Assembly (NCBI GenBank): GCA_041667185.1 | Contig: JBAYFM010000001.1 | Coordinates: 32,052 to 96,051 of the forward strand | From: Patescibacteria group bacterium | GTDB taxonomy: Bacteria; Patescibacteriota; Patescibacteriia; SG8-24 | DNA length: 64,000 bases | Direction: 5' to 3' | Part shown: piece after piece, positions 1-64,000 of the stretch | Position numbering within the stretch: the stretch's first letter is position 1 | How the letters are laid out: the number at the start of each line of letters is the position of its first letter | Translations under genes and position numbers: made by a program | Notes under the pieces: model-generated | Databases searched by the model: none | Told to the model about the DNA's origin: nothing | What the model saw: only the letters and a program-made list of their open reading frames with translations

Positions 1-164
1 ACCCGGTCGGTTGGAGGTGGTCAAGCAACGCAAGAGGCGTCTGTGGATAGCTGAGTCAGGAGTCAGGCTTGCGGCGGCCGGTGATTTTGACAAAATAGCC
101 CTAAAGTGTTATGGTGATGACACTTTTATTGTCTAGCCCCAGGAGCGGGGATGAGCTCACATCT

Positions 165-908
165 ATGAAAGAACAACTGGAAAAGGACCTGCAACAGATC
201 GGTCTGTCGGAAAAAGAGGCCAAGGTCTACCTGGCGTCTTTGGAGCTCGGTCCGTCGACCGCGCAGACCATCGCCGCCAAGGCCACAGTCAACCGCCCGA
301 CCACTTACGTGATGATCGAGTCGCTCATCAAACGCGGCCTCATGAGCTCGTTCCAGAAAGGGAAGAAGAGGTTTTTTTCTGCTTCTAGTCCTCGACAAAT
401 GGGATATATTATTCAGCAAGAAAAAAATGAGCTCAAAAGAAAGGAACAAATAATTGAGGATATTTCAAAACAATTGAGCAGTGTAATCGATCCGAAGTCA
501 TCAATGCCCACCGTGCAAGTTTTTGAGGGTATTGCCGGTATTCAAGCGGCACAGAGCGATATTTTACAAACAGCTGCCAATGAATTGTTTGAATTGACGT
601 CCATGGATGAGTCTAGACAAATTTTGCCTCTTATTTACGAGAACGATATACGTCGAAAGATATTAGATAAATATAAAATAAAATCTTTATATTCGAGCAA
701 GTTGGGCTCGACCGAGGTAAAACATAAAAATGTCGATTCGAGAATGTTAAGCGATAAGCAAAAAGTCGCGTGTGACGTAATTATCTACGGAACCAAAGTT
801 TTATTGATATCTTACGATGGAAGCGCAAGCTGCGTATTATTGAATGGCCAGAAAATTGCCACAACTTTTAAAACGTTATTTTTGTCACTTTGGGAAAACG
901 CAAAATAA
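165..908 (+). CDS. TrmB-family transcriptional regulator, tandem paralog 1
   Basis: N-terminal winged-HTH of TrmB type (LSEKEAKVYLASLELGPSTAQTIAAKATVNRPTTYVMIESL). ATG at 165 is in frame within track ORF 111..908. The 5' third of the gene is GC-rich and the remainder AT-rich. Confidence 0.6.
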   Translation: MKEQLEKDLQQIGLSEKEAKVYLASLELGPSTAQTIAAKATVNRPTTYVMIESLIKRGLMSSFQKGKKRFFSASSPRQMGYIIQQEKNELKRKEQIIEDISKQLSSVIDPKSSMPTVQVFEGIAGIQAAQSDILQTAANELFELTSMDESRQILPLIYENDIRRKILDKYKIKSLYSSKLGSTEVKHKNVDSRMLSDKQKVACDVIIYGTKVLLISYDGSASCVLLNGQKIATTFKTLFLSLWENAK

Positions 909-909
909 T

Positions 910-1671
910 ATGTCTGTGAAACCATACGAAGCACAATTGAGCAAGTTAGGTTTTTCCGATAAGGAGGCTCGGGTGTATTTAGCTAGTTTGGAGTTGGGAC
1001 CCTCGCCAGTTCAGGCTATAGCACAAAAGGCCGGAGTAAAAAGAGCAACAACGTATGTAATGATTGAGGCGCTACGTGATCGCGGATTAGTTTCAACTTT
1101 TGAAAAGGGGAAGAAGACAATGTTTGTAGCAGAATCACCAGAAAGGTTGATGCACATTCTCGATCAGGAGGGAGAAACGATTATAAATAAAAAACGGCTT
1201 CTAGAAGATTTAATGCCGGATTTGGTTGCATTTCTTCGTGCCGCGGGTGATAGGCCCAACATATTATTTTATGAAGGCATCGAAGGGCTTAAGGCGATTC
1301 ATGAAGACATCCTAAGGACTAACGATAAGACTTTAGAAAATATTGTCGCGCTCGATGATGTATTAAAGGTGGAATCATCGCCGGATGATGTCGCTGTATT
1401 TCGTAATAGTCTTCATAGTAAGGGTATCGCGATTAGAATCCTTTATTCGTCTAAGTCAAAAGAAATTGAGTTACCGTCCAGGTTCTCATCTTGGGTGGTA
1501 AAAAAGATCCCGTACGAAAAAATGCCGCTACATGGTGAGATTACACTTTATGGTGATAAGGTCGCGGCATTTTCCTATAGAGGAAAGATTTTTGGGACTA
1601 TTATCGAAAGTAAGGAAATCGCACAGACTATAAGAGTTTTGTTTGAGTTGGCATGGGCGTCCATAAAATAA
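910..1671 (+). CDS. TrmB-family transcriptional regulator, tandem paralog 2
   Basis: Same N-terminal motif (FSDKEARVYLASLELGPSPVQAIAQKAGVKRATTYVMIEAL). ATG at 910 lies 1 nt after the stop of the previous gene. The whole gene is AT-rich. Confidence 0.6.
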   Translation: MSVKPYEAQLSKLGFSDKEARVYLASLELGPSPVQAIAQKAGVKRATTYVMIEALRDRGLVSTFEKGKKTMFVAESPERLMHILDQEGETIINKKRLLEDLMPDLVAFLRAAGDRPNILFYEGIEGLKAIHEDILRTNDKTLENIVALDDVLKVESSPDDVAVFRNSLHSKGIAIRILYSSKSKEIELPSRFSSWVVKKIPYEKMPLHGEITLYGDKVAAFSYRGKIFGTIIESKEIAQTIRVLFELAWASIK

Positions 1672-1950
1672 AAAAAGCGGCTGCTTGAGTTAGCGCCACT
1701 TTTGCCGAAGAGATTCGAAGTTGGCTAGTTTTATGAGAGGTGGTAGTTAGCTACCACCGGGGCAGTGAGCCACCGGCCGTAGAAGCCAGCGTTGTCGTAT
1801 TGGAAAGAGCCACATTTTGCTACCCTCCGGTCCCCGGAGATGAAAAGGAGATACTGGTGTGGGGACCATGTTGTGAAGATCGTCGTCGACGACTTCCACA
1901 AGACGGCAATATAACATCAGTTCACCAACTTGTCAATAGTCACTGACAAT

Positions 1951-1982
1951 AAAACTCGCCCCCTCAGCAGGGGCGAGTTTGA
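1951..1982. terminator. Rho-independent terminator hairpin, bidirectional
   Basis: aaaactcgcccc-tcagca-ggggcgagttt: a perfect stem flanked by an A-run and a T-run. Confidence 0.55.
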
Positions 1983-2094
1983 TTGACCAGATGTTTTGAT
2001 CGCGATATTTTGAGTTTTTTCGAAGCTGATCCAGCTTGGGGCGTTCGCGGCCGGTTTAGGCGTTGTTTTCAAGACTCCCGCTCCGTGTTAATCT

Positions 2095-3444
2095 ATGGCC
2101 ATGAAAAGCAAGCTGAAAAAATTGGTTCCGGCCCGTTTTTTTGACGTTTACCACCTGGTCCTGGCTTATTTCGCGGCCTGGCGCCATGGCTTCCCATCGG
2201 AGAAAATGATCGTCATCGGCGTGACCGGCACGAACGGCAAATCGACCACCGCGAATCTCATCGCCCGCATCCTCGAGGAAGCGGGGGAGAAGGTCGGTCT
2301 CACGACGACCGTCAATTTCCGCATCGCCGGCCAGGACTGGCTGAACGACACCAAGATGACCATGCTCGGGCGATCGCGCCTGCAGGCGCTCCTGGCGCGG
2401 ATGGTCGCGGCCGGCTGCCGCTACGCCGTGGTCGAAACCTCTTCCGAGGGCGTCAAACAGCATCGCCACGCGGCCATCAATTATGACGCCGTCGTTTTCA
2501 CGAATCTGACGCCGGAACACCTGGAGTCGCACGGCGGCTTCGAGAATTACAAGCGAGCCAAGGGCGAACTGTTCCGCCATCTGACCGCGCGGCCGGTCAA
2601 GAGATTCGGCGGCCGCGAGATCGTTAAAACTTCCGTCGTCAATCTGAACGATCCGCACGCCGGATATTTCTTGTCTTTCGCCGCGCCGAAGAAGATCGGT
2701 TATCGCGCGGAACTGCCCGGCCGCAGCGCCGTCGCCGCCGCTGTGGATGAAACAACGGTCGCGACCGATGTCCGCGTCACCACCGAAGGTTCCGCGTTCA
2801 GCGTCGGCGGCGCCGCGTTCTTGCTGAAATTGCTCGGCGCTTTCAATGTCGAGAACGCGCTCGCGGCCATCGCGGTCACGAGCAGCCTCGGCGTGCCGCT
2901 TGCGACCGCGGCCCGGGCGCTCGCCAAGATCGAGGTCGTCCCCGGACGCATGGAATTCATCGCGGCCGGCCAGCCGTTCGCCGTGCTCGTCGATTACGCC
3001 CCGGAACCGGAATCCTTCCGCAAATTATACGAAGCGGTCGCCCTGTTCCCGAAGAAGCGCATCATCCACGTGCTGGGTTCCTGCGGCGGCGGCCGCGACC
3101 GCGATCGCCGGCCGGTGCTCGGACGCCTGGCCGCGGAGCACGCCGATATTGTGATCGTCACGAACGAGGATCCGTACGACGACGACCCGCTGGAGATCAT
3201 CCGCGAGGTCGCCGCCGGAGCGCGCGCGGCCGGCAAGCGAGAGAGGGAGAGTCTCTTCCTGGTTCCGGAGCGCCACGAGGCTTTGCGACAAGCTGTTGAT
3301 CTAGCCGCGCCCGGCGACCTGGTCATCGCGACCGGCAAGGGCGCGGAGCAAGCCATCGTCGGCGCGCACGGCGCCAGACAACCCTGGGATGAACGCGTCG
3401 AATTGCGCCGGCTCATCGCCCGCCGGCTCGCCGACGGTAAATAA
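2095..3444 (+). CDS. Mur ligase family protein (MurE/MurT-like)
   Basis: P-loop GVTGTNGKSTT, Mur ligase middle-domain architecture and a C-terminal domain. It lacks the usual N-terminal domain of MurC-F. Confidence 0.6.
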   Translation: MAMKSKLKKLVPARFFDVYHLVLAYFAAWRHGFPSEKMIVIGVTGTNGKSTTANLIARILEEAGEKVGLTTTVNFRIAGQDWLNDTKMTMLGRSRLQALLARMVAAGCRYAVVETSSEGVKQHRHAAINYDAVVFTNLTPEHLESHGGFENYKRAKGELFRHLTARPVKRFGGREIVKTSVVNLNDPHAGYFLSFAAPKKIGYRAELPGRSAVAAAVDETTVATDVRVTTEGSAFSVGGAAFLLKLLGAFNVENALAAIAVTSSLGVPLATAARALAKIEVVPGRMEFIAAGQPFAVLVDYAPEPESFRKLYEAVALFPKKRIIHVLGSCGGGRDRDRRPVLGRLAAEHADIVIVTNEDPYDDDPLEIIREVAAGARAAGKRERESLFLVPERHEALRQAVDLAAPGDLVIATGKGAEQAIVGAHGARQPWDERVELRRLIARRLADGK

Positions 3445-3452
3445 ACCTCGCT

Positions 3453-4145
3453 ATGTCGCTGCTCAAAGCCGTCAAACTGAAAGAGGGGGAGATCGTCGTG
3501 ATGATCCTGCGTCATTTTCCGCTGGTCTACGCGCCGCGGGTCCTGGCTGGCCTTTTGCTCGTGTCCGCGCCGTTCTTTTTCATGGTGCCGCTCTTCGCCA
3601 TGCGAGGCTTCGGCGTGCCGTGGGGGCTGTTCATTTTCGCCGCCTCCGTGCTGGCCGGCCTGCTCCACTCTTTGAAGACCTTTGTCGTCTGGTATTGGAA
3701 CGCTTTCATCATCACCAATCTGCGCGTCATCGACGTCGACCAGCGCGGTTTTTTCGAGCGCACCGTTTCGGAGGCGGCGTATGACAAGGTCCAGGACGTT
3801 TCGTATAAGATCAAGGGATTCTGGGGGACGCTCCTGAATTACGGCACGCTGATCATCCAGACCGCCGGCACCACTTCGAACCTGGAGTTGGAGTACGCGC
3901 GCGATCCCAAAGAGGTGCAGCACCTGCTCTCCGAGATCTTGGCCGCGCGACTGGCGGTGCCGGCTGGCGCTCGCAACGAGAAAGTCTCGGCGCTGCTTGA
4001 GGCGGCGGCGAGCCTGACGGATATCGAGGCCAAGGCCTTCCTAGTCGAACTCAAAGGAGCGGTAAACAACAAGGAGCCGAGGTCGGAGGCGGTCGATCAG
4101 GCCGACGTCGAGAAACTGATGAAGGATGATTCGGCGCAGGATTGA
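3453..4145 (+). CDS. Bacterial PH-domain (YdbT/bPH_2-like) membrane protein
   Basis: Two N-terminal TM helices followed by a bPH_2-like region (FWGTLLNYGTLIIQTAGTTSNLELEYARDPKEVQHLLSEI). Confidence 0.5.
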   Translation: MSLLKAVKLKEGEIVVMILRHFPLVYAPRVLAGLLLVSAPFFFMVPLFAMRGFGVPWGLFIFAASVLAGLLHSLKTFVVWYWNAFIITNLRVIDVDQRGFFERTVSEAAYDKVQDVSYKIKGFWGTLLNYGTLIIQTAGTTSNLELEYARDPKEVQHLLSEILAARLAVPAGARNEKVSALLEAAASLTDIEAKAFLVELKGAVNNKEPRSEAVDQADVEKLMKDDSAQD

Positions 4146-4166
4146 TCCCGCCGCACCGGTCAAAGT

Positions 4167-4574
4167 ATGGACCAGCATCAGAAGGCCAACGGCAGTTTTC
4201 TGGGCCGCCGCCGCATTCTCGCGGCCAATCTGGTCTTGTTGTTTCTGGTTGCCTGGGGATTTGCCGGCGAGCTGGCGCGTAATAACGCCATGAAGCGGGA
4301 TGTCGCCCGTCTGGAGGAACAGGCGCGGAAGCTGGAAGATGAGAACTTCGACATCGCCAAGCTGGGCCAGAAGTTCGCCGCGGCCGACGTTCTGGAGCGC
4401 GAGGCCAGGCTCAATCTTGGTTTGCAGAAGCCTGGGGAATCAGTTATCATCATCAAGGAAACTACGCCGCCGCCGCCGGCTCAGCCGCCGGAGGCAACCG
4501 GGTCCGCAGAGTCCCGGCCGCGCGAGTCGAACGCGCTGAAATGGTGGCGATATTTTTTTCATCAGAAACCATAA
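4167..4574 (+). CDS. FtsB/DivIC-like septum formation initiator
   Basis: N-terminal TM segment then a coiled coil (ARLEEQARKLEDENFDIAKL...LNLGLQKPGESVIII), typical of FtsB/DivIC. Confidence 0.5.
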   Translation: MDQHQKANGSFLGRRRILAANLVLLFLVAWGFAGELARNNAMKRDVARLEEQARKLEDENFDIAKLGQKFAAADVLEREARLNLGLQKPGESVIIIKETTPPPPAQPPEATGSAESRPRESNALKWWRYFFHQKP

Positions 4575-4577
4575 CCC

Positions 4578-5588
4578 ATGCCTATGGCCGAAGAAGAGAA
4601 ACAGGAGTCCCCGGCGATGCCGGAAAAAGTCGAAGCGCCGATCCCGTCGGCGGAACCGGTTAAAACCAGGACCGTCAAATCCGTTGCCCGGAGTTTTGCG
4701 CTGGGTCTCGGAGCCGGCGTGATCCTGCTGGCCCTGATCCTATTGGCGGTTTTCGCGATCGGTATCTACAAGTACAACTGGAGCGGTCCGGCCACCACGG
4801 CCGTGCTCAAGGCGGTTCCGTATCCGGCGGCCATGGTCAACAACAACATCATTACTTACGCTGATTTTCTGGCCGACGTGGATACATTGAAGCATTTCTA
4901 TGCCAAGCTGGCGGCTGAGAATGCCGGCGCTCCGGCCGCGCCGGCGGAACCGGAGATCCGCAAGAACGTCCTGGACCGCCTGATCCAGAATGAGATTCTC
5001 AAGGAACAGGCGCTGAAGTACGATCTCAAAGTGACGGCGGAAGAGGTCGATGCCGAGTTCGCCAAGCTTTCGAGTCAGAGTGAGGGTTCAAGCGTCGAGC
5101 AGGAGATCATGGATCTCTACGGCTGGACCGTCCCCGAGTTCAAGGAAAAGGTCCTGGTGCCGTATCTCCTGCAGCAGAAGCTGGCCGAGGTGCTGGCCAA
5201 GGATGAAGCGTTCAACAAGGAGGCCGCGGACAAGGCTGCCGAGGTGGCGGCCAAGGCCAAGGCGGGCGAGGATTTCGCCGCGCTCGCGGCCGAGTACAGC
5301 GCCGATCTGTCGAACTCCAAGACCGGCGGCGAGCTGGGCTGGTTCGCCAAGGGTCTCATGGTGCCGGAGTTCGAGGCTGCGGCTTTCGCGCTCAAGGCCG
5401 GCGAGATCAGCGACCCAGTCAAGACCTCGTTCGGTTATCACATCATCAAAGTGTCGGAAGTGAAGACGGACAAGGATGGCGCCGTGACCGAGGTGAACGC
5501 GGCTCATATCCTGATCCAGACGATGACTGTCGAGGAGTATCTGCAGAAGCTGGTCGACGCGGCCAGCGTCAAGAAGATGGTCGAGTAA
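4578..5588 (+). CDS. Parvulin-type peptidyl-prolyl isomerase (SurA/PrsA-like) with N-terminal TM anchor
   Basis: PpiC domain ([48 protein letters not shown]), a chaperone-like SurA_N region and a TM helix. Confidence 0.65.
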
Positions 5589-5595
5589 GAATATA

Positions 5596-5628
5596 TAAAA
5601 AGCGCCCGGCATCAGCCGGGCGCTTTTG
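5596..5628. terminator. Rho-independent terminator, bidirectional
   Basis: aaaaagcgcccggc-atca-gccgggcgcttttgg. Confidence 0.6.
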
Positions 5629-5727
5629 GTATCTTGGAAAGCGGCAGTCCAGGCTCCGGCGTCCGCGGGGCGGCAATAAAAAGACCGCGGAGAAGATCAT
5701 CCGCGGTCCGAGCCGGTCGTCTGTTTT

Positions 5728-6309
5728 TCATTCTTTTCTGCCGTGGAGGTGAACCTGGTCGTGCGTCCATTCGTTCTTCAGGGCCTCGGTCAGCAGCGCC
5801 TCGGTCTCCGGGTCCAGTTGGCCCTTGAGTGCCTTGAGCAAAGCGTAGCCCTGACAGGACAGCCCGAGCCGCTTCTCCATGGACCGGTAGTACTTATACG
5901 CCAGCCACAGGAACGGCGACAGCGGCACTAAGAATGGCAGTGAGAAAAAGGCGACGCCGATCTCGCCGGAACCCCCGGGTCCATTGTCGAGAAGCCACGC
6001 GCTGGAGTAGGTATGATCGATCCGGCGCGTCTCATAATTGATAGCGATCGTACATGGCTCTAGAGCCTCCTGCTCGTCGTACTTGTAGTGCAGATCCATG
6101 TTGATGCATCTCAATGGCGGATATAGGTGACCCTTCGATGGATCACAGGTTGCGACTGGAGGCCAATCCAGTTCGTGGCGTTCGCGTTCCCGGCGCGTTT
6201 CAAAGTCGTGGTCGACCGTCAGTTTCAGCCGGTGCGGCGGGCGAACCCAGAAATTGATGCCTGAGAGGACGATAGACGGTATCAGAGCCAGTTTTTCGGT
6301 GAACTTCAC
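5728..6309 (-). CDS. Hypothetical protein, N-terminal hydrophobic segment
   Basis: ORF 5728..6483(-). The likely start is GTG at 6309, preceded by AGGAGG at 6 nt spacing (rc of ttcttcctcctgg). No recognisable domain. Upstream sequence runs into the repeat array. Confidence 0.4.
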   Translation of the reverse strand: MKFTEKLALIPSIVLSGINFWVRPPHRLKLTVDHDFETRRERERHELDWPPVATCDPSKGHLYPPLRCINMDLHYKYDEQEALEPCTIAINYETRRIDHTYSSAWLLDNGPGGSGEIGVAFFSLPFLVPLSPFLWLAYKYYRSMEKRLGLSCQGYALLKALKGQLDPETEALLTEALKNEWTHDQVHLHGRKE

Positions 6310-6418
6310 GTTCTTCCTCCTGGTTGCGATCGAGCTTGTCGGCCCAATCTGCAGAGAAGATGTCAACGAACTGCTGATAATCTGGCAGTATTCCGATGAG
6401 AAGTCAACGGGCCGATAT

Positions 6419-7140
6419 TCAAAAGCGCCGAGCTTACGCCCGGCGCTTTCATTTGTGGAGCCACCTCGGGGAATCCGGCTCACCCGGCGGCGCTGGAAAA
6501 GTTCTCATGTGCGCCGCCTCCTTCGCCGCCCGCCGCATCTCGCCGTGCCATACTAGGCACGGCTCGCTGTCGGCTTCGATTCCCCGACCTATCTCTATAC
6601 GTAAAAAGCGCCTGGGATGAACCCAGCCGCTTTTTATGATGGAGCCACCTCGGGGAATCCTCCTCCCCCGCAGCTCGTCACTTGGGGCCCCTACCCCAAG
6701 TACTCACTGCTCCTCCGGAGCCCGGGTCGTCTCGGCTTGCCATACTAGGCAAGCCTCGCCGTACCCTTCGATTCCCCGACCTATCTCTATACGTAAAAAG
6801 CGCCTGGGATGAACCCAGCCGCTTTTTACGATGGAGCCACCTCGGGGAATCCTCCTCCCCCATAGCCCGTTACTTGGGGCCCCTGCCCCAAGTACTCACT
6901 GCTCCTCCGGAGCCCGGGTCGTCTCGGCTTGCCATACTAGGCAAGCCTCACCGTACCCTTCGATTCCCCTTCGGTGGCTTCTATATTTCAAAAGCGCCGA
7001 GCTTGCGCCCGGCGCTTTCATTTGTGGAGCCACCTCGGGGAATCGAACCCCGGACCTCTGCTTTACGAAAGCATTGCCCTACGGCGTGTCGGCCATGCTT
7101 GGCCGACATTTGGATAGGCGGCTAAGGCCGCCACCTCTAG
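6419..7140. repeat. Tandem array of ~184-193-bp units carrying copies of the tRNA-Thr 3' end plus terminator-like hairpins
   Basis: tggagccacctcggggaatc recurs at 6456, 6640, 6832 and 7025; the 7025 copy matches tRNA-Thr over 53 nt. Two hairpin types alternate: aaaagcgccgagctt(a/g)cgcccggcgcttt at 6419 and 6990, and aaaaagcgcctgggatgaacccagccgcttttt at 6603 and 6795. Units beginning cgattccccgac at 6577, 6769 and 6961 have an exact 192-bp period. Confidence 0.75.
7025..7140 (-). pseudogene. tRNA-Thr-like degenerate copy (3' 53 nt identical to tRNA-Thr, 5' half rearranged with an inserted hairpin)
   Basis: Identical to the genuine tRNA-Thr from the CCA end through the anticodon stem. It then diverges: a 5' strand that could still pair with the acceptor (rc gccgcct) and a gtcggccatgcttggccgac hairpin replacing the D-arm. 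Confidence 0.35.
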
Positions 7141-7253
7141 CCGCAAGCCGCAGTATCGGACGAACTTAGCGCCTTTGCGCGAAGTTCTGTCCGGCGGCTT
7201 ACCAGCTGAGCATGAGGCAAACGAAAAACGGCCGCTTGCGCGGTCGTCTTTCG

Positions 7254-7329
7254 TGGAGCCACCTCGGGGAATCGAACCCCGGACCTCTGCTTTACGAAAG
7301 CATTGCTCTACCAGCTGAGCTAAGGTGGC
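7254..7329 (-). tRNA. tRNA-Thr (anticodon CGT), CCA encoded
   Basis: rc folds as a canonical cloverleaf: GCCACCT / TA / GCTC-AGCTGGTA-GAGC / A / ATGCT-TTCGTAA-AGCAG / AGGTC / CGGGG-TTCGATT-CCCCG / AGGTGGC / T / CCA. Anticodon CGU. Confidence 0.9.
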
Positions 7330-7400
7330 GTCTGTGTGATGGGACCAGCTAAGCTGGTCTCACCTCGCTTTTTTCGCTTTTTAAACCGAGCTGAGCTCGG

Positions 7401-7474
7401 TGGAGCGGGTAACGGGAATCGAACCCGTGTCTCAACCTTGGGAAGGTCGCATACTACCATTGTACTATACCCGC
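7401..7474 (-). tRNA. tRNA-Gly (anticodon CCC), CCA encoded
   Basis: rc: GCGGGTA / TA / GTAC-AATGGTA-GTAT / G / CGACC-TTCCCAA-GGTTG / AGAC / ACGGG-TTCGATT-CCCGT / TACCCGC / T / CCA. Confidence 0.9.
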
Positions 7475-7613
7475 CCGGATAGCTGCAGGCGCGATTTGTC
7501 CCCAGCTGAGCCTGATCCCGCCTCATCCGGCACGCTTGGTCAAAGACGCGAATTATTATATACTTGTCCTATATCTTTGCAAGAACGCCGCCCCGGCAGC
7601 GGCCCAGAGGACC

Positions 7614-8294
7614 ATGATCCGACTTAAGAGCGTCACCAAATTTTATCCTCACGAAGTCGTGGGGCTCAAGAGCGTCAACCTGCATATCCGGCCGGGCGAG
7701 TTCGTGTCCGTGGTCGGCCAGAGCGGTAGCGGCAAGACGACGCTCGCCAAACTGCTCATCGCCGAAGAACGCCCGACCAAGGGCCAGATCATCATCGGCG
7801 GCTGGGATATTTCCGCTATCAGATCTTCGGAGATCCCGCTCCTGCGCCGGCAGATCGGCGTGGTCTTTCAGGATTTCAAACTGCTGCCCAAGAAGACCGT
7901 CTATGAGAACGTCGCGTTCGCTCTCGAGGTCTGCGGTGCGAGTTCCAAAAAGATCGCGAGCATCGTGCCGCAGGCGCTGAAGATCGTCGGGCTCTTGGGC
8001 AAGGGCGACCGCTATCCGTTCCAGATCTCCGGCGGCGAACAGCAGCGCGTGGTCATCGCCCGCGCCCTTGTCCACCGGCCGAAGATCATCGTCGCCGACG
8101 AGCCGACCGGCAATCTCGATTCCATCAACACCCGCGAGATCATCGATCTCCTGAAGAAGATCAACGAGTTCGGCACGACGGTGGTCCTCGTCACCCATAA
8201 TCGCGAGGTCGTGAACGAACTCCAGCGGCGCGTCATCACCATCGACAAGGGCCTGGTCGTTTCCGATCAGGAGGAGGGGAAATACGTCCTATGA
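7614..8294 (+). CDS. ftsE: Cell division ATP-binding protein FtsE
   Basis: ABC ATPase with Walker [10 protein letters not shown], signature ISGGEQQRV and Walker [13 protein letters not shown]. About 227 aa. A GAGGA motif precedes ATG 7614. ftsX follows directly. Confidence 0.9.
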
Positions 8295-9208
8295 GCTTCG
8301 TCTCCCTCGGCCGCGTCATCAGATTCGGCGCGCAGAATTTCACCCGCAATGTCTGGCTCGCGGCCGCGACCGTGAGCGTTCTGGCGCTCACGCTCGTGTC
8401 CATCAACTGCCTGGTCGTCGTCAATCTGCTCGGCAAGGTCGCGATCGACCTGGTCAAGTCCAAGATCGACGTCGCGGTCCATTTCAAGCCGGAGATCGAG
8501 GAGGAGCGGGTACACACCGTCCGCGTGTCGCTCCTGTCGCTGCCGGAGGTCAAGGAAGTGGAGTATGTTTCGCCGGCCCAGTCGCTGGAACGGTTCTCGC
8601 AGCTGTACAAGAAGGACGAGCTGATCCAGAAGTCGCTCGGCGAGATCGGCGACAATCCGTTCGGTTCGACCCTGATCGTCAAGGCCAAGGCGCTCGACGG
8701 TTATCCTAAGATCATCAAAGCGCTCGACGAACCGATCTTCTCGACCCTGATCGAGGAAAAAGATTTCGACGACCGCGAAATCATGATCAGTCGTGTCGAG
8801 CAGGTCGCGCGGCGCGTCGAGACCTTCGGCTTCGGCGCCAGCCTGTTCTTCGGCCTCATCACCCTGCTCATCATCTTCAACACCATCCGTGTCTCGATCT
8901 ACACCCATCGCGAAGAGATCCGCATCATGCGCCTGGTCGGAGCCGCTGACAGCTTCATTCGCGGACCGTTCTACGTCGAGGCGATCTTGTGGAGCACGCT
9001 CGCCATGCTGGCGGCGGCCGCCCTGATCTATCCGCTGCTCAGCCTGCTGCAGCCGTTCGTGCAATCATTCTTCGGCACGACCTCCGTGGATCTGCTGGGT
9101 TTCTACCGGGTTAATTATCTGCGTATTTTCGGTTCGCAGTATCTGGCCGTGGTCGTCATGGCGCTCGTCACGACCAAGCTGGCGACCGGACGGTATCTGC
9201 GCGCCTGA
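8291..9208 (+). CDS. ftsX: Cell division permease FtsX
   Basis: Four-TM FtsX topology with a large extracellular loop. Overlaps the ftsE stop (ATGA). Confidence 0.85.
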   Translation: MSFVSLGRVIRFGAQNFTRNVWLAAATVSVLALTLVSINCLVVVNLLGKVAIDLVKSKIDVAVHFKPEIEEERVHTVRVSLLSLPEVKEVEYVSPAQSLERFSQLYKKDELIQKSLGEIGDNPFGSTLIVKAKALDGYPKIIKALDEPIFSTLIEEKDFDDREIMISRVEQVARRVETFGFGASLFFGLITLLIIFNTIRVSIYTHREEIRIMRLVGAADSFIRGPFYVEAILWSTLAMLAAAALIYPLLSLLQPFVQSFFGTTSVDLLGFYRVNYLRIFGSQYLAVVVMALVTTKLATGRYLRA

Positions 9209-9211
9209 CCT

Positions 9212-9973
9212 ATGTTCCGCAACAAAGCCCATCACGAAGCCTCCAACCAGGCCGCGTTCTTCCTGCTTTTCGGTCTGGCCTTGTCCCTGGTCCTGCTTAG
9301 CGGCGTCCTGTGGCTCAGCGTCGGTTCGGGCATGGGAGCGAATAAAATCCTCGAGACCGGCGGGTCGGATCTGACGCGGTTATTGCCGCCCGGCTGGGCC
9401 GCCGTTGCCGGCTCGGAGGTCTCTTTTGACGACCCGGTTCGGCCGGCCCTGGTTTTCGCCGCCCGGCACGGACAGGCCGGAAGTTTGGAGCTGGCGGTCT
9501 GGGACCGGAAAGCCGGGGATTATCGCCTGGCTGCGCAGGTGGATTCCCGCCTGACCTCGCAGGTGGAATTGGAGGTTGCGGAGCTCGGCCAGGGGGCTGA
9601 GCAGGCGCTTTTGGCGACCGCACCGCTCGCTAATTTGAACGCCAAAGGGATTTTTTTTGCGGTGCGCAACGGCGACCGGCTGGAGATCGCGCGCATGAAG
9701 ACCGGGACCGGCCAAGTGCTGCCCGCCTTTTTTATTGACGGCTCCATTCCGAACGGCGATTCGCGGGTGGCTTTTTATGACGTGACCGGCGATGGTTTTG
9801 ACGAGGTGGTGGTCACGCGCCGGTCTTTCGGCGGCGCCGGCCCGGAGGCGTCCTGGGGCCGATCGGCGGATGTTTTCGAATGGAGCGGCGGCCTGTTCGT
9901 CTACGATCAGGAAATGAGCTGGGCTCTGACCAAGAGCGCGGAGGTTTTTCCGGAGCCGGCGGATCAGGAATAG
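9212..9973 (+). CDS. Membrane-anchored hypothetical protein with FG-GAP/VCBS-like motif
   Basis: N-terminal TM segment. Contains VTGDGFDEVVV (DxDGDG-like). Occupies the position immediately after ftsEX. Confidence 0.4.
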   Translation: MFRNKAHHEASNQAAFFLLFGLALSLVLLSGVLWLSVGSGMGANKILETGGSDLTRLLPPGWAAVAGSEVSFDDPVRPALVFAARHGQAGSLELAVWDRKAGDYRLAAQVDSRLTSQVELEVAELGQGAEQALLATAPLANLNAKGIFFAVRNGDRLEIARMKTGTGQVLPAFFIDGSIPNGDSRVAFYDVTGDGFDEVVVTRRSFGGAGPEASWGRSADVFEWSGGLFVYDQEMSWALTKSAEVFPEPADQE

Positions 9974-10043
9974 GCGCTTGACGCGGGACCGGTCAGACCA
10001 TAATCTGGTCTTTTGAGATCCGGCGGTCGATAGTCGTTTCAGC

Positions 10044-10114
10044 TCGGGGGTCGTCTAAAGGTAGGACCGCAGCCTTTGAAGCTGCTTATCTTGGTTCGAT
10101 TCCAAGCCCCCGAG
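10044..10114 (+). tRNA. tRNA-Gln (anticodon TTG), CCA not encoded
   Basis: TCGGGGG / TC / GTCT-AAAGGTA-GGAC / C / GCAGC-CTTTGAA-GCTGC / TTAT / CTTGG-TTCGATT-CCAAG / CCCCCGA / G. U1:A72 and G73 are typical of bacterial tRNA-Gln. Confidence 0.85.
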
Positions 10115-10324
10115 CCGAGTCGATTATCGCTGGCGCCGCGCGAAGCTGCTTACCGCAGGTCCGTCCGTCAGGACGGACATTATAAATACGCGGCGGTGGC
10201 CGCCACCGCTTGCGGCAAGCCCGCCCTGGTTCCCGCACGAAGTGCGGGGCGGGCTTATCTTGGTTCGATTCCAAGCCCCCGAGCCGAGTCGATTATCGCT
10301 GGCGCCGCGCGAAGCTGCTTACCG
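10084..10324 (+). repeat. 72-bp direct repeat (tRNA-Gln 3' 31 nt plus 41 nt downstream) flanking a ~98-bp hairpin-rich spacer
   Basis: gcttatcttggttcgattccaagcccccgagccgagtcgattatcgctggcgccgcgcgaagctgcttaccg occurs identically at 10084-10155 and 10253-10324. The spacer contains hairpins gtccgtccgtcaggacggac and gcggtggccgccaccgc. Confidence 0.75.
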
Positions 10325-10333
10325 TATTCTCAT

Positions 10334-10366
10334 AAAAAAATCCCGCAACTCATCAGGTTGCGGGAT
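10334..10366 (-). terminator. Rho-independent terminator for the minus-strand membrane-protein gene
   Basis: aaaaaaatcccgcaac-tcatcag-gttgcgggat; on the minus strand the hairpin is followed by a T-run. Confidence 0.55.
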
Positions 10367-10377
10367 CGAATTTGGAT

Positions 10378-10983
10378 TCAGAACAGTTTGAGTCCGCGCT
10401 GCCAGCGGCGCAGGACGCAGACCGCGCCGACGCCGCCGTCCGCGAGCAGGCTGCAGAGCGGGTAGGCGAGATCGATCCACTGTCCTTGCCAGCGCAGGAC
10501 GACGACGATCAGGCTGATGATATAGGCCAGGCCGAAACCGAACCAGGCGAGCGGTTTCTCGGTCAGCGGATCGCGCCAGACGCCGCGGAAAGTGGGGATG
10601 TTCGAGATCAGGAAAGCGACCTGGAGGAGCAGGTTGGCCCAGGCAGCGTCCCGCGAGACCCACCAGATCAGTCCGGCCGTCGAACCGATGGCGAGAATGA
10701 CTCCGTCGAAGCGCGAGAGCCGGGAAAGTTTTCCTTTGCTCGCGGCCAGGGTCAGGGTCACGGCGCAGGCGGCGGCGCCGGCGATGGGCGTGACCGACTT
10801 GGCCCAGTCCGCGCTCATGATGAGATAGCTCGCGGCGTTCAGGCCGGCCAGGAAAGTCCACAGGAGCCAGGTCGTGGTGTTGGGGCGCGACGCTCCGGTG
10901 AGCATTTGGCGATTATAAAGAGCATAAGAGGACAAGTGGATGAGACCGGCCAGGAGGCCGAGGCAGGAGCTGATTTCTAACAT
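10378..10983 (-). CDS. Hypothetical polytopic membrane protein
   Basis: Six or more predicted TM helices and no recognisable motif. Probable start is the M at 10983 (MLEISSCLGLLAGL). Confidence 0.4.
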   Translation of the reverse strand: MLEISSCLGLLAGLIHLSSYALYNRQMLTGASRPNTTTWLLWTFLAGLNAASYLIMSADWAKSVTPIAGAAACAVTLTLAASKGKLSRLSRFDGVILAIGSTAGLIWWVSRDAAWANLLLQVAFLISNIPTFRGVWRDPLTEKPLAWFGFGLAYIISLIVVVLRWQGQWIDLAYPLCSLLADGGVGAVCVLRRWQRGLKLF

Positions 10984-11280
10984 AGGATATATGGTAACAA
11001 TAGCATTGGCGGAGAAGAAATTGATAGGCCACATCGAAATATCGACTTTCGGATGGTCAAGATATTCCGGATCAGGCTGGCATTGGTGCGCGGAAGCTGT
11101 GAATGATCGGTTGGATTGTCGATCGGGTAGATATCCACAACCCTGTTCCAGTCGATTTTTTGTTGTACTGGTTCAGGGTGGTGGCTCTGGGATCAAAGTT
11201 CATAATACCACCCTCCCCTTGACACATATGAAAAAATGTAATTATAATATTGATATATTCTAATACTGAAGTATTTTTTT

Positions 11281-11586
11281 ATGGTAAAGGCGGAGCTTAA
11301 GTCTTATAGGGATGTTTTGACGAATAAGAAGGTCCGTCATCATGCGCGGATGTTGCGGGCTATTTCTGGCCAGGCTCGTTGGCAGGTGCTGATGTTACTC
11401 CGGAACTCGGAAAATGGCCTTACAACCACGGATATAGCCGCAATTCTTAAGGCTACTCTGTCGCGCGTTTCTCATCAGTTGCGCATTCTTAAGGGTCATG
11501 GTCTCGTGAAAACCCAGCGCTATGGACGCAACGTGGTGTACGCCTTGGCCAACCCGTTGATCAAGGATTACATCGTCCTACCCTAA
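11281..11586 (+). CDS. ArsR/SmtB-family transcriptional regulator
   Basis: Winged HTH (LLRNSENGLTTTDIAAILKATLSRVSHQLRILKGHGLV). An AT-rich divergent promoter region lies upstream (11040-11280). Confidence 0.6.
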   Translation: MVKAELKSYRDVLTNKKVRHHARMLRAISGQARWQVLMLLRNSENGLTTTDIAAILKATLSRVSHQLRILKGHGLVKTQRYGRNVVYALANPLIKDYIVLP

Positions 11587-11729
11587 GATCGTCAGTTCGA
11601 CCGGCCGCCTCACGGCGGTCTTTTTTTATCCGCGCGGTCGCCCGGGATCAGCGCTCTCACCAAAGTCTTGAAATATTTATCAAACCAGTTTATAATTCAC
11701 CAGTCGAAGAAATCTTCAGCGAAACGAGT

Positions 11730-12755
11730 ATGGATTCAGGAGCCATCAAGCTGATCTTCAGCGCCCTGGCGAATCCGATCCGTCTGGACATCCTGCACGC
11801 GCTTTATCACGGCGAGAAGAACGTGACCGAACTGGTCCGTGAACTTAGGCGCGATCAGAGTTTGGTCTCCCATAATTTGAAGCGACTCGTCGCATCTAAG
11901 CTCATCCGTTCCCGCAAGGAAGGGCAGTTCCGGTACTACTCGCTGCATCAGGGGTCGGTCGCCCCGCTTCTCCGCAACATTGAGGAACTCAAGAAATTCA
12001 TGGTCAGTAAAAGCGACGAGGTGCGCCGCCAGACGCAGGCTCGTTATGATCAGATCGTCCGGATGACTCCGGCGGCTCTCTTCATCCAGAAGAACGGGGC
12101 GGTCACTTTCGCCAATCGCGCCGGTCTGAAATTGCTCGCCGCCAAGAAAGAGTCCGATATTATCGGCCGGTCGTTCGAGGGGCTCACTAGTCCGGAATGC
12201 CGCGTCGAGATCAAGAAGAGATACATGGCCATGGCCGATGGCCGCAAACTGAAGGCTTATGAGACCCGGATCGTGCGGTTGGATGGCCGGGTCATCGATG
12301 TCCTGGCCAACGAGGAACCTTTGCAGGACGGCAGTAATAACAGCTGCATCGCCGTGCTGGTCGATATCACCGAGCAAAAGGAGATCGAGCGGAGGCTAGC
12401 CGCGGATCAGAACCTGATCAGGATGGCGTTGTCCGCGACTCGTGCGGTCGCCTGGCGCTGGGATATCAAGACCAACCGCGTAGAGATGCTGGGTGACGCC
12501 ATCGGCGTCCTGGGGGCGCGGCCGACCACCTCCCAGGCTATCTGGGCGTTGCTGCATCTTGATGATCTGCCTGTGATGCGCGGCGATTTCGAGGCTTCCA
12601 TGACCAAGCCGCGCGCCTCTTACGTCCGCCGCTGCCGGATCATCCGTCCGGATACCCGCGAGGTGAAGTGGGTCGAGCTCCACTCTTTCGGTTTTTACGA
12701 GAACGGGGTGAAAACACTCGTCGTCGGCATGGCGATCGAGGTCGAAGGAAAGTAG
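11730..12755 (+). CDS. ArsR-type HTH fused to tandem PAS domains (sensor regulator)
   Basis: N-terminus ALANPIRLDILHALYHGEKNVTELVRELRRDQSLVSHNLKRL (ArsR), followed by two PAS-like segments (PAALFIQKNGAVTFANRAG... and AVAWRWDIKTNRVEMLGD...). Confidence 0.6.
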   Translation: MDSGAIKLIFSALANPIRLDILHALYHGEKNVTELVRELRRDQSLVSHNLKRLVASKLIRSRKEGQFRYYSLHQGSVAPLLRNIEELKKFMVSKSDEVRRQTQARYDQIVRMTPAALFIQKNGAVTFANRAGLKLLAAKKESDIIGRSFEGLTSPECRVEIKKRYMAMADGRKLKAYETRIVRLDGRVIDVLANEEPLQDGSNNSCIAVLVDITEQKEIERRLAADQNLIRMALSATRAVAWRWDIKTNRVEMLGDAIGVLGARPTTSQAIWALLHLDDLPVMRGDFEASMTKPRASYVRRCRIIRPDTREVKWVELHSFGFYENGVKTLVVGMAIEVEGK

Positions 12756-13046
12756 GAGAGCGGATAAAGGGAACAATGCCCCGCGCTGAACGTGCTGGGC
12801 GTTTTTAGTTCGCCGCGGCGGAGAGTCGTGGCAGGTGCGGTTGCGCCGCGCGCCGTGGAGGGTCCGGGTCGCGCGAGCGAGGCCGGGCCAGCCTTCGCAC
12901 GTCAGCCAGTCTTGACTTTTTGTCGGACTCGTGCTATCTTTGGGGCCACGGTACAACGATCGATTTCCGGCCGGAAACAAGGCGTCTCAAGCGTCACGAT
13001 ACGAAGGCCATGTCGAACTTTACCGGGTAAAGGTCGTCTAAAAAGA

Positions 13047-13265
13047 ATGCCCGCCGATAAGCGGGCCACACATATGGCTTTCGAACCTCGCCAGGGCGGT
13101 TTCCCGCCACGCCAGATCTTCGACGTTTCGGCCATGGGTCTCAAGTGCGCTGATTGCGGCGCCGACATCAAGGAACTTCCTTTTGAGCCCAAGACCGATC
13201 GCCCCGTCTACTGCCGCGATTGCAACCGCAACCGCCGCCAGAGCTACGGTCCGCGCAAGTTCTAA
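13047..13265 (+). CDS. Small zinc-ribbon protein (CxxC...CxxC)
   Basis: CADCGADIKELPFEPKTDRPVYCRDC. The start is uncertain (ATG 13047 or 13074). A TTGACT-17-TATCTT promoter-like motif sits at 12912-12945. Confidence 0.35.
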   Translation: MPADKRATHMAFEPRQGGFPPRQIFDVSAMGLKCADCGADIKELPFEPKTDRPVYCRDCNRNRRQSYGPRKF

Positions 13266-13269
13266 TGGC

Positions 13270-13305
13270 AAAAAACTCCCCGCCGCAAGGTGGGGAGTTT
13301 TGTTA
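13270..13305. terminator. Rho-independent terminator
   Basis: aaaaaactcccc-gccgcaaggt-ggggagttttgtt. Confidence 0.55.
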
Positions 13306-13424
13306 TCGGGCGGATCGCGGCGCGGGCGCGCGCGGCTGTCCGTTGTTCTACTTATCTTGACTTTATCGGCGGCTGACGTAGGATGATCTGTCAGAGTTCT
13401 TTTTCAAACCACAGGAGGCAATAA

Positions 13425-14513
13425 ATGAACGCGGACCGAAAAGATGAATTGAAGGCTTGTCAGGACAGTCTGGTCCACTTGGCCACTTCCGACGGATCAG
13501 CCCGACGCCGTCATGACTCAGCGTCCGACGAAGACGGCTGGCTGGAGGGTTTCGGCTCGCCGTACGCGGCTGATTTCGACAAATTGCTGTGCAGCAAGGC
13601 GATCCGGCGTCTGGGCCGCAAGACCCAGGTCATCGCACAACCGCGGAATCGCCATGTGCGGGACCGGCTCAGTCATTCGTTCGAGGTGATGAGCACGGCC
13701 GCCATGATCGGCCGGATCCTGGGCCTGAACGAGCAGCTTTGCCGCTCGATCTCGCTTGGACACGATATCGGCCACACGCCGTTCGGCCATGCCGGCGAAT
13801 CGTTCCTGGCTCGCAAGACCGGGAAGAACTTCCGGCACGAGATCTTCGGCGCGGTGATCGCGCAGCAGATCGAGCGCCGCGGCGGCGGCCTCAACCTGAC
13901 CTGGCAGACCTTGAGCGGCATCCGGAACCATTCCCGCGGGTCCGGCGAGCTGCATACTGCCGGTCTCGCGCCGGAGGATGCTGTCGTGATGTACGCCGAC
14001 AAGATCAGCTACATCTTCGCCGACTTCAATGACGTGTTCACGCGCCGGCTGGCTAATGGCCAGTCGCTGCTCGTCGGGGATTTTCTCGGACTGGCCGAGG
14101 TTGTCGCCTGGTTCGGCGCGAATCATCGCGAGCGCGTCCAGACCTGCGTCACCGGTCTCTGCATCGAGTCGGCCGGAGCCGGCGCGGTCAGTTTCAGCGG
14201 ATCGGAGACTGCTCTCCGGTTCGCCGACCTGAAGAGCCGCATGTACAAGGTCTACGGCCGGGTTCACGCCGACGTCGACGAGCAGAAGATCCTGGAAGGC
14301 GTCTTCGCCGCTCTCGCCGAGTCCGCTCCGGACTACGATCCGGCCGTCTTGCTCGCGTTGCTCAATGACGAGGACGTGGCCTGGCTGGACGGTCTGTTGC
14401 ACCAGGGCGTCAGGATGACCAGTGATATTCTCGCGAATCTTTCCGTCGCCGATATCATGCGCCATCTTCTGAACAAGAGCATCGATTTCACCAATCCAGA
14501 TCTGGATTGGTGA
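13425..14513 (+). CDS. dGTPase-like HD-domain triphosphohydrolase
   Basis: RDRLSHSFEV...SLGHDIGHTPFGH, the dGTP triphosphohydrolase signature. AGGAGG lies 7 nt before ATG 13425. A TTGACT promoter-like motif is at 13351. Confidence 0.75.
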   Translation: MNADRKDELKACQDSLVHLATSDGSARRRHDSASDEDGWLEGFGSPYAADFDKLLCSKAIRRLGRKTQVIAQPRNRHVRDRLSHSFEVMSTAAMIGRILGLNEQLCRSISLGHDIGHTPFGHAGESFLARKTGKNFRHEIFGAVIAQQIERRGGGLNLTWQTLSGIRNHSRGSGELHTAGLAPEDAVVMYADKISYIFADFNDVFTRRLANGQSLLVGDFLGLAEVVAWFGANHRERVQTCVTGLCIESAGAGAVSFSGSETALRFADLKSRMYKVYGRVHADVDEQKILEGVFAALAESAPDYDPAVLLALLNDEDVAWLDGLLHQGVRMTSDILANLSVADIMRHLLNKSIDFTNPDLDW

Positions 14514-14652
14514 CAAGATCCAAGCGCCGTCCTCAGGACGGCGCTCTTTTTATCCGCAGCATCGGACGTCGCTGGTTTCGCAGCACGCCGCTCGGCGTGT
14601 CGGGAGCGGATAAAAAAACCGCTCCGGGCGCTGGGCGCGGGGCGGTTGGAGG

Positions 14653-15477
14653 TCAGAGCCGGGAAACGATCCGGCGGAGATAGCTGCCGAGAGCCGCCGA
14701 GGAATTCTTGGCGCGCTCGAGGTTGGTCTCGTGCGAGTGTTCTTCGACGTCGCTGTTCGTGACGAGTGCGAGCGCCAGGATTTTGGTTCCGGGATAGAGC
14801 GCTGCGACGCAACATTCCGGCAGGACGCTCATGCCGACGACGCTGGCGCCGGTGGCTTCGAGCAGTTTCTTGTCGTAGCGGCGGCTTTCGAAGAAGGGGC
14901 CGCGGACCATGACGTGTCCGCCGCCGCCGGCCGCGAGGCGCGGTTCGGTTTCGAAAGCGGCCTCGAAAGCGAGATTGCGCAGATGTTCGTCGAGCGTGTC
15001 CTCGGGCGAACAGAACTCGCCGGCGAAGAGCGGCATCTCCGGCGCGTACAGGGTGACGAAGCCGTCGATGACGCAGATGTTGCCGATCGCGAACTTGCGG
15101 CCGAGAGCGCCGGCGGCGCAGGTGACGATCAGATTCTGGGCGCCGAGCTGGATGAGCATCTCGGTCTGGAGCCGGACCATCGCCGCGAGCCCAGGGTCGC
15201 TGGGCGCTTCGTTCAGGTGGACTCGTCCGGAGAGCGCGGCCACGGTCTTGCCGGCGAGTTCGCCGACGAGGACTTTGCGGGCGTGGCCTTCGATGCCGCG
15301 CAAGCCGTTGAATCCAGGAAGTTGGCAGAATTCGACTTCGCGTTGGTTGTCGAGCTTGAGCGAGCTGCCCCAACCGGTGCCCAGGATGAGTCCGGCGTCG
15401 ATCCGTCCGACGTTGAGCAGATCCCTGATCTTGGCGGCAGCCTTTTCGGCGATGGCTTGATGTTTGAAACTCCTCAT
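14653..15477 (-). CDS. Purine nucleoside phosphorylase / MTAP family (PNP_UDP_1)
   Basis: IILGTGWGSS...GFNGLRGIEGHARKVLVGELAGKTVAALSGRVHLNE; length and motif order match the PNP/MTAP family. Confidence 0.7.
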   Translation of the reverse strand: MRSFKHQAIAEKAAAKIRDLLNVGRIDAGLILGTGWGSSLKLDNQREVEFCQLPGFNGLRGIEGHARKVLVGELAGKTVAALSGRVHLNEAPSDPGLAAMVRLQTEMLIQLGAQNLIVTCAAGALGRKFAIGNICVIDGFVTLYAPEMPLFAGEFCSPEDTLDEHLRNLAFEAAFETEPRLAAGGGGHVMVRGPFFESRRYDKKLLEATGASVVGMSVLPECCVAALYPGTKILALALVTNSDVEEHSHETNLERAKNSSAALGSYLRRIVSRL

Positions 15478-15602
15478 GTTCGTTCTCCGTGGCTTGGTGA
15501 AAAGAGCTGTCGCGAGCGTAGTGTTTTAAGACGGTTCTGTCAATCCCGCGGCCTGTTTGGCCGCCCTGGGTGTATAATGATCTGCGAGAATATCCATATT
15601 TT

Positions 15603-16013
15603 ATGCTGTCGCGCCCAGACCTCGAAAAAATGATCCGGGAAGCGATCCTGGCGATACCGGAACCGATCCGCCGGCGGATCGGCAATGTTGCCGTGGTCGT
15701 CGAGGATCGCTGCCGCGCCGGCGAAGATTGCGACGGCGGATATTGGGGCGAGAATGATCTCCTGGGACTGTTCGAGGGTGTGCCGCTCGTCGACGAGGGG
15801 ATCGAGACGAGCGGTCTGCTGCCGGCGAAGATCACGATCTTCAGGAGCGCGATCGAAGAAGAAGCGGAGACGCCGGCGGAGATCCCGAAGATCGTCCGCG
15901 AGACGGTCTGGCACGAAGTCGCGCATTACGTCGGTTTTGACGAGGCCGAGACGGAGCGGCTGGAGGAAAAATGGGAACGGGGTTTCGCCGGCCGGAAGTT
16001 CGATCAGGGTTGA
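15603..16013 (+). CDS. Zincin-like small metallopeptidase-family protein (HExxH)
   Basis: VWHEVAHYVGFDE (HEVAH). A TATAAT at 15573-15578 sits about 25 nt upstream, implying a short leader. The track ORF starts with GTG at 15570. Confidence 0.5.
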   Translation: MLSRPDLEKMIREAILAIPEPIRRRIGNVAVVVEDRCRAGEDCDGGYWGENDLLGLFEGVPLVDEGIETSGLLPAKITIFRSAIEEEAETPAEIPKIVRETVWHEVAHYVGFDEAETERLEEKWERGFAGRKFDQG

Positions 16014-16069
16014 GATCGCCGGCGGAATAAAAAAATCCGCCTCGCGTCAAGCGCGGGGCGGTTTTGCGT

Positions 16070-17170
16070 TCAGAGGCTGCTGAGGAAGCTGGCGACGGCT
16101 GAGATGGCCGCTCGCGATTTCGCTTCCCAGGAATCGTCGTTCCTGATGAAAGTGAAACGCGGGTGCTGACCCCAGATCCTGGCGATGCGGCGGCCGAGTC
16201 TGACCGCGGTTCCGTACGTTTCGGAACGGGCCGGATTGTTGGCCGACATTTTCTCGAAGATCTCCCGGGGCGGGGTTTCGAGACAGATCACGAGATCGTA
16301 GAGGCTGAATTCATGCTCGCGAGTGGTCCGACAGGCGTACTCCAGTTCCTTGAGGCCGCCGCGGATGTAAGCGGCGCCGTCGATGGTGCCGCGATCGAGC
16401 AGCAGAGCCTTCTTGTCGTCGCTTGCGGCCTGCAGGTCGGAGATCGTTTCGAAGCCGCGCTGGACGCGATAGATCGTGCGCTGGAATTGGCGCGCGCCGA
16501 CCGGGTCGTTCATCGGCGGTTTCACGCCGACCTGGGCGATGACGATTGTCGCGACCTCGGGGACGCAGTGGAGCGCGCCGCCGAAGCGTGCCTGGAGTTC
16601 GGCCATGAGCGCGCTCTTGCCGGAGCAAGGGCCGCCCGTGAGCACGATCCGCGGCCTGCGGTTCGGCAGTAGCTCGCGGACCGGACGGTCAGAGCCGGAG
16701 TCGGCGATGTCGCGCGCGAGCCGCGCCAGATGGCGGTTCGTGAGCGATTGCGTGACCTCGGTGGCGTCCTGGATCCAGTCGGGCAGGCGGAGGTCGAAGT
16801 CAGCCGAGGGCATCTCGTATTCGGCGAGCACCAGCCCGGTCAGGGCGTCGTGGAAGAAGTCGATCTCCCAGCCGTCGCGCACGAAGCGGGTCTTGCGAAT
16901 GACGTCGCTGCAGGAATTCAGCAGGAATTCGGCCGCTTCGACCGTGACGGGCTGGTTGTGTTCCTGCCGCACGGCACCGCAACCGTCCTTGCGGGTGATC
17001 TCGGCCCGAGCTGACTGGTCGCGTTTGCGGGTGATCCGGACGCGCAGGCTGAACTGGGGCGGGGTTTCGAAATAACCCTGGACGATCTCCTTGTTCGGAA
17101 AGCGCTGGATATCTGGATCGATGGAACGGACTAGGAAACGGCGTTCGATCTCTTCGATGGTGTTGGGCAT
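16070..17170 (-). CDS. CYTH (triphosphate tunnel) domain fused to P-loop NTPase of AAA_28/NadR-kinase type
   Basis: N-terminal CYTH hallmark EIERRFLV; C-terminal Walker A LTGGPCSGKSAL. AAGGAGG lies 6 nt before ATG 17170. Confidence 0.6.
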   Translation of the reverse strand: MPNTIEEIERRFLVRSIDPDIQRFPNKEIVQGYFETPPQFSLRVRITRKRDQSARAEITRKDGCGAVRQEHNQPVTVEAAEFLLNSCSDVIRKTRFVRDGWEIDFFHDALTGLVLAEYEMPSADFDLRLPDWIQDATEVTQSLTNRHLARLARDIADSGSDRPVRELLPNRRPRIVLTGGPCSGKSALMAELQARFGGALHCVPEVATIVIAQVGVKPPMNDPVGARQFQRTIYRVQRGFETISDLQAASDDKKALLLDRGTIDGAAYIRGGLKELEYACRTTREHEFSLYDLVICLETPPREIFEKMSANNPARSETYGTAVRLGRRIARIWGQHPRFTFIRNDDSWEAKSRAAISAVASFLSSL

Positions 17171-17316
17171 GATAGCCTCCTTTTGGCAAAGAACGATCCC
17201 GAAGCTGCGAGGGCGTCGGGCGCGCCGTTACCTTAGGCGGCCGCGGCGAAAAAGTCAAAATCCGGCTGACAAAAAAAGACCCGTCCAGCGGACGGGTCAC
17301 AGAACGCGATTGAGGG

Positions 17317-17859
17317 TCACTTGAGCTTGGTGCTGGCGGCCATCGCGTCGAAGATTGGCAGGACCAGCGCGTTCGCTTCAGCTGGCCAGTGGCCGGCGAA
17401 GATCAAGATGAACCGCGGGTTTTCCGGCAAGATCCGGATGGTGACCTTTCCGACCCTGCCCGAGACCGTAGTCACGATGAACGAGGCCTGGTTGTCATCC
17501 TCGGCGGAGGTTATTTCCGAAACCTGGGCGCCGCTTTTTTGAACGCCAGCCGCGAAGTCCGTTGCGATCTTAATCGGAGAGCCGATCGCTGCCGGCAGGA
17601 GGCCGACCTTGATCAGGACTTGCAGTTTTTCGTTGATGACCAGGTTGTCGAGGTCGCCGGGCGTGGTGGAGGGGCCTTTCTGCAGATGCAGCCAGCCTTC
17701 CGGAACATCAATCAGCAATTGGAGCTGTTCTGATGGCGGCGGGCCTTGGTACTGGCGCGGGGTTCCGAGATCGGAGCCCGAGGCGCGGGTCCGGGGTGCG
17801 GCGCAGCTGACGGCGAACAGGGCGAATAGGGAGATGAGCGAAAAGCCCAGCTTCTTCAT
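17317..17859 (-). CDS. Lipoprotein, hypothetical
   Basis: MKKLGFSLISLFALFAVSC: signal peptide with a lipobox Cys. AAGGAG precedes ATG 17859. Confidence 0.45.
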   Translation of the reverse strand: MKKLGFSLISLFALFAVSCAAPRTRASGSDLGTPRQYQGPPPSEQLQLLIDVPEGWLHLQKGPSTTPGDLDNLVINEKLQVLIKVGLLPAAIGSPIKIATDFAAGVQKSGAQVSEITSAEDDNQASFIVTTVSGRVGKVTIRILPENPRFILIFAGHWPAEANALVLPIFDAMAASTKLK

Positions 17860-18057
17860 GACGGACTCCTTGTTTTGTGGCGAAGAACCAACAGCGGTCT
17901 TGTTCCGCTGGTCGGACCTTAACACAATGACGAGGGATGTAAAGCCGGTGCGCGGCGTTCTGGGCCGGACGGTCTCGTAAATCCGGTCGGCAACTATTAT
18001 AATATCAGGGTCGCATCCTGCGCGGTTCTCTTGTGGACGCCGGACGCGTTCAAAGCT

Positions 18058-20538
18058 ATGAGATATCCCGGTTTAAAAGCGCAGGAGGTCAAAGATCTGC
18101 GATTCCAGTTCGGAGCCAACGTCCTGCCGGCCGAACGCGTCGCTTCGGGGCTGCGTATTTTTTTGGCGCAATTCACCAATCCGCTGGTCTACATTCTTTT
18201 GGGCGTCGGCGGGATCTCCCTGGCCATCCGGGAATATCGCGACGCCGGTTTCATCCTGCTGACAGTCGTCCTGAATTCGGTCTTCGGTTTCGTCCAGGAA
18301 TACAAGGCACAAAAGACCCTGACCGCCCTGAAAAGGATGGTCCAGCCGACCGCCAAGGTCATCCGCGACGGCGTGCGCCAGGAGATCGTCGCTTCTGAAT
18401 TGGTGCCCGGCGACATTGTCTTTCTGACCGTCGGCGATCGCGTACCGGCCGATGCTGCGGTCCTGGAAGCGGCGTCCTTTTTCGCCGACGAGTCGTTCCT
18501 GACCGGCGAATCCGAACCGGTCGCCAAGCGCGCCGGCGACGAGGTTTATATGGGGTCGGTGATCTCCTGGGGCACAGCGACGATCAGGATCTCCAAGATC
18601 GGTTCGGCCACCAAGATCGGTGAGATCGCCGCTTCGATCAAAGAGACCGTCCAGCCGCCGACGACCCTGCAGGTCCGACTGGAGAAATACACCCGGACTC
18701 TGATCGCGATCGCCGTCGGCATCAGCATCCTGCTCTTCATCATCGGTTCCGCGACCGGCGTCGGTCCGGCGCAGATGTTCCGGGTATCGACCGTGCTGCT
18801 CATCGCTATGATCCCCGAGGCGCTGCTCATGGCCGTGACCCTGATCCTGGCCATCGCCATGCAGAAGATCCTGAAGCGCAAAGCCCTCATCCGGAAACTC
18901 CTGGCTGTCGAGACTCTCGGTTCCGTGACCACGATCTGCACCGACAAGACCGGCACCCTGACCGAGGGCAAGATGCGGGTGACCGAGGCTGAATTCGTCG
19001 ATCGGCAGTCCGGATTGGACGTGATCTGTCTCTGTAATAATATTTCCGACGCCACGGAGATCGCGCTGTGGGATTATCTGGCCCGGCAGGAAAATTTCGA
19101 TCCTCAGGCCACTTACGATCGGTCGCCGCGAATCCTGGAAATACCTTTCAATAGCGAACATAAGTTCATGGCTGCCGCCAACTGCGCGGCCGCGTCAACC
19201 GAATGTTCGCTGTCGGTCAAGGGCGCACCTGAAGTGGTCTTGGCTATGACCGAGCTCGCGGCGGAGGAACAGGCGGTCATCTTGAAGAAGGTCGAAAAAT
19301 GGGGCGGCGAAGGTCTGCGGGTCCTGGCGCTCGCGCGGCGCGCGCTGGCCCGGGAAGAGCTCGATTCCGTCGCGGTCGGTTCGATGCCGACGCTCAAATT
19401 CATCGGTCTCGTCGGTTTGTGGGATCCGCCGCGCCAGGAAGTCAAGGAAGCGCTGCGGACGGCCCGGGAAGCCGGCATCAAGATCAAAGTGATCACGGGT
19501 GACTACCGGCACACGGCCGTGAAGATCATGGATCATCTGGGGCTGGCGATCGGTCCGAACGGTCTGCTCGAGGGGCGCGAGATCGACGGACTCAGCGACG
19601 AGGCTCTGAGATCCCGGGTGACCGAGGCTGTGCTGTTCACGCGGGTCATGCCGCGGCACAAGCTCAGGATCGTGAACGCCCTGCAGTCCCTGGGCGAGAT
19701 CGTGGCCATGACCGGCGACGGCGTGAACGACGCGCCGGCCCTGAAGAAGGCTAATATCGGCATCGTGGTCGGCACCGCTTCCGAAGTGGCCAAGGAAACC
19801 GCCGACGTCATTCTTTTGGACAGCAATTTCAAGACCATCGTGGCCGCCGTGGAAGAGGGGCGGGTCGTGTTCGAGAATATCCGCAAAGCCATCTTCTACA
19901 TGCTGGCCAATTCTTTCAGCGCGGTCATGATCACGTCGGGAGCGATCATCTTCGGCTGGCCGATGCCGCTCTCCGTCGCCCAGATCCTCTGGATCCACCT
20001 GATCTGCGACGGGCCGCAGGACATCACTCTGGGACTCGAACCTAAGGAAGAGGAGATCTTGGGTGAAGGCCCCAAACGGCTCAGTGAGCCGATCCTGGAC
20101 CGGACCAGATTGTTCCTGATCTTCAGTACGTCGTTCCTCTCAGCCGCTTTCGCCCTGTCGCTGTTCTGGTATTTCGGCTTGCGCCTGGCCGATATGGAAC
20201 TCGGGCGGACCATGGCGCTCACGGCGGCCACGCTCGGTTCGATCCTGTTTATCATTCCCAGCCGCAGCTTCCGCAAGCCTTTCTGGCGCTACGGCAATTT
20301 CTGGAAGAATCCCTGGCTGCTCGCCGCCGTAGCCATCAATCTGACCCTCCAGATAGTCGTGACCTATGTGCCGTATACGCGTAATTTCTTGAAGCTGGCG
20401 CCGCTCGGAGCCGCTCATTGGGGGCTGCTGTTTTTGGGCATAGCCGCCATGATCATGTTCATCGAGGCGGTCAAATGGTGGCAGCAGAAGCATGGCCTCC
20501 GGCTGCGGACCGGACGGGCCGGCAGCGCCGTCGTTTAA
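18058..20538 (+). CDS. P-type cation-transporting ATPase (P2/P3-type, Ca2+/Mg2+-like)
   Basis: ICTDKTGTLTEGKM phosphorylation site, TGDGVNDAPALKKANIGI hinge and about 10 TM helices. The track ORF starts with TTG at 18031; ATG 18058 is preferred but not certain. Confidence 0.85.
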   Translation: MRYPGLKAQEVKDLRFQFGANVLPAERVASGLRIFLAQFTNPLVYILLGVGGISLAIREYRDAGFILLTVVLNSVFGFVQEYKAQKTLTALKRMVQPTAKVIRDGVRQEIVASELVPGDIVFLTVGDRVPADAAVLEAASFFADESFLTGESEPVAKRAGDEVYMGSVISWGTATIRISKIGSATKIGEIAASIKETVQPPTTLQVRLEKYTRTLIAIAVGISILLFIIGSATGVGPAQMFRVSTVLLIAMIPEALLMAVTLILAIAMQKILKRKALIRKLLAVETLGSVTTICTDKTGTLTEGKMRVTEAEFVDRQSGLDVICLCNNISDATEIALWDYLARQENFDPQATYDRSPRILEIPFNSEHKFMAAANCAAASTECSLSVKGAPEVVLAMTELAAEEQAVILKKVEKWGGEGLRVLALARRALAREELDSVAVGSMPTLKFIGLVGLWDPPRQEVKEALRTAREAGIKIKVITGDYRHTAVKIMDHLGLAIGPNGLLEGREIDGLSDEALRSRVTEAVLFTRVMPRHKLRIVNALQSLGEIVAMTGDGVNDAPALKKANIGIVVGTASEVAKETADVILLDSNFKTIVAAVEEGRVVFENIRKAIFYMLANSFSAVMITSGAIIFGWPMPLSVAQILWIHLICDGPQDITLGLEPKEEEILGEGPKRLSEPILDRTRLFLIFSTSFLSAAFALSLFWYFGLRLADMELGRTMALTAATLGSILFIIPSRSFRKPFWRYGNFWKNPWLLAAVAINLTLQIVVTYVPYTRNFLKLAPLGAAHWGLLFLGIAAMIMFIEAVKWWQQKHGLRLRTGRAGSAVV

Positions 20539-20700
20539 GGCGGATTTCTCGGCCGACTGGCGCGGCTGGTTGACAAGGGCGCGATCTTGGTATAAGCTCA
20601 GGCACGTTATTACTCCGCTATTCGGCGGAGCCGGACTCGATCCTCTGGAGTGTCATCGAATTAAGATGCGACCCTGAAGGCTTCGGGTCGCATATTTCGT

Positions 20701-22095
<1,395 letters not shown>

Positions 22096-22216
22096 GCGGC
22101 ATCAGCCCGTTGAATAAATAGCAGCCCCGTGAGGCGTATCGCGGGGCTGTTTGGTATCTGGCACGGCTGCGGGAGTGTGTTAATATGAAAAGCGCTATTC
22201 GCGGACCTGCGCTGTT

Positions 22217-22909
22217 ATGCAAGAAAAGTTTGTCGAACAATCCGGCTGTCGGCTGAGATATCTTCAGCAAGGGGAGGAGCCGGTCTGGCTCATTCATACC
22301 GGCACGCACGGCGATGAGCAAGCGGTCATTGATTCCGTCGGGCGTTATTTGCGTTCGCGCGCCGGGGTCTTGCCGGATCTGATCTGGGTGCCGGAGACAA
22401 GTCCGTCGGCGGTCGCGCGCGGGACGCGCCTGAATGCGCGGGACGTGAATTTGAACCGGGTCTTCTATGACGATGCGGAAGAGCCCGAGGTGCGGGCTAA
22501 TCTGCGTCTGCTTGCCGGCCGGAGCTTCCGTCATTTTTTGTCGGCCCACGAGGATCTGACCACGGATAAATTTTATCTGTACGAGCAGGACGATAATTCG
22601 GCGACGCCGGAGTTCGCGCGCCTGTACGCCGGACTCGCCGCGCTCGGCATCGGCCTGTACGAGGGTCTGGATGACGACGATCCGGTGCTCGGCAATGACA
22701 TCAAACGCGGATATTTTTTCAGCCGCACATCGCGGCGCCCGAACGGCGTTCTCGATGGCACGGTCGAAGGGTATGTCGGGTTCAACCGTTTGGCGTCGGG
22801 CAAGATCATCACCGCCGAAGTGCCGGGGCGGCTGCCTCAGGAAAAGAAGGATGCCGTGGTGGCGCTGTTGTTCGAATATTTGGCTGGGAGTGACGGAGTC
22901 AGGGAGTGA
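22217..22909 (+). CDS. M14-type zinc carboxypeptidase / succinylglutamate desuccinylase-aspartoacylase family (MpaA-like)
   Basis: IHTGTHGDEQAV (HxxE zinc site) in a ~230-aa AstE/AspA-type fold. The stop codon lies inside a dispersed repeat copy. Confidence 0.55.
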   Translation: MQEKFVEQSGCRLRYLQQGEEPVWLIHTGTHGDEQAVIDSVGRYLRSRAGVLPDLIWVPETSPSAVARGTRLNARDVNLNRVFYDDAEEPEVRANLRLLAGRSFRHFLSAHEDLTTDKFYLYEQDDNSATPEFARLYAGLAALGIGLYEGLDDDDPVLGNDIKRGYFFSRTSRRPNGVLDGTVEGYVGFNRLASGKIITAEVPGRLPQEKKDAVVALLFEYLAGSDGVRE

Positions 22910-22998
22910 CGGAGTCATTAGAACTTCAAAGCGCATAAAAAAGAGCGGGATATTATCCCGCTCTTTTTAAATTTACTTCGTCTCTCCCTGACTTCGCA
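22886..22998. repeat. MITE-like dispersed repeat copy (family R1) containing a bidirectional terminator
   Basis: Left end gggagtgacggagtcagggagtgacggagtc; internal terminator aaaaaagagcggga-tatt-atcccgctcttttt; right end tctctccctgacttcgca, the inverse of gagtcagggag. Confidence 0.5.
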
Positions 22999-23006
22999 TC
23001 TTCTGC

Positions 23007-24092
23007 CTACTGCACGAACGGCCCCACGAACTCGATGCTTGCGTCCGGCTTGATGATCGTCTTGCCGCCGATAGGGATGAGCAGCGGATTCTTCGTCACG
23101 CCGTGGCCGAAGTTCGTGACCATGAGTACGGGCAGCGGGTCGTTGCTTTCGATGCGATCCTCCAGGACCTCGCTCAGCAGATATTGGATGTAATGCGGCG
23201 CCGATTCGGTGGTGAATTCGCCGCAGTTGGCGGCGTTCGGCGTTACCGGCGCGGGGTTCGCCGCCGGCGCGGCTCCTGGCACGGCGGGCGCCGGAGGCTG
23301 GCCGAAGATCTGGTCATATTTGCGTTCGGCGCTGGCGTAGTCCTTGTCGTCCATACGGCCGATGACGATCGCTCGGAGTTGCCGGAAGACGCGGCGCTGG
23401 TCGAGCGCGATGACGATGCGATGGAAATCCTCGGCGTCGAGATCAACGTCCTCCATGAACAGGATGAATGGTTTCCAGGAGGCCGAGCCGTAGCGGCAGA
23501 CGTCGAGCATGTCGCGGAAAGTCTCCAGATTGCCGCCGATGGCGATGCCTTCGATCGGTTTCGTCGGCGGGGGACAGGTCAGCCAGCGGCTGCCGGGTTC
23601 GTTGAAGGAGAAATTCTGGGTCCGGCCCTCGATGACGTCGAAGAAGAGCTGGTGGTTGTCGTGCGAGAAGATACCGCCGGCGTTGGCGTAATGGAACGTC
23701 AGCAGGTCAATCTCGAAATAAAGATGATTGATGAGGAAAGTCGTGTCGCTGAAGCCGTTCACGATCGGCGCCTGCTTCTTGATGACCTTCAGATCCTCTT
23801 CGGAGAGATGCCGGACGATGTCGCCGCAGCCGGTGCCGCCGTAGATCGGCAGGAGCCAGTTGGCGTTCTTCGAAGCCGCGCGGAATTGCTTGAGGCGTTC
23901 GCGTTCGGAGGCCGCGAGATAGCGCGGGTCGAGTTCGTGCCGCTCGACGTCGTAGACCTTGGTCTTCGGGTAGGACTTGGTCAGTCTTTTCACCGCCGCC
24001 TCGAAACCATGAAGATCGCTGCGTCCGACCGGGGACGAAGTATGCACGAGATTGATCTGGCTGTCGGGCGTCAGGCGCTTGGGGAGCAGCAT
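23007..24092 (-). CDS. LD-carboxypeptidase (peptidase S66, LdcA/MccF-like)
   Basis: VNGFSDTTFL (the GFSDxT serine motif) in an S66 fold, with a C-terminal Pro/Ala-rich stretch. Confidence 0.7.
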   Translation of the reverse strand: MLLPKRLTPDSQINLVHTSSPVGRSDLHGFEAAVKRLTKSYPKTKVYDVERHELDPRYLAASERERLKQFRAASKNANWLLPIYGGTGCGDIVRHLSEEDLKVIKKQAPIVNGFSDTTFLINHLYFEIDLLTFHYANAGGIFSHDNHQLFFDVIEGRTQNFSFNEPGSRWLTCPPPTKPIEGIAIGGNLETFRDMLDVCRYGSASWKPFILFMEDVDLDAEDFHRIVIALDQRRVFRQLRAIVIGRMDDKDYASAERKYDQIFGQPPAPAVPGAAPAANPAPVTPNAANCGEFTTESAPHYIQYLLSEVLEDRIESNDPLPVLMVTNFGHGVTKNPLLIPIGGKTIIKPDASIEFVGPFVQ

Positions 24093-24096
24093 AATA

Positions 24097-24672
24097 TCAG
24101 TCTTTAGGGTAAGCGGTGAGACCGTCTTTGCGGCGGGCTTCTTTTTCGGCGGCGTTGGCGTATTCGTGAGCGTCGTTGTAGCACTTGCCGCGTTTCATGA
24201 GCGCATACTCGAACAGCTCGTGGACCGCGATGTATTTCAGTTCCGGTCCGGCCGCCGCTGAATCGAGCCAGATCTCGTTTTTCGGGACGTACTTGTAAAC
24301 CAGGTTGTGTCCGCCGAAGAAAAAATCCGGGTCCAGGTGGCGGCGTACGGCCGGGCCGTCCGCGAGATAGATCTTGAGCTGGCCGTGTCGGGCCAAAAGC
24401 TCGAGGCGGCAGCGTTGCGGCAGGTCGCGATTGAATTTATCCGGACGCAGCAAGGCTTTGGCTTTTTCCCAGCCGAATTTTTTCACGAGCCGCTTCTTGA
24501 TCCTGTAGACATGCAGCAGAAAATCCTTTTCCGGCAGAAAATACCGCTCCAGCCAGAGTTGGCCGGGCTTCACGTACGGATAGATGTCTTGGTCTCCCAG
24601 AGCGCAAAATTCGATGTCCTGGGTGTTGCGGATTTTGAAACCGTCGACGATCTTGAGCTTTTTGGCGGCCAT
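24097..24672 (-). CDS. Hypothetical protein (possible HExxE-type minimal metalloprotein)
   Basis: No clear family; contains IAVHELFEYALMK. Its stop abuts the LdcA-like start, suggesting an operon. Confidence 0.35.
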   Translation of the reverse strand: MAAKKLKIVDGFKIRNTQDIEFCALGDQDIYPYVKPGQLWLERYFLPEKDFLLHVYRIKKRLVKKFGWEKAKALLRPDKFNRDLPQRCRLELLARHGQLKIYLADGPAVRRHLDPDFFFGGHNLVYKYVPKNEIWLDSAAAGPELKYIAVHELFEYALMKRGKCYNDAHEYANAAEKEARRKDGLTAYPKD

Positions 24673-24840
24673 ACTGATAATAGCGCTTATTTTAGCTTAG
24701 TATCAGCTCTTCAATCTTTAAATACTGTGGGTTGATCGTAACCTGTTTTGGCCTTAAAGTCAACCCTGAGGATCAGGCCGAGGCAGTGGCCGTGATTGCG
24801 CTTAATGCTGAAATTGGTATATTTCCCGGGTCAATGCGTT

Positions 24841-25977
24841 ATGGAATTCAAACTTTTGAAGCGTTCGCGGCATAGCCGGGCCCGGCTCGGCATCCTGAAG
24901 ACGGCTCATGGCGAGGTTGAGACCCCGGCCATTGTTCCGGTTGCCACCCAGGCTACGGTCAAGACGCTCACTTCGCGGCAGGTCGAGGAGGCCGGTTGCC
25001 AGCTGCTCATCTGCAACACGTTCCATCTGCACTTGAAACCCGGCGAGGAAGTGGTGAAGCGCGGCGGCGGGCTGCACGGGTTCATGAACTGGAAGCGGCC
25101 GCTCATGACCGATTCCGGCGGCTACCAGGTGTTCAGTCTGGGCTTCGGCCGCGACCTCGGCGTCGGCAAGATCGCCAAGCCCGGTTCGGCGAAGCGCGTG
25201 AAGAGCGGCCAGCAGCCGCACCTCCTGAAGATCGACGAGGACGGGGTCTGGTTCACGTCCTACATCGACGGGCGCAAGGTGTTCATCGGGCCGGAGGAAT
25301 CGATCCGCATCCAGCAGGCGCTCGGCGCGGACATCATTTTCGCGTTCGACGAGTGCACGGCGCCGTCGGCCGACAAGGCCTACACCAAAAAATCGCTCGC
25401 GCTCACTCACCGCTGGGCGGCGCGCTGTCTCGCCGCGAAGAAAGGGGAGCGGCAGGCGCTCTATGGCGTCGTGCAGGGCGGCCGCTTCGAGGATCTGCGG
25501 CGCGAGAGCGCGCGGTTCATGGCCGGACTGGATTTCAACGGTTTCGGCATCGGCGGCGAGTTCGGCGACGACAAGAAAGCGATGGGCCGGATGATCCGCT
25601 GGGTCACGGACGAACTGCCGGAAGCGAAACCGCGGCACCTGCTGGGCATCGGCCATCCCGACGATCTCGTCACGATCGTCAAAGCCGGGGCCGACACTTT
25701 TGATTGCACGGCGCCGACCCATTACGCCCGCCACGGCACAGCCTTCGTTTCGAATGGCCGTCTCGATCTGAACCAGAGCCGTTTTCTCAGGGATCGCCGG
25801 CCGCTCGATCCGCGTTGCGGCTGCTTCGTCTGTGCTGAGCACACGCGGAGCTACCTGAGTCACTTGATCCGCGCCAAAGAGGTCGCCGGCATGGTGCTGC
25901 TCACCAGCCATAATCTGCATTTTTTCAACGGCTTGGTCGCCGACATCCGGCGGCGGATAAAGAAAGGCCTGTTGTGA
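24841..25977 (+). CDS. tgt: Queuine tRNA-ribosyltransferase
   Basis: LICNTFHL, FDEC and the zinc site CGCFVCAEHTRSYLSHL. Confidence 0.9.
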   Translation: MEFKLLKRSRHSRARLGILKTAHGEVETPAIVPVATQATVKTLTSRQVEEAGCQLLICNTFHLHLKPGEEVVKRGGGLHGFMNWKRPLMTDSGGYQVFSLGFGRDLGVGKIAKPGSAKRVKSGQQPHLLKIDEDGVWFTSYIDGRKVFIGPEESIRIQQALGADIIFAFDECTAPSADKAYTKKSLALTHRWAARCLAAKKGERQALYGVVQGGRFEDLRRESARFMAGLDFNGFGIGGEFGDDKKAMGRMIRWVTDELPEAKPRHLLGIGHPDDLVTIVKAGADTFDCTAPTHYARHGTAFVSNGRLDLNQSRFLRDRRPLDPRCGCFVCAEHTRSYLSHLIRAKEVAGMVLLTSHNLHFFNGLVADIRRRIKKGLL

Positions 25978-27020
25978 GCGTCGCTTTGAGCCTGAAAAAA
26001 ATGCTGCAGCGGTACGATTACGATTTTCCGCCGGAGCTCATCGCCAAGGAGCCGGCGTCGCCGCGTGATGCCGCCCGGCTTTTGGTCTATCGCCGCGCCA
26101 AAAAAGACATCGTTCACGCGCGCTTCCTCGATCTGCCCGGCCAGCTGCCGCCCGGTTCCGTGCTGGTCTTCAATGAGACTAAGGTCGTGCCCGCACGGCT
26201 GGTGCTCCGCAAGCCGACGGGCGGCAAAGCCGTCCTGCTTTACGTTGACCGCGCCGGCCGCGATCTGCGGTTCATGGCCGATCGCCGGCTGGAGATCGGC
26301 TCGACGCTGACGCTCGACGCGCGCCATCATTTCAAGATCACCGGTCAGCAGGCGAATTTTTATCTGCTGCGGCCGCTTTTTCCCATGGCGCGTTTTCCGG
26401 GACTCCTGGAACGTCACGGCTTGACCCCGCTGCCGCCATACATAAAAGACTCGCCGCTCACGGAAGCCCAGGCGCGCGAGAAATACCAGGCGGTCTTCGC
26501 GAAACGCCGCGGGTCGGTCGCCGCGCCCACGGCTTCGCTGCATTTTACCGGGCGGCTGCTCGCCAAGCTCCGCCGGCGCGGTTTCGACGCGCGGTTCGTG
26601 ACCTTGCATGTCGGGCTCGGGACTTTCGCGCCGGTCACGGAAGATCACTGGCGCCGCGGCCGCCTGCATCGCGAGCGCTACGAGATCGATCCGGCGACGG
26701 CCAGATTCCTTGAGCGCGCCAAGCGGCAGGGGAGGCCGATCGTCGCCGTCGGCACCACCGTGGTCCGGACGCTCGAGTCGGCGGCGGACGACCGCGGCCG
26801 TCTCCGCCAGCTCCGCGGCGACACCGACCTCTTCATCCGCGAGGGCGCGAAGTTCCGGTTCGTGGACGCGCTCGTCACCAATTTCCACGTGCCGCGTTCG
26901 AGCTTGCTTATGCTGGTCTCGGCTTTCGCCGGCCGCCGCGAGGTCCGGAAATTATACAGGCTGGCGATCGCGGAAAAATACCGCCTGTTCTCGTTCGGCG
27001 ACGGCATGCTGATCGTCTGA
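25974..27020 (+). CDS. queA: S-adenosylmethionine:tRNA ribosyltransferase-isomerase
   Basis: QueA family over its length (…PLPPYIKD…, VGTTVVRTLES). The GTG start overlaps the tgt stop. Confidence 0.85.
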   Translation: MSVALSLKKMLQRYDYDFPPELIAKEPASPRDAARLLVYRRAKKDIVHARFLDLPGQLPPGSVLVFNETKVVPARLVLRKPTGGKAVLLYVDRAGRDLRFMADRRLEIGSTLTLDARHHFKITGQQANFYLLRPLFPMARFPGLLERHGLTPLPPYIKDSPLTEAQAREKYQAVFAKRRGSVAAPTASLHFTGRLLAKLRRRGFDARFVTLHVGLGTFAPVTEDHWRRGRLHRERYEIDPATARFLERAKRQGRPIVAVGTTVVRTLESAADDRGRLRQLRGDTDLFIREGAKFRFVDALVTNFHVPRSSLLMLVSAFAGRREVRKLYRLAIAEKYRLFSFGDGMLIV

Positions 27021-27123
27021 CGTCCGGTCGTCAGCTGGTCGGGGCTGCGGAGATACCTTATTCGGTCATTCTGTAATATACTGTTCCTGATAAAGCGCTG
27101 GGCCGACCAGCCCGGCGAAATCT

Positions 27124-29481
27124 ATGGAAGCAGAAAAACCGCTTGATACGACCGCTCAGCCAGTTCATCTGGCCCGCACGCTCGGACCCGGATCCATCAT
27201 TTTCATGGGCATCGGCTGCCTGATCGGCGGCGGTATCTTCACTTTGCTCGGACCGGCCGCTGGTCTCGCCGGACCAGGACTTTTTCTCGCCATGATCCTC
27301 GGCTCCAGCGTGGCCTTCCTCAACTTGCAGATGTACCTGGCCTTGGGCACCACTTTTCCGGAGGCCGGCGGCGGTTATCTCTGGGTCCGCAAAGGGCTGG
27401 GCAACTTCCAGGGTTTCATGTCCGGCTGGCTCAGCTGGTTCGCCCACGCCGCGGCTTGCGGCACGTACGCCCTCAGCTTGGCCTACTACGGTTACGAACT
27501 ACTGCGCATGGTCGGCTTCGATCCGGGCATCAGCGTCGCTTCGTTCATGAAAGTCTTGGCCGTCGTCCTGATTCTGCTCTTCGGTTATCTTAACTGGCGC
27601 GGCACCAAGAGCATGGGTAACGCCGGCATCATCATCACCGGCGGCCTGCTGACCGTGCTCGCGGTTTTCATCGCAAGCGGTTTCGCCAAGATCGGGGCCG
27701 CGGCCCATCCACTCGCCAATTTTTCGCCGTTCCTGCCGAATGGTTTCTTTGGCGTCATCGCGGCCACGGCGTTTTTCTATATCGCCTTCGAGGGTTCGGA
27801 GATCCAGGTCCAGGCCGGCGAGGAAACAAAGAATCCGGAACGCGACCTGAAGGTCGGGCTGATCACTTCCTGGGCCGTCGTCTCGATCCTGTACATCCTG
27901 GTCAGTTTCGTCGTGATCGGCGCCACGCCGGCGGAGGGCGGAGCGGTCCATAAGGTGTTGAGCGGCTTCGGCGAAGGCGCGATCGTCCGCGCGGCCGAAG
28001 CCTTCATGCCCTGGGGCGCCGTCCTCATGACCATCGGCGGCTTTTTGGCCAATCTCGCCGCCCTGAACGCGACGATCTTTTCGGCCAGCCACGTCGCCTT
28101 TGCCATGGCCCGCGACAACAACATCTGGTCCCGGATGTCCCGCGTCCATCTGAAGAACTTCACGCCGGATCTGGCGGTCATCGTCTCGACTCTGCTCGTC
28201 TCCGTCATGGTCGTGGCCCTGCCACTCTTCGATGTCGCGAGCGCGGCCTCGCTGCTGTTCGTGCTCCTGTTCCTGCAGTTGAACCTCGCCGGCATCACCA
28301 TCCACCTCAAGTTTCCGGACATACGCTGGAAATATCGCATCCCGTTCTTTCCGGTCACGCCGCTCCTCGCCATCGTGCTGTATGTCTTCCTGGCCGCGAC
28401 GATGCTCCAGACCAACCTGACCGCTTGGCTCGTGACGATGGTCTGGATACTTTTGGGCCTCGTCAATTATTTCGCCTACGCCGCGCGCAAGGGCCGCGAG
28501 CAGTTCGAGGCCGAGATCGTCTACGAGGAACAGGTCCGTATCGGTCCGAAGACCGGCCAGCGGCTCCTGTTGCCGATCATGCCGACCGCGACCTTCGAAG
28601 ATATCGCCAAGCGCCTGGAGACCGCCGTGGTCATCGCTAGCCGCATGAAAGGGGAGATCATCATCCTCATGGTCCACGAGGTGCCGCAGCCGCTGATGCT
28701 GCTCGACGGCGCGACGATGACCCATGACCGCCAGATGCTCGACAATATCAAGCGCTGGGTCGAAGAGTTCAATGAAAAGACCCCCGGCCTCGATCATGAC
28801 ATCAATTTCCACAACCTGGTCATGGTCGGACGCGATATCACCGACACGATCCTGGAGGTCGTGAAGATGGAGGATTGCGACCTGCTGATGCTCTCCTGGA
28901 AGGGTTACACCCGGGTCAAGGGCACGGTCTTCGGCAGCAAGATCGACCGTATCCTGCGGGAGGCTCATTGCGATCTTCTGGTCCTCAAGGATCCGCAGCC
29001 GGTGAGTTCGATCATCTTGGCCGCGAATCCCAAGGGCAAGAATCCATCATTGAAACTGATCGGCGAGATCTACTCGGCGCTCAACGCCCAATACCATCCC
29101 AAGACCGAGCTGTTCTGCGTCCTGGGCAAAGAGGTGCCGGTCTATCTCAAGACCGACCCGACGGCGGTGCTCGGCGGTTTGGGTCTTCAAAAACAGGATG
29201 TCCAGGATATCAAGTTCACGAGTTCCAGTTCCATCACCAAGGCACTGATCGAAGAAGTGGACAGCGTCAGCGCCGACTTGGTCATTGTCGGGGCTTCCAA
29301 ACCCAAGTTCCTCAAAGACATCCGTTTCGGCCGGATCCCGGAGTCGCTGGCCAAACATCTTGAAGGCTCGTCGCTCATGATCGTCAAAGCCCACCAGACG
29401 GTGGCCGAGGCTTTCGGCGAGCGGTTGCGCGATTTCCTGGCGCGCCGGCCGAAGAATCTGCCGCCCGCGCCGCCTGTTTAG
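27124..29481 (+). CDS. APC-family amino acid permease fused to two C-terminal UspA (universal stress protein) domains
   Basis: About 12 TM helices over the first 440 aa. Two Usp-like modules follow (…IIILMVHEV… and …LVIVGASKPKF…). Confidence 0.8.
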   Translation: MEAEKPLDTTAQPVHLARTLGPGSIIFMGIGCLIGGGIFTLLGPAAGLAGPGLFLAMILGSSVAFLNLQMYLALGTTFPEAGGGYLWVRKGLGNFQGFMSGWLSWFAHAAACGTYALSLAYYGYELLRMVGFDPGISVASFMKVLAVVLILLFGYLNWRGTKSMGNAGIIITGGLLTVLAVFIASGFAKIGAAAHPLANFSPFLPNGFFGVIAATAFFYIAFEGSEIQVQAGEETKNPERDLKVGLITSWAVVSILYILVSFVVIGATPAEGGAVHKVLSGFGEGAIVRAAEAFMPWGAVLMTIGGFLANLAALNATIFSASHVAFAMARDNNIWSRMSRVHLKNFTPDLAVIVSTLLVSVMVVALPLFDVASAASLLFVLLFLQLNLAGITIHLKFPDIRWKYRIPFFPVTPLLAIVLYVFLAATMLQTNLTAWLVTMVWILLGLVNYFAYAARKGREQFEAEIVYEEQVRIGPKTGQRLLLPIMPTATFEDIAKRLETAVVIASRMKGEIIILMVHEVPQPLMLLDGATMTHDRQMLDNIKRWVEEFNEKTPGLDHDINFHNLVMVGRDITDTILEVVKMEDCDLLMLSWKGYTRVKGTVFGSKIDRILREAHCDLLVLKDPQPVSSIILAANPKGKNPSLKLIGEIYSALNAQYHPKTELFCVLGKEVPVYLKTDPTAVLGGLGLQKQDVQDIKFTSSSSITKALIEEVDSVSADLVIVGASKPKFLKDIRFGRIPESLAKHLEGSSLMIVKAHQTVAEAFGERLRDFLARRPKNLPPAPPV

Positions 29482-29499
29482 CAGTTTCAGCCTGTGGTA

Positions 29500-29513
29500 T
29501 AATTTTGTCGGCT
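29500..29513 (+). promoter_or_regulatory. Extended -10 promoter (tgtggTATAAT) for the hydrogenase operon
   Basis: cctgtggtataatttt lies about 30 nt upstream of the ferredoxin gene ATG. Confidence 0.45.
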
Positions 29514-29544
29514 TTAAATAATCTTTTTTAAACGTGAAAAAACT

Positions 29545-29823
29545 ATGGCTGCTCGCAAGATCGCCAAAGTCGAGGTCAAACGCGACCTCTGCATCGGGGC
29601 TTCGCCCTGCGTCATCGCCGCTCCGGGCGCGATGGAACTCGACGCCGACAACAAGGCTGTCTACAAACTCAAGGACGGCCAGCGCCTGTCCGGTCCGGTC
29701 GAGCGCGCGCTTCTCGAGGACCCGACCGTCGACGACGACACGCTTCTGACCGCGGCCCAGTCCTGCCCGGTCAAAGCGATCTATCTTTACGACGAAGAGG
29801 GGAAGCAGATCTTCCCGGAATAA
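29545..29823 (+). CDS. Small ferredoxin (single-cluster, Fer4_13/15-like)
   Basis: CIGASPCV...SCPVKAI cysteine pattern in a 92-aa protein. First gene of the operon. Confidence 0.5.
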   Translation: MAARKIAKVEVKRDLCIGASPCVIAAPGAMELDADNKAVYKLKDGQRLSGPVERALLEDPTVDDDTLLTAAQSCPVKAIYLYDEEGKQIFPE

Positions 29824-29832
29824 TCTTCGGCT

Positions 29833-31071
29833 ATGGCCGAAACCCGTTATCTCATCATCGGCGGCGGGGTCGCGGGGACCACGGCCGCCGATACCATTCG
29901 TAAACAGGACGCGACTGGCGCGATCACGATCGTCTCCGACGAGCCGTACCGGTTCTATTCGCGTATCATGATCTCCAAGCTGCATTATTTCCTGGGGAAG
30001 GTTCCGGCCGACCAGATCTGGCTGAAAAAAGAGGAATGGTATCGCGATAATCGCGTGAATCTGATCGCTGGGCGCACGGCCGCGAAACTGGATACGGCCG
30101 CCAAGACGGTGATCCTCGATGACGGCACGATGCTCGGCTATGACAAATTACTCCTGGCCATCGGCATCCGCGCCCGGCGCTGGACTGTGCCTGGTTCCGA
30201 CAAACAGGGTATACATTACGTCCGGACGCTCGACGACTTCAAGGGCATCACGGCCGATGTGAAGACTGCCAGACAGGCGGTCGTGATCGGCGGCGGCGCC
30301 ATCGGTTTCGAGGTCTGCGAACTTTTCCAAGCTTCCGGCCTCGACACCACGCTCGTGATCCGCGAACCGCATTACTGGGATCCGGTGCTTGACGCCGGTT
30401 CCGGCCAGATGATCGAGAAAGCCCTGGAGAAGGCCGGCGTGAAGATCGTGCGCGGCAAATATGTGACTGAAGCCTACGGCGGCGAGCGGGTCGAGGGCGT
30501 CATCCTGGAGAGTGGCGAAAAACTTCCCTGTCAGATCGTTTCGGTCGGCATCGGCGGCGTCTGCCCGCTCGATTTCGCGAAAGCCGCCGGCCTCGCGACC
30601 AACCGTGGCCTCGTCGCCAACGAATATCTCGAGACCAGCGCGCCGGACATCTGGGCGGCGGGGGATTGCGCTGAGTACCAGGACCTGATCTTCGGCGAGC
30701 GGACGCAGTTCGGCAGCTGGAGCAACGCCCAGTCGCAGGGTCGCACCGTCGGCGCCAACATGTCCGGACGCCATGAACCCTACCGCCTCGTGACCTTCTA
30801 TGCCGTGAGCGGTCTTGGCTTGAGCATCGCCTTCATCGGCTCCGTGGCGCCGCCCGGCGCCGGCCGCGACGTCGTACCGCGCGGATCGCCGGAGGCTAAT
30901 TCCTACGCTCGGCTGCTCCTCAAGGACAACCGCATCGTCGGCGCGACCCTCATGAACCGCACCGCGGACATCGGTCCGATCTCGAAACTCATCGAGAAAC
31001 AGACGGACGTCGCCGGCCGCTACTCGGAGCTCGCGGACACGAATTTCGATCTCAAATCGCTTTTGTCGTAA
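29833..31071 (+). CDS. FAD/NAD(P)-dependent pyridine-nucleotide-disulfide-type oxidoreductase (ferredoxin/rubredoxin reductase-like)
   Basis: YLIIGGGVAGTTAAD (FAD-binding GxGxxG), a second Rossmann fold VVIGGGAIGFEV and GDCAEY. Confidence 0.75.
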   Translation: MAETRYLIIGGGVAGTTAADTIRKQDATGAITIVSDEPYRFYSRIMISKLHYFLGKVPADQIWLKKEEWYRDNRVNLIAGRTAAKLDTAAKTVILDDGTMLGYDKLLLAIGIRARRWTVPGSDKQGIHYVRTLDDFKGITADVKTARQAVVIGGGAIGFEVCELFQASGLDTTLVIREPHYWDPVLDAGSGQMIEKALEKAGVKIVRGKYVTEAYGGERVEGVILESGEKLPCQIVSVGIGGVCPLDFAKAAGLATNRGLVANEYLETSAPDIWAAGDCAEYQDLIFGERTQFGSWSNAQSQGRTVGANMSGRHEPYRLVTFYAVSGLGLSIAFIGSVAPPGAGRDVVPRGSPEANSYARLLLKDNRIVGATLMNRTADIGPISKLIEKQTDVAGRYSELADTNFDLKSLLS

Positions 31072-31083
31072 CCGACATTTTTT

Positions 31084-31578
31084 ATGGCCGCCACCGAACA
31101 GCCCAAGATCCGCATCGGCTGGTTCTCTTTCTCCTGTTGCGAGGACAGCACGATCGTTTTCACGGAACTCCTGAACGACCACTGGCAGGAGTGGAAGAAG
31201 ATCTTCGATTTTCGCCACGCCCGCGTCCTGAAGACGAAGAACGTGCTCGATGAGATGGATATTGCCTTCATCGAAGGAGCCATCGCGTCGGACAAGCAGG
31301 CCAAGGAAGCCGAGGAGATCCGCGCCTTGTCCAAAGTCGTCGTGGCCGTCGGCGCCTGCGCTTGCACCGGCATGCCTTCGGCCCAACGCAACGCTTTCAC
31401 CGACGAGCAGAAGCAGGAGATCGAATTCCTGCTCGCGCGTTTCGCCGCCTCGCCCAAGGTCCGCAAACTCTCCGAGGTGATCAAGGTGGATGCCGAGGTC
31501 GGCGGCTGTCCGATGGATCCGAAAAAATTCCTCGCCGCGGTCGACCAGCTGGTCGGCCAGTTCCGGGGCGCTAAGTAG
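31084..31578 (+). CDS. [NiFe] hydrogenase small subunit, NuoB-like minimal type
   Basis: SCCEDS, GACACTG and GGCPMDP match the NuoB/PSST proximal-cluster pattern (CCxxE ... GxCxxxG ... GCP). 164 aa. Confidence 0.7.
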   Translation: MAATEQPKIRIGWFSFSCCEDSTIVFTELLNDHWQEWKKIFDFRHARVLKTKNVLDEMDIAFIEGAIASDKQAKEAEEIRALSKVVVAVGACACTGMPSAQRNAFTDEQKQEIEFLLARFAASPKVRKLSEVIKVDAEVGGCPMDPKKFLAAVDQLVGQFRGAK

Positions 31579-31586
31579 AACCGGTT

Positions 31587-32879
31587 ATGCATACTTTCGA
31601 CCTGAGTCTCGAACACGTCACCAAGGTGGAGGGCGCCGCGAACGTCAACGTCAAAGTGAAAGACGGCAAAGTGGAGTCGGTCCGCTACGAGATCGCCGAG
31701 TTCAAGCGCTTCTACACGCGCGGCATCGAGGGCAAGCCGCTCATGGCCATCCCGCAGCTCCTGGCGCGTATCTGCGGCACCTGCTCGAACGCACATCTCC
31801 TGTGCGCCATCGAAGCCTGCGAGCACGCGCTCGATCTACAGCCTACGCCGCAGACCATGCTGCTCCGCGAGCTCACCATGTGCGGGCTCAACATCCGTGA
31901 CCACGCGCTGCATCTCTATCTGTTCGTCTTGCCGGACATCGTCGGCAAGGACGCATTGCTGGAGTTCGACGAGAACGACCCGGTCCAGCATCAGATGCTG
32001 CACGACGCTTTCGACATCAAGGCCGCCGGCAATTTCCTGGCCGAGCTCGTGGCCGGACGTTCCGTCCATGCGGTCTATCCGACGCTCGGCGGCTTCCTGA
32101 AGTTCCCGGACAAGGCCGGCGTGGAAAAAGCGATCAAACTGCTCGAGTCGGTCCGTCCGGCGGTCCTGCGCACGGTCGAGATCTTCGAAAAAGCGCCATT
32201 CCATCTGGATCGCAAGACCAATTACATGGCGCTCGTGCCCAAGGATCATTTCGGATTCATTGACGGCGAGATCCATGACAGCTTCGGCCACGTCGTGCCG
32301 GAGTCCGGCTTCCGCGATCATCTTGAACACGTCGTCCTGCCGTATTCGCAGGCTTCGGCTTACAAACATGAAGGCAAATCCTACATGGTCGGGTCGCTCG
32401 CGCGCCTGAATCTGGCCAAGGACCTGCTGCACGCGAAGACGAAAGAGTCGCTCAAGGAAACACTGAAACTCTTCCCCTCGACCGACATCTTCTACAACAA
32501 TCTGGCTCAGGCCATCGAGATCCTGCACTGCCTCGACCGGGCCGTGGACGTCCTGAAGACCGTCGAGTTCAAGGCTGAACCGCTGGTGCGCATGCCGAAC
32601 AAGGCTGGCGTTGGCATCGGCGTCGTCGAAGCGCCGCGCGGCACGCTCTATCATCGCGTGGAGACCGACGAAAAGGGGAATGTGGTCAGAGGCGAGGTCA
32701 TCGTGCCCACCAACCAGAACCAGGTGAACATCGAGGAGGATGTTTGGAAGCTCATCCAGGACAACCTGGACAAGATGAGCCAGGAAGAGATGATCCACGA
32801 AATGGAGAAACTCGTCCGCGCCTACGACCCGTGCATGTCCTGCGCCGCGCACTTCCTGAAGTTGAAGTGGGAGGAGTAG
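31587..32879 (+). CDS. [NiFe] hydrogenase large subunit (soluble, group 3-like)
   Basis: N-terminal RICGTCSNAH (RxCGxCxxxH) and C-terminal DPCMSCAAH (DPCxxCxxH), followed by an 8-aa tail FLKLKWEE. Confidence 0.85.
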   Translation: MHTFDLSLEHVTKVEGAANVNVKVKDGKVESVRYEIAEFKRFYTRGIEGKPLMAIPQLLARICGTCSNAHLLCAIEACEHALDLQPTPQTMLLRELTMCGLNIRDHALHLYLFVLPDIVGKDALLEFDENDPVQHQMLHDAFDIKAAGNFLAELVAGRSVHAVYPTLGGFLKFPDKAGVEKAIKLLESVRPAVLRTVEIFEKAPFHLDRKTNYMALVPKDHFGFIDGEIHDSFGHVVPESGFRDHLEHVVLPYSQASAYKHEGKSYMVGSLARLNLAKDLLHAKTKESLKETLKLFPSTDIFYNNLAQAIEILHCLDRAVDVLKTVEFKAEPLVRMPNKAGVGIGVVEAPRGTLYHRVETDEKGNVVRGEVIVPTNQNQVNIEEDVWKLIQDNLDKMSQEEMIHEMEKLVRAYDPCMSCAAHFLKLKWEE

Positions 32880-32949
32880 CCTGATCCGCCCGCATCTTAG
32901 AATCATGACGACCGCGCCGCTGGCGCGATCGTTTTAGTCTTCGCCGGCG

Positions 32950-33002
32950 GTCCGGCGCTTGACAGCTTTTCGTTCGCGATCCATAATGGATAATGATTAT
33001 CC
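32950..33002 (+). promoter_or_regulatory. Promoter (TTGACA-17-CATAAT) overlapped by a Fur/PerR-type box
   Basis: cttgacagcttttcgttcgcgatccataatggataatgattatcc. The element gataatgattatc matches the Fur-box core. Confidence 0.6.
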
Positions 33003-33014
33003 ACAAGGAATAAT

Positions 33015-33431
33015 ATGCCAATGAGTCCCAGCGAGATCGCGATCAGGGTGAAGCGCTTCGAGGCCGAGTGCCGGCGCCGCCGCCTGCCGCTCACGCCGCA
33101 GAAACGCGCTGTCTTCGAGGCTGTCGCCTCGACCGACCGCCATCCTACGGCGCAGGAGCTCCACGTCGCGATCCGCCGGCGGCTGCCCGATCTGTCCTTC
33201 GCTACGGTCTATAAGAATCTGGCTCTGCTCTCCAGCCTCGGCCTCGTCCGCGAGTTCCGGATCGGCGGGGGAGTCTCCCGGTTCGACGCGAACACCGGCG
33301 TCCACGCGCATGTCTATAGCCTCGGCTCGGACACGCTCCGGGACGCGGATGTTCGCGGGCCGTTGCCGCTCCCCAAAGGAGTGAAGGCTGGTTCGGTCGA
33401 CAGCATCCTCTTGGTCTATTACGTCCATTAA
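33015..33431 (+). CDS. Fur-family metalloregulator (PerR/Fur-like)
   Basis: Fur-family winged helix (TPQKRAVFEAVASTDRHPTAQELH). Sits upstream of a peroxiredoxin gene behind a Fur box. Confidence 0.75.
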   Translation: MPMSPSEIAIRVKRFEAECRRRRLPLTPQKRAVFEAVASTDRHPTAQELHVAIRRRLPDLSFATVYKNLALLSSLGLVREFRIGGGVSRFDANTGVHAHVYSLGSDTLRDADVRGPLPLPKGVKAGSVDSILLVYYVH

Positions 33432-33446
33432 CGCATCAGCGAAAAT

Positions 33447-33974
33447 ATGTTGATCCTAGGAAAACCCGCGCCGGATTTCAAGGCCGTACCGGCCTACCAG
33501 ACCGGCGAATTCCGTTCCGTCAGCCTGTCCGAATATCGCGGGCATTGGCTCGTCCTGTTCTTTTATCCGCGCGATTTCACTTTCGTCTGCCCGACGGAAT
33601 TACGCGGATTCGCCGCGCACGAGCATGAATTCGAGAAGCTCGGCGCCAAGATCGTCGCCGCCTCGACCGATTCTCAGTGGTCGCATAAGGCCTGGTTCGA
33701 GCGCGACCTGCCGGAGGTGAAGTATCCGGTCCTGGCCGATACGGCGCTCAAACTCGCCGATGCTTACGGTGTCTTGAATGCCGATGATGGTTCCGCGGAG
33801 CGCGGACTCTTCATCATCGATCCGGAGGGGATCGTGCGCTACATCGTCGTATCGGCCTCGGCGGTCGGCCGTTCGGTGACCGAGACCCTGCGCGTCCTGC
33901 AGGCCCTGAAGAGCGGCGGACTTTGCCCGCTCGACTGGAAGGACGGAGAAAAAACGCTCGGCAAAGCCAAATAA
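33447..33974 (+). CDS. 2-Cys peroxiredoxin (AhpC/TSA family)
   Basis: FTFVCPTE peroxidatic-Cys motif with conserved Prx spacing. Confidence 0.85.
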   Translation: MLILGKPAPDFKAVPAYQTGEFRSVSLSEYRGHWLVLFFYPRDFTFVCPTELRGFAAHEHEFEKLGAKIVAASTDSQWSHKAWFERDLPEVKYPVLADTALKLADAYGVLNADDGSAERGLFIIDPEGIVRYIVVSASAVGRSVTETLRVLQALKSGGLCPLDWKDGEKTLGKAK

Positions 33975-34082
33975 GGGTTTTGCCAAAATGCTTGTCGTGA
34001 GACCGGTGATTGGGCCGCTAGCGGCCGGTCATCGGCGACCCGTTGCTTCGGCTCGGGTCGAAAGGTTAAATTCATCTATCTT

Positions 34083-34499
34083 ATGAAACATAGTTTTGTC
34101 TTGTTAGGGGTACTCGCCGGCTCCGTACTTTTAGTTGGCGCCGGTTGTGCCGGCCAGACAACGGTCAGGACGCAAACAACGGAGCGTCCGGCGGCCGTTG
34201 CCGCTCTATCCGTCCCTCCGGCAGCCAATGCGCCGGATCAAGCTTCAGCGAGGGAAATCACTGCGGCTGAGGTCGCGAAACATAAGACGCCGGATGATTG
34301 TTGGCTCGCCATCAACGGCATCGTCTACGATGTTTCCGGTTACGCCACGAAGCATCCCGGCCGGGAGGCGGTCTACGCCGGTTGCGGTCGGGACGCGACG
34401 GTCCTTTTCGAGACCCGTCCGATGGGTTCCGGAACGCCGCATTCGGACAAGGCCAGGGCTTACATGAAGAATTACGAGATCGGAACGTATAAGCCGTAG
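34083..34499 (+). CDS. Secreted/membrane-anchored cytochrome b5-like heme-binding domain protein
   Basis: N-terminal signal/TM. Cyt-b5 core EVAKHKTPDDCWLAINGIVYDVSGYATKHPG. Confidence 0.6.
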   Translation: MKHSFVLLGVLAGSVLLVGAGCAGQTTVRTQTTERPAAVAALSVPPAANAPDQASAREITAAEVAKHKTPDDCWLAINGIVYDVSGYATKHPGREAVYAGCGRDATVLFETRPMGSGTPHSDKARAYMKNYEIGTYKP

Positions 34500-34522
34500 C
34501 CACGGATAATTGCCGCCCGACG

Positions 34523-34550
34523 AAAAGACCGCGCTCCGACGCGGTCTTTT
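34523..34550. terminator. Bidirectional rho-independent terminator between convergent genes
   Basis: aaaagaccgcg-ctccgac-gcggtctttt. Confidence 0.6.
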
Positions 34551-34579
34551 AGGTTATCGCAACGGTGGTGCGGCCCGGG

Positions 34580-34951
34580 TCAGCCATTCATCAGCGAATT
34601 TCGGATGAAGTCGAGCGCTTTCCGCAGCTCTATGCCTGGCGGCAGGCCGATGATGCGGAGATTTTTCAGTCGTCCGAGTTTTTGCAGCCATTTCAGGTTG
34701 GCGTAGGCGTCGAAGTCATGCGTAGTGAGGCGTGGCGCGGCGGCGAAGGCGTCCAGGGAAGCGAAGATGCGCGGTTCGGCGATGCCGACGACTGTGTCGA
34801 TGACGGTCAGTTCCGACGGCACCTCCCACTCTTCATTCGGATCTTTTATTTCAAAAACAACGTCCGGTCGGAGTTTTTGGAGTTCTGGAATAAGTTTCAG
34901 CGGCAGGGAATCTTCCGGTAGGTCGGGATTTCCGAAAATATAGACGATCAT
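34580..34951 (-). CDS. [NiFe] hydrogenase maturation endopeptidase (HybD/HoxW/HycI family, peptidase A31)
   Basis: Starting at ATG 34951, MIVYIFGNPDLPEDSLPL..LTVIDTV..TTHDFDAYANLKWLQKLG..LRIIGLPPG aligns with HybD. The three metal-ligand positions (E, D, H) are conserved. Confidence 0.65.
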   Translation of the reverse strand: MIVYIFGNPDLPEDSLPLKLIPELQKLRPDVVFEIKDPNEEWEVPSELTVIDTVVGIAEPRIFASLDAFAAAPRLTTHDFDAYANLKWLQKLGRLKNLRIIGLPPGIELRKALDFIRNSLMNG

Positions 34952-34952
34952 A

Positions 34953-34994
34953 AAAGTGCTGAAGTTGGGGAGTGCTGGAGTGCTGAAGATTGAG
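34953..34994. repeat. R1-family repeat copy (inverted partner of 35395-35430)
   Basis: aaagtgctgaagttggggagtgctggagtgctgaagattgag. Confidence 0.5.
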
Positions 34995-35351
34995 TTATCC
35001 GACCTGTTTAGCAAGTGCCGCCAGTCCAGCGCAAAGACCCTCATAGCGGCAGATCAATCCGGCCGCCTCGGTTTCTGATAAGAATCCCAGGTCTTTGGCC
35101 AGGAGAAGAAAGTATTCGGTTTCTTTCGCCGACCCGCGAGCGATGGAAAGGAAATTTTTGAACTCTTTTTTACCGGAACGTCCGTAGCCTTCAGCGATAT
35201 TGGCGCCGACTGATGTTGTTGAGCGTCGAATCTGTTGTGTAAGTCCGAATCTTTCTGTCATCGGAAAGGAGCTGGTGACCCGGTAGATCGACAAGGACAA
35301 GGCGCGGGCCTCTTTCCAGACGCGAAGGTTGCGGTGAGCACTATCGGTCAT
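34995..35351 (-). CDS. Four-helix-bundle protein (TIGR02436; the 23S rRNA intervening-sequence-protein family)
   Basis: NLRVWKEARALSLSIYRVTSSFP...RSTTSVGANIAEGYGR...SAKETEYFLLLAKDLGF: diagnostic family motifs. About 118 aa from the ATG at 35351. Confidence 0.75.
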   Translation of the reverse strand: MTDSAHRNLRVWKEARALSLSIYRVTSSFPMTERFGLTQQIRRSTTSVGANIAEGYGRSGKKEFKNFLSIARGSAKETEYFLLLAKDLGFLSETEAAGLICRYEGLCAGLAALAKQVG

Positions 35352-35394
35352 ACGCCGCCGGACGTTGCCCCACCTGTCTAAAATAGTCAAATCT

Positions 35395-35430
35395 CCGGCA
35401 CTCCAGAACTTCAGTACTTCAGCACTTGGT
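35395..35430. repeat. R1-family repeat copy
   Basis: ccggcactccagaacttcagtacttcagcacttgg, the inverse of the 34953 copy. Confidence 0.5.
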
Positions 35431-36161
35431 CAGATCGTCTTATTGGCGAGGGCAATGTGTTGTAGAGTGTATTTCCTCAATTGGGCCGCCTGCGCTTCGG
35501 AAATCACCTCGCAGGGCACGCCCCAGTGGACGCTCACGAGTTCGCCAGGCTGGATCTGTTCGATGTCCGAGCGCGCCTCGAGGCTGCGCCGGACCTGGCG
35601 TTTCGCCGGCTCGCCGAGCGCCAGTTTACCGCTGATCAAGAGCAGTGGTTCGGTCTCGATCATGATATTCGGACCGTCAACTTCCAGCACTTTGCCCCAG
35701 CTGATGCGGCATTCTTCCATGCTCTCGAGCGTGTGGGCGATCGGTAAATGCCCGGTCCGCTTCCAGATGTCGAGTACGTGGAAGGAGTGATGCGGCATGG
35801 CACCCTTGGCGATCTTGTCCTCGACCAGTTCGAACGAACGCGCATCAAGTTTCTTTTTCATCTGCAGGTTCTCGGCCAGGTGGCGGTGCAACCGTTGTTT
35901 GCCGACATTCTCCAGAAGTTCGTTGCCGATCCAGTAAGCCTCGACCACGCGGTCGTCGAAGGGGTCGCGGACACCGTTCGCGGCGGCGATAGTCGCGAGA
36001 TAGGGGAACATCGTGGCGAAACCGCGCATCAGCGCCGCAAGTCCGGGATCGGTCGCACCTTCGTTGATGTACGCCAAAATCTCCTGATTGGCGTCAGGTC
36101 CGCAATAATGCAGGCGATTCGGTCCGAAAGCGTAGCGGCTGCAGCGGAGCACTCCGTCCAT
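35430..36161 (-). CDS. Conserved hypothetical protein
   Basis: 243-aa ORF (RCSRYAFGPNRLHYCGPD...) with no family assignable from sequence alone. Confidence 0.35.
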   Translation of the reverse strand: MDGVLRCSRYAFGPNRLHYCGPDANQEILAYINEGATDPGLAALMRGFATMFPYLATIAAANGVRDPFDDRVVEAYWIGNELLENVGKQRLHRHLAENLQMKKKLDARSFELVEDKIAKGAMPHHSFHVLDIWKRTGHLPIAHTLESMEECRISWGKVLEVDGPNIMIETEPLLLISGKLALGEPAKRQVRRSLEARSDIEQIQPGELVSVHWGVPCEVISEAQAAQLRKYTLQHIALANKTI

Positions 36162-36269
36162 AGGTCTGCTTAGCCAGTAGTTAACGCGATCAGTTTACAC
36201 TAATCCGGTCCAGCATTGAACAACATCCGGCCTCAGGGTATACTGTAGAAGTTAATCACCGCCTTAATT

Positions 36270-36746
36270 ATGACAACTGAAAAATATCTTAAGATCGCCC
36301 TGCCCCTCACGCTCGCCGGCGTCCTGTTCTCCGGCTATCTGAGCGGCATCAAGTTCTTCAGCGGCATCTGCGCCTTCAAAGAAGCCTGTCCGACCTTCCT
36401 TGGATATCCGGCCTGTTATTATGGCTTCGCGATGTTCTCGACCATGTTCGTCGCCACGGTCATCGCTTTCGCCAAGAAAGCCGCCGGCCGCTGGCCGATC
36501 AGGCTGAACCTGATCGTGTCCGTCATGGGCATGATCTTCTCCGGCTCCTTCACGGTGCGCGAGATGGCGGTCTGGTTCACCGAGGGCTTCAAGTCGTTCG
36601 GCCTCCTCGGACTCTCGACCTGCGCCTATGGTTTCGTTTTCTTCATCATCGTCTTCGTTTTCTCGCTGGTTTCCTGTCTGAAGCGGGTCGCCTCCGACAA
36701 AGCCGCGGCTCCGGTCGTTCCGCCGCCAGCACCGCCGCAGGCCTAG
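36270..36746 (+). CDS. Small polytopic membrane protein, Cys-containing
   Basis: About 4 TM helices; Cys residues in the first loop (ICAFKEACPTF). A TTGAAC-17-TATACT promoter is upstream. Confidence 0.4.
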   Translation: MTTEKYLKIALPLTLAGVLFSGYLSGIKFFSGICAFKEACPTFLGYPACYYGFAMFSTMFVATVIAFAKKAAGRWPIRLNLIVSVMGMIFSGSFTVREMAVWFTEGFKSFGLLGLSTCAYGFVFFIIVFVFSLVSCLKRVASDKAAAPVVPPPAPPQA

Positions 36747-36809
36747 GCAGCGTCAGATAAGATATCGGAACAACCCGGCTCATCAGCCGGGTTGTTTGTT
36801 CAGGCGTCG

Positions 36810-36912
36810 GAGAGTGCAGAAGCAGGGGGTTCGGGAGTGTGGTAAAATACAGTTAAGTGCTGGGTGGATCACAAATCAGGTCTCCCGCACTCCTTCACTC
36901 CCGCACTCTTTC
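36810..36912. repeat. R1-family repeat copy upstream of nrdJ
   Basis: Left end ggagagtgcagaagcagggggttcgggagtgtgg; right end tctcccgcactccttcactcccgcactc. Confidence 0.45.
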
Positions 36913-36915
36913 TCT

Positions 36916-38739
36916 ATGTCCCCAGAAGACATCATTCCGTTGATCAGCGACAATGCCCGGCTCGTGCTTGAGTCGCGATATTTGCTGCGGGACTCGAAAG
37001 GCAAACTGATCGAGACTCCAGCCCAGCTCTTCCGCCGCGTAGCGCGGGTGATCGCGGTCGAGGAACGGCATTATGGCGCGACGGCGGCCGAGGCCCGCAA
37101 CTGGGAGAATCTGTTCTACGCCATGATGGCGCACGGCGAGTTCTTGCCGAACACGCCTACGCTCATGAACGCCGGCGCCTCGCTCGGCCAGCTTTCGGCT
37201 TGCTACGTCATTCCGATCAAGGACTCGGTCGACAGTATTTTTGACGCGCTCAAAGCCGCGGCCGAGGTCCATAAGTCTGGCGGCGGCACCGGCTTCGATT
37301 TCTCCGAGATCAGGCCGCGCGGCGATCTCGTGCGTTCGACCGGCGGCATCGCTTCCGGCCCGGTCAGCTTCCTGCATATCTTCGACGCCGTGACCGACGT
37401 CATCCGCCAGGGCGGCAAGCGCCGCGGCGCCAACATGGGCGTGCTGCGCGTGGACCATCCGGACATCCTGGAATTCATCGAGGCTAAGTTGCATGACGAA
37501 TGCCTGCGCAACTTCAACGTTTCAGTCTCGGTCACGGACGCTTTCATGCGCGCCGTCGCCGCCGGCCGGAACTACAAATTATACAATCCCCACACCGGCA
37601 AGGTCGCGGCTGAACGCCCGGCGCGCGAGATCTTCGACAAGATCGTGGCCGCGGCCTGGCGCACGGGCGACCCGGGTATCCTCTTCATCGACGCGATCAA
37701 CCGTCTGAACCCGACGCGCCACATCGGTCCGATCGCTTCCACCAATCCCTGCGGCGAAGTGCCGCTCCATCCCTGGGAGTCCTGCAATCTCGGCTCGATC
37801 AACCTGTCGAAACTGGTCGCAGGCGAACCGCTCAGCGGCAAATTCGACTGGCTCCGGCTCAAAGGGCTGGTCCACGACGCCGTCCGTTTCCTTGATGACA
37901 TCATCGACGCGAATCGTTTCCCGCTGGAGCAGTGCGCCGCCGCCGCCCGAGACAATCGCCGCATCGGTCTGGGCATCATGGGTTTCGCCGAGGCCCTGAT
38001 CCATCTCGGCATTCCGTATGATTCCGATGAGGCGTTGAAGTTCGCTGACCGCTTGATGGGCTTCATCGAGCGCGAGGGCCACGCCGCTTCCGCCGAGCTC
38101 GCCCGGCAGCGCGGCAGCTTCCCGAATTTCCGCGGTTCGCTCTGGCAGAAGCGGGGAGCGAAACGGATGCGCAACGCCACGATCACGACGATTGCGCCGA
38201 CGGGGACGATCTCGGTCCTGGCCGGCTGTTCATCCGGCATCGAGCCGTTGTTCGCCGTTTCTTTCGTCCGGCACGTCCTTGAGGGTCAGCATCTCGTCGA
38301 GACCACGCCGCTGTTCCGCGAGGTCGCCAAAAAACGCGGCCTCTGGAACACCGAGCTTGAACTCCGCGTCGCGGCCAATGGCTCGGTCCAGGACGTGGAG
38401 GGTCTGTCCGCCGCGGAGAAGCGGATCTTCCGGACCGCGCACGAGATCAATGTGGCGCATCATGTCCGGATGCAGGCGGCTTTCCAGCGCCACACCGACA
38501 ACGCCGTCTCGAAGACCATCAATCTGCCGGAGACCGCCTCGCCAGCCGAGGTCCGCAACGCCTATCTCGAGGCCTGGAAATTGAAGTGCAAAGGCATCAC
38601 CGTCTATCGCGACGGCAGCAAGACGAATCAGGTGCTCACGACCGGCGCGGCGGCGGGCGGCAAGAAGGACCTCGTCGGCGCTGGCAGCGAATACGCCGGC
38701 GGCTGTCCGGCCGGCGTGTGCGCGTATATGCCGACGTGA
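36916..38739 (+). CDS. nrdJ: Class II (adenosylcobalamin-dependent) ribonucleotide reductase
   Basis: TPTLMNAG, ACYVIPIKDSVDSIF, SGGGTGFDFSEIRPRGDLV and a C-terminal Cys pair. 608 aa; no intein. Confidence 0.85.
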   Translation: MSPEDIIPLISDNARLVLESRYLLRDSKGKLIETPAQLFRRVARVIAVEERHYGATAAEARNWENLFYAMMAHGEFLPNTPTLMNAGASLGQLSACYVIPIKDSVDSIFDALKAAAEVHKSGGGTGFDFSEIRPRGDLVRSTGGIASGPVSFLHIFDAVTDVIRQGGKRRGANMGVLRVDHPDILEFIEAKLHDECLRNFNVSVSVTDAFMRAVAAGRNYKLYNPHTGKVAAERPAREIFDKIVAAAWRTGDPGILFIDAINRLNPTRHIGPIASTNPCGEVPLHPWESCNLGSINLSKLVAGEPLSGKFDWLRLKGLVHDAVRFLDDIIDANRFPLEQCAAAARDNRRIGLGIMGFAEALIHLGIPYDSDEALKFADRLMGFIEREGHAASAELARQRGSFPNFRGSLWQKRGAKRMRNATITTIAPTGTISVLAGCSSGIEPLFAVSFVRHVLEGQHLVETTPLFREVAKKRGLWNTELELRVAANGSVQDVEGLSAAEKRIFRTAHEINVAHHVRMQAAFQRHTDNAVSKTINLPETASPAEVRNAYLEAWKLKCKGITVYRDGSKTNQVLTTGAAAGGKKDLVGAGSEYAGGCPAGVCAYMPT

Positions 38740-38935
38740 GGAGTGGGGAAGTGCGGGAGAGACGGAGCCACGTCGTTCGCGAACGACGTGACGGAGCCGT
38801 GTCGCTCGCGAGCTATACGGCGGAGTGCTGGAGTGCGGGAGTGCAGGAGAGCTGAAGGTTTGAGATCAAACTCCAGCACTTCAGAACTTCAGTACTCCAG
38901 CACTCCCACACTTAATCTCTCCCTGACTCCGCAAC
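38740..38935. repeat. R1-family repeat copy (largest) with nested palindromes
   Basis: Left end ggagtggggaagtgcgggagagacggagcc. Contains the perfect 22-bp palindrome cacgtcgttcgcgaacgacgtg and an inverted pair ggagtgctggagtgcggg / cactccagcactcc. Right end tctccctgactccgca. Confidence 0.55.
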
Positions 38936-39088
38936 TCGCCTATTCTTCCACGATGAACGCGATCTTTACGGCCACAACATGACGATCAGACATTCATTTG
39001 GTGAGCATATTATTTTCGAGTTTGTGATGGGCAGCGATAAAAAAAGAACGCCGCAGAGGGCGTTCAATGAGAAGGTGTTCGGCCGCTG

Positions 39089-39556
39089 TTATTCCGGCTT
39101 CTCGAGCGGCAGGTTGATGTCGATCGGCCAGTCGCTTTCCCGGACGGTCACGACCGCATACTGGACGTGGTCATCCATCAGTGTCTGGATCGTCGGTCCT
39201 TCATAGCCACAGGGTTCCCAGTTGAATCTGATGGTCGGAACCGCGGCGGCGTTGTCCAGCTTCACGCGGATCCTCTCGAGCGGTAGTGATGAGATGGCGT
39301 AGATGCCGTCCGGCATCTGCCAAGCGAATCGCACGATCACCTGCTGTTGTGACGAAGACCCGTAGCTGCCGACAAAGAGGAAGAATCCTCCCGTTGCCCG
39401 CGAACTGGTCTCGGTGCGTTCCGCTATCTTGCGGAGCTGGTGTTCGCCCTGCAGGATCGCGTCTGTAGCCGCTTGGTTCTTCGCCACGTCTTGCATTGTC
39501 AGACAGCTCATTGAGCAAGCGGCGATGACTGACATCAAGATGATCTGTCGGAACAT
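39089..39556 (-). CDS. Lipoprotein, hypothetical
   Basis: MFRQIILMSVIAACSMSC: signal peptide plus lipobox. A terminator follows on the minus strand at 39030-39060. Confidence 0.4.
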   Translation of the reverse strand: MFRQIILMSVIAACSMSCLTMQDVAKNQAATDAILQGEHQLRKIAERTETSSRATGGFFLFVGSYGSSSQQQVIVRFAWQMPDGIYAISSLPLERIRVKLDNAAAVPTIRFNWEPCGYEGPTIQTLMDDHVQYAVVTVRESDWPIDINLPLEKPE

Positions 39557-39689
39557 GGTTCACTCCTTTTGTGAAAGTACCAGTGACGAGGCTATCCTAA
39601 TATTTGAGATTTGGAAAGTCAATCGTTCAGCCGGGGGAGAGGCAGCAAGCGCTCTTCAAAAGTCCGTCCGGAAATGATATAATATTTTC

Positions 39690-40115
39690 ATGAAGAAGTT
39701 CGACCTTAAACCCGGCGAGTCCGATATCCGCGTCGTGGCCACCACCAAGGCTGGTTTCCTGCAGGCCGCTTTAGAGGGCGCTTTTGCCGTGGGCGGCATT
39801 GATTTCGCTAAAATGACCGAAGATGGGACGCCGCCAGCCACTGATCGCGAGCGCCATTTCACGGTCGAAGCCGCTGATTTCACCCAGATCCTGATCGCGC
39901 TGCTCAACGAAGCGCTCAAATTGGCCGCGGAAAAGAAAGAAGCCTATGCCGGCCTGCGCTTGGCGCTCATCACCGACAAGAAGGTCGAGGGCGACTTTTT
40001 GGGCCAAGGTGGCCTTAAATTGAAGAAAGAGATCAAGACCGCCGCTTGTTCGCCCGAGGGTGTCCACAAGAACCAGCTCGGCTACTGGGAAGCGAATATT
40101 GAATTCCGAGTCTGA
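39690..40115 (+). CDS. Archease-like protein
   Basis: About 140 aa. ESDIRVVATTKAGFLQAALEGAFAV and a C-terminal ...EIKTAACSPEGVHKNQLGYWEANIEF resemble archease motifs. A TATAAT lies only about 10 nt upstream of the ATG. Confidence 0.4.
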   Translation: MKKFDLKPGESDIRVVATTKAGFLQAALEGAFAVGGIDFAKMTEDGTPPATDRERHFTVEAADFTQILIALLNEALKLAAEKKEAYAGLRLALITDKKVEGDFLGQGGLKLKKEIKTAACSPEGVHKNQLGYWEANIEFRV

Positions 40116-40217
40116 TGTCCGAGAGTCGTCCGATAGTGTCCGGGGCCGCGTTCAAGGCGGCTTTTTACTTAGGCTGCGCCGGCCTCGTCGAGAGTCTGGC
40201 AGCACGCGAATGTAAGT

Positions 40218-40850
40218 ATGGTTTTCGCTGACCGGCATGAGGCCGGAGTCAAATTAGCCGCCGCTCTCGGTAAGTACGCCGGCCAGCCGGACGTGGCGGT
40301 GGTCGCTTTGCCGCGCGGCGGCGTCGTGCCTGGGAGGGTCGTCGCCGACGCCCTGGACGCGCCGCTCGACATCGTCGTGCCGCGCAAGATCGGCGCGCCG
40401 TCCGACGAAGAGTACGCGATCGGAGCCGTCACTGAAGCTGGTCAGGTGGTCTGGAACGAAGCGGAGCGGGCCGGGTACGATCCAGCCAAGCTTGCAGCGA
40501 TCATCAAGAAAGAGACGGCCGAGGCCGCCCGGCGACTCGGCAAGTTCCGCGCCGGCCTGCCGCCGCTCGATCTTCGCGGCAAGATGGTCATCATCGTTGA
40601 TGACGGCGTCGCCACCGGTTTCACCATGCTGGCCGCGATCGCCACGGTCAGGTCCCGGCAGCCGCGCCGGATCGTCGTGGCCGTACCGGTGGGTCCGCCA
40701 GATTCCTTGGCCCGGATCGGGTCGGTTGCCGATGAAGTCATCGCTCTTGAGCGGCCGGATTCGTTCCAGGCCATCGGTTCGTTTTATGAAGAATTCGACC
40801 AGGTCGATGACGGCGCTGTCATGCGCTTGTTGCATCCCCAGTCGGATTAG
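40218..40850 (+). CDS. Phosphoribosyltransferase-domain protein
   Basis: PRPP-binding motif MVIIVDDGVATGFTM. Confidence 0.65.
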   Translation: MVFADRHEAGVKLAAALGKYAGQPDVAVVALPRGGVVPGRVVADALDAPLDIVVPRKIGAPSDEEYAIGAVTEAGQVVWNEAERAGYDPAKLAAIIKKETAEAARRLGKFRAGLPPLDLRGKMVIIVDDGVATGFTMLAAIATVRSRQPRRIVVAVPVGPPDSLARIGSVADEVIALERPDSFQAIGSFYEEFDQVDDGAVMRLLHPQSD

Positions 40851-40954
40851 GTCTGAAGATCATGTTTTTTCAGCATAGTTACGCCGCAAGGCGTTATTTT
40901 ATTGCTGGCGGCCCGCTGCCCGAACCAGACCAAGGTCCGGCTGCCTGTACAGTA

Positions 40955-40990
40955 GCGTTGACAAAAGCCGGTTTTTAGGCTACATTGTCC
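40955..40990 (+). promoter_or_regulatory. Promoter TTGACA-17-TACATT
   Basis: gttgacaaaagccggtttttaggctacattg. It is followed by an ~85-nt leader and GGGAGG before ATG 41080. Confidence 0.45.
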
Positions 40991-41079
40991 TGTCCGCTTT
41001 GAATCAGCGTGACATCAGCTTAAGCGGCTGAAAAGCCGCCCCGATCCTTAACATCTGCCGTCATCACGGGAGGTTTGCC

Positions 41080-41997
41080 ATGATCAAGCGCTCAAGCGTT
41101 GTCTGCTGGTGCAGTTTCGTCTTCGCCGCTTGCGGCTCTCAGAACGCGTCCGGCGGGGATCTGGTCCTGGAGACCAGCCTCGTTTGCGATCGCACCGCGA
41201 GCGCGTCGTCTTCGGACTATCAGGACGAGTCGCTGCTCGCGACCGTCGCGTTCGCCGACTTGGATGTCGCCGCGGCCGCTCCGGCCAGCGACGCTTCCTT
41301 CGAAGCCGCGTCCGCCAAATCGGCGGTCTGTCCGCCGGAGGCCGAGCAGTGTCTCGACCAGTGCTGCGACAATGGTCCGAGGTCTGAGCCGACATCGACC
41401 GATTACGTCATCACGCGCGAGGATCGCGACGCGGCCAAAGCCGCCGGCCAGAACGTGCTCGAGTATCTTTACGGCTCCGCGGCCGTGAACGTATCGCGCT
41501 TCAACCGGCTCGACCCGCGCTTCGCTCACGCCGGACACAAGCTCCGCGTGCCGCAGCTGGCCGAGGGCGAGGTCTACACGCCGCTGCCGCAACGCTACGA
41601 ACCAGCGAAGGGCCAGGTCAAGTTCATCCTGGTCGACCTCAAGCGCCAGTTCGTCGGACTTTATGAGTGCGGCCAGCTCAGAGATTCGTTCCCGATCAGT
41701 TCGGGACGTCTCAGCCGCGGTCCGCATGGCGAGAACTACCGGACGCCGACCGGCACCACCAAGGTCCGCGCCAAGAAGATCGACGCCAAGTCATCGAAAT
41801 ATCCGGAACCGAACGGTGGCGCGCCGATGCCTTACGCGGTCAATTTCCGCGGTTCGGCCTACTGGATGCATGGCGGCGATCTCGTCGGTTCGCCGGCTTC
41901 GCACGGTTGCGTGCGCCTGCTTCTCGAGGACGCCAAAAAGATCTTCGCCTGGGCGGAGATCGGCATCCCCGTGAGCGTCGTGAGTTCTTTCGACTGA
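41080..41997 (+). CDS. L,D-transpeptidase (YkuD domain) with signal peptide
   Basis: Catalytic motif SHGCVRL. N-terminal signal peptide. Confidence 0.75.
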   Translation: MIKRSSVVCWCSFVFAACGSQNASGGDLVLETSLVCDRTASASSSDYQDESLLATVAFADLDVAAAAPASDASFEAASAKSAVCPPEAEQCLDQCCDNGPRSEPTSTDYVITREDRDAAKAAGQNVLEYLYGSAAVNVSRFNRLDPRFAHAGHKLRVPQLAEGEVYTPLPQRYEPAKGQVKFILVDLKRQFVGLYECGQLRDSFPISSGRLSRGPHGENYRTPTGTTKVRAKKIDAKSSKYPEPNGGAPMPYAVNFRGSAYWMHGGDLVGSPASHGCVRLLLEDAKKIFAWAEIGIPVSVVSSFD

Positions 41998-42003
41998 GTC
42001 TTT

Positions 42004-42037
42004 CCGCCCCCGCCCTTTTTGGGAGGGGCGGTTTTTT
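42004..42037 (+). terminator. Rho-independent terminator
   Basis: ccgcccc-cgccctttttgggag-gggcgg-ttttttt. Confidence 0.6.
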
Positions 42038-42127
42038 TATCTGGCCAAATCGTCTCGCAGCCGTTATCATTTCTTCAGCGAGAAAATTTGGCGGCGCGTT
42101 ATTTTTGCGGCGCTATCCGATGAGTCT

Positions 42128-42397
42128 ATGGCCAGACATTATGACATCAAGGTCCGCGGCCGGGTCCAGGGCATCTATTTTCGTCTGGCCGCGAAAGAGC
42201 TGGCGCAGCGGCTGCTGCTCGCTGGCCACGTCAAGAACGAATCCGACGGCAGTGTGAGCGTCGCGGTCGAAGGGGAAGCGGCCGCGCTCGAGACTTTCGC
42301 AGCCTGGTGCCAGCGCGGGCCGGAGCAGGCGACGGTCAAGGAAGCGGTCGTGACGGAGGGCGAAGTCGTCGGCCTGACGCAGTTCCGCATCTTGTGA
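42128..42397 (+). CDS. acyP: Acylphosphatase
   Basis: VRGRVQGIYFR...AGHVKNESDGSV: acylphosphatase signatures in an 89-aa protein. Confidence 0.75.
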   Translation: MARHYDIKVRGRVQGIYFRLAAKELAQRLLLAGHVKNESDGSVSVAVEGEAAALETFAAWCQRGPEQATVKEAVVTEGEVVGLTQFRIL

Positions 42398-42465
42398 ACG
42401 GCTTCGGCTGGCGGGGCCGTCATGCTATCCTATATATAAGATGAAAGCAGGGGGAACTTCCGAAT

Positions 42466-43047
42466 ATGACCGAGCGCAAGCAAAGGATCCTGGTCGCCGC
42501 GGCGATCCTGCTCGTCGGTCTGGCCGGCGTCGCGATCCTGGCGGCGGTCAGCGGGACGGCGGCGAAAAAGACCATTAATCCTATCATCGGCAGCGGTCAT
42601 ATGAAGATCACCAGTCCGCAATTCGAGCAGGATGGCGCCATCCCGGCGCGGTACACCTGCGACGGGGAGAACATCAATCCGCCGTTGCGCGTGAGCGGCG
42701 TGCCGGAGGAAGCCCGGACGCTGGCGCTCATCGTTGACGATCCGGATGCCGCGGCCGGCGCCTGGACCCATTGGACGGTCTGGAATATTCCCGCCGCCGA
42801 TATCGTCGAGATCGGCGAGAAGTCCGTGCCGGGAGGAGCGGTCGAAGGCCTGACTGATTTTGGCCGCGCGGGTTACGGCGGTCCCTGCCCGCCGAGCGGG
42901 GAGCATCGTTATTTTTTCCAGGCGTACGCGCTGGACGCGGAATTGGAGCTGACCGCCGCAGCCGGCGTGAAAGAGCTGGAAGCGGCCATGCGGGATCATA
43001 TTTTGGACAAAGCCGGTCTCATCGGGGTTTACCGGCGGCAGCCATGA
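42466..43047 (+). CDS. YbhB/YbcL (PEBP/RKIP) family protein with N-terminal anchor
   Basis: GEHRYFFQAYALD, the PEBP signature. Confidence 0.75.
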   Translation: MTERKQRILVAAAILLVGLAGVAILAAVSGTAAKKTINPIIGSGHMKITSPQFEQDGAIPARYTCDGENINPPLRVSGVPEEARTLALIVDDPDAAAGAWTHWTVWNIPAADIVEIGEKSVPGGAVEGLTDFGRAGYGGPCPPSGEHRYFFQAYALDAELELTAAAGVKELEAAMRDHILDKAGLIGVYRRQP

Positions 43048-43200
43048 ATTCTCGGCCGCCGGGCGGAGCGTCAGCCGCCTGATGTGGGGATAAATCGTCT
43101 GGCCTGATAGCCAAAAAAAGGTTATTATGGCTTATCGCTGGTCTCATCGGCCGGCTTAACTGAGTTAAATCAAGGGATTCTATTTATTTTTTACAGCTTT

Positions 43201-43965
43201 ATGATCCACGAAGAACAGCAGTCGGCCCGCGCTTTGACGCTCTCGCCGAAGATGAGTTTCATCCTGGGCATCGTCGGCGGAATCTTGGTCTTCTGCACCA
43301 TCGGTTTTTTCATCCTGTTGTCCATCGTCCTGAAGGGCAATATCGTCCCGGCGGAGAATAAACAGCCGGCTCCGGCTGCCGCCAACGTCAACGATCAGGC
43401 CGCGGCTCCGGCCGAACAGCCGGGAGAACAGGTCGGCGAGGTCGCTCCGGTCACGAGCGATGATCATGTTCTCGGCGACGTCAACGCTCCGGTCACGCTC
43501 ATCACTTACACCGATCTCCAGTGCCCTTACTGCGAGAAATTCCACACGACCATGCAGCAGGTCATGGCTGATTACAAGGGCAAGGTCCGCTGGGTCTATC
43601 GGCATTTCCCGCTGTCGTTCCACCCCTTCGCCATGCCGGCCGCGAACGCCGCGGAATGCGCCGCGGAGCAGGGTAAGTTCTTCGAGTTCGCCGACAAGAT
43701 CTTTGCCGACCAGGCGAACATCGGCACCGCTCTCTTCGACAAGATCGCGGTCGAGCTCAAGCTGAACAAGTCCAAGTTCGACAGCTGCGTCAAAACCAGC
43801 AAGTATCAGGCTCGCATCGACAATGATCGCACGACCGGCGGCGCGGCTGGCATCAGCGGTACTCCCGGAACGATCATCCTGACCGCCGACGGCGGCAAGC
43901 AGCTCATCCCGGGCGCCCTGCCTTACGAGAGCGTGGCTGGCATGATCGACAGTGTGCTGAAATAG
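43201..43965 (+). CDS. DsbA-like thioredoxin-fold protein, membrane-anchored
   Basis: CPYC active site (LQCPYCEKFH) and an N-terminal TM helix. Confidence 0.7.
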   Translation: MIHEEQQSARALTLSPKMSFILGIVGGILVFCTIGFFILLSIVLKGNIVPAENKQPAPAAANVNDQAAAPAEQPGEQVGEVAPVTSDDHVLGDVNAPVTLITYTDLQCPYCEKFHTTMQQVMADYKGKVRWVYRHFPLSFHPFAMPAANAAECAAEQGKFFEFADKIFADQANIGTALFDKIAVELKLNKSKFDSCVKTSKYQARIDNDRTTGGAAGISGTPGTIILTADGGKQLIPGALPYESVAGMIDSVLK

Positions 43966-44109
43966 AGCGAGACGATCCGCGTGACCTTCGACCGACCCGG
44001 CCCAGCGCCGGGTCGGTTTGTTATCTTGGCGGAGGGGGGTGTCGCTTGACGGTCAGTGTCTTTGCCGTTACTTTGCCAACAGCTCTTTACCATTCCAAAG
44101 GAGAACCAC

Positions 44110-44559
44110 ATGGAACTCGCGGAAATGCGCGCGACAGCGAAACGACTTGAGCGCCGACGCGTGTGCTGGCTGATCGCGACCCTAGCGTCATATCTGGTGA
44201 CCGGCGTCAGCCTTGGCGCCATCTTTTTCGCCACCAGCGATCAGCGACCGGGATCGGTAGCGCCTGCGATCATCCTGACGGTGTTCGTGGGCGGCATGAT
44301 CCTGATGAGGAGCTGCGTCGGTCGGACCACAGCTGTTTACAGGCAGATCAAACTGCTCGAAGCGGTCGTTGCCGAAGGGGAAGTGGCCCGCGTCGAGGCG
44401 TTCCGCATCACCCCTGACAATCAGCCGGTATACCGCGTCCATTTTTCCGATGGCCGCTTGCACGAGGTCAACGCCATCCTTCCGGTTTTCGTCGGCGCTG
44501 GCCAGCATGTCCGGATGTTCGAGAATGGTCTGGGAAGACACCGTTTCGAACGGATCTGA
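44110..44559 (+). CDS. Hypothetical membrane protein
   Basis: AAGGAG lies 6 nt before ATG 44110. Two TM helices. A terminator is at 44641-44672 (gaggctcctcagcctc plus T-run). Confidence 0.35.
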   Translation: MELAEMRATAKRLERRRVCWLIATLASYLVTGVSLGAIFFATSDQRPGSVAPAIILTVFVGGMILMRSCVGRTTAVYRQIKLLEAVVAEGEVARVEAFRITPDNQPVYRVHFSDGRLHEVNAILPVFVGAGQHVRMFENGLGRHRFERI

Positions 44560-44812
44560 TCCGGCAGCGGGATTTTTCCAGCTTTGCCGTCGGATCATCA
44601 TGGACAGCTCGAAAAATCGCCTTTCAAGCCAGCCTGGTCTTCGAATGAGGCTCCTCAGCCTCATTTTTATTTTCAATTAGCGCGTTTTTCGGCCGCGCCA
44701 CGGTTGACTTTTTCGGCCGTTTCGTCTATACTCAAGCGCACGTCGAATATTATAGCCAAAGGATCGCGCCCCGCCGCCGCGCGCGGGACTCCGGCCTAGC
44801 CGCAGATAACGT

Positions 44813-46633
44813 ATGGATCACAAGGAAATTCGCAACATCGCCATCATCGCCCACGTCGACCATGGCAAGACCACGCTCGTCGACGCGTTATTGAGGCAAT
44901 CGCACGCCCTGAAGAAGGACGTCGGCGGTGAATTGATCATGGATTCCAATGATCTGGAACGCGAGCGCGGCATCACGATCTTCTCCAAGAACGCCGCGGT
45001 CGAATATCAGGGCGTCAAGATCAACATCATCGACACTCCCGGCCACGCTGATTTCGGCGGCGAGGTCGAGCGCATCATGCGCATGGTCGACGGCGCCATC
45101 CTGCTCGTGGACGCCAAGGAAGGCCCGATGCCGCAGACCAAGTTCGTCCTCCGGAACGCCATCAAAGCCGGCCATAAGATCATCGTGGTCATCAACAAGA
45201 TCGACAAGCCGGAGGCCCGCGTCGAATGGGTGCTGAACAAGACCTTCGACCTGTTCGTCGAACTCGGCGCTTCGGACGAACAGACCAATTTTCCCGTGCT
45301 GTACGCTTCGGGCGTCAAGGGTCTGGCCGGTCTGGAATCGGATCTCGACAAGATGACTGACATCCGGCCGGTGTTCGACACCATTCTCGAGGTCATCAAA
45401 CCGGCCCGGGCGGAGATGGACAAGCCGCCGCAGATGCTCACGGTCAATCTGACTTACGACAATTTCAAGGGCAAGATCGCCATCGGCCGCCTGTATTCCG
45501 GCACGCTGCGCAAAGGTATGGAGGTCATGCATATCGCGCGCGACGGTAAGATGAAGAAGGTCAAACTGACCGGCGTCATGTCTTTCGAGGGGTTGCAGCG
45601 CGTGGATCGCGACGAGGTTTACGCCGGCGACGTCGTCGCCGTGGCCGGCATTCCGGACGTGTCCATCGGCGAGACCATCTGCGATGTCGAGCACCCCGAG
45701 GCGCTGCCCATCATCGCCATCGAAGAACCGACGGTCAAGATGACCTTCGGCATCAACACGTCGCCGTTCTCCGGCCAGGAAGGCCAATTCACCACCTCGC
45801 GGCAGATCAAGGAGCGGCTGGAGCGCGAACTCGAGACCGATGTGGCCCTGCGCCGCTTCGAGACCGAATCCATGGATCGCTGGACTCTGGCCGGCCGCGG
45901 CGAGCTGCACCTCGCCATCCTCATCGAGAAGATGCGCCGCGAAGGTTTCGAACTGGAGGTCTCCAAGCCCCAGGTCATCTTCAAGGAAGAGGGCGGCCGC
46001 AAACTTGAGCCTGTGGAACAGGTGACGATCGAGGTGCCGGAGGAGCACGTCGGCGTGGTCATCGAGAAGATGGGCCAGCGCCGCGGCGAGATGACGGATA
46101 TGCGCGTGGAGAACAAGACGGCCTATCTGGAATTCACCATTCCGACCCGCGGCCTCATCGGCTATCGTTCCCAGCTGCTCACCGACACCAAGGGGTTGGG
46201 CATCATGAATTCGCTGTTCCTCGGCTACGAGGATTACAAGGGTGATTTTGACGCCAACGCTCACGGTTCGCTCGTCGCTTTCGAGGACGGCGTGACGGTC
46301 ACTTATGGCCTGGTCGCCGCTCAGGAGCGCGGCCAGCTGTTCGTCGGTCCGGGCGTGCAGGTGTATGCCGGCATGGTCGTCGGCCAGAACGCCAAATCGG
46401 ATGATATCGAAGTGAACGTCTGCAAAGAGAAGAAGCTTTCCAATATGCGTTCCAAGGGTGACGGCGGCAGCGCCAAAGTGGACGTGCCGCGCACCATGGG
46501 TCTCGAGGATGCGCTCGAGTTCATCAGCGACGACGAGCTGGTGGAAGTGACGCCGAAGAACGTCCGCATCCGCAAGACGGTCCTGGATCATCTGGCGCGC
46601 AAGCGTTCCGAGCGCGACGCCAGCAAAGAATAA
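44813..46633 (+). CDS. typA: Translational GTPase TypA/BipA
   Basis: G-domain [22 protein letters not shown]; EF-G-like domains; 606 aa. Confidence 0.9.
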
Positions 46634-46737
46634 GTAATCACAAATCAGCCGGCAGCTAGTGGTTGGCAGCCGCTAGCTGCTTTGTTGCTGGTCGGGAGGT
46701 CGGCATCGTGGTAAAATTATCCTGTAACCGTTATCCT

Positions 46738-47172
46738 ATGACCAACCAAGAATCCAAAAAGATCACTTGCGAACATCTCCAGAAGCTGCGCACCGGCGAG
46801 TTGGAGCATATCGTGCTGGACGTGCGCGATGAGGCTGATTTCGAGACTGGGCACATCACGGATTCGATCCATGTCCCGGCGCGTGAGCTTGAGACCAATC
46901 TGCCGAACCTGCTTACGAACAAGGAGCGCAAGGTGGTCGTGGTGGTCGGTCCGACGCAGGAAGCCGAGATCGAGCGCTTGCATGAGCAGTTGGCCGGTCT
47001 GGGTTACAGCAACGTCGAGTTCCTGGCCGGCGGTATCGACCGCTGGTGCGAGATCGCGCCGCTCGAGATTGAGCCGGAACTGGTCGAGCTGACGCCTGAG
47101 GAATCCGGGTTCGTCGGCGATGAACTGAATGAGATCGATCCCGAGGGCAAGGACAACGAGCCGCTGATGTGA
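46738..47172 (+). CDS. Rhodanese-homology domain protein (probably catalytically inactive)
   Basis: Rhodanese fold (LDVRDEADFETGHITDSIHVP...FLAGGIDRW). The active-site loop lacks a Cys (VVVVVGPTQEAE). Confidence 0.55.
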   Translation: MTNQESKKITCEHLQKLRTGELEHIVLDVRDEADFETGHITDSIHVPARELETNLPNLLTNKERKVVVVVGPTQEAEIERLHEQLAGLGYSNVEFLAGGIDRWCEIAPLEIEPELVELTPEESGFVGDELNEIDPEGKDNEPLM

Positions 47173-47364
47173 GTTGAGCCGCCGCCGTGGGCGGCAGGGG
47201 AGCGTGGTTAGTCCGGTACAAGCTGGTTTTGTCAAAGACTCTTGACAAAACATCAGAAATATGATAACGTCATTGCGAGTGTCAGGTCGATTTTAAGCGC
47301 CCTTCCGAGGGCGTTTTTTTGTTTTTGTTCAGCCAAGAAACGGCATTTTTAGAGAACTCGCGAA

Positions 47365-47400
47365 ATTGAATCCGGGCCCTAGCAGTGCTATAATTTGAAT
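47365..47400 (+). promoter_or_regulatory. Promoter TTGAAT-17-TATAAT for the GH1 gene
   Basis: attgaatccgggccctagcagtgctataatttg. Confidence 0.5.
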
Positions 47401-47410
47401 AGCTTGTCAT

Positions 47411-48754
47411 ATGTCAGACGCTGCTGTTACAGCCGAAAATCGCCTCCAAGGGCTGGATTATCTCTCAGAATTGCCCCAGGTCCGGCCGCACAACCACGAA
47501 ACGCGGTTGTTTCCGGATGGTTTTTTGTGGGGCAGCGCGACCTCGGCGCATCAGGTCGAGGGCGGCAATGTGCTGAACGATTGGTACGGATGGGAGAAGA
47601 TCCCCGGGCATATCGTGGACAGGACGGTTTCCGGCAAGGCTTGCGACCACTACCATCGCTACGAACAGGATTTCGATCTGGCCGCGGAGCTCGGTCAGAA
47701 CGCGCACCGCTTGTCGGTGGAATGGTCGCGGCTGGAGCCGCAGGAAGGGCAGTGGGACGTCGACGAATTCGTCCATTACCGGCGAGTGCTCGAATCGCTG
47801 AAACGCCGCGGCATGAAAGTGATGCTCACGGCCTGGCATTTCACGCTGCCGCAATGGTTCGCGGCGCGGGGCGGCTGGCAGGCGCGCGATGCCGTCCGGC
47901 TCTTCTCCAGGTTCGTCGAGAAACTGGCCGCGGAGTACGGCGATCTGGTCGACGTCTGGGTCACGATCAACGAGCCGATGGTCTACCTGTCAAATTCCTA
48001 CACCATCGGCGTCTGGCCGCCGGGCCAACGTTCCGGCTGGTCGACCTTCCGGGTCTTCCAAAAATTGGTCCAGGCGCACCGTGCGGCCTACAAGACCCTG
48101 CATCGCCGCCTCGACCGCCCCGGCCGCCGGGCGCTCGTCGGCATCTCGCAGAACGTGATCACGTTCGAGCCGTACCGCAAAGGCTCGTTGGTCGACGCAG
48201 TGTTCGTCTGGTTCGCGGACCGGGTGTTCAACCGGCAGTTCTTCATCTGGACCAAGGGGCGCCATGATTTCATTGGCATCAATTATTATTTCCATTACCG
48301 GGTCAAATACGTTCCCTGGAAGGTCTCGCAGTTCTTCTACGAGGTGCACACAGAGAACCGCAGCGTGAGCGATCTGGGCTGGGAGATCAATCAGCAGGGC
48401 ATCTTCGAGGCGATCATGAACATGGCACGCTACAAGCTGCCGATCTACATCACCGAGCACGGCGTGGCCAACGCTGACGACAGCAAGCGGCCGCGGCTCC
48501 TGGTCGCCGGCATCATGGAGATCTACCACGCGATTCGCGCCGGCGTGGATGTGCGCGGTTATTTCCACTGGTCGCTCTTGGATAATTTCGAATGGGAAAA
48601 AGGCTACTCCGGCCGTTTCGGCCTCGTGGCCATCGATTACGCTAATGGCCAACGGACGCCACGCCGCAGCGCTTACATCTATCAGGACATCTGCCGGGCG
48701 AACGGTATGCCGCATCAGCTGCTCAAGTTCACGGGGCACGGGATCAGGTGGTGA
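47411..48754 (+). CDS. Glycoside hydrolase family 1 beta-glucosidase
   Basis: FLWGSATSAHQVEGG; TINEPM (acid/base Glu); ITEHGVA (nucleophile Glu). Confidence 0.85.
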   Translation: MSDAAVTAENRLQGLDYLSELPQVRPHNHETRLFPDGFLWGSATSAHQVEGGNVLNDWYGWEKIPGHIVDRTVSGKACDHYHRYEQDFDLAAELGQNAHRLSVEWSRLEPQEGQWDVDEFVHYRRVLESLKRRGMKVMLTAWHFTLPQWFAARGGWQARDAVRLFSRFVEKLAAEYGDLVDVWVTINEPMVYLSNSYTIGVWPPGQRSGWSTFRVFQKLVQAHRAAYKTLHRRLDRPGRRALVGISQNVITFEPYRKGSLVDAVFVWFADRVFNRQFFIWTKGRHDFIGINYYFHYRVKYVPWKVSQFFYEVHTENRSVSDLGWEINQQGIFEAIMNMARYKLPIYITEHGVANADDSKRPRLLVAGIMEIYHAIRAGVDVRGYFHWSLLDNFEWEKGYSGRFGLVAIDYANGQRTPRRSAYIYQDICRANGMPHQLLKFTGHGIRW

Positions 48755-48757
48755 TGA

Positions 48758-48820
48758 AGAGACGGAGTCAGGGAGTGCTGGAGTTGCGGAGCCGTCATTT
48801 TATTTCGTGTCGTCTCTCCT
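48758..48820. repeat. R1-family repeat copy
   Basis: agagacggagtcagggagtgctggagttgcggagccgtcattttatttcgtgtcgtctctcc; terminal inverted pair gagacg / cgtctc. Confidence 0.5.
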
Positions 48821-48850
48821 TCAATCTTCGATCGATGATATAATGACCAT

Positions 48851-50197
48851 ATGAAACTGACGCTCTACGGCGCGGCGCAGGAGGTGACCGGTTCCTGCAC
48901 GCTCATCGATACCGGCCGGACGCGGGTGCTCATCGACTGCGGCCTGTTTCAAGGCGCGTCGGTGGCGCATGAACGCAATCTCGACGAGTTCAAATTCGAC
49001 CCCAAAAGCCTGGATGCCGTCATCCTGACCCACGCCCACATCGATCATATCGGCCGTTTTCCCAGACTGGTCAAAGCGGGTTTTTCTGGCCGCACTTTTG
49101 CCACGCATCCGACCAAGGCGCTGACCAAGCTCATGTGGGTCGACGCGGCCAAGGTCATGAAAGATGACGCCCGACGCCACAAGAAAGAACCGATCTATCT
49201 TCTGGATGACATCTGGCCGGCCTACGAGCTGGTCCATGGCATGCCCTATGACACCGAGATCGCCATCGCCGGTGATTTCAAGTTCCGTTTCCGCGAGGCT
49301 GGGCACATCTTCGGCTCGGCCTTCCTCGAGATCGAAGCGGCCGGCGTCCGGCTGACGGCCTCGGGCGATCTGGGCAATGATAACGTGCCGATCCTGCGGC
49401 CGACCGTCGACGCGGCGCCGTCCGATATCGTGCTGCTCGAATCCACCTATGGCGATCGGCTGCATGACGCGCCGGGCGAGCGGGTGAAGCGGCTCAAGGC
49501 GGCCATTAAGGACACCGTCAAGCGCCAGGGCACGCTGCTTGTGCCGGCTTTTTCGCTCGAACGCACGCAGGAGATCCTCTATGAGTTGAACGGCCTGGTC
49601 GAGAATCATGAAGTGCCGCGGATCCCGGTCTTCCTCGACAGTCCGCTAGCGATCAAGGTCCTGCCGATCTACCACCAGTTCTCGGAATATTACAACCGCG
49701 CGGCCAAGGAGCTCGCCAAGCGCGACAATTTCTTCGATTTCCCCGGACTCAAGGTCACCCGCAAGCCGGACGAGTCCGCCGCCATCTCTTCCGTGGCTCC
49801 GCCCAAGATCATCATCGCCGGCAGCGGCATGATGCATGGCGGGCGCATCATGCATCATCTCGTCGAGTACCTGAACAACGACCGCAACACGCTCGTGATC
49901 GTCGGCTTCCAGTCGGCTGGCACGCTCGGCCGCCAGGTCATGGAGGGCGCGAATCACGTGGTCATCGACCATGAGGAGATCATGGTCCGGGCGAAGGTCG
50001 ACATCATCGGTTCGTATTCGGCGCACGCCGATCAGGCCAAGCTGATCCGCTGGGCGACCGGCGGCAGCGCGCAGCCGAAGAGGATCCTGTTGAACCATGG
50101 CGAACTTTCCGCCATGGAGGCGCTGGCGGATATGCTCAAGGAGCGGCAGGGGATCGATGTCGCCATCCCGTCGCCGGACCAGGAGATTGAGATCTAA
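48851..50197 (+). CDS. beta-CASP family MBL-fold ribonuclease
   Basis: HAHIDHIG (HxHxDH) and a beta-CASP middle region, with C-terminal His/Asp motifs. Confidence 0.7.
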   Translation: MKLTLYGAAQEVTGSCTLIDTGRTRVLIDCGLFQGASVAHERNLDEFKFDPKSLDAVILTHAHIDHIGRFPRLVKAGFSGRTFATHPTKALTKLMWVDAAKVMKDDARRHKKEPIYLLDDIWPAYELVHGMPYDTEIAIAGDFKFRFREAGHIFGSAFLEIEAAGVRLTASGDLGNDNVPILRPTVDAAPSDIVLLESTYGDRLHDAPGERVKRLKAAIKDTVKRQGTLLVPAFSLERTQEILYELNGLVENHEVPRIPVFLDSPLAIKVLPIYHQFSEYYNRAAKELAKRDNFFDFPGLKVTRKPDESAAISSVAPPKIIIAGSGMMHGGRIMHHLVEYLNNDRNTLVIVGFQSAGTLGRQVMEGANHVVIDHEEIMVRAKVDIIGSYSAHADQAKLIRWATGGSAQPKRILLNHGELSAMEALADMLKERQGIDVAIPSPDQEIEI

Positions 50198-50607
50198 TGG
50201 GAATACGTATGAAGTTAAAAAAGATCTCGTATTCAAAATTGAATTCAAGGCAGCGAGAAAATTATAATTTTCAAAAAATTGCCGCGAAATTGGCGGATTA
50301 TGGGTTCAATGCAGTTCGGTTGAGCGATGACTGGCAGGGCGCAGATGCTGTGGCTATCCATGTCGACCAAAAAACTTTTTTGAAAGTCCAGGTTAAGGGT
50401 AGATTTTCGTTCGACAAAAAATATATCGGTAAAAATATCTGGATAGCATTTCATGATAAGGACACAGACACGTATTATCTTTATAATCATGACCGTTTGC
50501 TTAAGAAGCTCCCCGATGTTTTTCGTTATGTGAGTAGGAAAGGGAGTCGAAATACGCCGCATATTTCCGCGGAACATAGACGGGTGTTGGAAGAGTATAA
50601 ATTTTGA
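50197..50607 (+). CDS. Small AT-rich PD-(D/E)xK-fold (UPF0102/YraN-like) nuclease-like protein
   Basis: GADAVAIHVDQKTFLKVQVKGRFS resembles the YraN core GEIDLI..D..LVFVEVKTRRS, with Q in place of the catalytic E. The start overlaps the upstream stop (TAATG). Lys-rich and visibly AT-rich. Confidence 0.4.
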   Translation: MGIRMKLKKISYSKLNSRQRENYNFQKIAAKLADYGFNAVRLSDDWQGADAVAIHVDQKTFLKVQVKGRFSFDKKYIGKNIWIAFHDKDTDTYYLYNHDRLLKKLPDVFRYVSRKGSRNTPHISAEHRRVLEEYKF

Positions 50608-50662
50608 GCGAATCAAGAAAAAAGCCGTCCCGGAGCCGGGGCGGCTTTTTTGCGCGAGCGCG

Positions 50663-51508
50663 TCAGGATTTCAGCGCGGCGTCGATGACGTCGGCGATGG
50701 CCTGATCGCGGCGAATCTGGAGTTCGACTTGCTTTTTCGAGATCAGCACCAACGCATCGGCAGCCTTTTGGCGGATCTCGGCGAGGCCTGAGCCGGCTTC
50801 AGCGAGCCGGTTCAGGTTCAGGAGGCTCAGGAAGTCGAAGTTGCCGTTGAGACTGAGATCGAAGATCAGATCGAGCGTGTCGTCCGGGAGGGTCAGTTCG
50901 ACCTCGATCTTGGCGGCCGTGTCGGCCAGATCGCGGTACTTGTCCAGTTCTTCCTGGAAGTGGCGCAGTCGGCGGTTGACCCGCTGGATCGCTTTCTTGG
51001 CTTCCTCGGTCTCGATATGAGAGAGGGCGCTGACCATCTTGCTCTTCGAGAACAGATCGAACGTCTCGCAATTCGAGGCTTTGTCGACCTCTCGCACGGC
51101 CGTGCTGATGGCGTGGAGCAGACTCTCGGCTGTTGTCGCAGCGTTTGTCGCCAGGATATGGGCGGCGTTCAGACGGGCGAAGTCCGGATCTGTTTTGGCG
51201 AGGTGGTCGATTGCCGCTTTTTTGGCCAGTTCAGCCGCGGTCTCGATCTCTTGCGTGTAGCGCAGAGCGAGTTTGTCGGTCTCGACGGCCTCCGCGACGG
51301 TCCGCTGATAGTCCGCGGTCAACCCTCTGTTGCCGCCGAACCAGCCGGCCAGATACTTCTCGCGAAAACCCATCTTCGAGCGCAGTGCGTCGAGTTCGTT
51401 CTTCAGGCGCGAGCGGTGGCCTTCAGCGCGTTTGAGTTTGCGGCGATATTCTTTTTGGGCGTCGGTCAGCTCCCAGATCCGGCGGCAGAAATCAGCTGTG
51501 AATTCCAT
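50663..51508 (-). CDS. Hypothetical coiled-coil protein
   Basis: AAGGAGG lies 5 nt before ATG 51508. Predicted helical protein; no family assignable. Confidence 0.4.
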   Translation of the reverse strand: MEFTADFCRRIWELTDAQKEYRRKLKRAEGHRSRLKNELDALRSKMGFREKYLAGWFGGNRGLTADYQRTVAEAVETDKLALRYTQEIETAAELAKKAAIDHLAKTDPDFARLNAAHILATNAATTAESLLHAISTAVREVDKASNCETFDLFSKSKMVSALSHIETEEAKKAIQRVNRRLRHFQEELDKYRDLADTAAKIEVELTLPDDTLDLIFDLSLNGNFDFLSLLNLNRLAEAGSGLAEIRQKAADALVLISKKQVELQIRRDQAIADVIDAALKS

Positions 51509-51778
51509 CGGTCGCCTCCTTGGCAAAGAGCGTCGGGATTCGGACAGAAAATCCGGATACCGCAGGATATCGCGCCCGGGGCGTAGTGTCAATTTCGCGC
51601 AGCCGCCGGTCGTAAACACTGAAGAGGGACGCACATCAACAAAAAAATGGCTTATTTCAGCGCCGCCATTTCAACCCCGGGACAGTCCCCAAATTGACAG
51701 ATAGCTCGCGAATGGTTAACGTCGTCCCAGTGGTTCTTTAGAAAATCCGATCCCCATCACCGAACAGGAGACAGAGCC

Positions 51779-53812
51779 ATGGCCGAAAAAGAGAACGCCG
51801 AGATCGAGGCTACTGATCCCTATCGCTGGCTCGAAGATAACGCGACACCGCGGGTTCAGGACTGGCTGAAGGCGCAACAAGAACGGACCGAGGAATATTT
51901 CCGCCAGCTGCCGATGAGAGATGGTCTGCGCGAGCGGTTCCGGCAATTGTTCGCGCTGGACACGGTCGGTATGCCGTACCCGTATCAGGGACGCTATTTC
52001 ACGACCAGACGTTCCGCTGGCCAGGACATGCATGTCCTGTATGTCCAGGACGGTCTGACCGGCGAGCCGCGCGTCGTGCTCGATCCGCATACCTTCTCAG
52101 CCGATAAGTCCGTGACCTTGTCGAGCTGGGCGCCGTCACCCGACGGCGGCTTGCTCGTTTACGGTCTGTCACAGGCCGGCAATGACAAACGGTCCCTGCA
52201 CGTCCTGAACGTGCTGACCGGCGAGAAGTTCGCGGACACGATTCCTGATGACTTCTATCCGGCTTTCAGCGCTTGGAACGTCGATGGCACCGGTTTCTGG
52301 TATGCGAAACACGACCCCCGCGCGTCCATGGAAGAAGCCAAGCTTCATAAGCGGCTCTATTACCACGCGCTGGGCACCGCCTGGCCGGACGATCCGGTCG
52401 TCTTCGGCGAAGGCCGCGACAAGGAAGATATGGTCAGCGGTGGTCCGACCGAAGACGGTCATTATTTCTTGGTCACGGTCTACGGCCAAGATAAGGAGGC
52501 TGGCCGCGAATGGAACGAGGTTTGGCTGCGCGATCTGCGGGCTTCTGACGGTGCTTTCACACGCATCGTCGATCGTCGTCCCGGAACGTATTGCACGGTC
52601 TCGATCCATCGCGACCGGCTGTACTTCCTCTCCAACCAGGACGCGCCGCGCTGGCGGATCCTGGAACTGGAGATCGAAGCGGCCTTGGCTGGCGGTACCG
52701 CGCCGCGCGTCCTCATCCCCGAGGGCGCGGGCGTTATCGAGTCCCACGCCCTCGTCGGCGACAAGCTGTTCGTCGGCACGCTCGAGGACGTCCATACGGT
52801 CCTGCGCCAGTACGATCTCGGCGGCCGATTCGTGCGGGAAGTGGCGCTGCCTACGCTCGGCAGCGTCGGTGGTTTCGCTTACGAAGAGGAAGGTGAAGAG
52901 TTGTTCTTCGACTTCGATTCGTTCGCGGTGCCGCCCACGATCTATCGGCTCGATCTCCGGACGGACGGCCTCGCGGTCTTCGCCCGGGCCGAAGCCGGAT
53001 TCGACACTTCGCGCCTGGTCACGGAACAGGTCTGGTATCCGTCTGGTGACGGCACCCGTATCCCGATGTTCCTGATCCATGAGCAAGGACTCGCGCGCGA
53101 TGGCGACCGGCCGACGGTGCTTTGTGGTTATGGCGGGTTCGACATCAGTCTGACCCCGTCGTTCATGAAGAGTGTCGTGCCGTTCCTGGAGCATGGCGGC
53201 GTCTATGCCATCGCCAACCTGCGGGGCGGCGGCGAGTTCGGTGCTGCCTGGCACGAGGCTGGCATGAAGAAGAACAAGCAGAACGTGTTCGATGATTTCG
53301 CCGCGGCCGCGCGGTGGCTCATCGACTCGGGTTACACGCGGCGCGAGCGCCTCGCCATCGAGGGCGGCAGCAACGGCGGCCTGCTCACCATGGCGACCAT
53401 CACGCAGCACCCGGATCTAGTGGCGGCAGCGATCGCTCAGGTGCCGGTCACTGACATGCTCCGCTACCACCTGTTCTTCGGGGGCGTGTACTGGATCCCG
53501 GACTACGGCGATCCCGATGATCCGGACATGCGGCAGTATCTGCTGACGTACAGTCCGTATCACAACGTGCGCGACGGCGAGAAATATCCCGCCACGCTCA
53601 TCTCGACCTCGGATAACGACGATCGCGTCCATCCGATGCATTCGTACAAGATGGCCGCGCGTCTCCAGGAAGCGAACGCTTCGGAGGGCCCGATCTATTT
53701 GCGGGTCGAACTCAAAGCCGGGCATGGCGGCGCCAGCGCCGTCTCCAAGTATGTGGAGCAGGCCGCGGACGAATGGAGTTTCATCTTCGACCGGCTCGGC
53801 ATCAAGTGGTGA
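51779..53812 (+). CDS. Prolyl oligopeptidase (S9A)
   Basis: N-terminal beta-propeller and C-terminal alpha/beta-hydrolase domain with GGSNGGLL (catalytic Ser) plus the Asp/His region. Confidence 0.85.
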   Translation: MAEKENAEIEATDPYRWLEDNATPRVQDWLKAQQERTEEYFRQLPMRDGLRERFRQLFALDTVGMPYPYQGRYFTTRRSAGQDMHVLYVQDGLTGEPRVVLDPHTFSADKSVTLSSWAPSPDGGLLVYGLSQAGNDKRSLHVLNVLTGEKFADTIPDDFYPAFSAWNVDGTGFWYAKHDPRASMEEAKLHKRLYYHALGTAWPDDPVVFGEGRDKEDMVSGGPTEDGHYFLVTVYGQDKEAGREWNEVWLRDLRASDGAFTRIVDRRPGTYCTVSIHRDRLYFLSNQDAPRWRILELEIEAALAGGTAPRVLIPEGAGVIESHALVGDKLFVGTLEDVHTVLRQYDLGGRFVREVALPTLGSVGGFAYEEEGEELFFDFDSFAVPPTIYRLDLRTDGLAVFARAEAGFDTSRLVTEQVWYPSGDGTRIPMFLIHEQGLARDGDRPTVLCGYGGFDISLTPSFMKSVVPFLEHGGVYAIANLRGGGEFGAAWHEAGMKKNKQNVFDDFAAAARWLIDSGYTRRERLAIEGGSNGGLLTMATITQHPDLVAAAIAQVPVTDMLRYHLFFGGVYWIPDYGDPDDPDMRQYLLTYSPYHNVRDGEKYPATLISTSDNDDRVHPMHSYKMAARLQEANASEGPIYLRVELKAGHGGASAVSKYVEQAADEWSFIFDRLGIKW

Positions 53813-53979
53813 CAGTCGGCCACCAGGGCGGTCCTCTCGGACCGCTCTTTTTTGTTGCGCGGGAGCGGTAACAGGTTGACCGGTCGGTTGCGCTGTGTTA
53901 ACCTCACTCTCCGGACATAAGAATAGCGGCTCCGTCGACCCCCTAGTGCGCCAAGGCAGGGGGCCTTTGGGCATATCAT

Positions 53980-56061
53980 ATGGATTTCAAGTTAAGTTCG
54001 AAATACCAGCCTGCGGGCGATCAGCCTGAGGCCATCGAACAGCTCACGCGCGGCGTTGGCGCGGGTTTGCGTTACCAGACGCTTCTTGGCGTGACCGGTT
54101 CCGGCAAGACCTTCACCATGGCGAACGTCATCGCCCGGTCCGCCCGTCCGGCGCTCGTCATCGCTCATAATAAAACGCTCGCGGCCCAGCTCTGCAACGA
54201 GTTCCGCCAGTATTTCCCGAAGAACGCCGTCGAATATTTCGTCTCTTACTACGACTACTATCAGCCGGAGGCCTACTTGCCGACGTCCGACACTTACATC
54301 GAGAAAGAGGCGATGATCAATCAGGAGATCGATCGGTTGCGGCACGCCGCCACGCAGGCGCTTTTGACGCGCCGCGATGTCATCATCGTCGCGTCCGTAT
54401 CCTGCATCTACGGCCTCGGCGCGCCGGAGGTCTATAAGAAAATGCACGTGCGGCTGGAGATCGGGATGGAACTCGACCGCGCCGGACTCCTGCGCCACCT
54501 CGTTCAGACCCAGTTCGAGCGGACGACCTCGGACTTGAAGCGCGGCTCGTTCCGGTCGCGCGGCGACGTCGTCGAGATTATGCCGGCGAGCGAAGAGATC
54601 ATTGTCCGCGTCGAGCTGAAGCGCGGCCGCGTCGACGCCATCCTGATCATCGATCCGGTCACGCGCAAACAGCGCGAGCGGGCCAAGGAATACTGGATCT
54701 TCCCGGCCAAGCATTTCATCACTTCCGGACCGGAGCGCGAGCGGGCGATTCAGGCTATCCGCGCCGAGCTCAAGGAGCGACTCGCGGTGTTCGAGAAAGA
54801 TGGGAAGCTGCTTGAAGCCGAGCGGTTGGAGCGGCGCACGAATTTCGATCTGGCGATGCTGGCCGAGGTCGGTTATTGCCACGGCATCGAGAATTATTCG
54901 CGGCCCTTGTCCGGCCGCGCTCCCGGTTCGCCGCCGGAAACGTTGCTGGATTATTTTCCCGAAGACCTGCTCGTCTTCATCGACGAGTCGCATGTGACCG
55001 TGCCGCAGCTCGCGGGCATGTCCAATGGCGACCAGGCCCGCAAGAAGACCCTGATCGAATACGGTTTCCGGCTGCCGTCGGCGGCTGACAATCGTCCGCT
55101 GCGTTATGAAGAGTTCGCGGCACGCATCCCGCAGACCGTTTACGTGTCGGCTACTCCGGGCGATCACGAGCGCCGGGTTTCCGCGGCTGTCGTCGAACAG
55201 GTCATCCGGCCGACCGGCCTCATCGATCCGCTCGTGACCATCCGTCCGGTCACGGCGCAAGGGGATGCGCCCGGCCAGATCGACGACCTCATCAGCCGCA
55301 TCGAAGAGCGGGTGAAGAAACATGAGCGCGTGCTCGTCACGACGCTCACGAAGAAAATGGCCGAGGACCTGACCGAATATCTGAAGGACAAGAAGATCAA
55401 GACCAGCTATCTCCACAGCGACATCGTCACCATCGATCGCGTGAAGATCCTGACCGAGTTCCGCCGCGGCGTCTTCGATGTGCTCGTGGGCGTGAACCTG
55501 CTGCGCGAAGGCCTCGATCTGCCGGAGGTGACGCTGGTCGGCATCCTCGACGCCGACAAGGAAGGCTTCCTCCGGAGCGACACCTCGCTCATCCAGACCA
55601 TCGGCCGCGCGGCCCGGAACGTGAACGGCGAGGTCGTGCTCTACGCCGACGAGATCACCGGTTCGATCGGGCGCGCGGTGGCCGAGACTGATCGCCGCCG
55701 CGCCAAACAGCTGGCTTATAACGCCGCGCATGGCATCACGCCGCGGACGATCAAGAAAGCCGTGCACGACATCATGGGCGAACTGGCCAGGAAAGACGAG
55801 AAACTGGCGAAACAGATCCTGGAGATCGAGGCGGCGCCGGAGGATCGGCCGCTCGCGGAGATCATCGAAGAGAAGGAGAAACAGATGCGCGCCGCGGCCA
55901 AGGATCTGGAGTTCGAGCTGGCGGCCGTGTTGCGCGACGAGCTGAAAGAATTGCGGAAGATTTTTGAGAAAGGCGGAGGGCGCGGAACCGACACTGGTTC
56001 TTTGCCGCGCCGGAAGTCCCGGCGGGCGGCAGCGTATCCCGCTCATAGGGGCAGGCGGTAA
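53980..56061 (+). CDS. uvrB: Excinuclease ABC subunit B
   Basis: GVTGSGKTF; helicase motifs; the YxxYYQPE beta-hairpin region; C-terminal UVR domain ([10 protein letters not shown]). Confidence 0.9.
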
Positions 56062-56169
56062 GCCGGAGGCGTTCCTTTCATCAGACGACGGAAAAGCACA
56101 TGCGTTCGCCGCCTCGCGGAAGAAAAAGAAAACCCCGCCAAAAAGGCGGGGCAAGACTTGAGTTGTCGG

Positions 56170-56367
56170 CTATCCAGCGAACAGCCACTCGATCTGGAGA
56201 TCGGTCAGGCCGCGGTGCCGGAGTTCGGTGCGGATAGACCTGGATTCGATCAGCATCTGGCGGACGCCGTCGACGGTCCACTCTCCGGATTCGAAGGTCC
56301 GTTGCAGGTCCTTCAGCCGGACGATGAGTTCCCTCGCCGTCAGTTTGCGCAGGTCGGGATCAGTCAC
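56170..56367 (-). CDS. Small hypothetical protein (65 aa), translationally coupled to the upstream gene
   Basis: ORF 56170..56367(-). Its start overlaps the stop of the 134-aa gene by 8 nt. A terminator lies downstream on the minus strand (ccccgcctttttggcgggg plus T-run). Confidence 0.3.
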
Positions 56368-56764
56368 GGGTCTTCGTCTTTCTGCCGGCGGAAACCAGCG
56401 GTTCGGCGGCGAGCAGATTGTCGAGATCGAGAGCGATCACCCGGAAGACGCGGGCGGAATCCATCGACAATTGGCCGTCCGCGACGAGCGCCGCCTCCAT
56501 GAATTCGTTGAGGCGCGCGACATCTTCGCTGATCTGCCGCAGGATGCTCTCGCGCGAGATGCCGGTCCGCGGTTCGTCGTCGGCCAACGGTTCGTCCAGG
56601 TCGCAGCGGCGACCGATGATCCGGCGGGCTTCCCGCAGCCGTTCGGCGATGCCGGCGAAGTCGGCCCGGCGCGTTTCCTCGAGTTCGGCCTGGGCGGCGT
56701 AGAAGTGGTTGATCACGTCAGTGGCGATTCCCAGCATCAGCTGCTTCTCCAAGGTTTTCACCAT
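56360..56764 (-). CDS. Hypothetical protein (134 aa)
   Basis: AAGGAG lies 7 nt before ATG 56764. No assignable family. Confidence 0.4.
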
Positions 56765-56890
56765 CGTTCACTCCTTTGTTTTTGCAAGGAACATTATCGC
56801 CCGGTTACCCGGTCGAACGGACTATACTACCCTAACTGGCAAAAAAATGCAAGACTCCGCTGCCGGTCCGGCCGGTTTCTGACCAAACTT

Positions 56891-59425
56891 ATGCAGGAAA
56901 ATATCATCATCCGCGGCGCTCGCGAGCATAACCTGAAGAACGTTTCCGTGACGCTGCCGCGCAACAAAATGATCGTCTTCACCGGTTTGTCGGGCTCCGG
57001 CAAGTCGTCTTTGGCGTTCGACACCATCTTCGCCGAAGGGCAGCGCCGCTACGTCGAGTCGCTGTCGGCCTACGCCCGCCAGTTCCTCGGCCAGATGAGC
57101 AAGCCGGATGTCGACGAGATCGAGGGCCTGTCGCCGGCCATCTGCATCGACCAGAAAGCGCATTCGGCCAATCCGCGCTCGACGGTCGCGACGATCACCG
57201 AGATCTACGATTACCTACGCGTGCTCTACGCGCGCATCGGCCGGCCGCACTGTCCGAGCTGCGACAAGCCGATCCGCAAGATGACGGCCGAGGAGATGGT
57301 CGACCTGATCGCCAAGGAAGCCGCCGAAGCCGCGGCCAAACTCGGACCGACGCCGCCGGAGGACGCCGAACTGCTGATCCTGGCGCCCTTGGCGCGCGGC
57401 CGGAAAGGGGAGTACCACCAGCAGCTGTACGATCTCTATAACAACGGCTTCTCGACCGTCCGCGTCAACGGCCGGCTGCGGTCGCTGCGGACGCGCCTCG
57501 TGCTCGATCGCAACATGCGGCACACGATCGAACTCGTGGTCGACCGTTTTGCCGTCAAGACGATCGCGGCCGGCGGCGCGGAGTTGCGCGCCCGGATCGC
57601 CGAGGCCGTCGAGATCGCGCTCAAGCACGGCAACGGCCTGGTCCAGGCGGTCCACTCCGACGGCGAGGAACGCCTGCTCTCGAGCGAGTTCAGCTGCGCG
57701 GATTGCGGGTTCTCTTTTCCGGAGATCGAGCCGCGGTTATTCTCATTCAACAGCCCTTACGGCGCCTGTCCGGCCTGCCACGGTCTCGGGGTCAAGGATT
57801 TTTTTTCGACCGACCTGTGCGAGGCCTGCGGCGGCGCGCGCCTGCGCAAGGAAAGCCAGTTCGTCCGCGTCGGCGGCAAGAGCATTGTCGAATTCGCGGC
57901 TCTGGATATCGGCCACGCGGCGGAATTCATCGTCGGACTCGGCCTCACGGAGCGCGAGACTGAGATCTCCGAGGTCATCCTGAAGGAGATCCGCGGCCGT
58001 CTCCGATTCCTGAACGACGTCGGCCTGCATTACGTCACCCTGAATCGCACGGCCGGCACGCTCTCGGGCGGCGAAGCCCAGCGCATCCGCCTCGCTTCGC
58101 AGATCGGTTCGAAACTCGTTGGCGCGCTCTACGTGCTCGACGAGCCGACCATCGGCCTGCACCAGCGCGACAACGAGCGGCTGCTCGCGACGCTCAAGGA
58201 GCTGCGCGACGCCGGCAACACTATCGTCGTCGTCGAACATGACGAGGACACCATCTTGGAAGCCGATTACCTGGTCGATTTCGGCCCCGGCGCCGGCAAG
58301 CACGGCGGCGAGATCGTCGCGGCCGGGACGCTTGCGGAGGTCCTGAAGAATCCGAAGTCACTCACGGCCCTGTATCTCACCGGCAAGCGGAGTATCCCGA
58401 CGCCGGCCGTCCGCCATACGAAGAACCGCGACTCCATCAAGATCCTCGGGGCTGCGGAGAACAACCTGCGGCACGTCGACGTCGAGGTGCCGCTGCGCCG
58501 CTTCGTCTGCGTTACGGGCGTCAGCGGTTCGGGCAAGAGCACGCTCGTGAATGAGATCCTTTATAACGAGCTCTCCAACCGCCTGAATCACACCCAGTAC
58601 CAGGTCGGCAAGCACCGCAAGATCCTCGGCCTCGAGTATCTCGACCGCGTCGCGCTCGTCGATCAGTCGCCGATCGGCCGCACGCCGCGCTCGAATCCGG
58701 CGACTTACACCGGCGCGTTCACTCATATCCGCGAGCTGTTCGCCGCCACCGAAGAAGCGCGGCTGCGCGGCTACCGCCCCGGCCGGTTCAGTTTCAACGT
58801 GCCTGGCGGTCGCTGCGAGAATTGCGAAGGCAACGGGACGCTCGCCATCGAGATGCATTTCCTGCCGACGGTCTACGTCACCTGCGACGTCTGTCGCGGC
58901 CGCCGCTTCGATCGCGAGACGCTGGAAGTCAAATTCCGCGGCAAGAACATCCATGAGGTGCTGGCCATGACCGTCGAAGAAGCGGATAAATTCTTCGAGG
59001 ATATCCCGTTCATCCACGACAAGTTTGGCGTGCTGAATCGCGTCGGCCTCGGTTATCTGGAGCTCGGCCAGGCGGCGACGACACTCTCGGGCGGCGAAGC
59101 CCAACGCATCAAACTGGGCTTCGAGCTGTCGAAGCGCTCCGCTGGCCGCACACTCTACCTCTTCGACGAACCGACGACCGGCCTGCACTACGAGGACATC
59201 CGCCGCCTGCTCGAGGTCCTGCACGAGCTCGTCGAGCGCGGTAATTCCGTCGTGGTCATCGAGCACAATCTCGACGTCATCAAGACTGCCGACCACATCA
59301 TCGATCTCGGCCCGGAGGGTGGTGACGGCGGCGGCCGGATCGTGGCCACGGGCACTCCCGAGGAGGTCGCCAAATACGGCGATTCGCATACGGCGAAATA
59401 TCTCAAGCGGACGCTGAAACTGTAA
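56891..59425 (+). CDS. uvrA: Excinuclease ABC subunit A (compact form, about 845 aa)
   Basis: Two ABC modules ([20 protein letters not shown]), LSGGEAQR signatures and zinc-finger Cys clusters. ATG 56891 is in frame with the long track ORF. Confidence 0.9.
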
Positions 59426-59444
59426 GAGCCGCCAGCACCCGAAA

Positions 59445-59478
59445 TAAAAAAATCAGGCGCTCCGAGCGGAGCGCCTGT
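59445..59478. terminator. Bidirectional rho-independent terminator
   Basis: aaaaaaat-caggcgctc-cgag-cggagcgcctg. Confidence 0.55.
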
Positions 59479-59480
59479 TA

Positions 59481-60206
59481 TCAGTTATCCCGAAGGATCA
59501 GGTTTTCGAAGAGTTCGTCGATCTTTTCCGGCGCCGGCAGATTGCCGGCTTCGTGATCCAGTTTGTTGCGGCGCGGCAAGATCCGTTGCGCGACCACTGT
59601 GTCCGTGGCGACGGGGAAGCGTTTGACCGTGAACGTTGTGTCCGGCTGGTTGTCAGACCAGACGTCCGACCAGTCGTCTTCCGCCGCTGCGATGACCGTG
59701 ATCTCCGAGTCGTCGATATAGGTCGGTCCGTCGGCGGCGATGACTGGTCCGGCCGGCGATTCCGGAGGGATGATGACCCTCGGGTTCGTAAAGCTGGGCG
59801 CGGCGACGGGTTGGAAGGACGGTGCTCGGGACAGAGGTAATTGCCGGCGAACGTTGTCGCCAGCGGCATTTGTCGGCGCGTTTTTGACCGTTTGGCGAGC
59901 CTGCAAGGAGAGGATCCCCAGCGTGCGCCGGCTGGCTCCAGTCTCATACAACTCGAAACCCTCGCGTTCAGCCAGGTTCATCACGAGCTTGACGAGTACG
60001 GGAACCTGTATCACTTGTTCGAGGTTTTTCGAACTGGCCGCCTGGCGGATGCGCCGCACCAGTTCGCGGGCGCGCTGAAGCGCCCACATTCTTTTGCTGC
60101 GCTGGCGTCGTCGGATAACGGCGAGTACGACGCAAGTTCCGATGCTGACGAGCACCAGGAAGATCGCCATGACGGCGAGATGGCTCGGTGCTTTGTAAAG
60201 GAACAT
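59481..60206 (-). CDS. Membrane-anchored hypothetical protein with Pro-rich linker
   Basis: AGGAGG lies 9 nt before ATG 60206. N-terminal TM helix. No family. Confidence 0.4.
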   Translation of the reverse strand: MFLYKAPSHLAVMAIFLVLVSIGTCVVLAVIRRRQRSKRMWALQRARELVRRIRQAASSKNLEQVIQVPVLVKLVMNLAEREGFELYETGASRRTLGILSLQARQTVKNAPTNAAGDNVRRQLPLSRAPSFQPVAAPSFTNPRVIIPPESPAGPVIAADGPTYIDDSEITVIAAAEDDWSDVWSDNQPDTTFTVKRFPVATDTVVAQRILPRRNKLDHEAGNLPAPEKIDELFENLILRDN

Positions 60207-60423
60207 TTTGGTCACCCTCCTATGTCCGACATGGACGATATATTTAAGCCTAAATGGCGTCTTTTGTCAAGATGACGCCGCCAGTGTTGGTTGTTGCGGC
60301 CCGCGGCGGTCTTGCCGTCTGGGCCGGTTCATCCATCGTTTCGTGTTGAACCAGGCCGGTTTTCGTGGGAATATGGACTGATTCCGGCCTGAACCGGCGG
60401 TTCCAGTTCCAGTCGGACGACCT

Positions 60424-61707
60424 ATGGCGATACCCGACGATATCAAGATCAAGGGCGGCGAGCTGCCGGCTGTCCCCGGCGTTTACCTGATGAAAGGCGA
60501 ACGCGGACGGCTGCTTTATGTCGGCAAGGCGACCTCGCTCCGGTCGCGCGTTTCGAGTTACTTCGTCCGCCCGGCTGACGCCCGGATCGCCAAGATGGTC
60601 ACGCTCATCCGGCGCATTGATTATCTGCCGACGCCGACGACCATCGAAGCGTTGGTCCTGGAGTCGCGGCTCATCAAGAAATACCAGCCGCCGTATAACA
60701 TCCTGGAGAAGGACGACAAGAGCTACATCCACCTGGCTTTCACCCGCGAGCCGTTCCCACGGCCGGTCATGATCCGGGGACATGAACTCGCGCGCATGCC
60801 CAAGCGGCAGTTTTTGCGCGTCTTCGGACCGTTCGACAGCGCGAGCGACGTCCAGGCCGCGCTCGACGCGCTGCGCCGCGTGTTTCCCTGGACGCTTTGC
60901 CGCCCGGGCGCGAAGCGGCCGTGCTTTTATCGCCATCTCGGTTTGTGCCCTGGGGTCTGCACCGACGAGATCTCATCCCGCGATTACCGGCGCATCATCA
61001 GCCAGTTGTTCCTGTTCTTCGACGGACGCCGCAGCCGGGTGCTCGCCGAGATCGAACGCGCGATGCGGGTGGCGGCGGCCGCGGAAAATTACGAAGAGGC
61101 CGCCGCGCTGCGCAACCGCTTGCGCCAGCTCGGCCACATCCAGGATATCGCCGTCCTGCGCCGCCGCGACGCCGGTCTCGACCAGTTCGTCGACGCTTTC
61201 GGCCGCATCGAGGGTTATGATATTTCGAACATCGGCGGTCGGCAGGCGGTCGGCAGCTTAGTTGTCTTCGAGGACGGCCGGCCGCGCAAGACCGAGTATC
61301 GCCGCTTCATCGTCCGGACGGAGCGGGACGCCGGCGATGTCGCCATGCTCGCAGAAGTGCTTGAACGCCGCTTCCGCCATGCGCCGCCGCGGCGAGGCGG
61401 GGGAGCGGGCGCGCCTCGCGGACGCTGGCCGCTGCCGGATCTGATGCTCGTTGACGGCGGTGCCGCGCAGGTCGCCGCCGCCCGCCGGGTGCTCAAACGC
61501 CATCGGCTCGATCTGCCGGTCATCGGCGTCGCCAAAGGCCCGGATCGCAAGCGCGACGAGCTGATCTACGACCACGGCGACCACGAACTGGCGCGTCTCG
61601 CGGCCGCGGTGCGGCCGCTCTTCCAGCGCGTCCGCGATGAAGCGCATCGTTTCGCTATCACGTTCCATCGCCGTCGCCGCGCCAAGGAATTTCTGCCGGC
61701 CGTATGA
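60424..61707 (+). CDS. uvrC: Excinuclease ABC subunit C (short, 427 aa; lacks C-terminal HhH region)
   Basis: GIY-YIG (PGVYLMKGERGRLLYVGKATSLRSRVSSYF), a UVR domain (AENYEEAAALRNRLRQL) and part of the endonuclease domain. Confidence 0.75.
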   Translation: MAIPDDIKIKGGELPAVPGVYLMKGERGRLLYVGKATSLRSRVSSYFVRPADARIAKMVTLIRRIDYLPTPTTIEALVLESRLIKKYQPPYNILEKDDKSYIHLAFTREPFPRPVMIRGHELARMPKRQFLRVFGPFDSASDVQAALDALRRVFPWTLCRPGAKRPCFYRHLGLCPGVCTDEISSRDYRRIISQLFLFFDGRRSRVLAEIERAMRVAAAAENYEEAAALRNRLRQLGHIQDIAVLRRRDAGLDQFVDAFGRIEGYDISNIGGRQAVGSLVVFEDGRPRKTEYRRFIVRTERDAGDVAMLAEVLERRFRHAPPRRGGGAGAPRGRWPLPDLMLVDGGAAQVAAARRVLKRHRLDLPVIGVAKGPDRKRDELIYDHGDHELARLAAAVRPLFQRVRDEAHRFAITFHRRRRAKEFLPAV

Positions 61708-62900
61708 AGATCTTCACGTTCCAACGCCGCTCGTCGGTCGTCCTGGCCGCGCTCATGATTATGTGGATCGCGGGTTTCAATCTGTTCCTGTCGTCGCCCA
61801 ATCGCCATTTCGTCTGGCTGGCCAATTCCTTCGCCGCCGGCCGTCTGGATATCCCGGCGGAGAAGCTCGGGGAGGCGGGGATGACCGATATCGTGATGAA
61901 GGATGGTCGTTTCTACTGGCCGCTCGAACCGCTGCCGGCCGTGCTCATGATGCCGCTCACCCCTTTCGTCGCTGAAGAAAATCTGCAGCAGGTCGCGCAG
62001 ATCCTGGCGTCTTTGGCACTGCTCGGCTTGGCGTTCCTGCTCGCGCGGCGTCTCCGCTTCAACGACGATGACGCCGTTCTTTTCGCTTGTCTCTTCGGTT
62101 TCGGTTCCATGACCATCGGCGTCATCTCGATCAACGGACCCTGGTATCTCGGCAATACTGTGGCCGCTGTTTTCGTGCTCGCGGCCGTGCTGGAGACACG
62201 CGGCCGGAATCGCCCCTGGCTCGTCGGCCTCCTGGCTGGCCTGGCCGGACTCTCCCGCCTCACGGCCGGGATCGGAGCTTTCTATTTCATCCTGCTCGAA
62301 CTCCTGGCCCGCCGCGGCCGTCGCGAAAAACTGCGCCGTCTGGCCTGGCTCGCCTTGCCGGCTCTCGCGGCGATCACGCTCGCCGCGGCCTACAATTATG
62401 GCCGTTTCGGCGGCTGGTTCGATACCGGCCACAAGGACCATTTCCTGTTGCCAGCTGGCCGCGAGGCCTGGCACGTGGCTCGCTACGGCTTATTCAACGC
62501 CGTTTATTTCCTGCGCAATTTTTATTTTTATTTCCTGAAGCTGCCGGAACTCTACGGCTGGCTGCCGCTGGTCCATCCTTACGGGGTCAGTGTTTTTGTG
62601 GTCGCTCCGGTCTTTCTGTACGCCTGGACAGCTGATCGCCGCCGGCCGGAATTCATCGCCGCCCTCGTCGCTTCGCTCGCACCGTTCGCCGTCTACCTGA
62701 CGTATTTCACCACTGGTTTCTGGCAGTTCGGTCCGCGCTACGTGTTGGATATCCTGCCGTACTGGTTTTTATTAGTGCTCTTGTCCTTCGAAAAGTCAGG
62801 CTTGCGGCAGCGCCATCGCTTGATGATCATGGCGAGCGCCGCGCTGAACTGCGTCCTGTTCGTCATCTTCCTGCTCCACTACGATCTGAAAGTCATTTGA
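61704..62900 (+). CDS. Polytopic membrane protein, GT-C-fold glycosyltransferase-like (PMT/ArnT-like)
   Basis: About 11 TM helices. N-terminal loop has a DI..E-type motif (GRLDIPAEK). Overlaps the uvrC stop. Confidence 0.4.
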   Translation: MKIFTFQRRSSVVLAALMIMWIAGFNLFLSSPNRHFVWLANSFAAGRLDIPAEKLGEAGMTDIVMKDGRFYWPLEPLPAVLMMPLTPFVAEENLQQVAQILASLALLGLAFLLARRLRFNDDDAVLFACLFGFGSMTIGVISINGPWYLGNTVAAVFVLAAVLETRGRNRPWLVGLLAGLAGLSRLTAGIGAFYFILLELLARRGRREKLRRLAWLALPALAAITLAAAYNYGRFGGWFDTGHKDHFLLPAGREAWHVARYGLFNAVYFLRNFYFYFLKLPELYGWLPLVHPYGVSVFVVAPVFLYAWTADRRRPEFIAALVASLAPFAVYLTYFTTGFWQFGPRYVLDILPYWFLLVLLSFEKSGLRQRHRLMIMASAALNCVLFVIFLLHYDLKVI

Positions 62901-62910
62901 ACGCGCCTGT

Positions 62911-63372
62911 ATGTTTCTCATCGCCCATGCCGCGATCGGCGCCGCTGTCGCGCCACTGACCGGTTCGCCGCTGCCGGCTTTTTTTCTCGGCTGGCTCACG
63001 CATTATCTTGCTGACGCCGTGCCGCACGGCGATGAGAGCCTCGGTCGCTGGGCCACGGCCCGCGACGGGATCAGACGTTTCGTTTTTTTAGCTGGCGTGG
63101 ATTTCCTGCTCGTCGCCGCGATTCTCGCGATCGTTTTTGTCGCGCGCGGTTTTGACTGGACGATCCTGGCCGGAGCCGTCGGCGCCACGGTGCCGGATTT
63201 CATGTGGGGTCTGGAAAAGACTTTCCAGCGCCGCCTGTTCGGGCCATTTCAAGATTGGCACGGGTTGGCGCACGGGATCATCAAGAAAAAAATTCCGACC
63301 GCCGCCGGCCTCGCGCTGCAATTTCTTGTCGCGGCGGCGTCATGGTTTTGGGTCGCGGGAGCGGGAAGGTGA
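62911..63372 (+). CDS. Small membrane protein (possible DUF457-like metal-dependent hydrolase)
   Basis: LTHYLADAVPHGDE and a later His motif in a 4-TM protein. A terminator follows at 63412-63445. Confidence 0.35.
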   Translation: MFLIAHAAIGAAVAPLTGSPLPAFFLGWLTHYLADAVPHGDESLGRWATARDGIRRFVFLAGVDFLLVAAILAIVFVARGFDWTILAGAVGATVPDFMWGLEKTFQRRLFGPFQDWHGLAHGIIKKKIPTAAGLALQFLVAAASWFWVAGAGR

Positions 63373-63519
63373 ACGGAGCGGGGGAGAGATAAAATCCTGA
63401 ATATTCGCTGATGCGGAGGCTGTCCGGCCTCTGTATTTATTTTAGCTATTTTTCAATAGTCTTTACCTTGCGCTTCGGGATTTAAGGATTTCCACAACCT
63501 CGACTCCTCATCTGGTTGC

Positions 63520-63580
63520 GTGGGGAATATTGGTGTATACTAGAACTAAGGTGGTTTAAAGTGGGGATAAGTGGGGATAA
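63520..63580 (+). promoter_or_regulatory. mra promoter region with GTGGGG direct repeats (candidate MraZ boxes)
   Basis: GTGGGG at 63520, 63561 and 63571, plus a degenerate GTGGTT at 63551. The last three are spaced 10 bp apart. An extended -10 gtgTATACT is at 63531-63539. Confidence 0.5.
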
Positions 63581-63645
63581 GAAGGAATAAAAGCAGCTGT
63601 GGATAAAAACTTTTAAGCACGGCTGCTGCACAAAAATCCAAAACC

Positions 63646-64000
63646 ATGTTCATCGGCGAATATCAGCACACTATCGATGAAAAAGGGCGGCTGGCCATTC
63701 CGGTCAAATTTCGCGCTGAACTTCGCAAAGGCGCGGTCGTGACCAAGGGGCTTGATAGCTGCCTTTTTGTGTACTCGCTCGCCGAATGGAAGAAGCTGGC
63801 CGCGAAGGTCGCGAGCCTGCCGTTCAGCCAGGCCGATAACCGCGCTTTCTCCCGCCAGATCCTCGGCGGCGCCATGGATGCCGAACTGGATGCTCAGGGG
63901 CGGGTGATCCTGCCGGAATATCTTCGCCGTTTCGCCGGTCTCGCCAAGGACACCGTGATCACCGGGCTCTACGATCGCCTGGAGATCTGGGACAAGGCCG
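63646..64000 (+). CDS. mraZ: Transcriptional regulator MraZ (3' end beyond window)
   Basis: MFIGEYQHTIDEKGRLAIPVKFR...GRVILPEYLRRFAGL: the duplicated MraZ/SpoVT-AbrB-like motif. No stop before the window end. Confidence 0.8.
   Translation, partial: MFIGEYQHTIDEKGRLAIPVKFRAELRKGAVVTKGLDSCLFVYSLAEWKKLAAKVASLPFSQADNRAFSRQILGGAMDAELDAQGRVILPEYLRRFAGLAKDTVITGLYDRLEIWDKA

Follow-up and report, generated by a model that had tools for sequence, protein, structure and literature searches.

Near the left end of the DNA analysed here, a 64-kb stretch from a member of the Patescibacteria (hereafter the window, to which all coordinates refer), lie two tandem genes for TrmBL2-like regulators, the second starting 1 nt past the stop codon of the first. 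The features discussed below are as follows.

87–115, forward strand: promoter-like site, TTGACA, 17-nt spacer and TATGGT, with TG preceding the -10 hexamer (10/12 in a consensus scan)
103–127, no strand: palindromic operator candidate AAAGTGTTATGGTGATGACACTTTT, with the core AAGTGT-N10-ACACTT at 104–125, overlapping the -10 hexamer
165–908, forward strand: gene 1, TrmBL2-like regulator of 247 amino acids (aa) (Pfam TrmB, E = 3e-14; best Foldseek match TrmBL2)
165–371, forward strand: gene 1 head, codons 1–69, winged helix-turn-helix (wHTH) of host-like composition (from GC3 and the AF2 model)
372–908, forward strand: cassette part of gene 1, coiled-coil helix and PLD-like C-terminal domain, AT-rich (GC3 0.38; AF2 model)
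910–1671, forward strand: gene 2, TrmBL2-like regulator of 253 aa, AT-rich throughout (Pfam TrmB, E = 2.5e-14; AF2 pLDDT 93)
372–1671, forward strand: putative exchangeable AT-rich cassette, gene 1 from codon 70 and the entire gene 2 (the collapse of similarity to relatives coincides with the GC drop)

Two tandem TrmB-family genes had been proposed in the original prediction, which was made from this DNA sequence without database searches, and both genes indeed matched the Pfam family PF01978 at 53 bits (cut-off, 25.6). Their full-length proteins share 37% identity. AF2 models placed the wHTH at residues 1–73 in gene 1 (1–74 across both models), followed in gene 1 by a helix at 76–108 and an alpha/beta domain at 116–245; the C-domain of gene 2 is of the type seen in single-copy homologs. 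The best PDB match by sequence profile was TrmBL2 (5BOX/5BPD, E = 2.6e-8, residues 17–253 versus 18–262), which was also the best fold match in Foldseek (5BPD/5BOX, E = 9e-15, full length, about 270 columns), where the C-domain additionally matched the PLD-family nucleases Nuc and NucT. TrmBL2 is itself devoid of a sugar-binding domain (PMC3031468), and the sugar-sensor structure 3QPH aligned to the family profile at positions 5–140 only. Judged by sequence profile and modelled fold, both proteins have the TrmBL2 architecture and lack a sugar-binding domain. Orthology to archaeal TrmBL2 (NCBIfam NF041141) was not indicated, as the gene 1 score of 24.4 bits fell far short of the cut-off (530) and no match was obtained with gene 2, and the NCBIfam equivalogs of the sugar-sensing TrmB and TrmBL1 scored 24–35 bits against cut-offs of 600–650.

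The ATG at 165 is conserved as the start of gene 1 in a relative (L005), and the ATGs at 111 and 117 fall within the -10/operator region. The promoter-like sequence is likewise kept in L005 (80% identical) and in other loci of groups A and B, two of the three deep groups described below. All 30 tandem-pair loci have a single copy of the operator motif, immediately 5′ of the leading gene, and the 138 other loci lack it. We infer that the head binds this palindrome and represses its own promoter. In the 64-kb window there is a single perfect copy, at the promoter of the locus itself. A sugar regulon shared with the GH1 gene (47411–48754), a link suggested in the original prediction, has no support; the GH1 gene is 46 kb away with no operator copy nearby, and the proteins have no sugar-binding domain.

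The GC step within gene 1

An AT-rich island had been predicted at about 360–1700, and the GC profile bears this out. Positions 361–1700 have a GC content of 0.395, versus 0.606 (sd 0.026, minimum 0.505) in all other 1340-bp windows between position 2100 and the end of the window (z = -8.0). The step lies within gene 1 at 371/372 (…AAG AAG AGG / TTT TTT…), after codon 69 and within 12 nt of the predicted edge. Also as predicted, only the 5′ part of gene 1 is host-like: the head, measured over a fixed 62 codons (186 nt) from the start, has a GC of 0.58 and a GC3 of 0.79, versus 0.37 and 0.38 in the remainder of the gene, and the GC3 of gene 2 is 0.39–0.40 over its whole length. At fourfold sites, base use in the head matches that of the flanking Mur ligase gene, whereas that of the cassette (A.25–.28, C.20–.22, G.20–.22, T.31–.32) differs from the flanks and equals that of homologs in low-GC hosts. 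The region also contains 10 promoter-like sites, compared with 3.4 expected. A promoter-like site on the minus strand lies at 1936–1908. The locus was 100% identical across the junctions in four assemblies (JGI 3300037810, ENA ERZ27249449, Logan SRR6484324 and Logan SRR18595301), and this, along with the same mosaic in dozens of unrelated assemblies, rules out an assembly chimera.

The HTH segments of the two paralogs, which had been described as near-identical, turned out to share 67% amino-acid and 60% nucleotide identity, with a longest identical run of 9 nt. Gene conversion between the paralogs, offered earlier as one source of the mosaic, is excluded by this divergence.

Conservation of the mosaic and relationships of the cassettes

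The TrmBL2-like family has 512 relatives among GTDB species representatives. Among the matches listed in a metagenome scan, no relative was closer than 62%, and the sole close relative was L005, a 1278-bp fragment. In related genomes the locus is syntenic, with the pair located between a GT4 gene and genes for Mur ligase, bPH_2, DivIC and SurA, and the AT-rich pair occupies this place with the same composition in L006–L010, L070, L091 and others; in L006–L008, for example, the pair has a GC3 of 0.33–0.51 and the flanks 0.73–0.92. Across 27 pairs from GC-rich hosts, mean GC3 is 0.77 in the head, 0.42 in the rest of gene 1 and 0.44–0.49 in gene 2, and the 27-locus mean drops from 0.8–0.9 to 0.44 over codons 61–78. 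Once a duplicate contig was removed, the head exceeded both the rest of gene 1 and the head of gene 2 in GC3 in 26 of 26 pairs, a count that spans three deep groups (A, B and C) but overstates the number of independent observations because the lineages are phylogenetically non-independent. Regardless of which paralog type leads, it is always the first gene that carries the GC-rich head; in group B, the first gene consists of a gene 1-type head joined to a gene 2-type C-domain.

In the eight closest lineages, of group A, fourfold sites have reached saturation (identity 0.28–0.30, versus 0.26–0.28 expected at random). Since the cassettes nevertheless keep a GC3 near 0.4, their composition is maintained and is not the fading signal of an import, whose foreign composition should long since have been lost. 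Cassette GC3 responds to host GC with a slope of 0.27–0.56, compared with 1.4–1.7 for the head and for single-copy homologs. The single-copy homologs in GC-rich hosts (L026, L031 and L165) are GC-rich, so that AT-richness is found only in the tandem-pair arrangement. It is not strictly required even there, because in the group C lineages L017 and L018 cassette GC3 reaches 0.58–0.74. Tandem pairs also occur in a few low- and mid-GC hosts (L047, 0.45; L046, 0.53; L028 and L129, 0.47–0.48).

Relationships among the cassettes differ from those of their surroundings. The gene 1 head is 93% identical to L005 in DNA sequence, versus about 75% for the remainder of the gene, and across groups A and B the head follows the flanks, at 76–97% amino-acid identity. 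Cassette relationships conflict with those of the flanks in three genome pairs. Between L007 and L070, amino-acid identity is 71–89% in the flanks (measured by tblastn with L007 proteins) and 93% in the head, but 21–32% in the cassette; the corresponding values are 80% (GT4), 97% and 20–35% for L090 and L168, and 83% (Mur), 95% and 38–42% for L006 and L091. The window genome is more distant from L006 (Mur, 71%), and yet their cassettes are 49% identical in the C-domain of gene 1 and 66% in that of gene 2. Accelerated divergence in place is therefore disfavoured as the sole cause, because cassettes are nearer to those of more distant genomes. Nucleotide identity falls from 0.8–0.9 to 0.35–0.55 exactly at the GC step, about 200 nt into gene 1, and similarity to relatives returns about 60 nt 3′ of the gene 2 stop codon. 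These patterns, drawn from neighbour-joining trees, identity matrices and HMM scores across deep lineages, suggest that the AT-rich remainder behaves as a replaceable cassette while the head stays with the chromosome. Near-identical cassettes in different hosts were not found among the sampled lineages, so recent exchange was not directly observed.

The notion of a native HTH joined to a foreign effector, put forward in the original prediction, survives insofar as the head follows the chromosome and the rest appears exchangeable; it fails as a single event at this locus, because the architecture is recurrent and family-wide.

Explanations for the AT-rich cassette

As a whole, we read the locus as a conserved, probably autoregulated two-gene TrmBL2-like operon composed of a host-like head module and a repeatedly replaced AT-rich cassette module, and give this reading a probability of roughly 55%. 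The first module would comprise the promoter, the palindromic operator and the first ~69 codons of gene 1, all of host composition and evolving with the neighbouring chromosome. The second would be the 1.3-kb AT-rich cassette, which encodes the coiled coil and C-terminal domain of gene 1 and all of gene 2, and which would exist in several ancient, very divergent types that have repeatedly replaced one another between related genomes. Replacement would proceed by homologous recombination, crossing over on the 5′ side at the GKK-x-FF wing motif, the final conserved segment of the head, and on the 3′ side just beyond the gene 2 stop codon. The two proteins probably oligomerise via cassette-encoded domains, which would account for the parts travelling together.

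The persistence of the AT-rich state may be explained if the dynamics of the cassette are decoupled from those of the host chromosome. Whether it is GC-biased gene conversion or selection for GC, a weak GC-favouring force would act poorly on allele classes that do not recombine with one another and are periodically replaced, and the cassette would therefore lie close to the AT-leaning equilibrium of mutation that is typical of low-GC Patescibacteria. Mutation is AT-biased (PMC2936529), and bacterial genes with evidence of recombination have a higher GC content (PMC4450053). Two observations sit less easily with this account. A weaker force predicts a partial effect only, whereas the observed GC3 offset is large (about 0.35–0.4). 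Within groups, gene 2 can be conserved to the same degree as the flanks, as in group C (79–83% versus 73–85%) and is still GC-poor, indicating that exchange alone does not explain the composition.

Alternatively, AT-richness itself could be selected for gene control, keeping the dosage of the regulators low or conditional, through slow or conditional translation of A/T-ending codons (host GC3 is near 0.85), through unstable AU-rich mRNA, or through binding of a nucleoid protein, a role that the TrmBL2-like products might themselves fill. A codon-based control of this kind has a parallel in Streptomyces, where some regulators are limited by the rare TTA codon, for which the bldA tRNA is the sole reader. 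Constraint would produce a composition that endures although synonymous sites are saturated and that hardly varies with host GC, as is seen here, and it would suit the restriction of AT-richness to tandem pairs. The excess of promoter-like sites represents a cryptic-promoter load of the kind that silencing proteins target elsewhere, and archaeal TrmBL2 is a chromatin protein found on coding and intergenic DNA (PMC3031468). Against these points, the GC step matches the break in similarity and recombination and no expression feature, the head on the same mRNA is GC-rich, and a cassette GC3 of 0.58–0.74 is tolerated in some lineages. Fourfold use in the cassette is indistinguishable from that of ordinary genes in low-GC Patescibacteria and reveals no special preference among codons, and the near-consensus promoter means that low expression is not obviously the design. 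Nor were operator half-site hexamers enriched in the cassettes relative to codon shuffles, and on the same result the idea of a cassette acting as a decoy array for the operator was rejected. We consider selection for AT-richness unlikely.

Continuing import, in which low-GC Patescibacteria or an AT-rich mobile element supply the cassette anew more quickly than it can ameliorate, seems to us slightly less probable again. The codon and amino-acid composition of the cassette equals that of homologs in low-GC hosts, replacement events are evident, and tandem pairs are also present in the low- and mid-GC hosts L047, L046, L028 and L129. In the group C lineages L014, L017 and L018, where gene 2 tracks the flanks, cassette GC3 is among the highest (0.53–0.74), as if amelioration were under way. 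However, the nearest relatives of every cassette are same-locus cassettes in other GC-rich hosts, and no sampled cassette from a low-GC host exceeds about 35% identity in the C-domains. In group A, moreover, cassette divergence is about that of the flanks (window versus L007, 51/63% versus 46–62%). A phage or mobile-element origin was rejected: IMG/VR yielded no relatives and PHROG no matches, and neither an integrase, an adjacent tRNA (the nearest is at 7254) nor flanking direct repeats were found at the locus.

The explanation first proposed was a single recent horizontal acquisition at this locus, the 5′ third of gene 1 owing its composition to amelioration or to conversion by a native copy. 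It would suit the atypical composition and the sharp intragenic boundary, but is highly improbable, because the pair is conserved in relatives at the same syntenic locus with the same composition and step (26 of 26 GC-rich-host pairs in three deep groups), the very outcome that the original prediction had set against transfer. Synonymous sites are moreover saturated, the paralog heads have diverged to 60% nucleotide identity, and signs of a mobile element were lacking. A search covering the first 20 kb of the window, and the 10 kb upstream of it in L003, gave no third paralog.

Relation to known loci and wider implications

The closest known system is TrmBL2 (TK0471/PF0496; PDB 5BOX, 5BPD, 5BQT and 5BPI), a chromatin protein and global repressor of the Thermococcales, which shares with the proteins described here a TrmB-type wHTH, a long coiled-coil helix, a PLD-like C-domain and a length of about 250–264 aa. 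The locus proteins are only 21–24% identical to TrmBL2 and fall far below its NCBIfam equivalog cut-off (24 versus 530 bits). The locus also differs from TrmBL2 in being bacterial, in its tandem paralog pair and in the palindromic operator candidate at its own promoter. In place of the abundant, largely non-specific DNA coating expected of a chromatin protein, what was observed here is a specific palindrome at the locus's own promoter and no enrichment of half-sites in the cassette. The sugar sensors TrmB and TrmBL1 (PDB 3QPH and 2F5T) have the N-terminal TrmB wHTH and coiled coil in common with the locus proteins, which are shorter (247–253 versus about 340 aa) and lack the C-terminal sugar-binding sub-domain.

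O-antigen gene clusters and domain-shuffled hsdS specificity genes are low-GC loci at which replaceable cassettes lie between conserved flanks. The present locus resembles them in its conserved flanks, which would serve as crossover sites, its deeply divergent alleles, their discordant relationships and a GC content below that of the rest of the genome. Unlike at these loci, what varies is a transcription-factor module whose 5′ junction falls at a domain boundary within an ORF, and there is no surface or restriction function to suggest an obvious diversifying pressure. With a classical genomic island derived from recent transfer the locus has atypical base composition and codon use in common, whereas neither absence or displacement in relatives nor decay toward the host was seen, the pair being syntenic in relatives with the same composition, and no mobility signature was found.

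Patescibacteria have very few transcription factors, and the TrmBL2-like family is widespread among them; a full-text literature search found no paper in which TrmB is named alongside either Patescibacteria or the candidate phyla radiation. It is tempting, if tentative, to regard the locus as a ‘fixed head, swappable body’ transcription factor, in which an anchored operator and head are recombined with ancient sensor/partner cassettes among GC-rich Patescibacteria. Such a factor would evolve as two modules with different inheritance and would possess a clean predicted operator. The sharp, long-lived GC step in a single reading frame also gives unusually direct access to the question of how bacterial genomes stay GC-rich. 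The same mutations strike both halves of gene 1, yet GC3 settles at about 0.8 in one and about 0.4 in the other. If the cassette reading is correct, one gene would hold two base-composition equilibria, and high GC in these genomes would be kept by a recombination-dependent force (GC-biased gene conversion, for example) and not by mutation bias; if selection for AT is correct instead, AT-richness would be a selected part of the control mechanism. For annotation, scoring by composition would mistake this locus for a recent horizontal transfer, and the label TrmB gives a false suggestion of sugar sensing.

Other identities were also considered for the locus. PADLOC reported similarity to Csa3/CasR (E = 1e-3 to 9e-7), confined to the wHTH region, and assignment to a defence system was rejected. 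A replication origin or DNA-unwinding element was ruled out, as DnaA boxes were unclustered and no switch in GC skew was present. One DnaA box is conserved in the group C loci, and none is perfect in groups A and B. For structured RNA, no Rfam family reached its gathering score in positions 1–2300; the only weak match, to NsiR4 (20 bits, threshold 40), coincides with a terminator hairpin.

Composition and identity of the gene pair

The original prediction described an AT-rich island holding two TrmB-family regulator genes, the first of them mosaic in composition. In a sliding-window profile, GC content deviated as predicted, being 0.35-0.44 across ~360-1700 versus ~0.60 in the remainder of the window. 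The island was confirmed at 361-1700, where GC was 0.395 (z = -8.0 relative to all other 1340-bp windows; mean GC 0.606, sd 0.026, minimum 0.505). Two genes on the same strand, separated by a 1-nt gap, together occupy the region, and both match the predicted family:

165-908, + strand: gene 1, Pfam TrmB winged-HTH model, E about 3e-14
910-1671, + strand: gene 2, Pfam TrmB winged-HTH model, E about 3e-14

The two proteins share 37% identity. GC3 of gene 1 was 0.79 in codons 1-62 (a fixed 186-nt segment) and 0.38 in the remainder, which bears out the mosaic, and that of gene 2 was 0.39-0.40 along its whole length. The step lies at 371/372 (AAG AAG AGG / TTT TTT); we refer to 165-371 (codons 1-69) as the head and to 372-1671 as the cassette. 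The HTH segments of the two genes had been called near-identical, which was an overstatement, amino-acid identity being 67% and nucleotide identity 60%. Four separate assemblies (from JGI, ENA and two Logan runs) agree over the locus at 100% identity, thereby ruling out an assembly chimera at the junctions. On those contigs, the sequence upstream of the pair is GC-rich and encodes a GT4 glycosyltransferase, NYN, SNase, MreB and others.

AlphaFold models of both products (pLDDT 93) assign residues 1-74 to a wHTH, 76-108 to a helix and 116-245 to an alpha/beta domain; these limits place the GC step in the second strand of the wing, immediately ahead of the coiled coil. TrmBL2 structures were the best solved match both by sequence profile (full length, E = 2.6e-8) and by fold (E = 9e-15), ahead of TrmB (3QPH), and the C-domain was matched by PLD-family nucleases. 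Both proteins are new TrmB/TrmBL2-like family members. Since their best relatives are TrmBL2 structures, the sugar-sensing label does not transfer, and a link to sugar metabolism through the GH1 gene (47411-48754) was not upheld: that gene lies 46 kb from the pair, and a motif search of the 64-kb window found no operator near it.

Conservation of the composition step and the candidate operator

In the homologous loci L006, L007 and L008, whose proteins are only 48-70% identical, the pair occupies the same syntenic position (GT4, pair, CDP-alcohol phosphatidyltransferase and trypsin-like genes, Mur ligase, bPH_2, DivIC, SurA), with GC3 of 0.33-0.51 in the pair versus 0.73-0.92 in the flanks. 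At least 160 further homologous loci, all from Patescibacteria, were collected from GTDB species genomes and JGI metagenomes. Among 27 tandem pairs from GC-rich hosts (flank GC 0.56-0.68), mean GC3 was 0.77 in the first 66 codons of the first gene, 0.42 in the remainder of that gene and 0.44-0.49 in the second gene. When one duplicate contig was left out, head GC3 exceeded that of the rest of gene 1, and that of the second gene's head, in 26/26 pairs. Per-codon mean GC3 in tandem pairs was 0.81-0.90 at codons 19-60, fell from 0.71 through 0.61 to 0.49 over codons 61-78, and then remained at 0.33-0.46 up to the stop codon. The GC of single-copy homologs tracks the host (GC3 0.63-0.70 in GC-rich hosts, e.g. 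L026, L031 and L165).

An NJ tree and HMM domain typing resolved three deep groups of tandem pairs. Group A, which contains the window, has a g1-type followed by a g2-type gene. In the first gene of group B, a g1-type head is followed by a g2-type C-domain; the second gene of this group is weakly g1-like. The first gene of group C is a third type, in a different genomic context that is syntenic inside the group. The GC-rich segment is always the head of the first-placed gene, and its GC3 rises with host GC with a slope of 1.74 (ordinary genes, 1.4-1.6; cassette parts, only 0.27-0.56). Position defines the head, which goes with the chromosome.

At fourfold sites in the AT-rich parts of eight group A lineages, identity was 0.28-0.30 versus a random expectation of 0.26-0.28. 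Because these sites are saturated, every synonymous site has been substituted many times, with GC3 holding near 0.4 against about 0.8 for the genomes. The AT-rich composition is a maintained local equilibrium. Such vertical conservation with the same composition is what the original prediction had named as refuting it, and the recent horizontal transfer that had been proposed is not supported.

Two features precede gene 1:

87-115: near-consensus promoter (TTGACA, 17 nt, TG-n-TATGGT)
103-127: palindrome AAAGTGT-N10-ACACTTT, candidate operator overlapping the promoter

All of the 30/30 tandem loci have one copy of the core AAGTGT-N10-ACACTT, always immediately 5' of the first gene; 0/138 other loci have it, and the 64-kb window has a single copy. 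The hexamer that the palindrome overlaps is the -10 in groups A and B and the -35 in group C. We infer that the conserved head autorepresses through it. In group C loci L011, L015-L018, L023 and L102, a perfect DnaA box (TTATCCACA) lies ~110 nt ahead of the first gene, usually as the lone box in 20 kb and, in most group C loci, at a fixed distance upstream of the operator. A one-mismatch box (CTATCCACA) is found at a comparable position in the window (42-50, minus strand). These boxes lack origin-like clustering, and their placement may reflect DnaA input to the promoter. In group A/B loci (L007, L010, L070, L034, L008, L009 and L091), further motifs resembling the operator half-site (TGTCAA or TGTCA-N6-TGTCA) recur ahead of the promoter, at 60-90 nt upstream of the operator, and may be auxiliary binding sites.

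Probable replacement of the cassette and its AT-richness

Flanks and cassettes were compared by identity to the L007 proteins and in an all-against-all table. Three genome pairs combined close flanks with strongly differing cassettes.

Protein identity (%) in three pairs of homologous loci
L007/L070: Mur 89, GT4 83, SNase 79, bPH 77, CDP-OH 71; head 93; gene 1 C-domain 21-29; gene 2 C-domain 31-32
L090/L168: GT4 80; head 97; gene 1 C-domain 20-22; gene 2 C-domain 28-35
L006/L091: Mur 83, bPH 80, CDP-OH 71; head 95; gene 1 C-domain 38; gene 2 C-domain 42

In all three, the cassette was nearer to the one in a more distantly related genome. The cassettes of the window, L006, L008 and L009 share 39-47% / 54-71% identity with that of L007, and their flanks share only 33-65% with the L007 flanks; the L006 and window cassettes are 49/66% identical, with Mur ligases only 71% identical. 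This pattern fits replacement and would not arise from in-place acceleration alone, which is therefore disfavoured as the lone cause. On these comparisons, the AT-rich remainder acts like a cassette open to replacement. The idea of a "native head, foreign body" holds as a recurrent, family-wide pattern, in which the head stays with the chromosome and the cassette would be swapped; as a recent transfer it is not supported.

In L007/L070, L090/L168, L091/L006 and window/L005, nucleotide identity was 0.8-0.9 over the promoter and gene 1 as far as about +200 nt, and 0.35-0.55 thereafter, dropping exactly at the GC fall; on the 3' side, similarity returns ~60 nt past the gene 2 stop codon. The 5' junction is the wing's last conserved peptide, GKK-x-[FY][FY], the expected site for resolution of a crossover between divergent alleles. 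L005, a 1278-bp fragment, is the sole close gene 1 relative among the matches listed (80% DNA identity). Its gene 1 relative (L005:578-1153) has an intact head and an in-frame stop at codon 192, in the AT-rich part, which could mean that it is a pseudogene or encodes a truncated isoform, or could be an error in the sequencing of this 1.3-kb contig.

Fourfold-site use in the cassette (A.25-.28, C.20-.22, G.20-.22, T.31-.32) equals that of single-copy homologs from low-GC hosts, and that of the head matches the Mur ligase. Cassette FYMINK (0.29-0.32) is likewise nearer to low-GC-host (0.28-0.34) than to GC-rich (0.22-0.24) single copies. The composition boundary coincides with the recombination boundary and with no expression feature, and cassette GC3 reaches 0.58-0.74 in some group C lineages. 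The low-GC-like base use, the shared boundary and the tolerance of higher GC3 lead us to favour a population-genetic cause. Mutation in bacteria is AT-biased (PMC2936529) and GC is correlated with recombination (PMC4450053). If the cassette were divided into non-recombining allele classes, replaced now and then, a weak GC-favouring force would act less on it, and it would therefore rest near mutational equilibrium. Selection for control, acting by way of rare codons, unstable mRNA or the binding of a nucleoid protein, may instead underlie the AT-richness; it would account for the persistence of this composition and its limitation to tandem pairs, but would not alone put the boundary at a recombination break. 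The cassette may also be imported continually from low-GC donors, but no donor was found among the sampled hosts and no vehicle in searches of IMG/VR and PHROG. In the literature searched, a conserved intragenic composition step tied to transcription-factor cassette exchange is undescribed.

Neighbouring sequence and other AT-rich patches

Relatives have minus-strand genes for a CDP-alcohol phosphatidyltransferase and one or two trypsin-like proteases in the interval separating gene 2 from the Mur ligase gene, where the window has only a 420-bp spacer (1672-2094) with no Pfam or Rfam match. Two features lie in it:

1947-1985: strong hairpin with T-tract (dG -24.5, z = -6.1)
1936..1908, minus strand: near-consensus promoter-like site (TTGACA-17-TATATT), directed into the gene 2 3' end

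The spacer may have been left by a deletion and may now drive antisense transcription. Beyond the window start, 2-5 kb upstream of the pair, contig L003 (4891-7481) has three moderately low-GC genes (23S rRNA IVP-like, GC 0.52; NYN, 0.51; a hypothetical 76-aa gene, 0.49), which are probably accessory.

A second strongly AT-rich gene (50197-50607; GC 0.39, GC3 0.42, 136 aa), whose product has a weak, sub-threshold DUF4365 match, lies between GC-rich neighbours, a beta-CASP/MBL-like ORF (48851-50197) and an ORF at 50663-51634. The AT-rich intergenic region at 11035-11586 (GC 0.41) lies upstream of a small ArsR-family wHTH regulator gene (11281-11586; Pfam HTH_5 E = 8e-11; intermediate GC3, 0.60), the second regulator within a GC-poor patch. 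At 63540-63610, tandem GTGGGGATAAG repeats and a perfect DnaA-box sequence precede an mraZ-like ORF (MFIGEYQHTIDEKGRL...); the repeats are probably the usual MraZ-binding repeats of a dcw-cluster promoter.

Follow-up and report, generated by a model that had tools for sequence, protein, structure and literature searches.

Organization of the tRNA-Thr locus

The window (the whole stretch of DNA analysed here, 64,000 nucleotides of a Patescibacteria (CPR) bacterium) carries, downstream of an intact tRNA-Gly/tRNA-Thr operon, an array of tRNA-Thr fragments and hairpins, and beyond it an orphan gene (Table 1). The array is composed of two parts, a broken second copy of tRNA-Thr and three modules of ~150 nt, called U1 to U3.

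Table 1. Features of the tRNA-Thr locus (positions within the window)
Feature	Position	Strand	Remarks
Sigma-70-like promoter TTGCAA-16-TATAAT of the tRNA-Gly/tRNA-Thr operon	7555..7582	-	Sole promoter-like site near the array
tRNA-Gly(CCC), intact	7401..7474	-	
tRNA-Thr(CGT), intact	7254..7329	-	Encodes CCA; the repeated 20-mer is its 3' end, 7254-7273
Terminator T0	7222..7253	-	Directly 3' of the intact tRNA; GCAA loop, one G-U pair on the tRNA strand
Broken second tRNA-Thr copy	7018..7220	-	tRNA model 24.2 bits, below the threshold of 29; 5' acceptor/D-arm remnant 7199-7220 (GCTCAGCTGGTA, 12/12); 3' 53 nt of the tRNA 7025-7077
E0core insert	7078..7198	+	~120 nt, three hairpins; interrupts the broken tRNA copy
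Terminator type A	6987..7024	-	Forms a 58-nt direct repeat with the 20-mer
Module U1	6832..6981	-	Antisense copy including GCCACC 6958-6981; core (P2/H1, H2) 6852-6957; 20-mer 6832-6851
Terminator type B, bidirectional	6794..6831	-	Homologous to the native tRNA-Thr terminator of L110, L111 and L105
Module U2	6640..6781	-	Inverted copy 6766-6781; core 6660-6765; 20-mer 6640-6659
Terminator type B, copy two	6602..6639	-	
Module U3	6456..6589	-	Inverted copy 6574-6589; core 6476-6573; 20-mer 6456-6475
Terminator type A'	6418..6455	-	Distal array end
Orphan membrane-protein gene	5728..6309	-	Own promoter near 6365-6396

The repeated 20-mer, TGGAGCCACCTCGGGGAATC, is the 3' end of tRNA-Thr(CGT) and starts at G57, in the T-loop. 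As reported in a preliminary description of this DNA, the last 20 nt of the tRNA recur exactly at 6456, 6640, 6832 and 7025; with the tRNA itself at 7254 this makes five exact copies, all on one strand and in direct orientation, and no sixth copy is found with up to 3 mismatches allowed (0 expected from shuffles). Successive copies are spaced by 184, 192, 193 and 229 bp, within the announced range of 184-229 bp, and the ORF-free intervals between fragments measure 164-176 bp. The 192-bp period is also borne out, both by TRF (6538-6969, 2.2 copies, 93%) and by a 68-nt segment present three times at an offset of exactly 192 bp (6518, 6710 and 6902). The 20-mer is 100% identical across copies and its flanking sequence diverges.

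The copy at 7025 matches the tRNA exactly over 53 nt, from the anticodon stem onwards, and at 95% over 65 nt. This 53-nt match, first read as a 3' fragment, is real and turns out to belong to a second, nearly full tRNA-Thr copy, of which it is the 3' part and which retains the D-arm remnant at 7199-7220. The E0core that interrupts it is 78% similar over 46 nt to a polymorphic insert at tRNA-Gln (10155-10252), both being in + orientation.

Read on the tRNA strand, each module consists of an antisense T-loop/T-stem copy, GAA, a hairpin domain, the tRNA segment G57-CCA and a terminator. Its ends are thus terminal inverted repeats, GGGGAATC...GATTCCCC (~20 nt in U1), around a short non-coding body. 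The previously noted inverted T-arm copies, CTTCGATTCCCC, lie at 6574, 6766 and 6958, the last (6958-6981) being longer than was noted, since it reaches through the acceptor strand (GGTGGC). U2 duplicates U1 in tandem (192 bp, about 93-95% identity). Homology with U1 and U2 extends over the 5' domain of U3, where six pairs are fully compensated; its 3' domain is a different hairpin.

The terminators do not alternate between two types, contrary to what had been proposed: on the + strand their order is A (6420-6449), B (6602-6636), B (6794-6830), A (6989-7018) and, as a third type, T0 (7222-7253). The 58-nt direct repeat on the 6987 side, made of terminator A and the 20-mer, is 98% identical to 6418-6475. 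Terminator B, which is of the native type, lies in the middle of the array and not at its far end, so that at least one block insertion or rearrangement has to be assumed in the history of the locus.

The array is not an assembly artefact, as an independent JGI contig (L082) is 100% identical and an ENA contig (L081) carries the same array minus one unit. Several contigs end inside the array or next to it.

The orphan gene had been considered as possible leftover cargo. This proposal is rejected: as the gene is not bounded by a tRNA fragment, has its own promoter (TTGACT-N17 type) and has its only homologues (64-66% identity) in other contexts, it is not demonstrable cargo.

Conserved folding of the modules

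The compensatory hairpin reported in the preliminary description, CCGTGCC/GGCACGG (6544-6565) against GCTTGCC/GGCAAGC (6736-6757 and 6928-6949), and the CTTGGGG/CCCCAAG hairpin with loop-only changes, are both present. More generally, pairing in helices P2 and H1 is 100%, with both sides changed in 13 of the 15 pairs, a covariation reached by none of 500 shuffles, and slid controls pair at 25-48%. These values come from an N-padded alignment fitted by hand to the structure, because the MAFFT alignment of the units was structurally wrong. All six units tested are predicted to fold alone into one stem-closed three-way junction, with z-scores of -4.5 to -6.8 for the units of the window. Either the module ends can pair with each other or the antisense copy can pair with the preceding tRNA end across the terminator, and both pairings give a stem closing the conserved three-way junction.

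Such a conserved fold raises the possibility that the units are genes for structured small RNAs, whose three-way junction would be closed by a mimic of the acceptor/T-arm 'top half' ending in NCCA. Terminator read-through would make them part of the transcript of the tRNA operon, tRNA-processing enzymes would trim them, and their copy number would be under selection. Besides the covariation and the common fold, folding is better on the tRNA-sense than on the antisense strand in six of seven units, the few predicted wobbles are G-U on the tRNA-sense strand, in U1 an acceptor-like stem of 6 bp leaves TCCA free at its end, and the 20-mer is invariant between diverged flanks. However, descent from the tRNA gene would account just as well for the perfect 20-mer. 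U2, U3, L096 and L008 show a degenerate acceptor-like 5' strand, and G-U pairs are scarce (about 0-9% of predicted pairs per unit). Promoter prediction finds nothing inside the array, and each unit sits between terminators working on the tRNA strand. The units match no family of Rfam 15, searched at gathering threshold for tRNA, tmRNA, YrlA, group I intron, ribozymes and IS-associated RNAs; only the two intact tRNAs reach threshold, and searches with E up to 10 (5000-9000) and up to 1 (L100 locus) gave tRNAs only. Finally, the element is dispensable, because it is absent from close relatives (see below). We therefore regard RNA genes as a rather unlikely explanation. The structured unit envisaged in the preliminary description, which may or may not act as RNA, is supported in so far as the module recurs in other genomes with covarying helices and one copy stems from tandem duplication.

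Compensatory changes in palindromes can also come from template switching in quasi-palindromes, for which selection is not needed. Several other systems with repeats or folded RNAs were considered and set aside: (i) a CRISPR array, as the 'spacers' U1-U3 show homology among themselves and with units in other genomes and there are no cas domains; (ii) the repeats of a type III toxin-antitoxin system, as the unit is too long and the neighbouring gene has its own promoter; (iii) an invertible promoter switch, as a single orientation is seen in all copies and all strains; (iv) a permuted or two-piece tmRNA, for which there is no match (ARAGORN finds no tmRNA); and (v) an archaeal-type tRNA intron, as an intact tRNA stands beside the interrupted copy and interrupted copies are degenerate.

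Occupancy of tRNA sites in relatives

Comparison of the locus between relatives shows that the tRNA-Thr site is variably occupied. It is empty in L103, L110 and L111, in which tRNA-Thr and its terminator directly adjoin a PpiC-type isomerase gene. In L107 and L108 it is taken up by 3.4 kb of small ORFs. A clean 147-bp insertion, with the 20-mer at its boundaries, sets L100 apart from L084 and L094 and brings in a foreign terminator and a core as one piece. T0 of the window resembles this terminator. The tRNA-Gln site is occupied in L106 differently from L110 and L103. In the window itself, tRNA-Gln bears a second small hairpin insert, with a perfect 72-bp direct repeat, that is missing in the near-identical strain L082, so such events are recent in this population. 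In L081, from a strain 98.7-99.5% identical, exactly one 192-bp unit is missing (6574-6765, most of U2), with a crossover inside a 64-bp identical stretch.

In other Patescibacteria, modules built in the same way follow tRNA-Thr (L100, L091 and L096), tRNA-Gly (L008) and tRNA-Gln (L105 and L106). This architecture comprises an antisense T-loop/T-stem copy, GAA, P2 with its GNGA internal loop and inner hairpin, a further hairpin, the local tRNA from ~G57 to CCA, and a terminator; it is seen in U1-U3, L096, L100, L008, L105 and L106, and in L091 as far as the contig reaches (it ends inside the core). At the tRNA-Thr, tRNA-Gly and tRNA-Gln sites, the repeats at both ends correspond to the local tRNA. 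L096 is an exception, as its module with a Thr-type 20-mer end sits behind tRNA-Trp, which simple target duplication does not predict. The direct repeats often take in the local terminator (58 nt in the window, 72 nt at tRNA-Gln, 57 nt in L106), and several extend about 38 nt beyond the tRNA, into the terminator.

By plain alignment, no significant similarity is found between the cores of the window (group A) and those of L100, L008 and L106 (group B). A model built from the latter three without their tRNA-derived part nevertheless gives the U2 and U1 cores, both in register, as its two best matches in 128 kb, with window-wide E-values of only 0.44 and 0.92. A common family of groups A and B is thus suggested by architecture and a targeted model match, sequence homology being weak. 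Covariance model R1 finds no new members in 658 kb, and none away from tRNA genes.

These comparisons bear on a second alternative, according to which the array is inert local debris, produced by slippage, unequal crossing-over and hairpin-templated template switching at the tRNA 3' end and terminator, with neither an element nor a function. A change of copy number, probably by recombination between repeats, is directly seen in L081, the local terminator is often part of the direct repeats, partial copies of tRNAs are frequent near tRNA genes in these genomes, and palindromes can stay complementary unselected. Against this, nothing else in the locus could have supplied the non-tRNA cores, similarly built cores follow three different tRNAs in different genomes, and the foreign terminator and core of L100 arrive as one clean piece. 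We consider debris unlikely.

A third alternative is that the fragments are scars of kilobase-sized prophages or islands, inserted serially at tRNA-Thr by tyrosine integrases and later almost wholly deleted. This would fit the direct 3' fragments starting in the T-loop and at the anticodon stem, the known tandem arrays of islands at tDNAs (PMC4383910, PMC9897764) and the variation of the locus among relatives, including the 3.4 kb of small ORFs. It would, however, need four independent deletions that each spared about 130-175 bp, and other genomes show homologous, structured remnants of similar size. No integrase remnant is present. The 20-mer and two unit motifs have no match in IMG/VR (a looser core motif gives 101 matches, all by chance), and a BLAST search of GenBank phages and PLSDB plasmids with the array matched only tRNA-Thr-like sequence. 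Such scars thus appear very improbable. The att-site duplications that the preliminary description had put forward keep in their favour the position of the 3' fragments, the variable occupancy and the clean L100 insertion; the intervals of 127-176 bp in several genomes, the missing recombinase and the conserved structured module speak against them. Our results partly support both original readings, neither of which is sufficient alone.

A candidate miniature element targeting tRNA genes

Taken together, the array looks like an undescribed miniature tRNA-targeting insertion element, and like neither a phage scar nor a known RNA gene, because similar modules lie behind other tRNA genes and are present or absent between close relatives. 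We give about an even chance to the array having been formed by serial insertion of non-autonomous, structure-dependent mini-elements into the 3' half of the tRNA, followed by recombination among the repeats. Each event would have put a hairpin-forming module at a tRNA loop; for U1-U3 this would be the T-loop, between positions 56 and 57, and for the copy at 7018-7220 the D-loop/anticodon-stem region. After each insertion one intact tRNA would have remained, together with a displaced copy of its 3' end, often with its terminator. Homologous recombination between repeats could then have duplicated one unit, as the 192-bp period suggests, and the unit missing in the sister strain was probably deleted by the same route.

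The conserved hairpins could reflect a requirement of the mobilising machinery, most likely for folded single-stranded or cruciform DNA and possibly for RNA. The mobilising enzyme would act in trans. As had been noted earlier for integrases, none is found: the 64-kb window holds no integrase, transposase or reverse transcriptase, none of its 58 ORFs has a recombinase Pfam match, and no recombinase gene is evident in the occupied loci of relatives. The mechanism of mobility can for this reason only be inferred. A double-stranded circle of 127-190 bp is, moreover, too small for ordinary integrase chemistry. The junctions are inconsistent with IS91-type GTTC and IS200/IS605 TTAC targeting.

One speculative and decidedly improbable extension of the insertion model is that the antisense T-loop/T-stem/acceptor copy is a guide, or rebuilds the target duplex in the folded single strand, steering a host or trans-acting enzyme to the matching tRNA T-loop. 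Guide and target would be regenerated side by side on insertion, which would explain why the end repeats change with the tRNA (Thr, Gly, Gln). As a variant, the unit circle, made up of tRNA end, terminator, antisense copy and core, could be a rod-shaped rolling-circle or retro-replicon of ~150-190 nt tagged with a tRNA 'top half', the array being an integrated multimer.

The candidate element shares features with several known systems. Elements integrating into tDNA use two classical crossover regions, the T-loop region and the anticodon arm (PMC4383910), and integrated islands and prophages are bounded by attL and attR with a displaced 3' tDNA fragment, the Islander principle (PMC4383910), and leave tRNA gene fragments (PMC9897764). 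Like them, the array shows an intact tRNA followed by direct 3'-end copies starting at the T-loop/T-stem or the anticodon arm, tandem accretion and empty sites in relatives, and in L100 the inserted DNA supplies a new downstream terminator. Unlike them, its intervals are short (127-176 bp), gene-free and devoid of integrase, it contains a conserved hairpin module starting with an antisense tRNA copy, and several of its direct repeats continue beyond the tRNA for about 38 nt, into the terminator. Group I introns also occur in tRNA genes of Patescibacteria (bioRxiv 10.1101/2025.07.03.662931), and in the same phylum the modules are likewise non-coding structured elements targeting tRNA loops; however, they match no intron model, the inserts are of 100-130 nt, and the tRNA is not split, an intact one standing beside the interrupted or fragmentary copy.

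The modules also resemble MITEs and CIMEs, being non-coding, 110-190 bp long, with inverted repeats of 8-20 bp, strong fold-back and presence/absence polymorphism, and presumably needing an enzyme supplied in trans. CIMEs keep att sites and lack recombination genes, and the direct repeats of MITEs are usually of 2-10 bp. Unlike in MITEs, the inverted repeats consist of sequence of the target tRNA and vary from tRNA to tRNA, the direct repeat is of 20-72 bp, and there are no dispersed copies away from tRNA genes in the 64-kb window or the about 590 kb of related loci. Integron attC sites and the attP of CTX phage are recombination sites acting as folded single strands. The modules are comparable to them in their structure conserved over varying sequence, their imperfect palindromes, their tandem units next to a fixed entry site and a stem that rebuilds the duplex of the target site. 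They differ from attC in the absence of an intI gene and of the R''/R' consensus RYYYAAC...GTTRRRY, the module arms being GATTCCCC/GGGGAATC, and from both in their entry site, which is the tRNA T-loop and not attI or dif.

The genomes of Patescibacteria are very small, and few mobile elements are recognised in them. The tRNA loci examined here bear many partial tRNA copies and small hairpin inserts. Under either an element or an RNA reading, such fragments should be annotated neither as tRNA genes nor as proof of a former prophage. Should the units be RNAs instead, they would form a new structured RNA class with a tRNA-like terminus. If they are a mobile element, it would be the smallest tRNA-targeting element described, and gene-free; its ends, built from the sequence of the target, would give a new handle on programming site-specific insertion, and its presence would explain the assembly breaks at tRNA loci of these genomes.

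Repeat array 3' of tRNA-Thr

The 3'-terminal 20 nt of tRNA-Thr, which start at G57 in the T-loop and end with the encoded CCA, read TGGAGCCACCTCGGGGAATC on the plus strand (reverse complement). Five exact copies of this 20-mer are present, at 6456, 6640, 6832, 7025 and 7254; no sixth is found even with 3 mismatches allowed, and 0 are expected in shuffled sequences. The repeated tRNA-Thr 3' end, the 192-bp period and the inverted T-arm copies of the preliminary description are all recovered, by an exact 20-mer scan, Tandem Repeats Finder (192-bp period across 6538-6969, 2.2 copies, 93%) and a repeat finder, which gives 20-mer spacings of 184, 192, 193 and 229 bp, a 65-nt repeat (7018-7082 vs 7247-7311, 95%) and the inverted T-arm copies. 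The organism belongs to the Patescibacteria (CPR), its nearest GTDB species representatives being Candidatus Uhrbacteria-like, with 75% FtsE identity. The array is identical in L082, an independent JGI contig, and lacks exactly one 192-bp unit in L081, an ENA contig of a strain 98.7-99.5% identical; it is thus real, and its copy number varies within the population.

On the minus strand, a sigma-70-like promoter is predicted at 7582..7555, the only one predicted near the array. It is followed by tRNA-Gly, tRNA-Thr, terminator T0, a broken tRNA-Thr copy, terminator A, module U1, terminator B, U2, B, U3 and terminator A'. Each module begins with an antisense copy of the tRNA T-loop and T-stem 3' strand, GGGGAATCGAA; in U1 this copy reaches further, to GCCACC. 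Next come a hairpin domain (outer helix P2, GNGA/GAGA internal loop, inner hairpin whose loop is TAGTAT), then another hairpin and, last, the 20-mer. U1-U3 are flanked on both sides by a 58-nt direct repeat (98% identity), composed of terminator A and the 20-mer, and terminator B is homologous to the terminator directly 3' of tRNA-Thr in three relatives (L110, L111, L105). Terminator A (6420-6449, 6989-7018) and the bidirectional terminator after the PpiC-type isomerase gene (terminator at 5598-5627) are 79-83% complementary or similar, so type A may be a duplicate of the latter.

Coordinates of the tRNA genes and of the parts of the broken tRNA-Thr copy
Feature	Position	Strand	Remarks
tRNA-Thr(CGT)	7254-7329	minus	intact; ARAGORN and Rfam
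Broken tRNA-Thr copy, part 1: 5' acceptor/D-arm remnant	7220..7199	minus	GCTCAGCTGGTA 12/12
Broken tRNA-Thr copy, part 2: ~120-nt insert	7198..7078	minus-strand reading	three hairpins
Broken tRNA-Thr copy, part 3: 3' 53 nt of tRNA	7077..7025	minus	
tRNA-Gly(CCC)	7401-7474	minus	ARAGORN and Rfam
tRNA-Gln(TTG)	10044-10116		locus including insertion 10044-10323

Modules at tRNA ends of other genomes

Further modules were found by a 20-mer scan of metagenome contigs and among loci fetched around FtsE homologues. In L100, a single module separates tRNA-Thr from its terminator. L084 and L094 share this context but have no module, and alignment reveals a clean insertion of 147 bp with the 20-mer at its bounds. 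The tRNA-Thr site is thus variably occupied among relatives, a point that the preliminary description had left to comparison, and the interval between the PpiC gene and tRNA-Thr also differs, from ~100 nt (L110) and ~170 nt (L103) to ~1.7 kb in the window and >3.5 kb in L107/L108. In L091, tRNA-Thr is followed by a B-like terminator and, at the contig end, by the beginning of a window-type module.

Modules also occur behind other tRNAs. The L008 module finishes, at its 3' end, with the final 22 nt of the adjoining tRNA-Gly, and in L105 and L106 a module behind tRNA-Gln carries that tRNA's ends, an antisense 5' repeat GGGGCTTGGAACC and a sense 3' repeat GATTCCAAGCCCC..., its direct repeat taking in the terminator (57 nt, ~90% identity); in contrast, L110 and L103 lack the tRNA-Gln module. 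Comparison of the Thr, Gly and Gln cases shows that the module is present at three kinds of tRNA with a constant interior architecture, while both end repeats match the neighbouring tRNA. Across 658 kb, a covariance model turned up no copies remote from tRNA genes. L096 carries a window-type module with a Thr-type 20-mer at its end, yet behind tRNA-Trp, an arrangement that no simple model accounts for; the same is true of the native-type terminator B in mid-array and of the direct repeats reaching ~38 nt past the tRNA at three loci.

Covarying helices and nature of the modules

The whole array region folds far better than shuffled sequences (z = -19.9). In a hand-curated, N-padded alignment of seven units, which was itself fitted to the structure, every cell of the outer helix and inner hairpin is paired (100%), and 13 of their 15 pairs change on both sides, with no one-sided change. 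These values were reached in 0/500 shuffles, and sliding the 3' partner by 1-3 columns leaves a pairing of only 25-48%. In the window alone, the claim that hairpins are kept by compensatory changes holds, U3 differing from U1/U2 by six fully compensated pairs. All six units folded alone form a closing stem from both tRNA-derived repeats and a three-way junction (z = -4.5 to -6.8 for the window units and L106, -1.5 and -2.9 for L100 and L008). Furthermore, none of the nine variable positions of the three closest copies (U1, U2 and L096) falls in the closing stem, the four outermost P2 pairs or the inner hairpin.

By plain local alignment, the L100, L008 and L106 cores are mutually similar (z = 3.7-6.9), and their similarity to the window cores is not significant. 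As an independent check, a model was built from these three only, leaving out the tRNA-derived part. Across the whole window its two best hits, both in the expected register, are the U2 core and then the U1 core (window-wide E = 0.44 and 0.92); as these positions were fixed in advance, we regard the ranking as genuine, though weak, evidence for a shared family.

No Rfam family matches the units, and tmRNA is absent. The 20-mer and unit motifs have no match in IMG/VR, where a looser core motif gives 101 matches, all due to chance; GenBank phages and PLSDB plasmids match solely through tRNA-Thr-like sequence, which speaks against a phage or plasmid attP.

With its repeats, modular anatomy, covarying helices and insertion/deletion polymorphisms, and with neither recombinase gene nor known family, the array has in our judgement an even chance of having built up by accretion of a hitherto undescribed patescibacterial miniature insertion module, dependent on structure and flanked by tRNA ends. 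The modules would be non-autonomous elements with the tRNA 3' half as attachment site, and the array would have grown by serial insertion there, since fragments start in the T-loop and anticodon stem, the two classical tDNA crossover regions, and tandem accretion at tDNAs is known (PMC4383910; PMC9897764). Recombination among repeats would have been a later step, as the L081 deletion junction falls within a 64-bp stretch identical in both copies, left of the 20-mer. The hairpins may be conserved because the mobilising machinery needs them.

The earlier att-site reading is partly right, keeping its 3'-fragment repeats and perhaps serial insertion at tRNA-Thr, but it must accommodate a non-random structured module and the lack of an integrase gene, correctly anticipated: the window's 58 ORFs encode no integrase, transposase, reverse transcriptase or Cas domain. 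Scars of ordinary islands are very unlikely, and inert debris of local duplication is quite unlikely. The adjacent orphan gene (5728-6309, minus), without Pfam domain, does not look like leftover cargo, as it has its own predicted TTGACT-N17 promoter, its only homologues (64-66%) lie in unrelated contexts, and no tRNA fragment lies beyond it.

The other early reading, a tandemly amplified structured RNA, is likewise partly right, for the covarying helices and common fold. A tRNA-like small RNA gene seems unlikely. The insertion modules may act as DNA or as RNA: terminators carrying G-U pairs on the tRNA strand insulate the units, no promoter is predicted inside the array and G-U pairs are scarce within units, all of which point to DNA, whereas the tRNA-sense strand folds better in 6/7 units and U1 has a predicted tRNA-like acceptor stem with free TCCA, which speak for RNA.

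Changes at other tRNA loci

Elsewhere in the window, positions 400-2000 are AT-rich (GC 0.37-0.48 vs ~0.6 outside it) and hold two adjoining paralogous TrmB-type regulator genes (111-908 and 844-1671); this stretch may be horizontally acquired.

Several fetched contigs carry other arrangements. A degenerate tRNA-Gly copy, whose D-loop holds a ~50-nt insert and whose T-loop holds a 25-nt hairpin, lies upstream of intact tRNA-Gly in L218 (1-290, minus), and L010 (8230-8277) has a tRNA-Gln 3' fragment with an 18-19-nt hairpin inside the T-loop. The motif TTGGCAGGCGGGGCA, just 3' of tRNA-Thr in three genomes (L013 ~1860-1925, L026 ~5890-5960, L010 ~5560-5635) and followed in the first two by a copy of the tRNA anticodon arm, may mark another tRNA-associated insert family or an odd tRNA-like gene. 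L016 (4285-4700) has a partial tRNA-Gln copy (its first 34 nt), then a ~300-nt insert whose ORF, by eye, looks like a GIY-YIG nuclease, then intact tRNA-Gln; together they resemble a homing-endonuclease element with 5' target duplication. In L030 (3725-5593), the final 21 nt of tRNA-Arg(CCG) appear again 1.8 kb downstream; one ABC-transporter gene (589 aa) and no integrase lies between the two copies, so that this tRNA end seems to carry a cassette of one gene. Contigs of close relatives (L091, L218, L219) stop within the tRNA-Gly/tRNA-Thr repeat region or beside it, as though the repeats disrupted short-read assembly; L091 and L219, from the same sample, may be one genome.

Between PpiC and tRNA-Thr, where the window has the array and the orphan gene, L107/L108 (400-3700) have six small ORFs, without Pfam domains or a tRNA fragment on the far side, and L103 and L110 carry nothing. 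Many fetched loci have partial tRNA copies beside intact tRNAs; in some of these copies, the D-loop or T-loop contains small hairpins. Finally, the window's tRNA-Gln is followed 3' by a 169-bp insertion. It consists of a 98-nt insert with three hairpins (10155-10252), which over 46 nt shares 78% similarity with that of the broken tRNA-Thr copy, and of a perfect 72-bp direct repeat that takes in tRNA positions 41-73 and 38 nt of flanking sequence; the site is empty in the otherwise near-identical L082. The tRNA loci of these genomes are dynamic.

Follow-up and report, generated by a model that had tools for sequence, protein, structure and literature searches.

The tRNA-Gln(UUG) gene in the window, which is the whole stretch of 64,000 nt from a Patescibacteria group bacterium that was analysed here, was found to be followed by a second copy of its 3′ part, and the two copies belong to a perfect 72-bp direct repeat enclosing GC-rich non-coding DNA. 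The feature is a known kind of scar in an unusually small and well-conserved form, most likely left behind by a mobile element that targets tRNA genes. Partial copies of a tRNA are commonly taken as marks of integrated elements, and to our knowledge the mobile elements of uncultured Patescibacteria are poorly known. The more specific reading, that the 169-bp insert is an att-flanked miniature remnant of a tRNA-Gln-specific integrative element that is gained and lost by recombination between the repeats, was judged to have about an even chance of being correct. Its unusual aspects are that the entire insert is roughly as long as one attachment site, and that the unit, whose non-coding core is as conserved as the tRNA itself, is shared by two species, one of which is polymorphic for it. 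The features at the tRNA-Gln locus are as follows.

9978 to 10004, + strand: probable promoter of the tRNA-Gln gene (TTGACG at 9978 to 9983, 15 nt, CATAAT at 9999 to 10004)
10028 to 10043, + strand: leader arm (inverted repeat I1) pairing with the tRNA trailer at 10115 to 10127 and extending the acceptor stem of the precursor
10044 to 10114, + strand: tRNA-Gln(UUG), intact, CCA unencoded (Rfam RF00005, 59.3 bits; ARAGORN 10044 to 10116)
10084 to 10155, + strand: repeat copy 1 (A1), consisting of block T3 (10084 to 10127) and then block C (10128 to 10155), the split being taken from relative L007
10142 to 10152, with a second instance at 10311 to 10321, + strand: 11-nt copy of tRNA positions 35 to 45, GAAGCTGCTTA, at the end of C
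10156 to 10252, no strand assigned: spacer B, 97 bp, with hairpins 1 and 2 and a composite hairpin 3
10253 to 10324, + strand: repeat copy 2 (A2), consisting of T3(2) (10253 to 10296) and C(2) (10297 to 10324)
10339 to 10367, − strand: predicted intrinsic terminator of a convergent gene for a 218-aa membrane protein (10378 to 11034)

The two repeat copies match at 72 of 72 positions and start 169 nt apart, and in none of 100 shuffled sequences was even one such match obtained. Each copy holds the last 31 nt of the tRNA-Gln(UUG) gene (tRNA positions 41 to 71) and 41 nt of trailer, or 33 and 39 nt if the ARAGORN tRNA end is used. An earlier note on this DNA had described a perfect 72-bp repeat of the tRNA-Gln 3′ end and 41 nt downstream, which was borne out with the tRNA end given by Rfam. 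The three GC hairpins quoted there are all present in the spacer, the length of which is 97 bp rather than the 98 bp given.

The 169-bp unit is made up of three blocks, T3 (44 nt), C (28 nt) and B (97 nt), where T3 consists of tRNA-Gln positions 41 to 71 and the 13-nt trailer arm, and the order in the window is tRNA/T3-C-B-T3-C-flank. Only copy 1 belongs to a callable tRNA; a role for copy 2 as a tRNA-like element was rejected, as it has no 5′ acceptor strand and both ARAGORN and Rfam were silent at that position. At the end of C, GAAGCTGCTTA overlaps the start of the next T3 by GCTTA, and its counterpart in L007, GGAGCTGCTTA, agrees with the variant found in the tRNA of that species (A37 to G37). 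Three sources can be envisaged for short tRNA fragments of this type, which were seen at tRNA-Gln and at tRNA-Thr: accretion, in which earlier elements whose identity block was different left truncated att copies, duplication of a short target, and microhomology at a template switch.

The candidate tRNA-Gln promoter at 9978 to 10004 was missed by the consensus promoter scan because of its 15-nt spacing. The pattern CTTGAC...ATAAT is retained in the relatives L007, L006 and L012, in which the remaining leader is 67–76% identical. The leader and trailer arms covary across three species (CGATAGTCG/TCGATTATCG in the window, CGATAGCCG/TCGGTTATCG in L007 and ATGGCCGT/ACGGCCAT in L006), and a species-specific base is present in both trailer-arm copies, A in the window and G in L007. 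To the left, the order tRNA-Thr, tRNA-Gly, FtsE, FtsX and a 253-aa hypothetical protein is kept across the clade, and the 253-aa protein has only two other homologues among 5.8 billion proteins.

Spacer B includes hairpin 1 (GTCCGTCC-GTCA-GGACGGAC, 10159 to 10178), hairpin 2 (GCGGTGGC-C-GCCACCGC, 10193 to 10209) and hairpin 3 (CCCGCAC-GAA-GTGCGGG nested in AAGCCCGCCC/GGGCGGGCTT, 10218 to 10257), the last 5 nt of which lie in copy 2. B and C together have a GC content of 70%, and B has a single AT-rich patch, TTATAAATA, at 10180 to 10188. Folding was much stronger than in shuffled sequence, with z = −4.7 for C+B as DNA and z = −5.9 for RNA of 10117 to 10370. A search of the window and all fetched loci for further copies of B or the 72-bp repeat gave only chance-level matches.

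Several other identities for B were considered and set aside. Five of six frame translations had no match among 5.8 billion proteins, and a 110- to 129-aa ORF starting at a TTG in the anticodon loop was not called as a gene by any pipeline. A reading of B as the decayed 5′ half of a second tRNA copy left by tandem tRNA duplication was also rejected, as no likeness to tRNA positions 1 to 40 was apparent by eye.

The same A-B-A arrangement was found in a near-identical ENA contig (L001, MEGAHIT k141), which differs from the window by 8 SNPs in 13 kb and by further differences in or near the tRNA-Thr array, where it has one 192-nt unit fewer, and which ends ~3.9 kb inside the window; these differences show that L001 was not the source of the window sequence. 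The k=31 Logan contigs of SRR6484324 break off within the repeat, and one of them (L005) has its boundary exactly 30 nt (k−1) from the right-hand repeat end, on the inner side, which is what a true branch between A followed by B and A followed by the flank requires.

A JGI contig (L002) carries a different allele. Its sequence agrees with that of the window at all 4978 nt leading up to position 10155 (100% identity), and from 10253 it is 99.86% identical over 9890 nt, with one mismatch and one gap. L002 has one repeat copy and no spacer, and thus is without exactly 169 bp, equal to one period. Its layout is tRNA/T3-C-flank with block C still present, and the site is scar-bearing rather than virgin. 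As L002 comes from another sample and has a mismatch and an indel elsewhere, it represents a distinct genome; an assembler collapse of the loop is formally conceivable, though it would have to be set against the other sample and those differences elsewhere. With exact look-ups of five window proteins, the only strains identified were L001, L002 and the Logan pair.

A second species is represented by two assemblies, L007 (ENA) and L008 (JGI), that differ at three positions, all of which are outside the locus. Compared with the window, FtsX is 88% identical at the aa level and the neighbouring 253-aa protein is 63% identical. The layout at the same tRNA-Gln is tRNA-T3-C-B-T3. In L007, the repeat is only 44 nt (43/44 identical) and its end coincides exactly with that of the leader-pairing trailer arm; copy 1 is followed by C (CGCCGGCGCCTCGCGGAGCTGCTTACCG) and copy 2 by TTTTATTTT, the native T-run. 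In L006, a sister of L007, the tRNA and trailer arm are followed by TTTTTT, and there is no insert in the 117 nt before the contig end. From the plain site in L006 and the T-run after copy 2 in L007, it follows that the insert in L007 is C-B-T3, also 169 bp. The displaced L007 T3 copy keeps its native flank, as would be expected of an attR.

FtsX nucleotide identity is 91% between L006 and L007 and 86% between either of these and the window, and the FtsX tree is ((L006, L007), window), hence the distribution of the unit is patchy. A plain single tRNA-Gln followed by an ordinary terminator was found in four more distant relatives, including L012, L017 and L019. As the trailer directly adjoins the T-run or terminator in other relatives, C is best read as part of the unit and not as native trailer. 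An FtsX-based search for the locus in GTDB genomes identified no relative. On the right-hand side, L007 and the window become homologous again only from the membrane-protein terminator onward (window 10332 to 10959 and L007 3474 to 4094, 77% nucleotide identity by blastn), and the window species is without ~570 bp that hold a response-regulator gene in L007.

The earlier note had held that an arrangement conserved across divergent relatives would point to a stable structural feature instead of a mobile-element scar. The arrangement is present in one relative and is not found in its sister or in four more distant ones, which neither refutes nor confirms the scar. A search of relatives for the spacer, also proposed there, located B in L007 and L008 between the tRNA 3′ copies, with no other copy in the window and, for a 24-mer from B, no match in GTDB genomes or in JGI metagenomes beyond L008.

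In L007 only T3 is duplicated and C occurs solely inside the insert, thus the 72-bp repeat in the window is compound and is not a simple attL/attR core. The second C in the window creates a B-T3(2)-C(2) junction, indicating that the unit was laid down more than once. This junction is of the type expected of a circular or tandem form (attP-type), here found as chromosomal sequence, and the window content is attL, one unit and the attP-type B-T3-C junction, without an intact attR flank.

The degree of conservation between the window and L007 varies across the locus as follows.

FtsX gene: 86% nucleotide identity, 71% at third codon positions
253-aa gene: 74% nucleotide identity
tRNA-Gln leader: 76%
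tRNA-Gln: 70/71
Trailer arm: 11/13
Block C: 25/28
Spacer B: 95/97, with the last 73 nt identical
T3(2): 43/44

Neutral sites are ~71–76% identical between the two species, and at 76% expected identity the binomial probability of two or fewer changes in 97 nt is ~1e-9. B is also better conserved than the trailer and C together (5/41 differences; Fisher p = 0.02). Both substitutions in B are at unpaired positions, one in the hairpin-1 loop and the other at the base after hairpin 1. If the whole unit had been transferred recently, C should match as closely as B does. The pattern requires that B is under selection or that recombination tracts covered B-T3(2) alone. The earlier note had suggested a nearly completely deleted element, and as a remnant of random deletion this is unlikely, because the very same 169-bp unit is present in two species. 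B is 98% identical between them.

Repeats of the tRNA 3′ end were also present at a second tRNA locus in the window, located 2.7 kb upstream of tRNA-Gln.

6415 to 7329, − strand: tRNA-Thr(CGU) (7329 to 7254) with four further copies of its 3′ end, the 3′ ends of the copies lying near 7025, 6832, 6640 and 6456

The copies are spaced 229, 193, 192 and 184 nt apart, and two of the units are 89% to 95% identical depending on the stretch compared. The tRNA-Thr gene is single in relatives, and the copy number of the array differs between assemblies, L001 being one 192-nt unit shorter. The first spacer consists of tRNA positions 10 to 21, 117 nt of three hairpins (z = −8.0) and a copy that begins at position 19, with an overlap of GTA, and its layout is the same as that at tRNA-Gln. 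A 21/24 similarity between B and this spacer was treated as chance, since the two are in opposite orientation relative to the tRNAs and the sequence is palindromic and GC-rich.

A more distant relative, L014 (FtsX 63%), has its own tRNA-Gln repeat of 59 nt (88% identical) that starts from the T-loop, with a 177-nt period and an inverted partial tRNA copy, and L019 carries an inverted tRNA piece only. The second to fourth tRNA-Thr units and L014 share a layout of terminator, ACCC with an inverted copy from T-loop to 3′ end, hairpins, a purine-rich tract and a direct copy from GATTCC. The stacked tRNA-Thr copies and the independent repeat in L014 indicate that tRNA genes in this clade have been repeatedly decorated with units of ~170–230 nt. 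The unit sizes are 169 bp and 177 bp (L014) at tRNA-Gln and 184–229 bp at tRNA-Thr. The claim that both tRNA loci show att-like scars with no integrase nearby also held, given the four extra tRNA-Thr 3′ copies and the finding of no integrase domain in window ORFs of at least 170 aa.

Under the preferred reading, the origin of the unit would be site-specific integration of a tRNA-Gln-targeting element. T3 would be the identity block common to attP and attB, C the start of the element-side arm beside the rebuilt tRNA (attL), and B the element-side arm beside the displaced tRNA 3′ end (attR); we infer these arm assignments, and the integrase origin, from the anatomy of the two species. The rest of the element would have been lost, or the unit may be a miniature derivative that never carried genes. 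In the window species, the unit may have been laid on a site that already carried C, or in tandem and then truncated, and either course would lead to a 72-bp instead of a 44-bp repeat, to the chromosomal B-T3-C and to the ~570 bp missing at the right. Present-day gain and loss would occur via recombination between the repeats, either homologous or by an integrase from elsewhere, and would give rise to the A-B-A and A alleles.

As in an att pair, a direct repeat of the tRNA 3′ part has the complete tRNA at one end. Close relatives also have an insert-free allele that is without the insert and one repeat (L002, and L006 compared with L007), though L002 keeps C and the L006 contig ends 117 nt past the tRNA. 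The interpretation as an att-pair footprint, made in the earlier note, stands in respect of the anatomy, the allele with exactly 169 bp less in L002, the patchy distribution and the lack of an integrase nearby. It does not stand as a simple pair, as the repeat is T3 plus C and there is no intact attR flank.

Several observations count against integration. The ORFs of at least 170 aa in the 64-kb window, like the Pfam tables of the flanking 20 kb, yielded no domain of an integrase or other recombinase, and Pfam and PHROGs searches of the window, in which the ORFs with no Pfam assignment adjoining both tRNA loci were included, identified no integrase or phage-like protein. Between the repeats there is only 97–125 bp of non-coding DNA with no integrase gene. 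A parent element was also not found. Viral contigs had no match for the left half of B, the right half of B, C, the trailer or three versions of the tRNA 3′ part; a 24-mer from B had no match in GTDB species genomes and, among JGI metagenome contigs, matched only L008, and the trailer had no match in the latter. In blastn searches with trailer, C and B together, phages gave no match and plasmids gave two chance matches to GC-rich Streptomyces sequence.

Direct repeats of arm type in C+B, sought as 7- to 10-mers, were not above the shuffle expectation; B is also GC-rich, unlike most attP arms. A 169-bp circle would be a very small substrate for recombination, and the unit sizes of 169, 177 and 184–229 nt are oddly uniform for unrelated events. 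The conservation of B is far greater than it should be in a dead scar, and a vertically inherited scar of that kind would not predict it. In addition, both trailer copies carry the species' own variant, which needs gene conversion or within-species spread if the identity block was borne by attP.

The duplication agrees with the standard footprint of tRNA-targeted integration (Williams 2002, cited in PMC9897764), an example being the 44-bp repeats around PYG1 at a Gln-TTG gene in Pyrococcus yayanosii (PMC9897764). As in the attL/attR tRNA duplications of prophages, ICEs and genomic islands, the repeat starts within the tRNA and runs past its 3′ end, leaving an intact tRNA and a 5′-truncated copy; the distal copy has the native flank (L007), and a close strain is without exactly one unit. 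However, the repeats of one unit are only 125 bp (C+B) apart, and neither an integrase nor any other gene lies between them; in the window, 28 bases from the element side lengthen the repeat and give the attP-type junction. The repeat also starts at tRNA position 41 and not at the anticodon loop or T-loop, and the crossover point is not evident. Sublocation classes of tRNA integration were reportedly set out by Williams in 2002.

CIMEs (cis-mobilizable elements) are a further relevant group, and in the review's account of them, integrations beside old remnants give rise to tandem structures with internal hybrid att sites (Pavlovic 2004, Bellanger 2011, reviewed in PMC5704250). The unit resembles a CIME in having attL and attR and no integration or transfer genes, and the decay-and-accretion scheme fits its tandem and compound structure (PMC5704250). 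However, the CIMEs in that account are kilobases long and derive from recognisable ICEs and IMEs of Firmicutes (PMC5704250), whereas the unit here is 169 bp and had no related autonomous element in the viral, metagenome, genome, phage and plasmid collections. In Dehalococcoides, tandem ssrA repeats of 20 bp bound islands of several kb with a serine-recombinase module (PMC3146451). The similarities are a small streamlined genome, a single-copy tRNA-like gene with many downstream repeats of its 3′ end, a copy number that varies between strains and the occurrence of units without an integration module, whereas the units here are 169–229 bp and gene-less.

A fixed 169-bp unit in two species and a near-invariant B are not explained by a plain scar, which leaves room for a still-mobile module or a selected trailer. 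The first of these is offered tentatively, as an unlikely possibility: the unit may be a living gene-less ‘att-only’ module that is mobilised in trans by an integrase encoded elsewhere, or that spreads by natural transformation and recombination through the tRNA-derived repeats. B would be kept near-invariant by selection, for recombination or as tRNA-trailer RNA, and the unit would be one of a wider class of 170–230-bp tandem units behind tRNA genes in this Patescibacteria clade. Should the unit still move, no smaller integrase-dependent passenger would have been described, and its presence would mark gene flow among uncultured Patescibacteria. If it is only a scar, the locus shows the speed at which tRNA-linked repeats turn over in a streamlined genome.

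It is likewise possible, though improbable, that the 3′ trailer is itself a selected module, in which B is kept for a function, either as a structured RNA within the tRNA-Gln transcript or as a site in the DNA, and this is compatible with an origin by integration. In the RNA version, the predicted transcript would include the leader, tRNA, trailer, C, B, a second T-arm and a T-run or terminator. The conservation of B at the level of the tRNA, against 71% at FtsX third positions and 76% in the leader, argues for such a module, as do the excess over C and trailer, the unpaired location of both substitutions and a strong fold (z from −4.5 to −5.9). No terminator was predicted between tRNA-Gln and B, and the T-run in L007 comes only after the second copy. 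However, B is absent from the sister species L006, where 117 nt are available, and from the near-identical L002. No Rfam family was matched, as only tRNAs passed in Rfam 15 (E up to 1) and the best other match over B was P9 with 20.3 bits against a threshold of 43 (E = 0.52). A promoter of its own is not evident, with none inside B by the consensus scan, and the two distinct B sequences provide no covariation test. A cis-regulatory role for a neighbour is unlikely because the right-hand genes differ between the two species.

A precedent for function in a trailer is 3′ETS-leuZ of E. coli, an sRNA that derives from the 3′ external transcribed spacer of a tRNA operon. By analogy, a structured segment of the tRNA-Gln trailer could be released by processing and act alone, but here there is no match to an Rfam family and the B segment is absent in close relatives.

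A doubtful alternative is that the duplication was generated by repair, with no mobile element involved. Microhomology-guided serial template switching at a highly transcribed, structure-forming tRNA gene would have duplicated the 3′ part of the tRNA and joined B to it as a templated fragment, and unequal crossing-over would then alter the copy number. The tRNA fragments at the left edges of the hairpin spacers overlap the next copy by only 5 nt (GCTTA, tRNA-Gln) and 3 nt (GTA, tRNA-Thr), which is microhomology-like, and inverted plus direct copies of tRNA 3′ ends, as fold-back synthesis gives, are seen in L014, L019 and the second to fourth tRNA-Thr units. The variation in copy number at both tRNAs between near-identical genomes, and the finding of neither an integrase nor a parent element, are also consistent with repair. 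However, an identical 169-bp unit in two species with different right flanks, absent from a sister, requires one event and transfer, or an ancient origin with strong conservation of B. The window and the fetched loci yielded no template for B, and the geometry, from inside the tRNA to just past its end with the native flank at the distal copy, is that predicted by integration.

Insertion of a MITE-like element is very improbable. In this case, a 100-bp element (CCG and B, 10153 to 10252) would have inserted into an older partial tRNA copy, duplicating GCTTA, which is found on both sides (10148 to 10152 and 10253 to 10257), and removal of the insert allows tRNA positions 35 to 84 to be read through. 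The 117-nt insert with GTA at tRNA-Thr provides a parallel, and the small, non-coding and hairpin-rich nature of the insert and the short duplication are as in bacterial MITEs. However, there are no real terminal inverted repeats, only 4 nt (CCGC/GCGG), and a separate event would still be required for the tRNA duplication. This reading is close to refuted by copy number, as B is single-copy in the window, fetched loci and collections searched, with its 24-mer in one JGI contig and in no GTDB genome.

An assembly artefact, in the form of a chimeric A-B-A or of a repeat collapsed into the single-copy allele, is scarcely credible: the assemblies are from metagenomes throughout, de Bruijn graphs with k < 72 see A-B-A as a loop and the 192-nt tRNA-Thr difference between the window and L001 could be a collapse, but A-B-A is present in the window and in L001 assembled at k=141, T3-C-B-T3 is in two assemblies of another species, the Logan break is exactly k−1 from the repeat end and L002 is a distinct genome from another sample. 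As A-B-A was recovered in L001, the L005 break is of the expected kind and the same spacer lies between tRNA 3′ copies in L007 and L008, A-B-A is not a one-off product of assembly. The locus is also a caution for annotators, as near-identical genomes and assemblies disagree in such tRNA fragments and in the number of their copies.

At both tRNA loci in the window, a tRNA fragment of 11-12 nt was found immediately upstream of a three-hairpin spacer of 100-117 nt, and the partial tRNA copy that comes next begins with a short overlap of each fragment:

7200-7211, with 7080-7082: tRNA-Thr positions 10-21; 3-nt overlap (GTA)
10142-10152, with 10253-10257: tRNA-Gln positions 35-45; 5-nt overlap (GCTTA)

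In L007, the contig of a second species, the Gln fragment has the sequence variant found in the tRNA of that species.

The tRNA-Thr locus is an array, at the far end of which an open reading frame is located:

6415-7329, minus strand: tRNA-Thr(CGU) with four extra 3'-end copies, spaced by 229, 193, 192 and 184 nt
5728-6366, minus strand: open reading frame of 193-212 aa

A terminator-like hairpin follows every 3'-end copy in the window array, and units 2-4 form a related group, each including an inverted copy of the sequence from the T-loop to the 3'-end. The array in L001, an ENA contig of the window species, has one 192-nt unit fewer than that in the window, and tRNA-Thr is single in relatives. 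The open reading frame had no match in Pfam or PHROG. No gene was present at its position in the more distant relatives L012, L014 and L019, and only a 92-aa open reading frame was found there in a fourth, L017. A former element could have carried this open reading frame as cargo.

The tRNA-Gln locus of L014 also includes a duplication (coordinates 3953-4171), in which a 59-nt repeat with 88% identity, extending from the T-loop through the terminator, recurs with a period of 177 nt; this duplication is independent and older. At the same locus the 3' half of the tRNA is additionally present in a degenerate, inverted form, and in L019 an inverted T-arm copy occurs alone (coordinates 3299-3344). 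The motif ACCCTTCGATTCC recurs in the window's tRNA-Thr units.

In the tRNA-Gln precursor, the leader pairs with the trailer and so lengthens the acceptor stem; the two arms show compensatory changes across three species (L006 represents a sister species of L007). The paired arms are:

Window: leader 10028-10043, trailer 10115-10127
L007: leader 2634-2649, trailer 2721-2733
L006: leader 2422-2437, trailer 2509-2521

As a T-run directly follows the trailer arm in L006 and in the tRNA-distal copy of L007, the whole tRNA-Gln may lie within a terminator stem.

To the right of this locus, the L007 interval 2906-3473, located before the convergent membrane-protein gene, carries a 133-aa response-regulator gene. 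The window species lacks this gene, and block C plus 7 nt occupy the position (10297-10331). Further right, the 341-aa HTH-PAS regulator of the window (11730-12755) was called as two open reading frames of 181 and 158 aa in L002 (coordinates 6384-7422), the JGI contig of a near-identical strain lacking the 169-bp unit. This split is probably due to a single indel separating L002 from the window right of the tRNA, estimated from alignment lengths at ~13 nt.

At the start of the window (1-2000), GC content falls to 0.44, compared with ~0.60 elsewhere, and a TrmB-like regulator with low GC3 (844-1671) is encoded there. This region may be foreign DNA.

Follow-up and report, generated by a model that had tools for sequence, protein, structure and literature searches.

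Tandem-octamer foldback elements in a Patescibacteria-group contig, one of them enclosing a 23S_rRNA_IVP gene, as probable relatives of rRNA intervening sequences

What kind of element is the repeat family, R1, that recurs between the genes of this Patescibacteria-group genome? In the stretch of 64,000 nucleotides analysed here (the window), a sequence-only reading had proposed six intergenic sites occupied by a non-autonomous mobile element or a REP-like family. Shared modules are indeed found at all six sites, but those at 34953-34994 and 35395-35430 belong together, as opposite arms of one element. The key feature overlooked in that reading is that this pair flanks a 23S_rRNA_IVP gene, so that the family is most closely related to rRNA intervening sequences (IVSs) and STRR-like heptamer hairpins rather than to MITEs or REPs. 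We regard the family, with a probability of roughly 0.6, as IVS-like/STRR-like foldback elements, each having a 5' tandem octamer arm and a reverse-complement 3' arm; the architecture is that of bacterial rRNA IVSs and of STRR-like/GGGAATC-like heptamer hairpins rather than of a transposase-defined MITE. IVSs came to light around 1990, and to our knowledge their origin, their mobility, the role of their ORF and the intergenic heptamer repeats (STRR, GGGAATC) are still unexplained.

The repeat unit is a tandem octamer, G[GA]AG[TA]NNN, present 3 to 13 times per run and partnered downstream by its own reverse complement; for the window arrays TRF gives a period of 8 and a super-period of 16 nt. 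A three-unit pattern, GRAGWNNNGRAGWNNNGRAGW, has 17 matches in the window, all at the sites already noted, compared with 0.01 expected from shuffles, and a four-unit pattern has 7 compared with 0.00, which bears out the earlier description of a dispersed intergenic family with inverted termini. In the window the arrays are non-random and always form inverted pairs, forward then reverse (5 of 5 sites), and among 139 arrays at 120 genome loci that were surveyed the inverse partner lay downstream in 36 cases and upstream in 3. Units abut without spacers, and a CRISPR array was rejected for want of unique spacers between them. Arm length is unstable: arms hold 3 to 13 units and are sometimes asymmetric (one element has a 4-unit arm and a 13-unit arm), and array length differs between samples (L215-217), as would be expected if replication slippage grows and shrinks the arrays. 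Identical modules of 17-20 nt recur at five sites or more, while copies range from 65 to 477 bp and have unrelated interiors, namely a terminator, the IVP gene, a promoter-like stretch, unrelated hairpins or almost nothing. Two further copies lie just outside the window, giving at least seven within about 83 kb of contig, and the same contig also carries a solo heptamer array (L220, 12443-12490).

The element at 34951-35429 (minus strand, about 477 bp) consists of an array, an IVP gene and an inverse array, and is a complete IVS-type cassette with a gene for a 23S-rRNA-IVS-protein (four-helix bundle, Avd-like). On the sense strand of the IVP gene its 5' arm (35392-35427, minus strand) reads AAGTGCT GAAGTACT GAAGTTCT GGAGTGCC GGAGA, and its 3' arm (34953-34992, minus strand) reads, on the plus strand, AAGTGCT GAAGTTGG GGAGTGCT GGAGTGCT GAAGATTG. 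The gene between them (34995-35351, minus strand) encodes 118 amino acids from an ATG, in a frame that is open from a TTG at 35390, and matches 23S_rRNA_IVP (PF05635) with E = 9.6e-37 and 125.9 bits, the cut-off being 33.8 bits; a protein of 118 amino acids at NCBI is 100% identical. Its composition is foreign, with a GC3 of 0.57 as against 0.75-0.83 in neighbouring genes. The arms, 38 nt long, are 82% complementary, and both the MFE and the centroid folds of the cassette RNA close on the arms and a host palindrome (z = -3.6). This is the only element in the window with a PF05635 ORF, the remaining copies being gene-less.

The cassette lies between a DUF6390 gene (35430-36161, minus strand) and a conserved partner gene (34580-34951, minus strand), and is co-oriented with this host operon. 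In 80 orthologous loci the two genes abut or overlap, with neither arrays nor an IVP gene between them, and the cassette is therefore an insertion. The empty site in L126, ...ACGAT-ATG-ATCGT..., represents the small native palindrome whose loop took up the cassette, at the point where stop and start codons of the two-gene operon overlap. One junction reads CTGA and the other ATGA, which may be a 4-nt duplication, (A/C)TGA, or a coincidence, given that a stop codon and a start codon are kept intact at each. The proposal of a non-autonomous mobile element thus holds as far as an insertion missing from 80 orthologous loci and the lack of a mobility gene nearby are concerned, but no single MITE sequence is shared by the copies. 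For the remaining copies no empty site turned up. A cassette in L203 occupies the same site as that of the window, and the two differ by no compensatory changes.

PF05635 genes in many phyla, including one in a true 23S IVS, have the same kind of arms. Among the other PF05635 genes that could be evaluated, from several phyla, 20 of 21 are flanked by inverted tandem 7-8-mers, the true 23S IVS being that of Azospirillum, where the PF05635 gene lies within a 23S rRNA gene; tandem-array flanks were not seen at any non-IVP gene in a control set of 600 genes. The units of these cassettes are diverse (GGGTGYT, GGGTTTC, CAGTNNT, GCTRCTR, GTGAACR, GACRGAD), and as many as three types can occur in 3 kb. 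Units differ between IVPs with 65% identity, and IVPs only 35-40% identical have GGAGT in common. Mismatches within the arms of 16 cassettes comprised 19 that are G.U-compatible in the sense RNA, 22 that are G.U-compatible in the antisense RNA and 66 transversions, so that these mismatch types give no RNA-specific signature. From this pattern, and from the lack of compensatory changes between the window and L203 cassettes, it follows that the stems are not under visible pairing selection.

Cassettes in which an S23p/23S_rRNA_IVP ORF interrupts 23S rRNA are known in Leptospira, Coxiella, Xanthomonas and Brucella, the Azospirillum example being the one examined here. Like them, the window element has a PF05635 ORF in a loop, terminal inverted repeats closing a long stem, and arms in which a short unit is repeated in tandem (GACAGAT in Coxiella, GACRGAD in Azospirillum) (PMC4990558); hairpin-loop location, co-orientation with the host, sporadic distribution and the lack of a mobility gene are also shared (PMC4990558). 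In the Coxiella IVS, tandem heptamers lie upstream of the S23p ORF and vary in copy number between strains, and the 28-bp terminal stem is cut by RNase III (PMC4990558), whereas the stem of the window element is a prediction. The window element also differs in its unit, the octamer GRAGTNNN, in having gene-less copies at mRNA 3' ends in its genome, and in its place outside rRNA, in an operon, where protein-coding genes lie on both sides of it; there are no rRNA genes in the window, and the cassette does not sit in a 23S or 16S helix.

The gene-less copies resemble, in addition, the STRR repeats of filamentous cyanobacteria and the GGGAATC repeats of Xanthomonas, which are likewise intergenic, head-to-tail short units, often in convergent inverted pairs that can form hairpins. 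Those heptamers are conserved in position, variable in length between relatives and mostly transcribed (PMC4692102; PMC2670836), and their published descriptions draw no connection to PF05635 genes or IVSs (PMC4692102; PMC2670836). In contrast, the present unit has 8 nt rather than 7, the elements belong to a Patescibacteria-group MAG, and one array pair demonstrably marks the two ends of an inserted cassette with a gene.

None of the remaining window copies has a gene; these are hairpins located at gene 3' ends, around terminators or before promoters (arrays on the plus strand). At site 1 the forward array (22886-22918), with a 16-nt super-unit called type A, reads GGGAGTGAC GGAGTCAG GGAGTGAC GGAGTCA and encodes the final seven codons and the TGA of the ORF at 22217-22909 (GSDGVRE*), which are missing from homologues. 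The stop codon of this ORF is thus within the array, as had been proposed, but the product, given there as an M14 carboxypeptidase, has as its only match a weak one to AstE/AspA_cat (24.6 bits, just under the 25-bit cut-off). The loop of site 1 holds the bidirectional intrinsic terminator that had been placed at 22936-22970, which we located at 22938-22968 (a 14-bp stem with an A-run before and a T-run after). The inverse array (22975-23006), ACTTCGTC TCTCCCTG ACTTCGCA TCTTC, ends 1 nt before the stop of a convergent LD-carboxypeptidase gene (23007-24092, minus strand).

Sites 3 and 4 bracket nrdJ, in agreement with the earlier description. Site 3 has a degenerate forward arm (GGAGAGTGCAGAAGCAGGGGGTTCGGGAGTGTGG, 36809-36842) 3' of the terminator of a VKOR-like gene, a loop with a -10-like TAAAAT, and an inverse array (36881-36912), TCTCCCGC ACTCCTTC ACTCCCGC ACTC, that stops 4 nt short of the nrdJ ATG (36917). 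Site 4 is more elaborate: its outer forward arm (38740-38768) begins 1 nt past the nrdJ stop codon and is followed by a perfect 22-nt palindrome, CACGTCGTTCGCGAACGACGTG, at 38769-38790, also as described; an inner type B forward array (38822-38854), GGAGTGCT GGAGTGCG GGAGTGCA GGAGA, pairs over a 7-nt gap with a five-unit inner inverse array (38869-38909), and an outer inverse arm (TCTCTCCCTGACTCCGCAACTC, 38912-38935) closes the entire multi-branch fold. At site 5, 2 nt past the stop codon of a GH1 gene, the forward array (48756-48791), GAAGAGAC GGAGTCAG GGAGTGCT GGAGTTGC GGAG, faces a short and weakly pairing inverse remnant (GTCGTCTCTCCTTCAAT, 48806-48822), and the fold is no better than that of shuffled sequence (z about 0). 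As had been suggested, terminators lie within some copies, and RNA folds are strong (z = -7 to -9), with -66.4 kcal/mol and z = -8.7 at site 1 and -109.9 kcal/mol and z = -7.0 at site 4. A degenerate version of an array persists at the orthologous site in L218, and some copies are therefore old and not recently mobile.

If the arms are transcribed, they would pair into stems of 30-40 bp, and by analogy with IVSs these stems may be cut by RNase III, so that a cassette would be tolerated in an operon or in rRNA without inactivating it. Gene-less copies would act as 3'-end stem-loops, reinforcing terminators, protecting transcript ends or serving as processing sites. Against this explanation, the gene-less copies enclose host features that seemingly pre-existed (terminators, a promoter-like stretch), and simple hairpin insertion does not explain these.

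An unlikely alternative is that R1 is a conventional non-autonomous DNA transposon (MITE/REPIN), whose copies are moved by a transposase that is encoded elsewhere and recognises the GACGGAGTCAGGGAG / GGAGTGCTGGAGTGC termini. Like MITEs and REP/REPIN sequences, the copies are small, non-coding, dispersed and intergenic, with hairpin-capable inverted termini and often a position past a stop codon; their number on the contig, the modules identical between sites, the presence or absence of the IVP cassette among relatives and the possible duplication at its junctions would all suit such an element. Unlike these classes, however, the arms are variable tandem arrays that can be asymmetric, and there is no shared interior, fixed length, clear target-site duplication or GTAG head. 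Moreover, the units of PF05635 cassettes elsewhere are quite unlike these, and therefore one sequence-specific transposase cannot explain the class. Pfam scans of the window and contig (about 83 kb) revealed no transposase (Y1 included), reverse transcriptase or integrase, and the search for a cognate IS200/IS605 transposase or RAYT came back empty over the same 83 kb. The REP-like label was abandoned: a REP/REPIN with RAYT was rejected on the arms, which are octamer arrays, on the missing GTAG head and on the lack of a Y1 transposase in the 83 kb searched, and a classical MITE on the lack of a homologous shared interior and of similar length. Eukaryotic Foldback (FB) transposons do have long terminal inverted repeats in which short tandem repeats occur in varying number, around a middle that is variable or absent; they are much larger, and complete copies are linked to a transposase, so the likeness of R1 to them is architectural only.

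Equally doubtful is the possibility that the arrays are putative protein-binding sites, at which each subunit of a pentameric IVP would contact a single 7-8-nt unit of RNA or single-stranded DNA, in the manner of TRAP on GAG repeats; the IVP would then control both its own cassette and, acting in trans, gene-less arrays located at other genes, the putative targets of the window IVP being (GGAGUGCU)n or (GGAGTGCT)n. The near-universal link of PF05635 with tandem flanks speaks for this, as do arms of typically 4-6 units and the PDB relatives 2GSC and 2RLD, with five chains deposited each. Avd, a relative, is a nucleic-acid-binding cofactor of the reverse transcriptase of diversity-generating retroelements, and a preponderance of transversions in arms that may be asymmetric would suit recognition of units better than strict pairing. 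Still, unit sequence does not follow IVP phylogeny, and some 185 heptamer loci per Xanthomonas genome have been published with no link to an IVP (PMC4692102). PF05635 has been reported to resemble Avd (PMC10053308); a diversity-generating retroelement (Avd-RT-TR/VR) was itself rejected, there being no RVT domain in the window or contig and no long repeat of TR/VR type near 35 kb. Finally, we consider it very unlikely that the arrays are merely local simple-sequence repeats, made by polymerase slippage and template switching across hairpins and lacking mobility and function, for although slippage has been held responsible for the over-representation of bacterial heptamer repeats (PMC4692102), and variable array length, the degenerate array in L218 and arrays around host terminators with no common core agree with it, it does not account for a discrete insertion, 477 bp long and foreign in composition, or for modules recurring at several sites, nor would slippage alone be expected to yield a strict forward-then-reverse order and a link to one gene family.

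In the foldback-element reading, one window unites an IVS-type cassette, its insertion in a protein-coding operon and a gene-less family of tandem-repeat hairpins by a shared architecture, which connects rRNA IVSs, an oddity known for some 30 years, with a far broader class of insertions; from our quick survey, PF05635 genes of different phyla seem to follow this rule. A tentative extension, which we hold possible but somewhat speculative, is that PF05635 genes with inverted tandem 7-8-mer arms constitute one phylum-spanning class of small elements targeting hairpin loops, of which rRNA IVSs are a special case that was noticed first. Operon insertions, including the IVP genes reported as "CRISPR-associated" between cmr2 and cmr3, would be the same thing, STRR-like/GGGAATC-like hairpins would be gene-less relatives, and the IVP would be an element-encoded factor acting on the arrays, in mobility or RNA handling. 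Where an association of IVP genes with CRISPR or with other operons has been reported, it may simply come from selfish insertion. Testable questions raised are whether IVPs bind their flanking repeats, whether RNase III cuts the stems in mRNA and whether hairpin loops are the target. Within the survey, IVPs from Anaerolineales and Planctomycetota (L074 and L014) are 72% identical and both carry the GGAGTGTG unit, a hint that cassette and arms may have been transferred together between phyla.

The arrays that make up the repeat family R1 are clearly non-random. At all six sites from which the sequence-only reading had proposed the family, the consensus of the shared modules is a run of head-to-tail octamers, G[GA]AG[TA]NNN. 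Runs of at least three in-register units occur 17 times in the window, all within those sites, against 0.01 expected from dinucleotide-preserving shuffles, and runs of four units occur 7 times against 0.00 expected; TRF independently found a period of 8 and, for site 1, a super-period of 16 nt. At each site the pair has a fixed order, a forward array followed downstream by its reverse complement, and therefore the element looks identical on both strands, with a purine-rich 5' arm and a pyrimidine-rich 3' arm. Type A arrays, in which GACGGAGT alternates with CAGGGAGW, form sites 1 and 5 and the outer arms of site 4, and type B arrays, made of GGAGTGCT, form the arms of a gene cassette (see below), the inner arms of site 4, where type A encloses nested type B, and part of site 5. 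The modules that the six sites were said to share are thus present in all of them, though as tandem octamers rather than arbitrary words, and several finer details held as well: the perfect 22-nt palindrome (38769-38790), the bidirectional terminator within a copy (22938-22968), and the copy that supplies a gene's stop codon, where the array encodes the stop and last seven codons of ORF 22217-22909, a stretch that its homologues lack. A second sample (L002), whose contig ends inside site 4, was 100% identical and showed no polymorphism.

Two of the supposed copies, 34953-34994 and 35395-35430, are actually the two ends of a single gene cassette (34951..35429, minus strand). Its arms (34953-34992 and 35392-35427) are 82% complementary over 38 nt, and the minus-strand ORF between them (118-131 aa) is a clear member of the Pfam 23S_rRNA_IVP family (PF05635, S23p; E = 1e-36; hereafter IVP). 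The identical NCBI protein, from a "Patescibacteria group bacterium" MAG, is named a four-helix-bundle protein, and solved relatives are 2GSC and 2RLD, with five chains deposited for each. The cassette was gained by insertion. For an empty-site comparison we fetched 80 related metagenome loci by the protein of the flanking DUF6390 gene (56-87% amino-acid identity). In nearly all of these DUF6390 is directly followed by its partner gene, often with an ATGA stop/start overlap, and the 80 loci, about 560 kb in total, contain neither an IVP gene nor a three-unit array. Since the relatives read uninterrupted through the junction (...ACGATATGA...), where the window reads ...ACGATCTGAcc[AAGTGCTGAAGT...IVP...ACTTCAGCACTT]ttATGATCG..., the insertion, of about 477 bp, falls precisely where the two genes meet; a 4-nt duplication, (A/C)TGA, is possible there, though not provable. 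The empty site in one relative (L126) is a small palindrome, ACGAT-ATG-ATCGT, and in the predicted fold of the cassette RNA the host's palindrome bases lengthen the stem formed by the arrays. The GC3 of the IVP gene (0.57, versus 0.75-0.83 in its neighbours) fits a foreign origin. A relative, L203, whose IVP is 86% identical, has the cassette at the same DUF6390/partner junction, likewise with octamers, GRAGTGCT.

When one genome per species was scanned for four GRAGT octamers, at least 120 loci matched, and the matches listed come from Planctomycetota, Bacteroidota, Cyanobacteriota, Verrucomicrobiota, Acidobacteriota, Desulfobacterota, Chloroflexota and other phyla. Among the 139 arrays in the matches listed, a strong inverse partner lay downstream in 36 cases and upstream in three, and the spacers between paired arrays fell into two main classes, of 20-110 nt and of about 400-500 nt. 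Every spacer of the longer class among these matches (L017, L074, L092, L109) encloses a PF05635-like ORF, as does the 889-nt spacer of L014. The apparent conservation of a GGAGT core across phyla is an ascertainment artefact of the search pattern, as IVP cassettes not selected by that pattern have a variety of other units: GGGTGYT and GGGTTTC in L055; CAGTNNT, GCTRCTR, AGTGATM, AGCKNTC and GTGAACR in homologues fetched by protein identity; GGGTGTR in Nostoc punctiforme; GGTTYAA in Riemerella; GGAGATAA / TTATCTCC on a plasmid of Picosynechococcus sp. PCC 7003, where the gene lies between cas10/cmr2 and cmr3 (L226, 640-1100); and GACRGAD heptamers in Azospirillum lipoferum, within a 23S rRNA gene (Rfam LSU, 1020 bits), which makes this last insertion a genuine rRNA intervening sequence (IVS).

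The association of arrays with PF05635 seems to be a general one, with inverted tandem 7-8-mers bracketing 20 of the 21 evaluable PF05635 genes; the remaining gene, a doubtful case on Nostoc 7120 plasmid gamma, adjoins an ISL3 transposase. As a control, flank-complementarity was scored for 600 genes in loci not picked for arrays; the median was 17 and the 95th percentile 26, against 32-54 for IVP genes. None of the few other high scorers in this control had tandem units, these being regulators with operator palindromes or tRNA-flanked genes. One 190-aa regulator-like gene (L179, 5902-6474; L150, 1611-2183) carries the same palindrome of about 32 nt, CATCAATATCTTGCCATGGCAAGATATTGATG, on both sides, a gene-flanking inverted repeat of another kind, again with no tandem units. 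Arms can also enclose cargo other than IVP, as a Puia sp. MAG has a 346-aa desaturase-like gene between its arrays (L021, 3695-4902), the arms being near-perfect GGAGTATG x4 and CATACTCC x5 plus a further inverted stretch. At the dprA-topA junction of several Acidobacteriota/Terriglobales genomes (L205, L206, L209, L210) there is an IVP cassette with GCTRCTR heptamer arms, although the IVP proteins have diverged; this is either an ancient insertion passed on vertically or a preferred site. In three samples of another locus (L215, L216, L217) a CCGTTCA array of at least 20 units with assembly gaps follows the IVP gene, and the distance to the next gene differs between samples (207-338 nt); these arrays are hypervariable and break assemblies.

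Turning to the gene-less copies, the arrays flanking nrdJ (site 3 before its ATG at 36917, site 4 after its stop) are missing in both relatives that retain the nrdJ-VKOR-DUF6390 synteny. The site 1 element is old, since its orthologue in L218 persists as a degenerate purine-rich run, a bidirectional terminator and an inverse run. The window belongs to a 97.9-kb metagenome contig in ENA. Two more elements occur in the ten kilobases of the same contig past the window end (L220), giving at least seven in about 83 kb. The first lies directly after a ClpB-like gene and, like site 1, encloses a terminator with a T-run, and the second, which precedes the hrcA promoter and CIRCE operator, combines a forward arm of 4 units with an inverse arm of 13 units around a loop of 5 nt. 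Immediately downstream of this asymmetric element (L220, 17540-17600, about 70.4 kb in window coordinates) come a TTGACA-17-TATATC promoter and a perfect CIRCE operator, TTAGCACTC-N9-GAGTGCTAA, preceding hrcA-grpE-dnaK. That gene-less copies surround apparent host terminators or a promoter-like stretch could mean that insertions nested into hairpin loops or that arrays grew symmetrically around hairpins. A possible degenerate element, too weak to call, follows the stop of ORF 62911-63372 (63373-63520: ACGGAGCGGGGGAGAGA before and CGACTCCTC after a terminator-like hairpin that has a T-run). A solo heptamer array, AGCCAGY in about 6.5 copies, stands between a stop codon, which it directly follows, and a terminator (L220, 12443-12490) with no inverse partner, so that the genome holds more than one unit type.

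The reading of R1 as a MITE- or REP-like family was right in that the copies are dispersed, insertion-derived and non-autonomous and overlap terminators, but it misidentified the kind of element. Classical MITE or REP elements have a shared internal sequence, a fixed length and a GTAG head, unlike R1, where array length is unstable, the internal sequences of the at least seven elements are unrelated and the arrays alone are common to them. The cognate transposase for which a search had been suggested did not appear, as Pfam scans and precomputed annotations of the about 83 kb of contig revealed no transposase, integrase, RAYT or reverse transcriptase. In an uncultured bacterium (L093) the gene-less element does act as a MITE would, in multiple copies and with nested arrays: three short octamer elements (3061-3180, 6308-6419, 7019-7138) have a common conserved 40-nt spacer and share outer flanks of a second repeat, GATTGAAA.

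R1 is instead a set of foldback repeats of a known, poorly understood kind, IVS- or STRR-like. The cassette resembles S23p-encoding rRNA IVSs in its gene, stem, tandem-repeat arms and hairpin-loop location, and differs from them in lying outside rRNA. The unit of the Coxiella IVS is GACAGAT, with a copy number that differs between strains, and the Azospirillum arms are of the same unit type (PMC4990558). Another close system is that of intergenic heptamer hairpin repeats, namely STRR in cyanobacteria (PMC2670836) and GGGAATC in Xanthomonas, the latter with about 185 loci per genome, including 70-75 convergent pairs, conserved in position, variable in length and mostly transcribed (PMC4692102); neither paper draws a link to IVP genes. 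Our literature searches found no description of the octamer sequences or of an IVP-repeat link. New in R1 are the octamer unit, the host from the Patescibacteria group and the locations in an operon and at mRNA ends. The roughly 20 cases suggest that PF05635 genes move together with inverted tandem-repeat arms and that hairpin loops are where they land. IVP genes have been reported as "CRISPR-associated" (PMC3936711; PMC10910872), an association that may at least partly reflect such insertions; the Picosynechococcus cmr2-cmr3 gene has inverted octamer arms of its own.

How such insertions are tolerated may follow from their transcripts. Whichever strand an enclosed gene lies on, its transcript reads 5'-(GGAGUNNN)n...(NNNACUCC)n-3', so that the arms could form a stem of 30-40 bp, and once transcribed would be expected to do so. 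RNase III cuts the stems of rRNA IVSs, which is why an IVS is harmless inside 23S rRNA (PMC4990558); by analogy, the same logic would permit a cassette between translationally coupled genes, and gene-less copies would provide strong stem-loops at 3' ends, serve in processing or reinforce terminators. Strong RNA folds are predicted for site 1 (-66.4 kcal/mol, z = -8.7), site 4 (-109.9 kcal/mol, z = -7.0) and site 3 (z = -3.3), whereas site 5 folds no better than shuffles. Arm mismatches in 16 cassettes gave no asymmetry indicative of RNA-level selection (19 G.U-compatible in sense, 22 in antisense, 66 transversions), duplex energies in sense versus antisense were indecisive (11 of 16), and no compensatory changes separate the arms of the window and L203 cassettes at the same site. 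Rfam searches, run both at the gathering thresholds and with a permissive E-value, returned tRNAs plus chance miRNA-like matches on the hairpin and nothing else. With no RNA-specific signature and no compensatory changes, arm pairing may therefore be loosely constrained, or else the units, e.g. GGAGUGCU, may matter as such, for instance as putative binding sites for a pentameric IVP. The L074 and L014 IVPs, from different phyla, are 72% identical and have a common unit, GGAGTGTG; against binding sites, IVP similarity does not track unit sequence, as the L109 and L055a proteins are 65% identical and their units differ, and an IVP-to-unit "code" is ruled out by the IVP identity matrix. Shine-Dalgarno mimicry by GGAG is made unlikely by GAAG variants, other unit types and SD-poor hosts. 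Stop placement in all three frames by period-7/8 units is contradicted by the many units with no stop triplet, and telomere-like addition of arrays is unsupported, no reverse transcriptase having been found in the about 83 kb.

The window holds other repeats and islands. At 6418-7329 five copies of a 58-nt block ending in a tRNA-Thr 3' half (TGGAGCCACCTCGGGGAATCGAACCCCGG) are spaced by 184-229 nt, each adjoining a terminator-like hairpin, and among them is a 192-nt tandem unit (2.2 copies, 93% matches). The last block alone is called as tRNA-Thr by ARAGORN (7254-7329), and the region has the appearance of a series of tRNA-Thr pseudogenes or fragments. A direct repeat of 72 nt without mismatches (10084-10155 and 10253-10324), with the 3' end of tRNA-Gln (10044-10116) falling within the first copy, resembles an att-type duplication of an integrative element, but its copies are merely 169 nt apart. 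The low-GC island at 1-2000 (44%, versus about 60%) is probably foreign DNA; it contains a TrmB-family regulator ORF (844-1671, GC3 = 0.38) for which the assembly index has no exact protein match on record. Finally, about 65 nt upstream of mraZ (start 63646), AAGTGGGGAT is repeated 2.3 times with a period of 10 (63559-63581) and resembles the direct-repeat MraZ operator.
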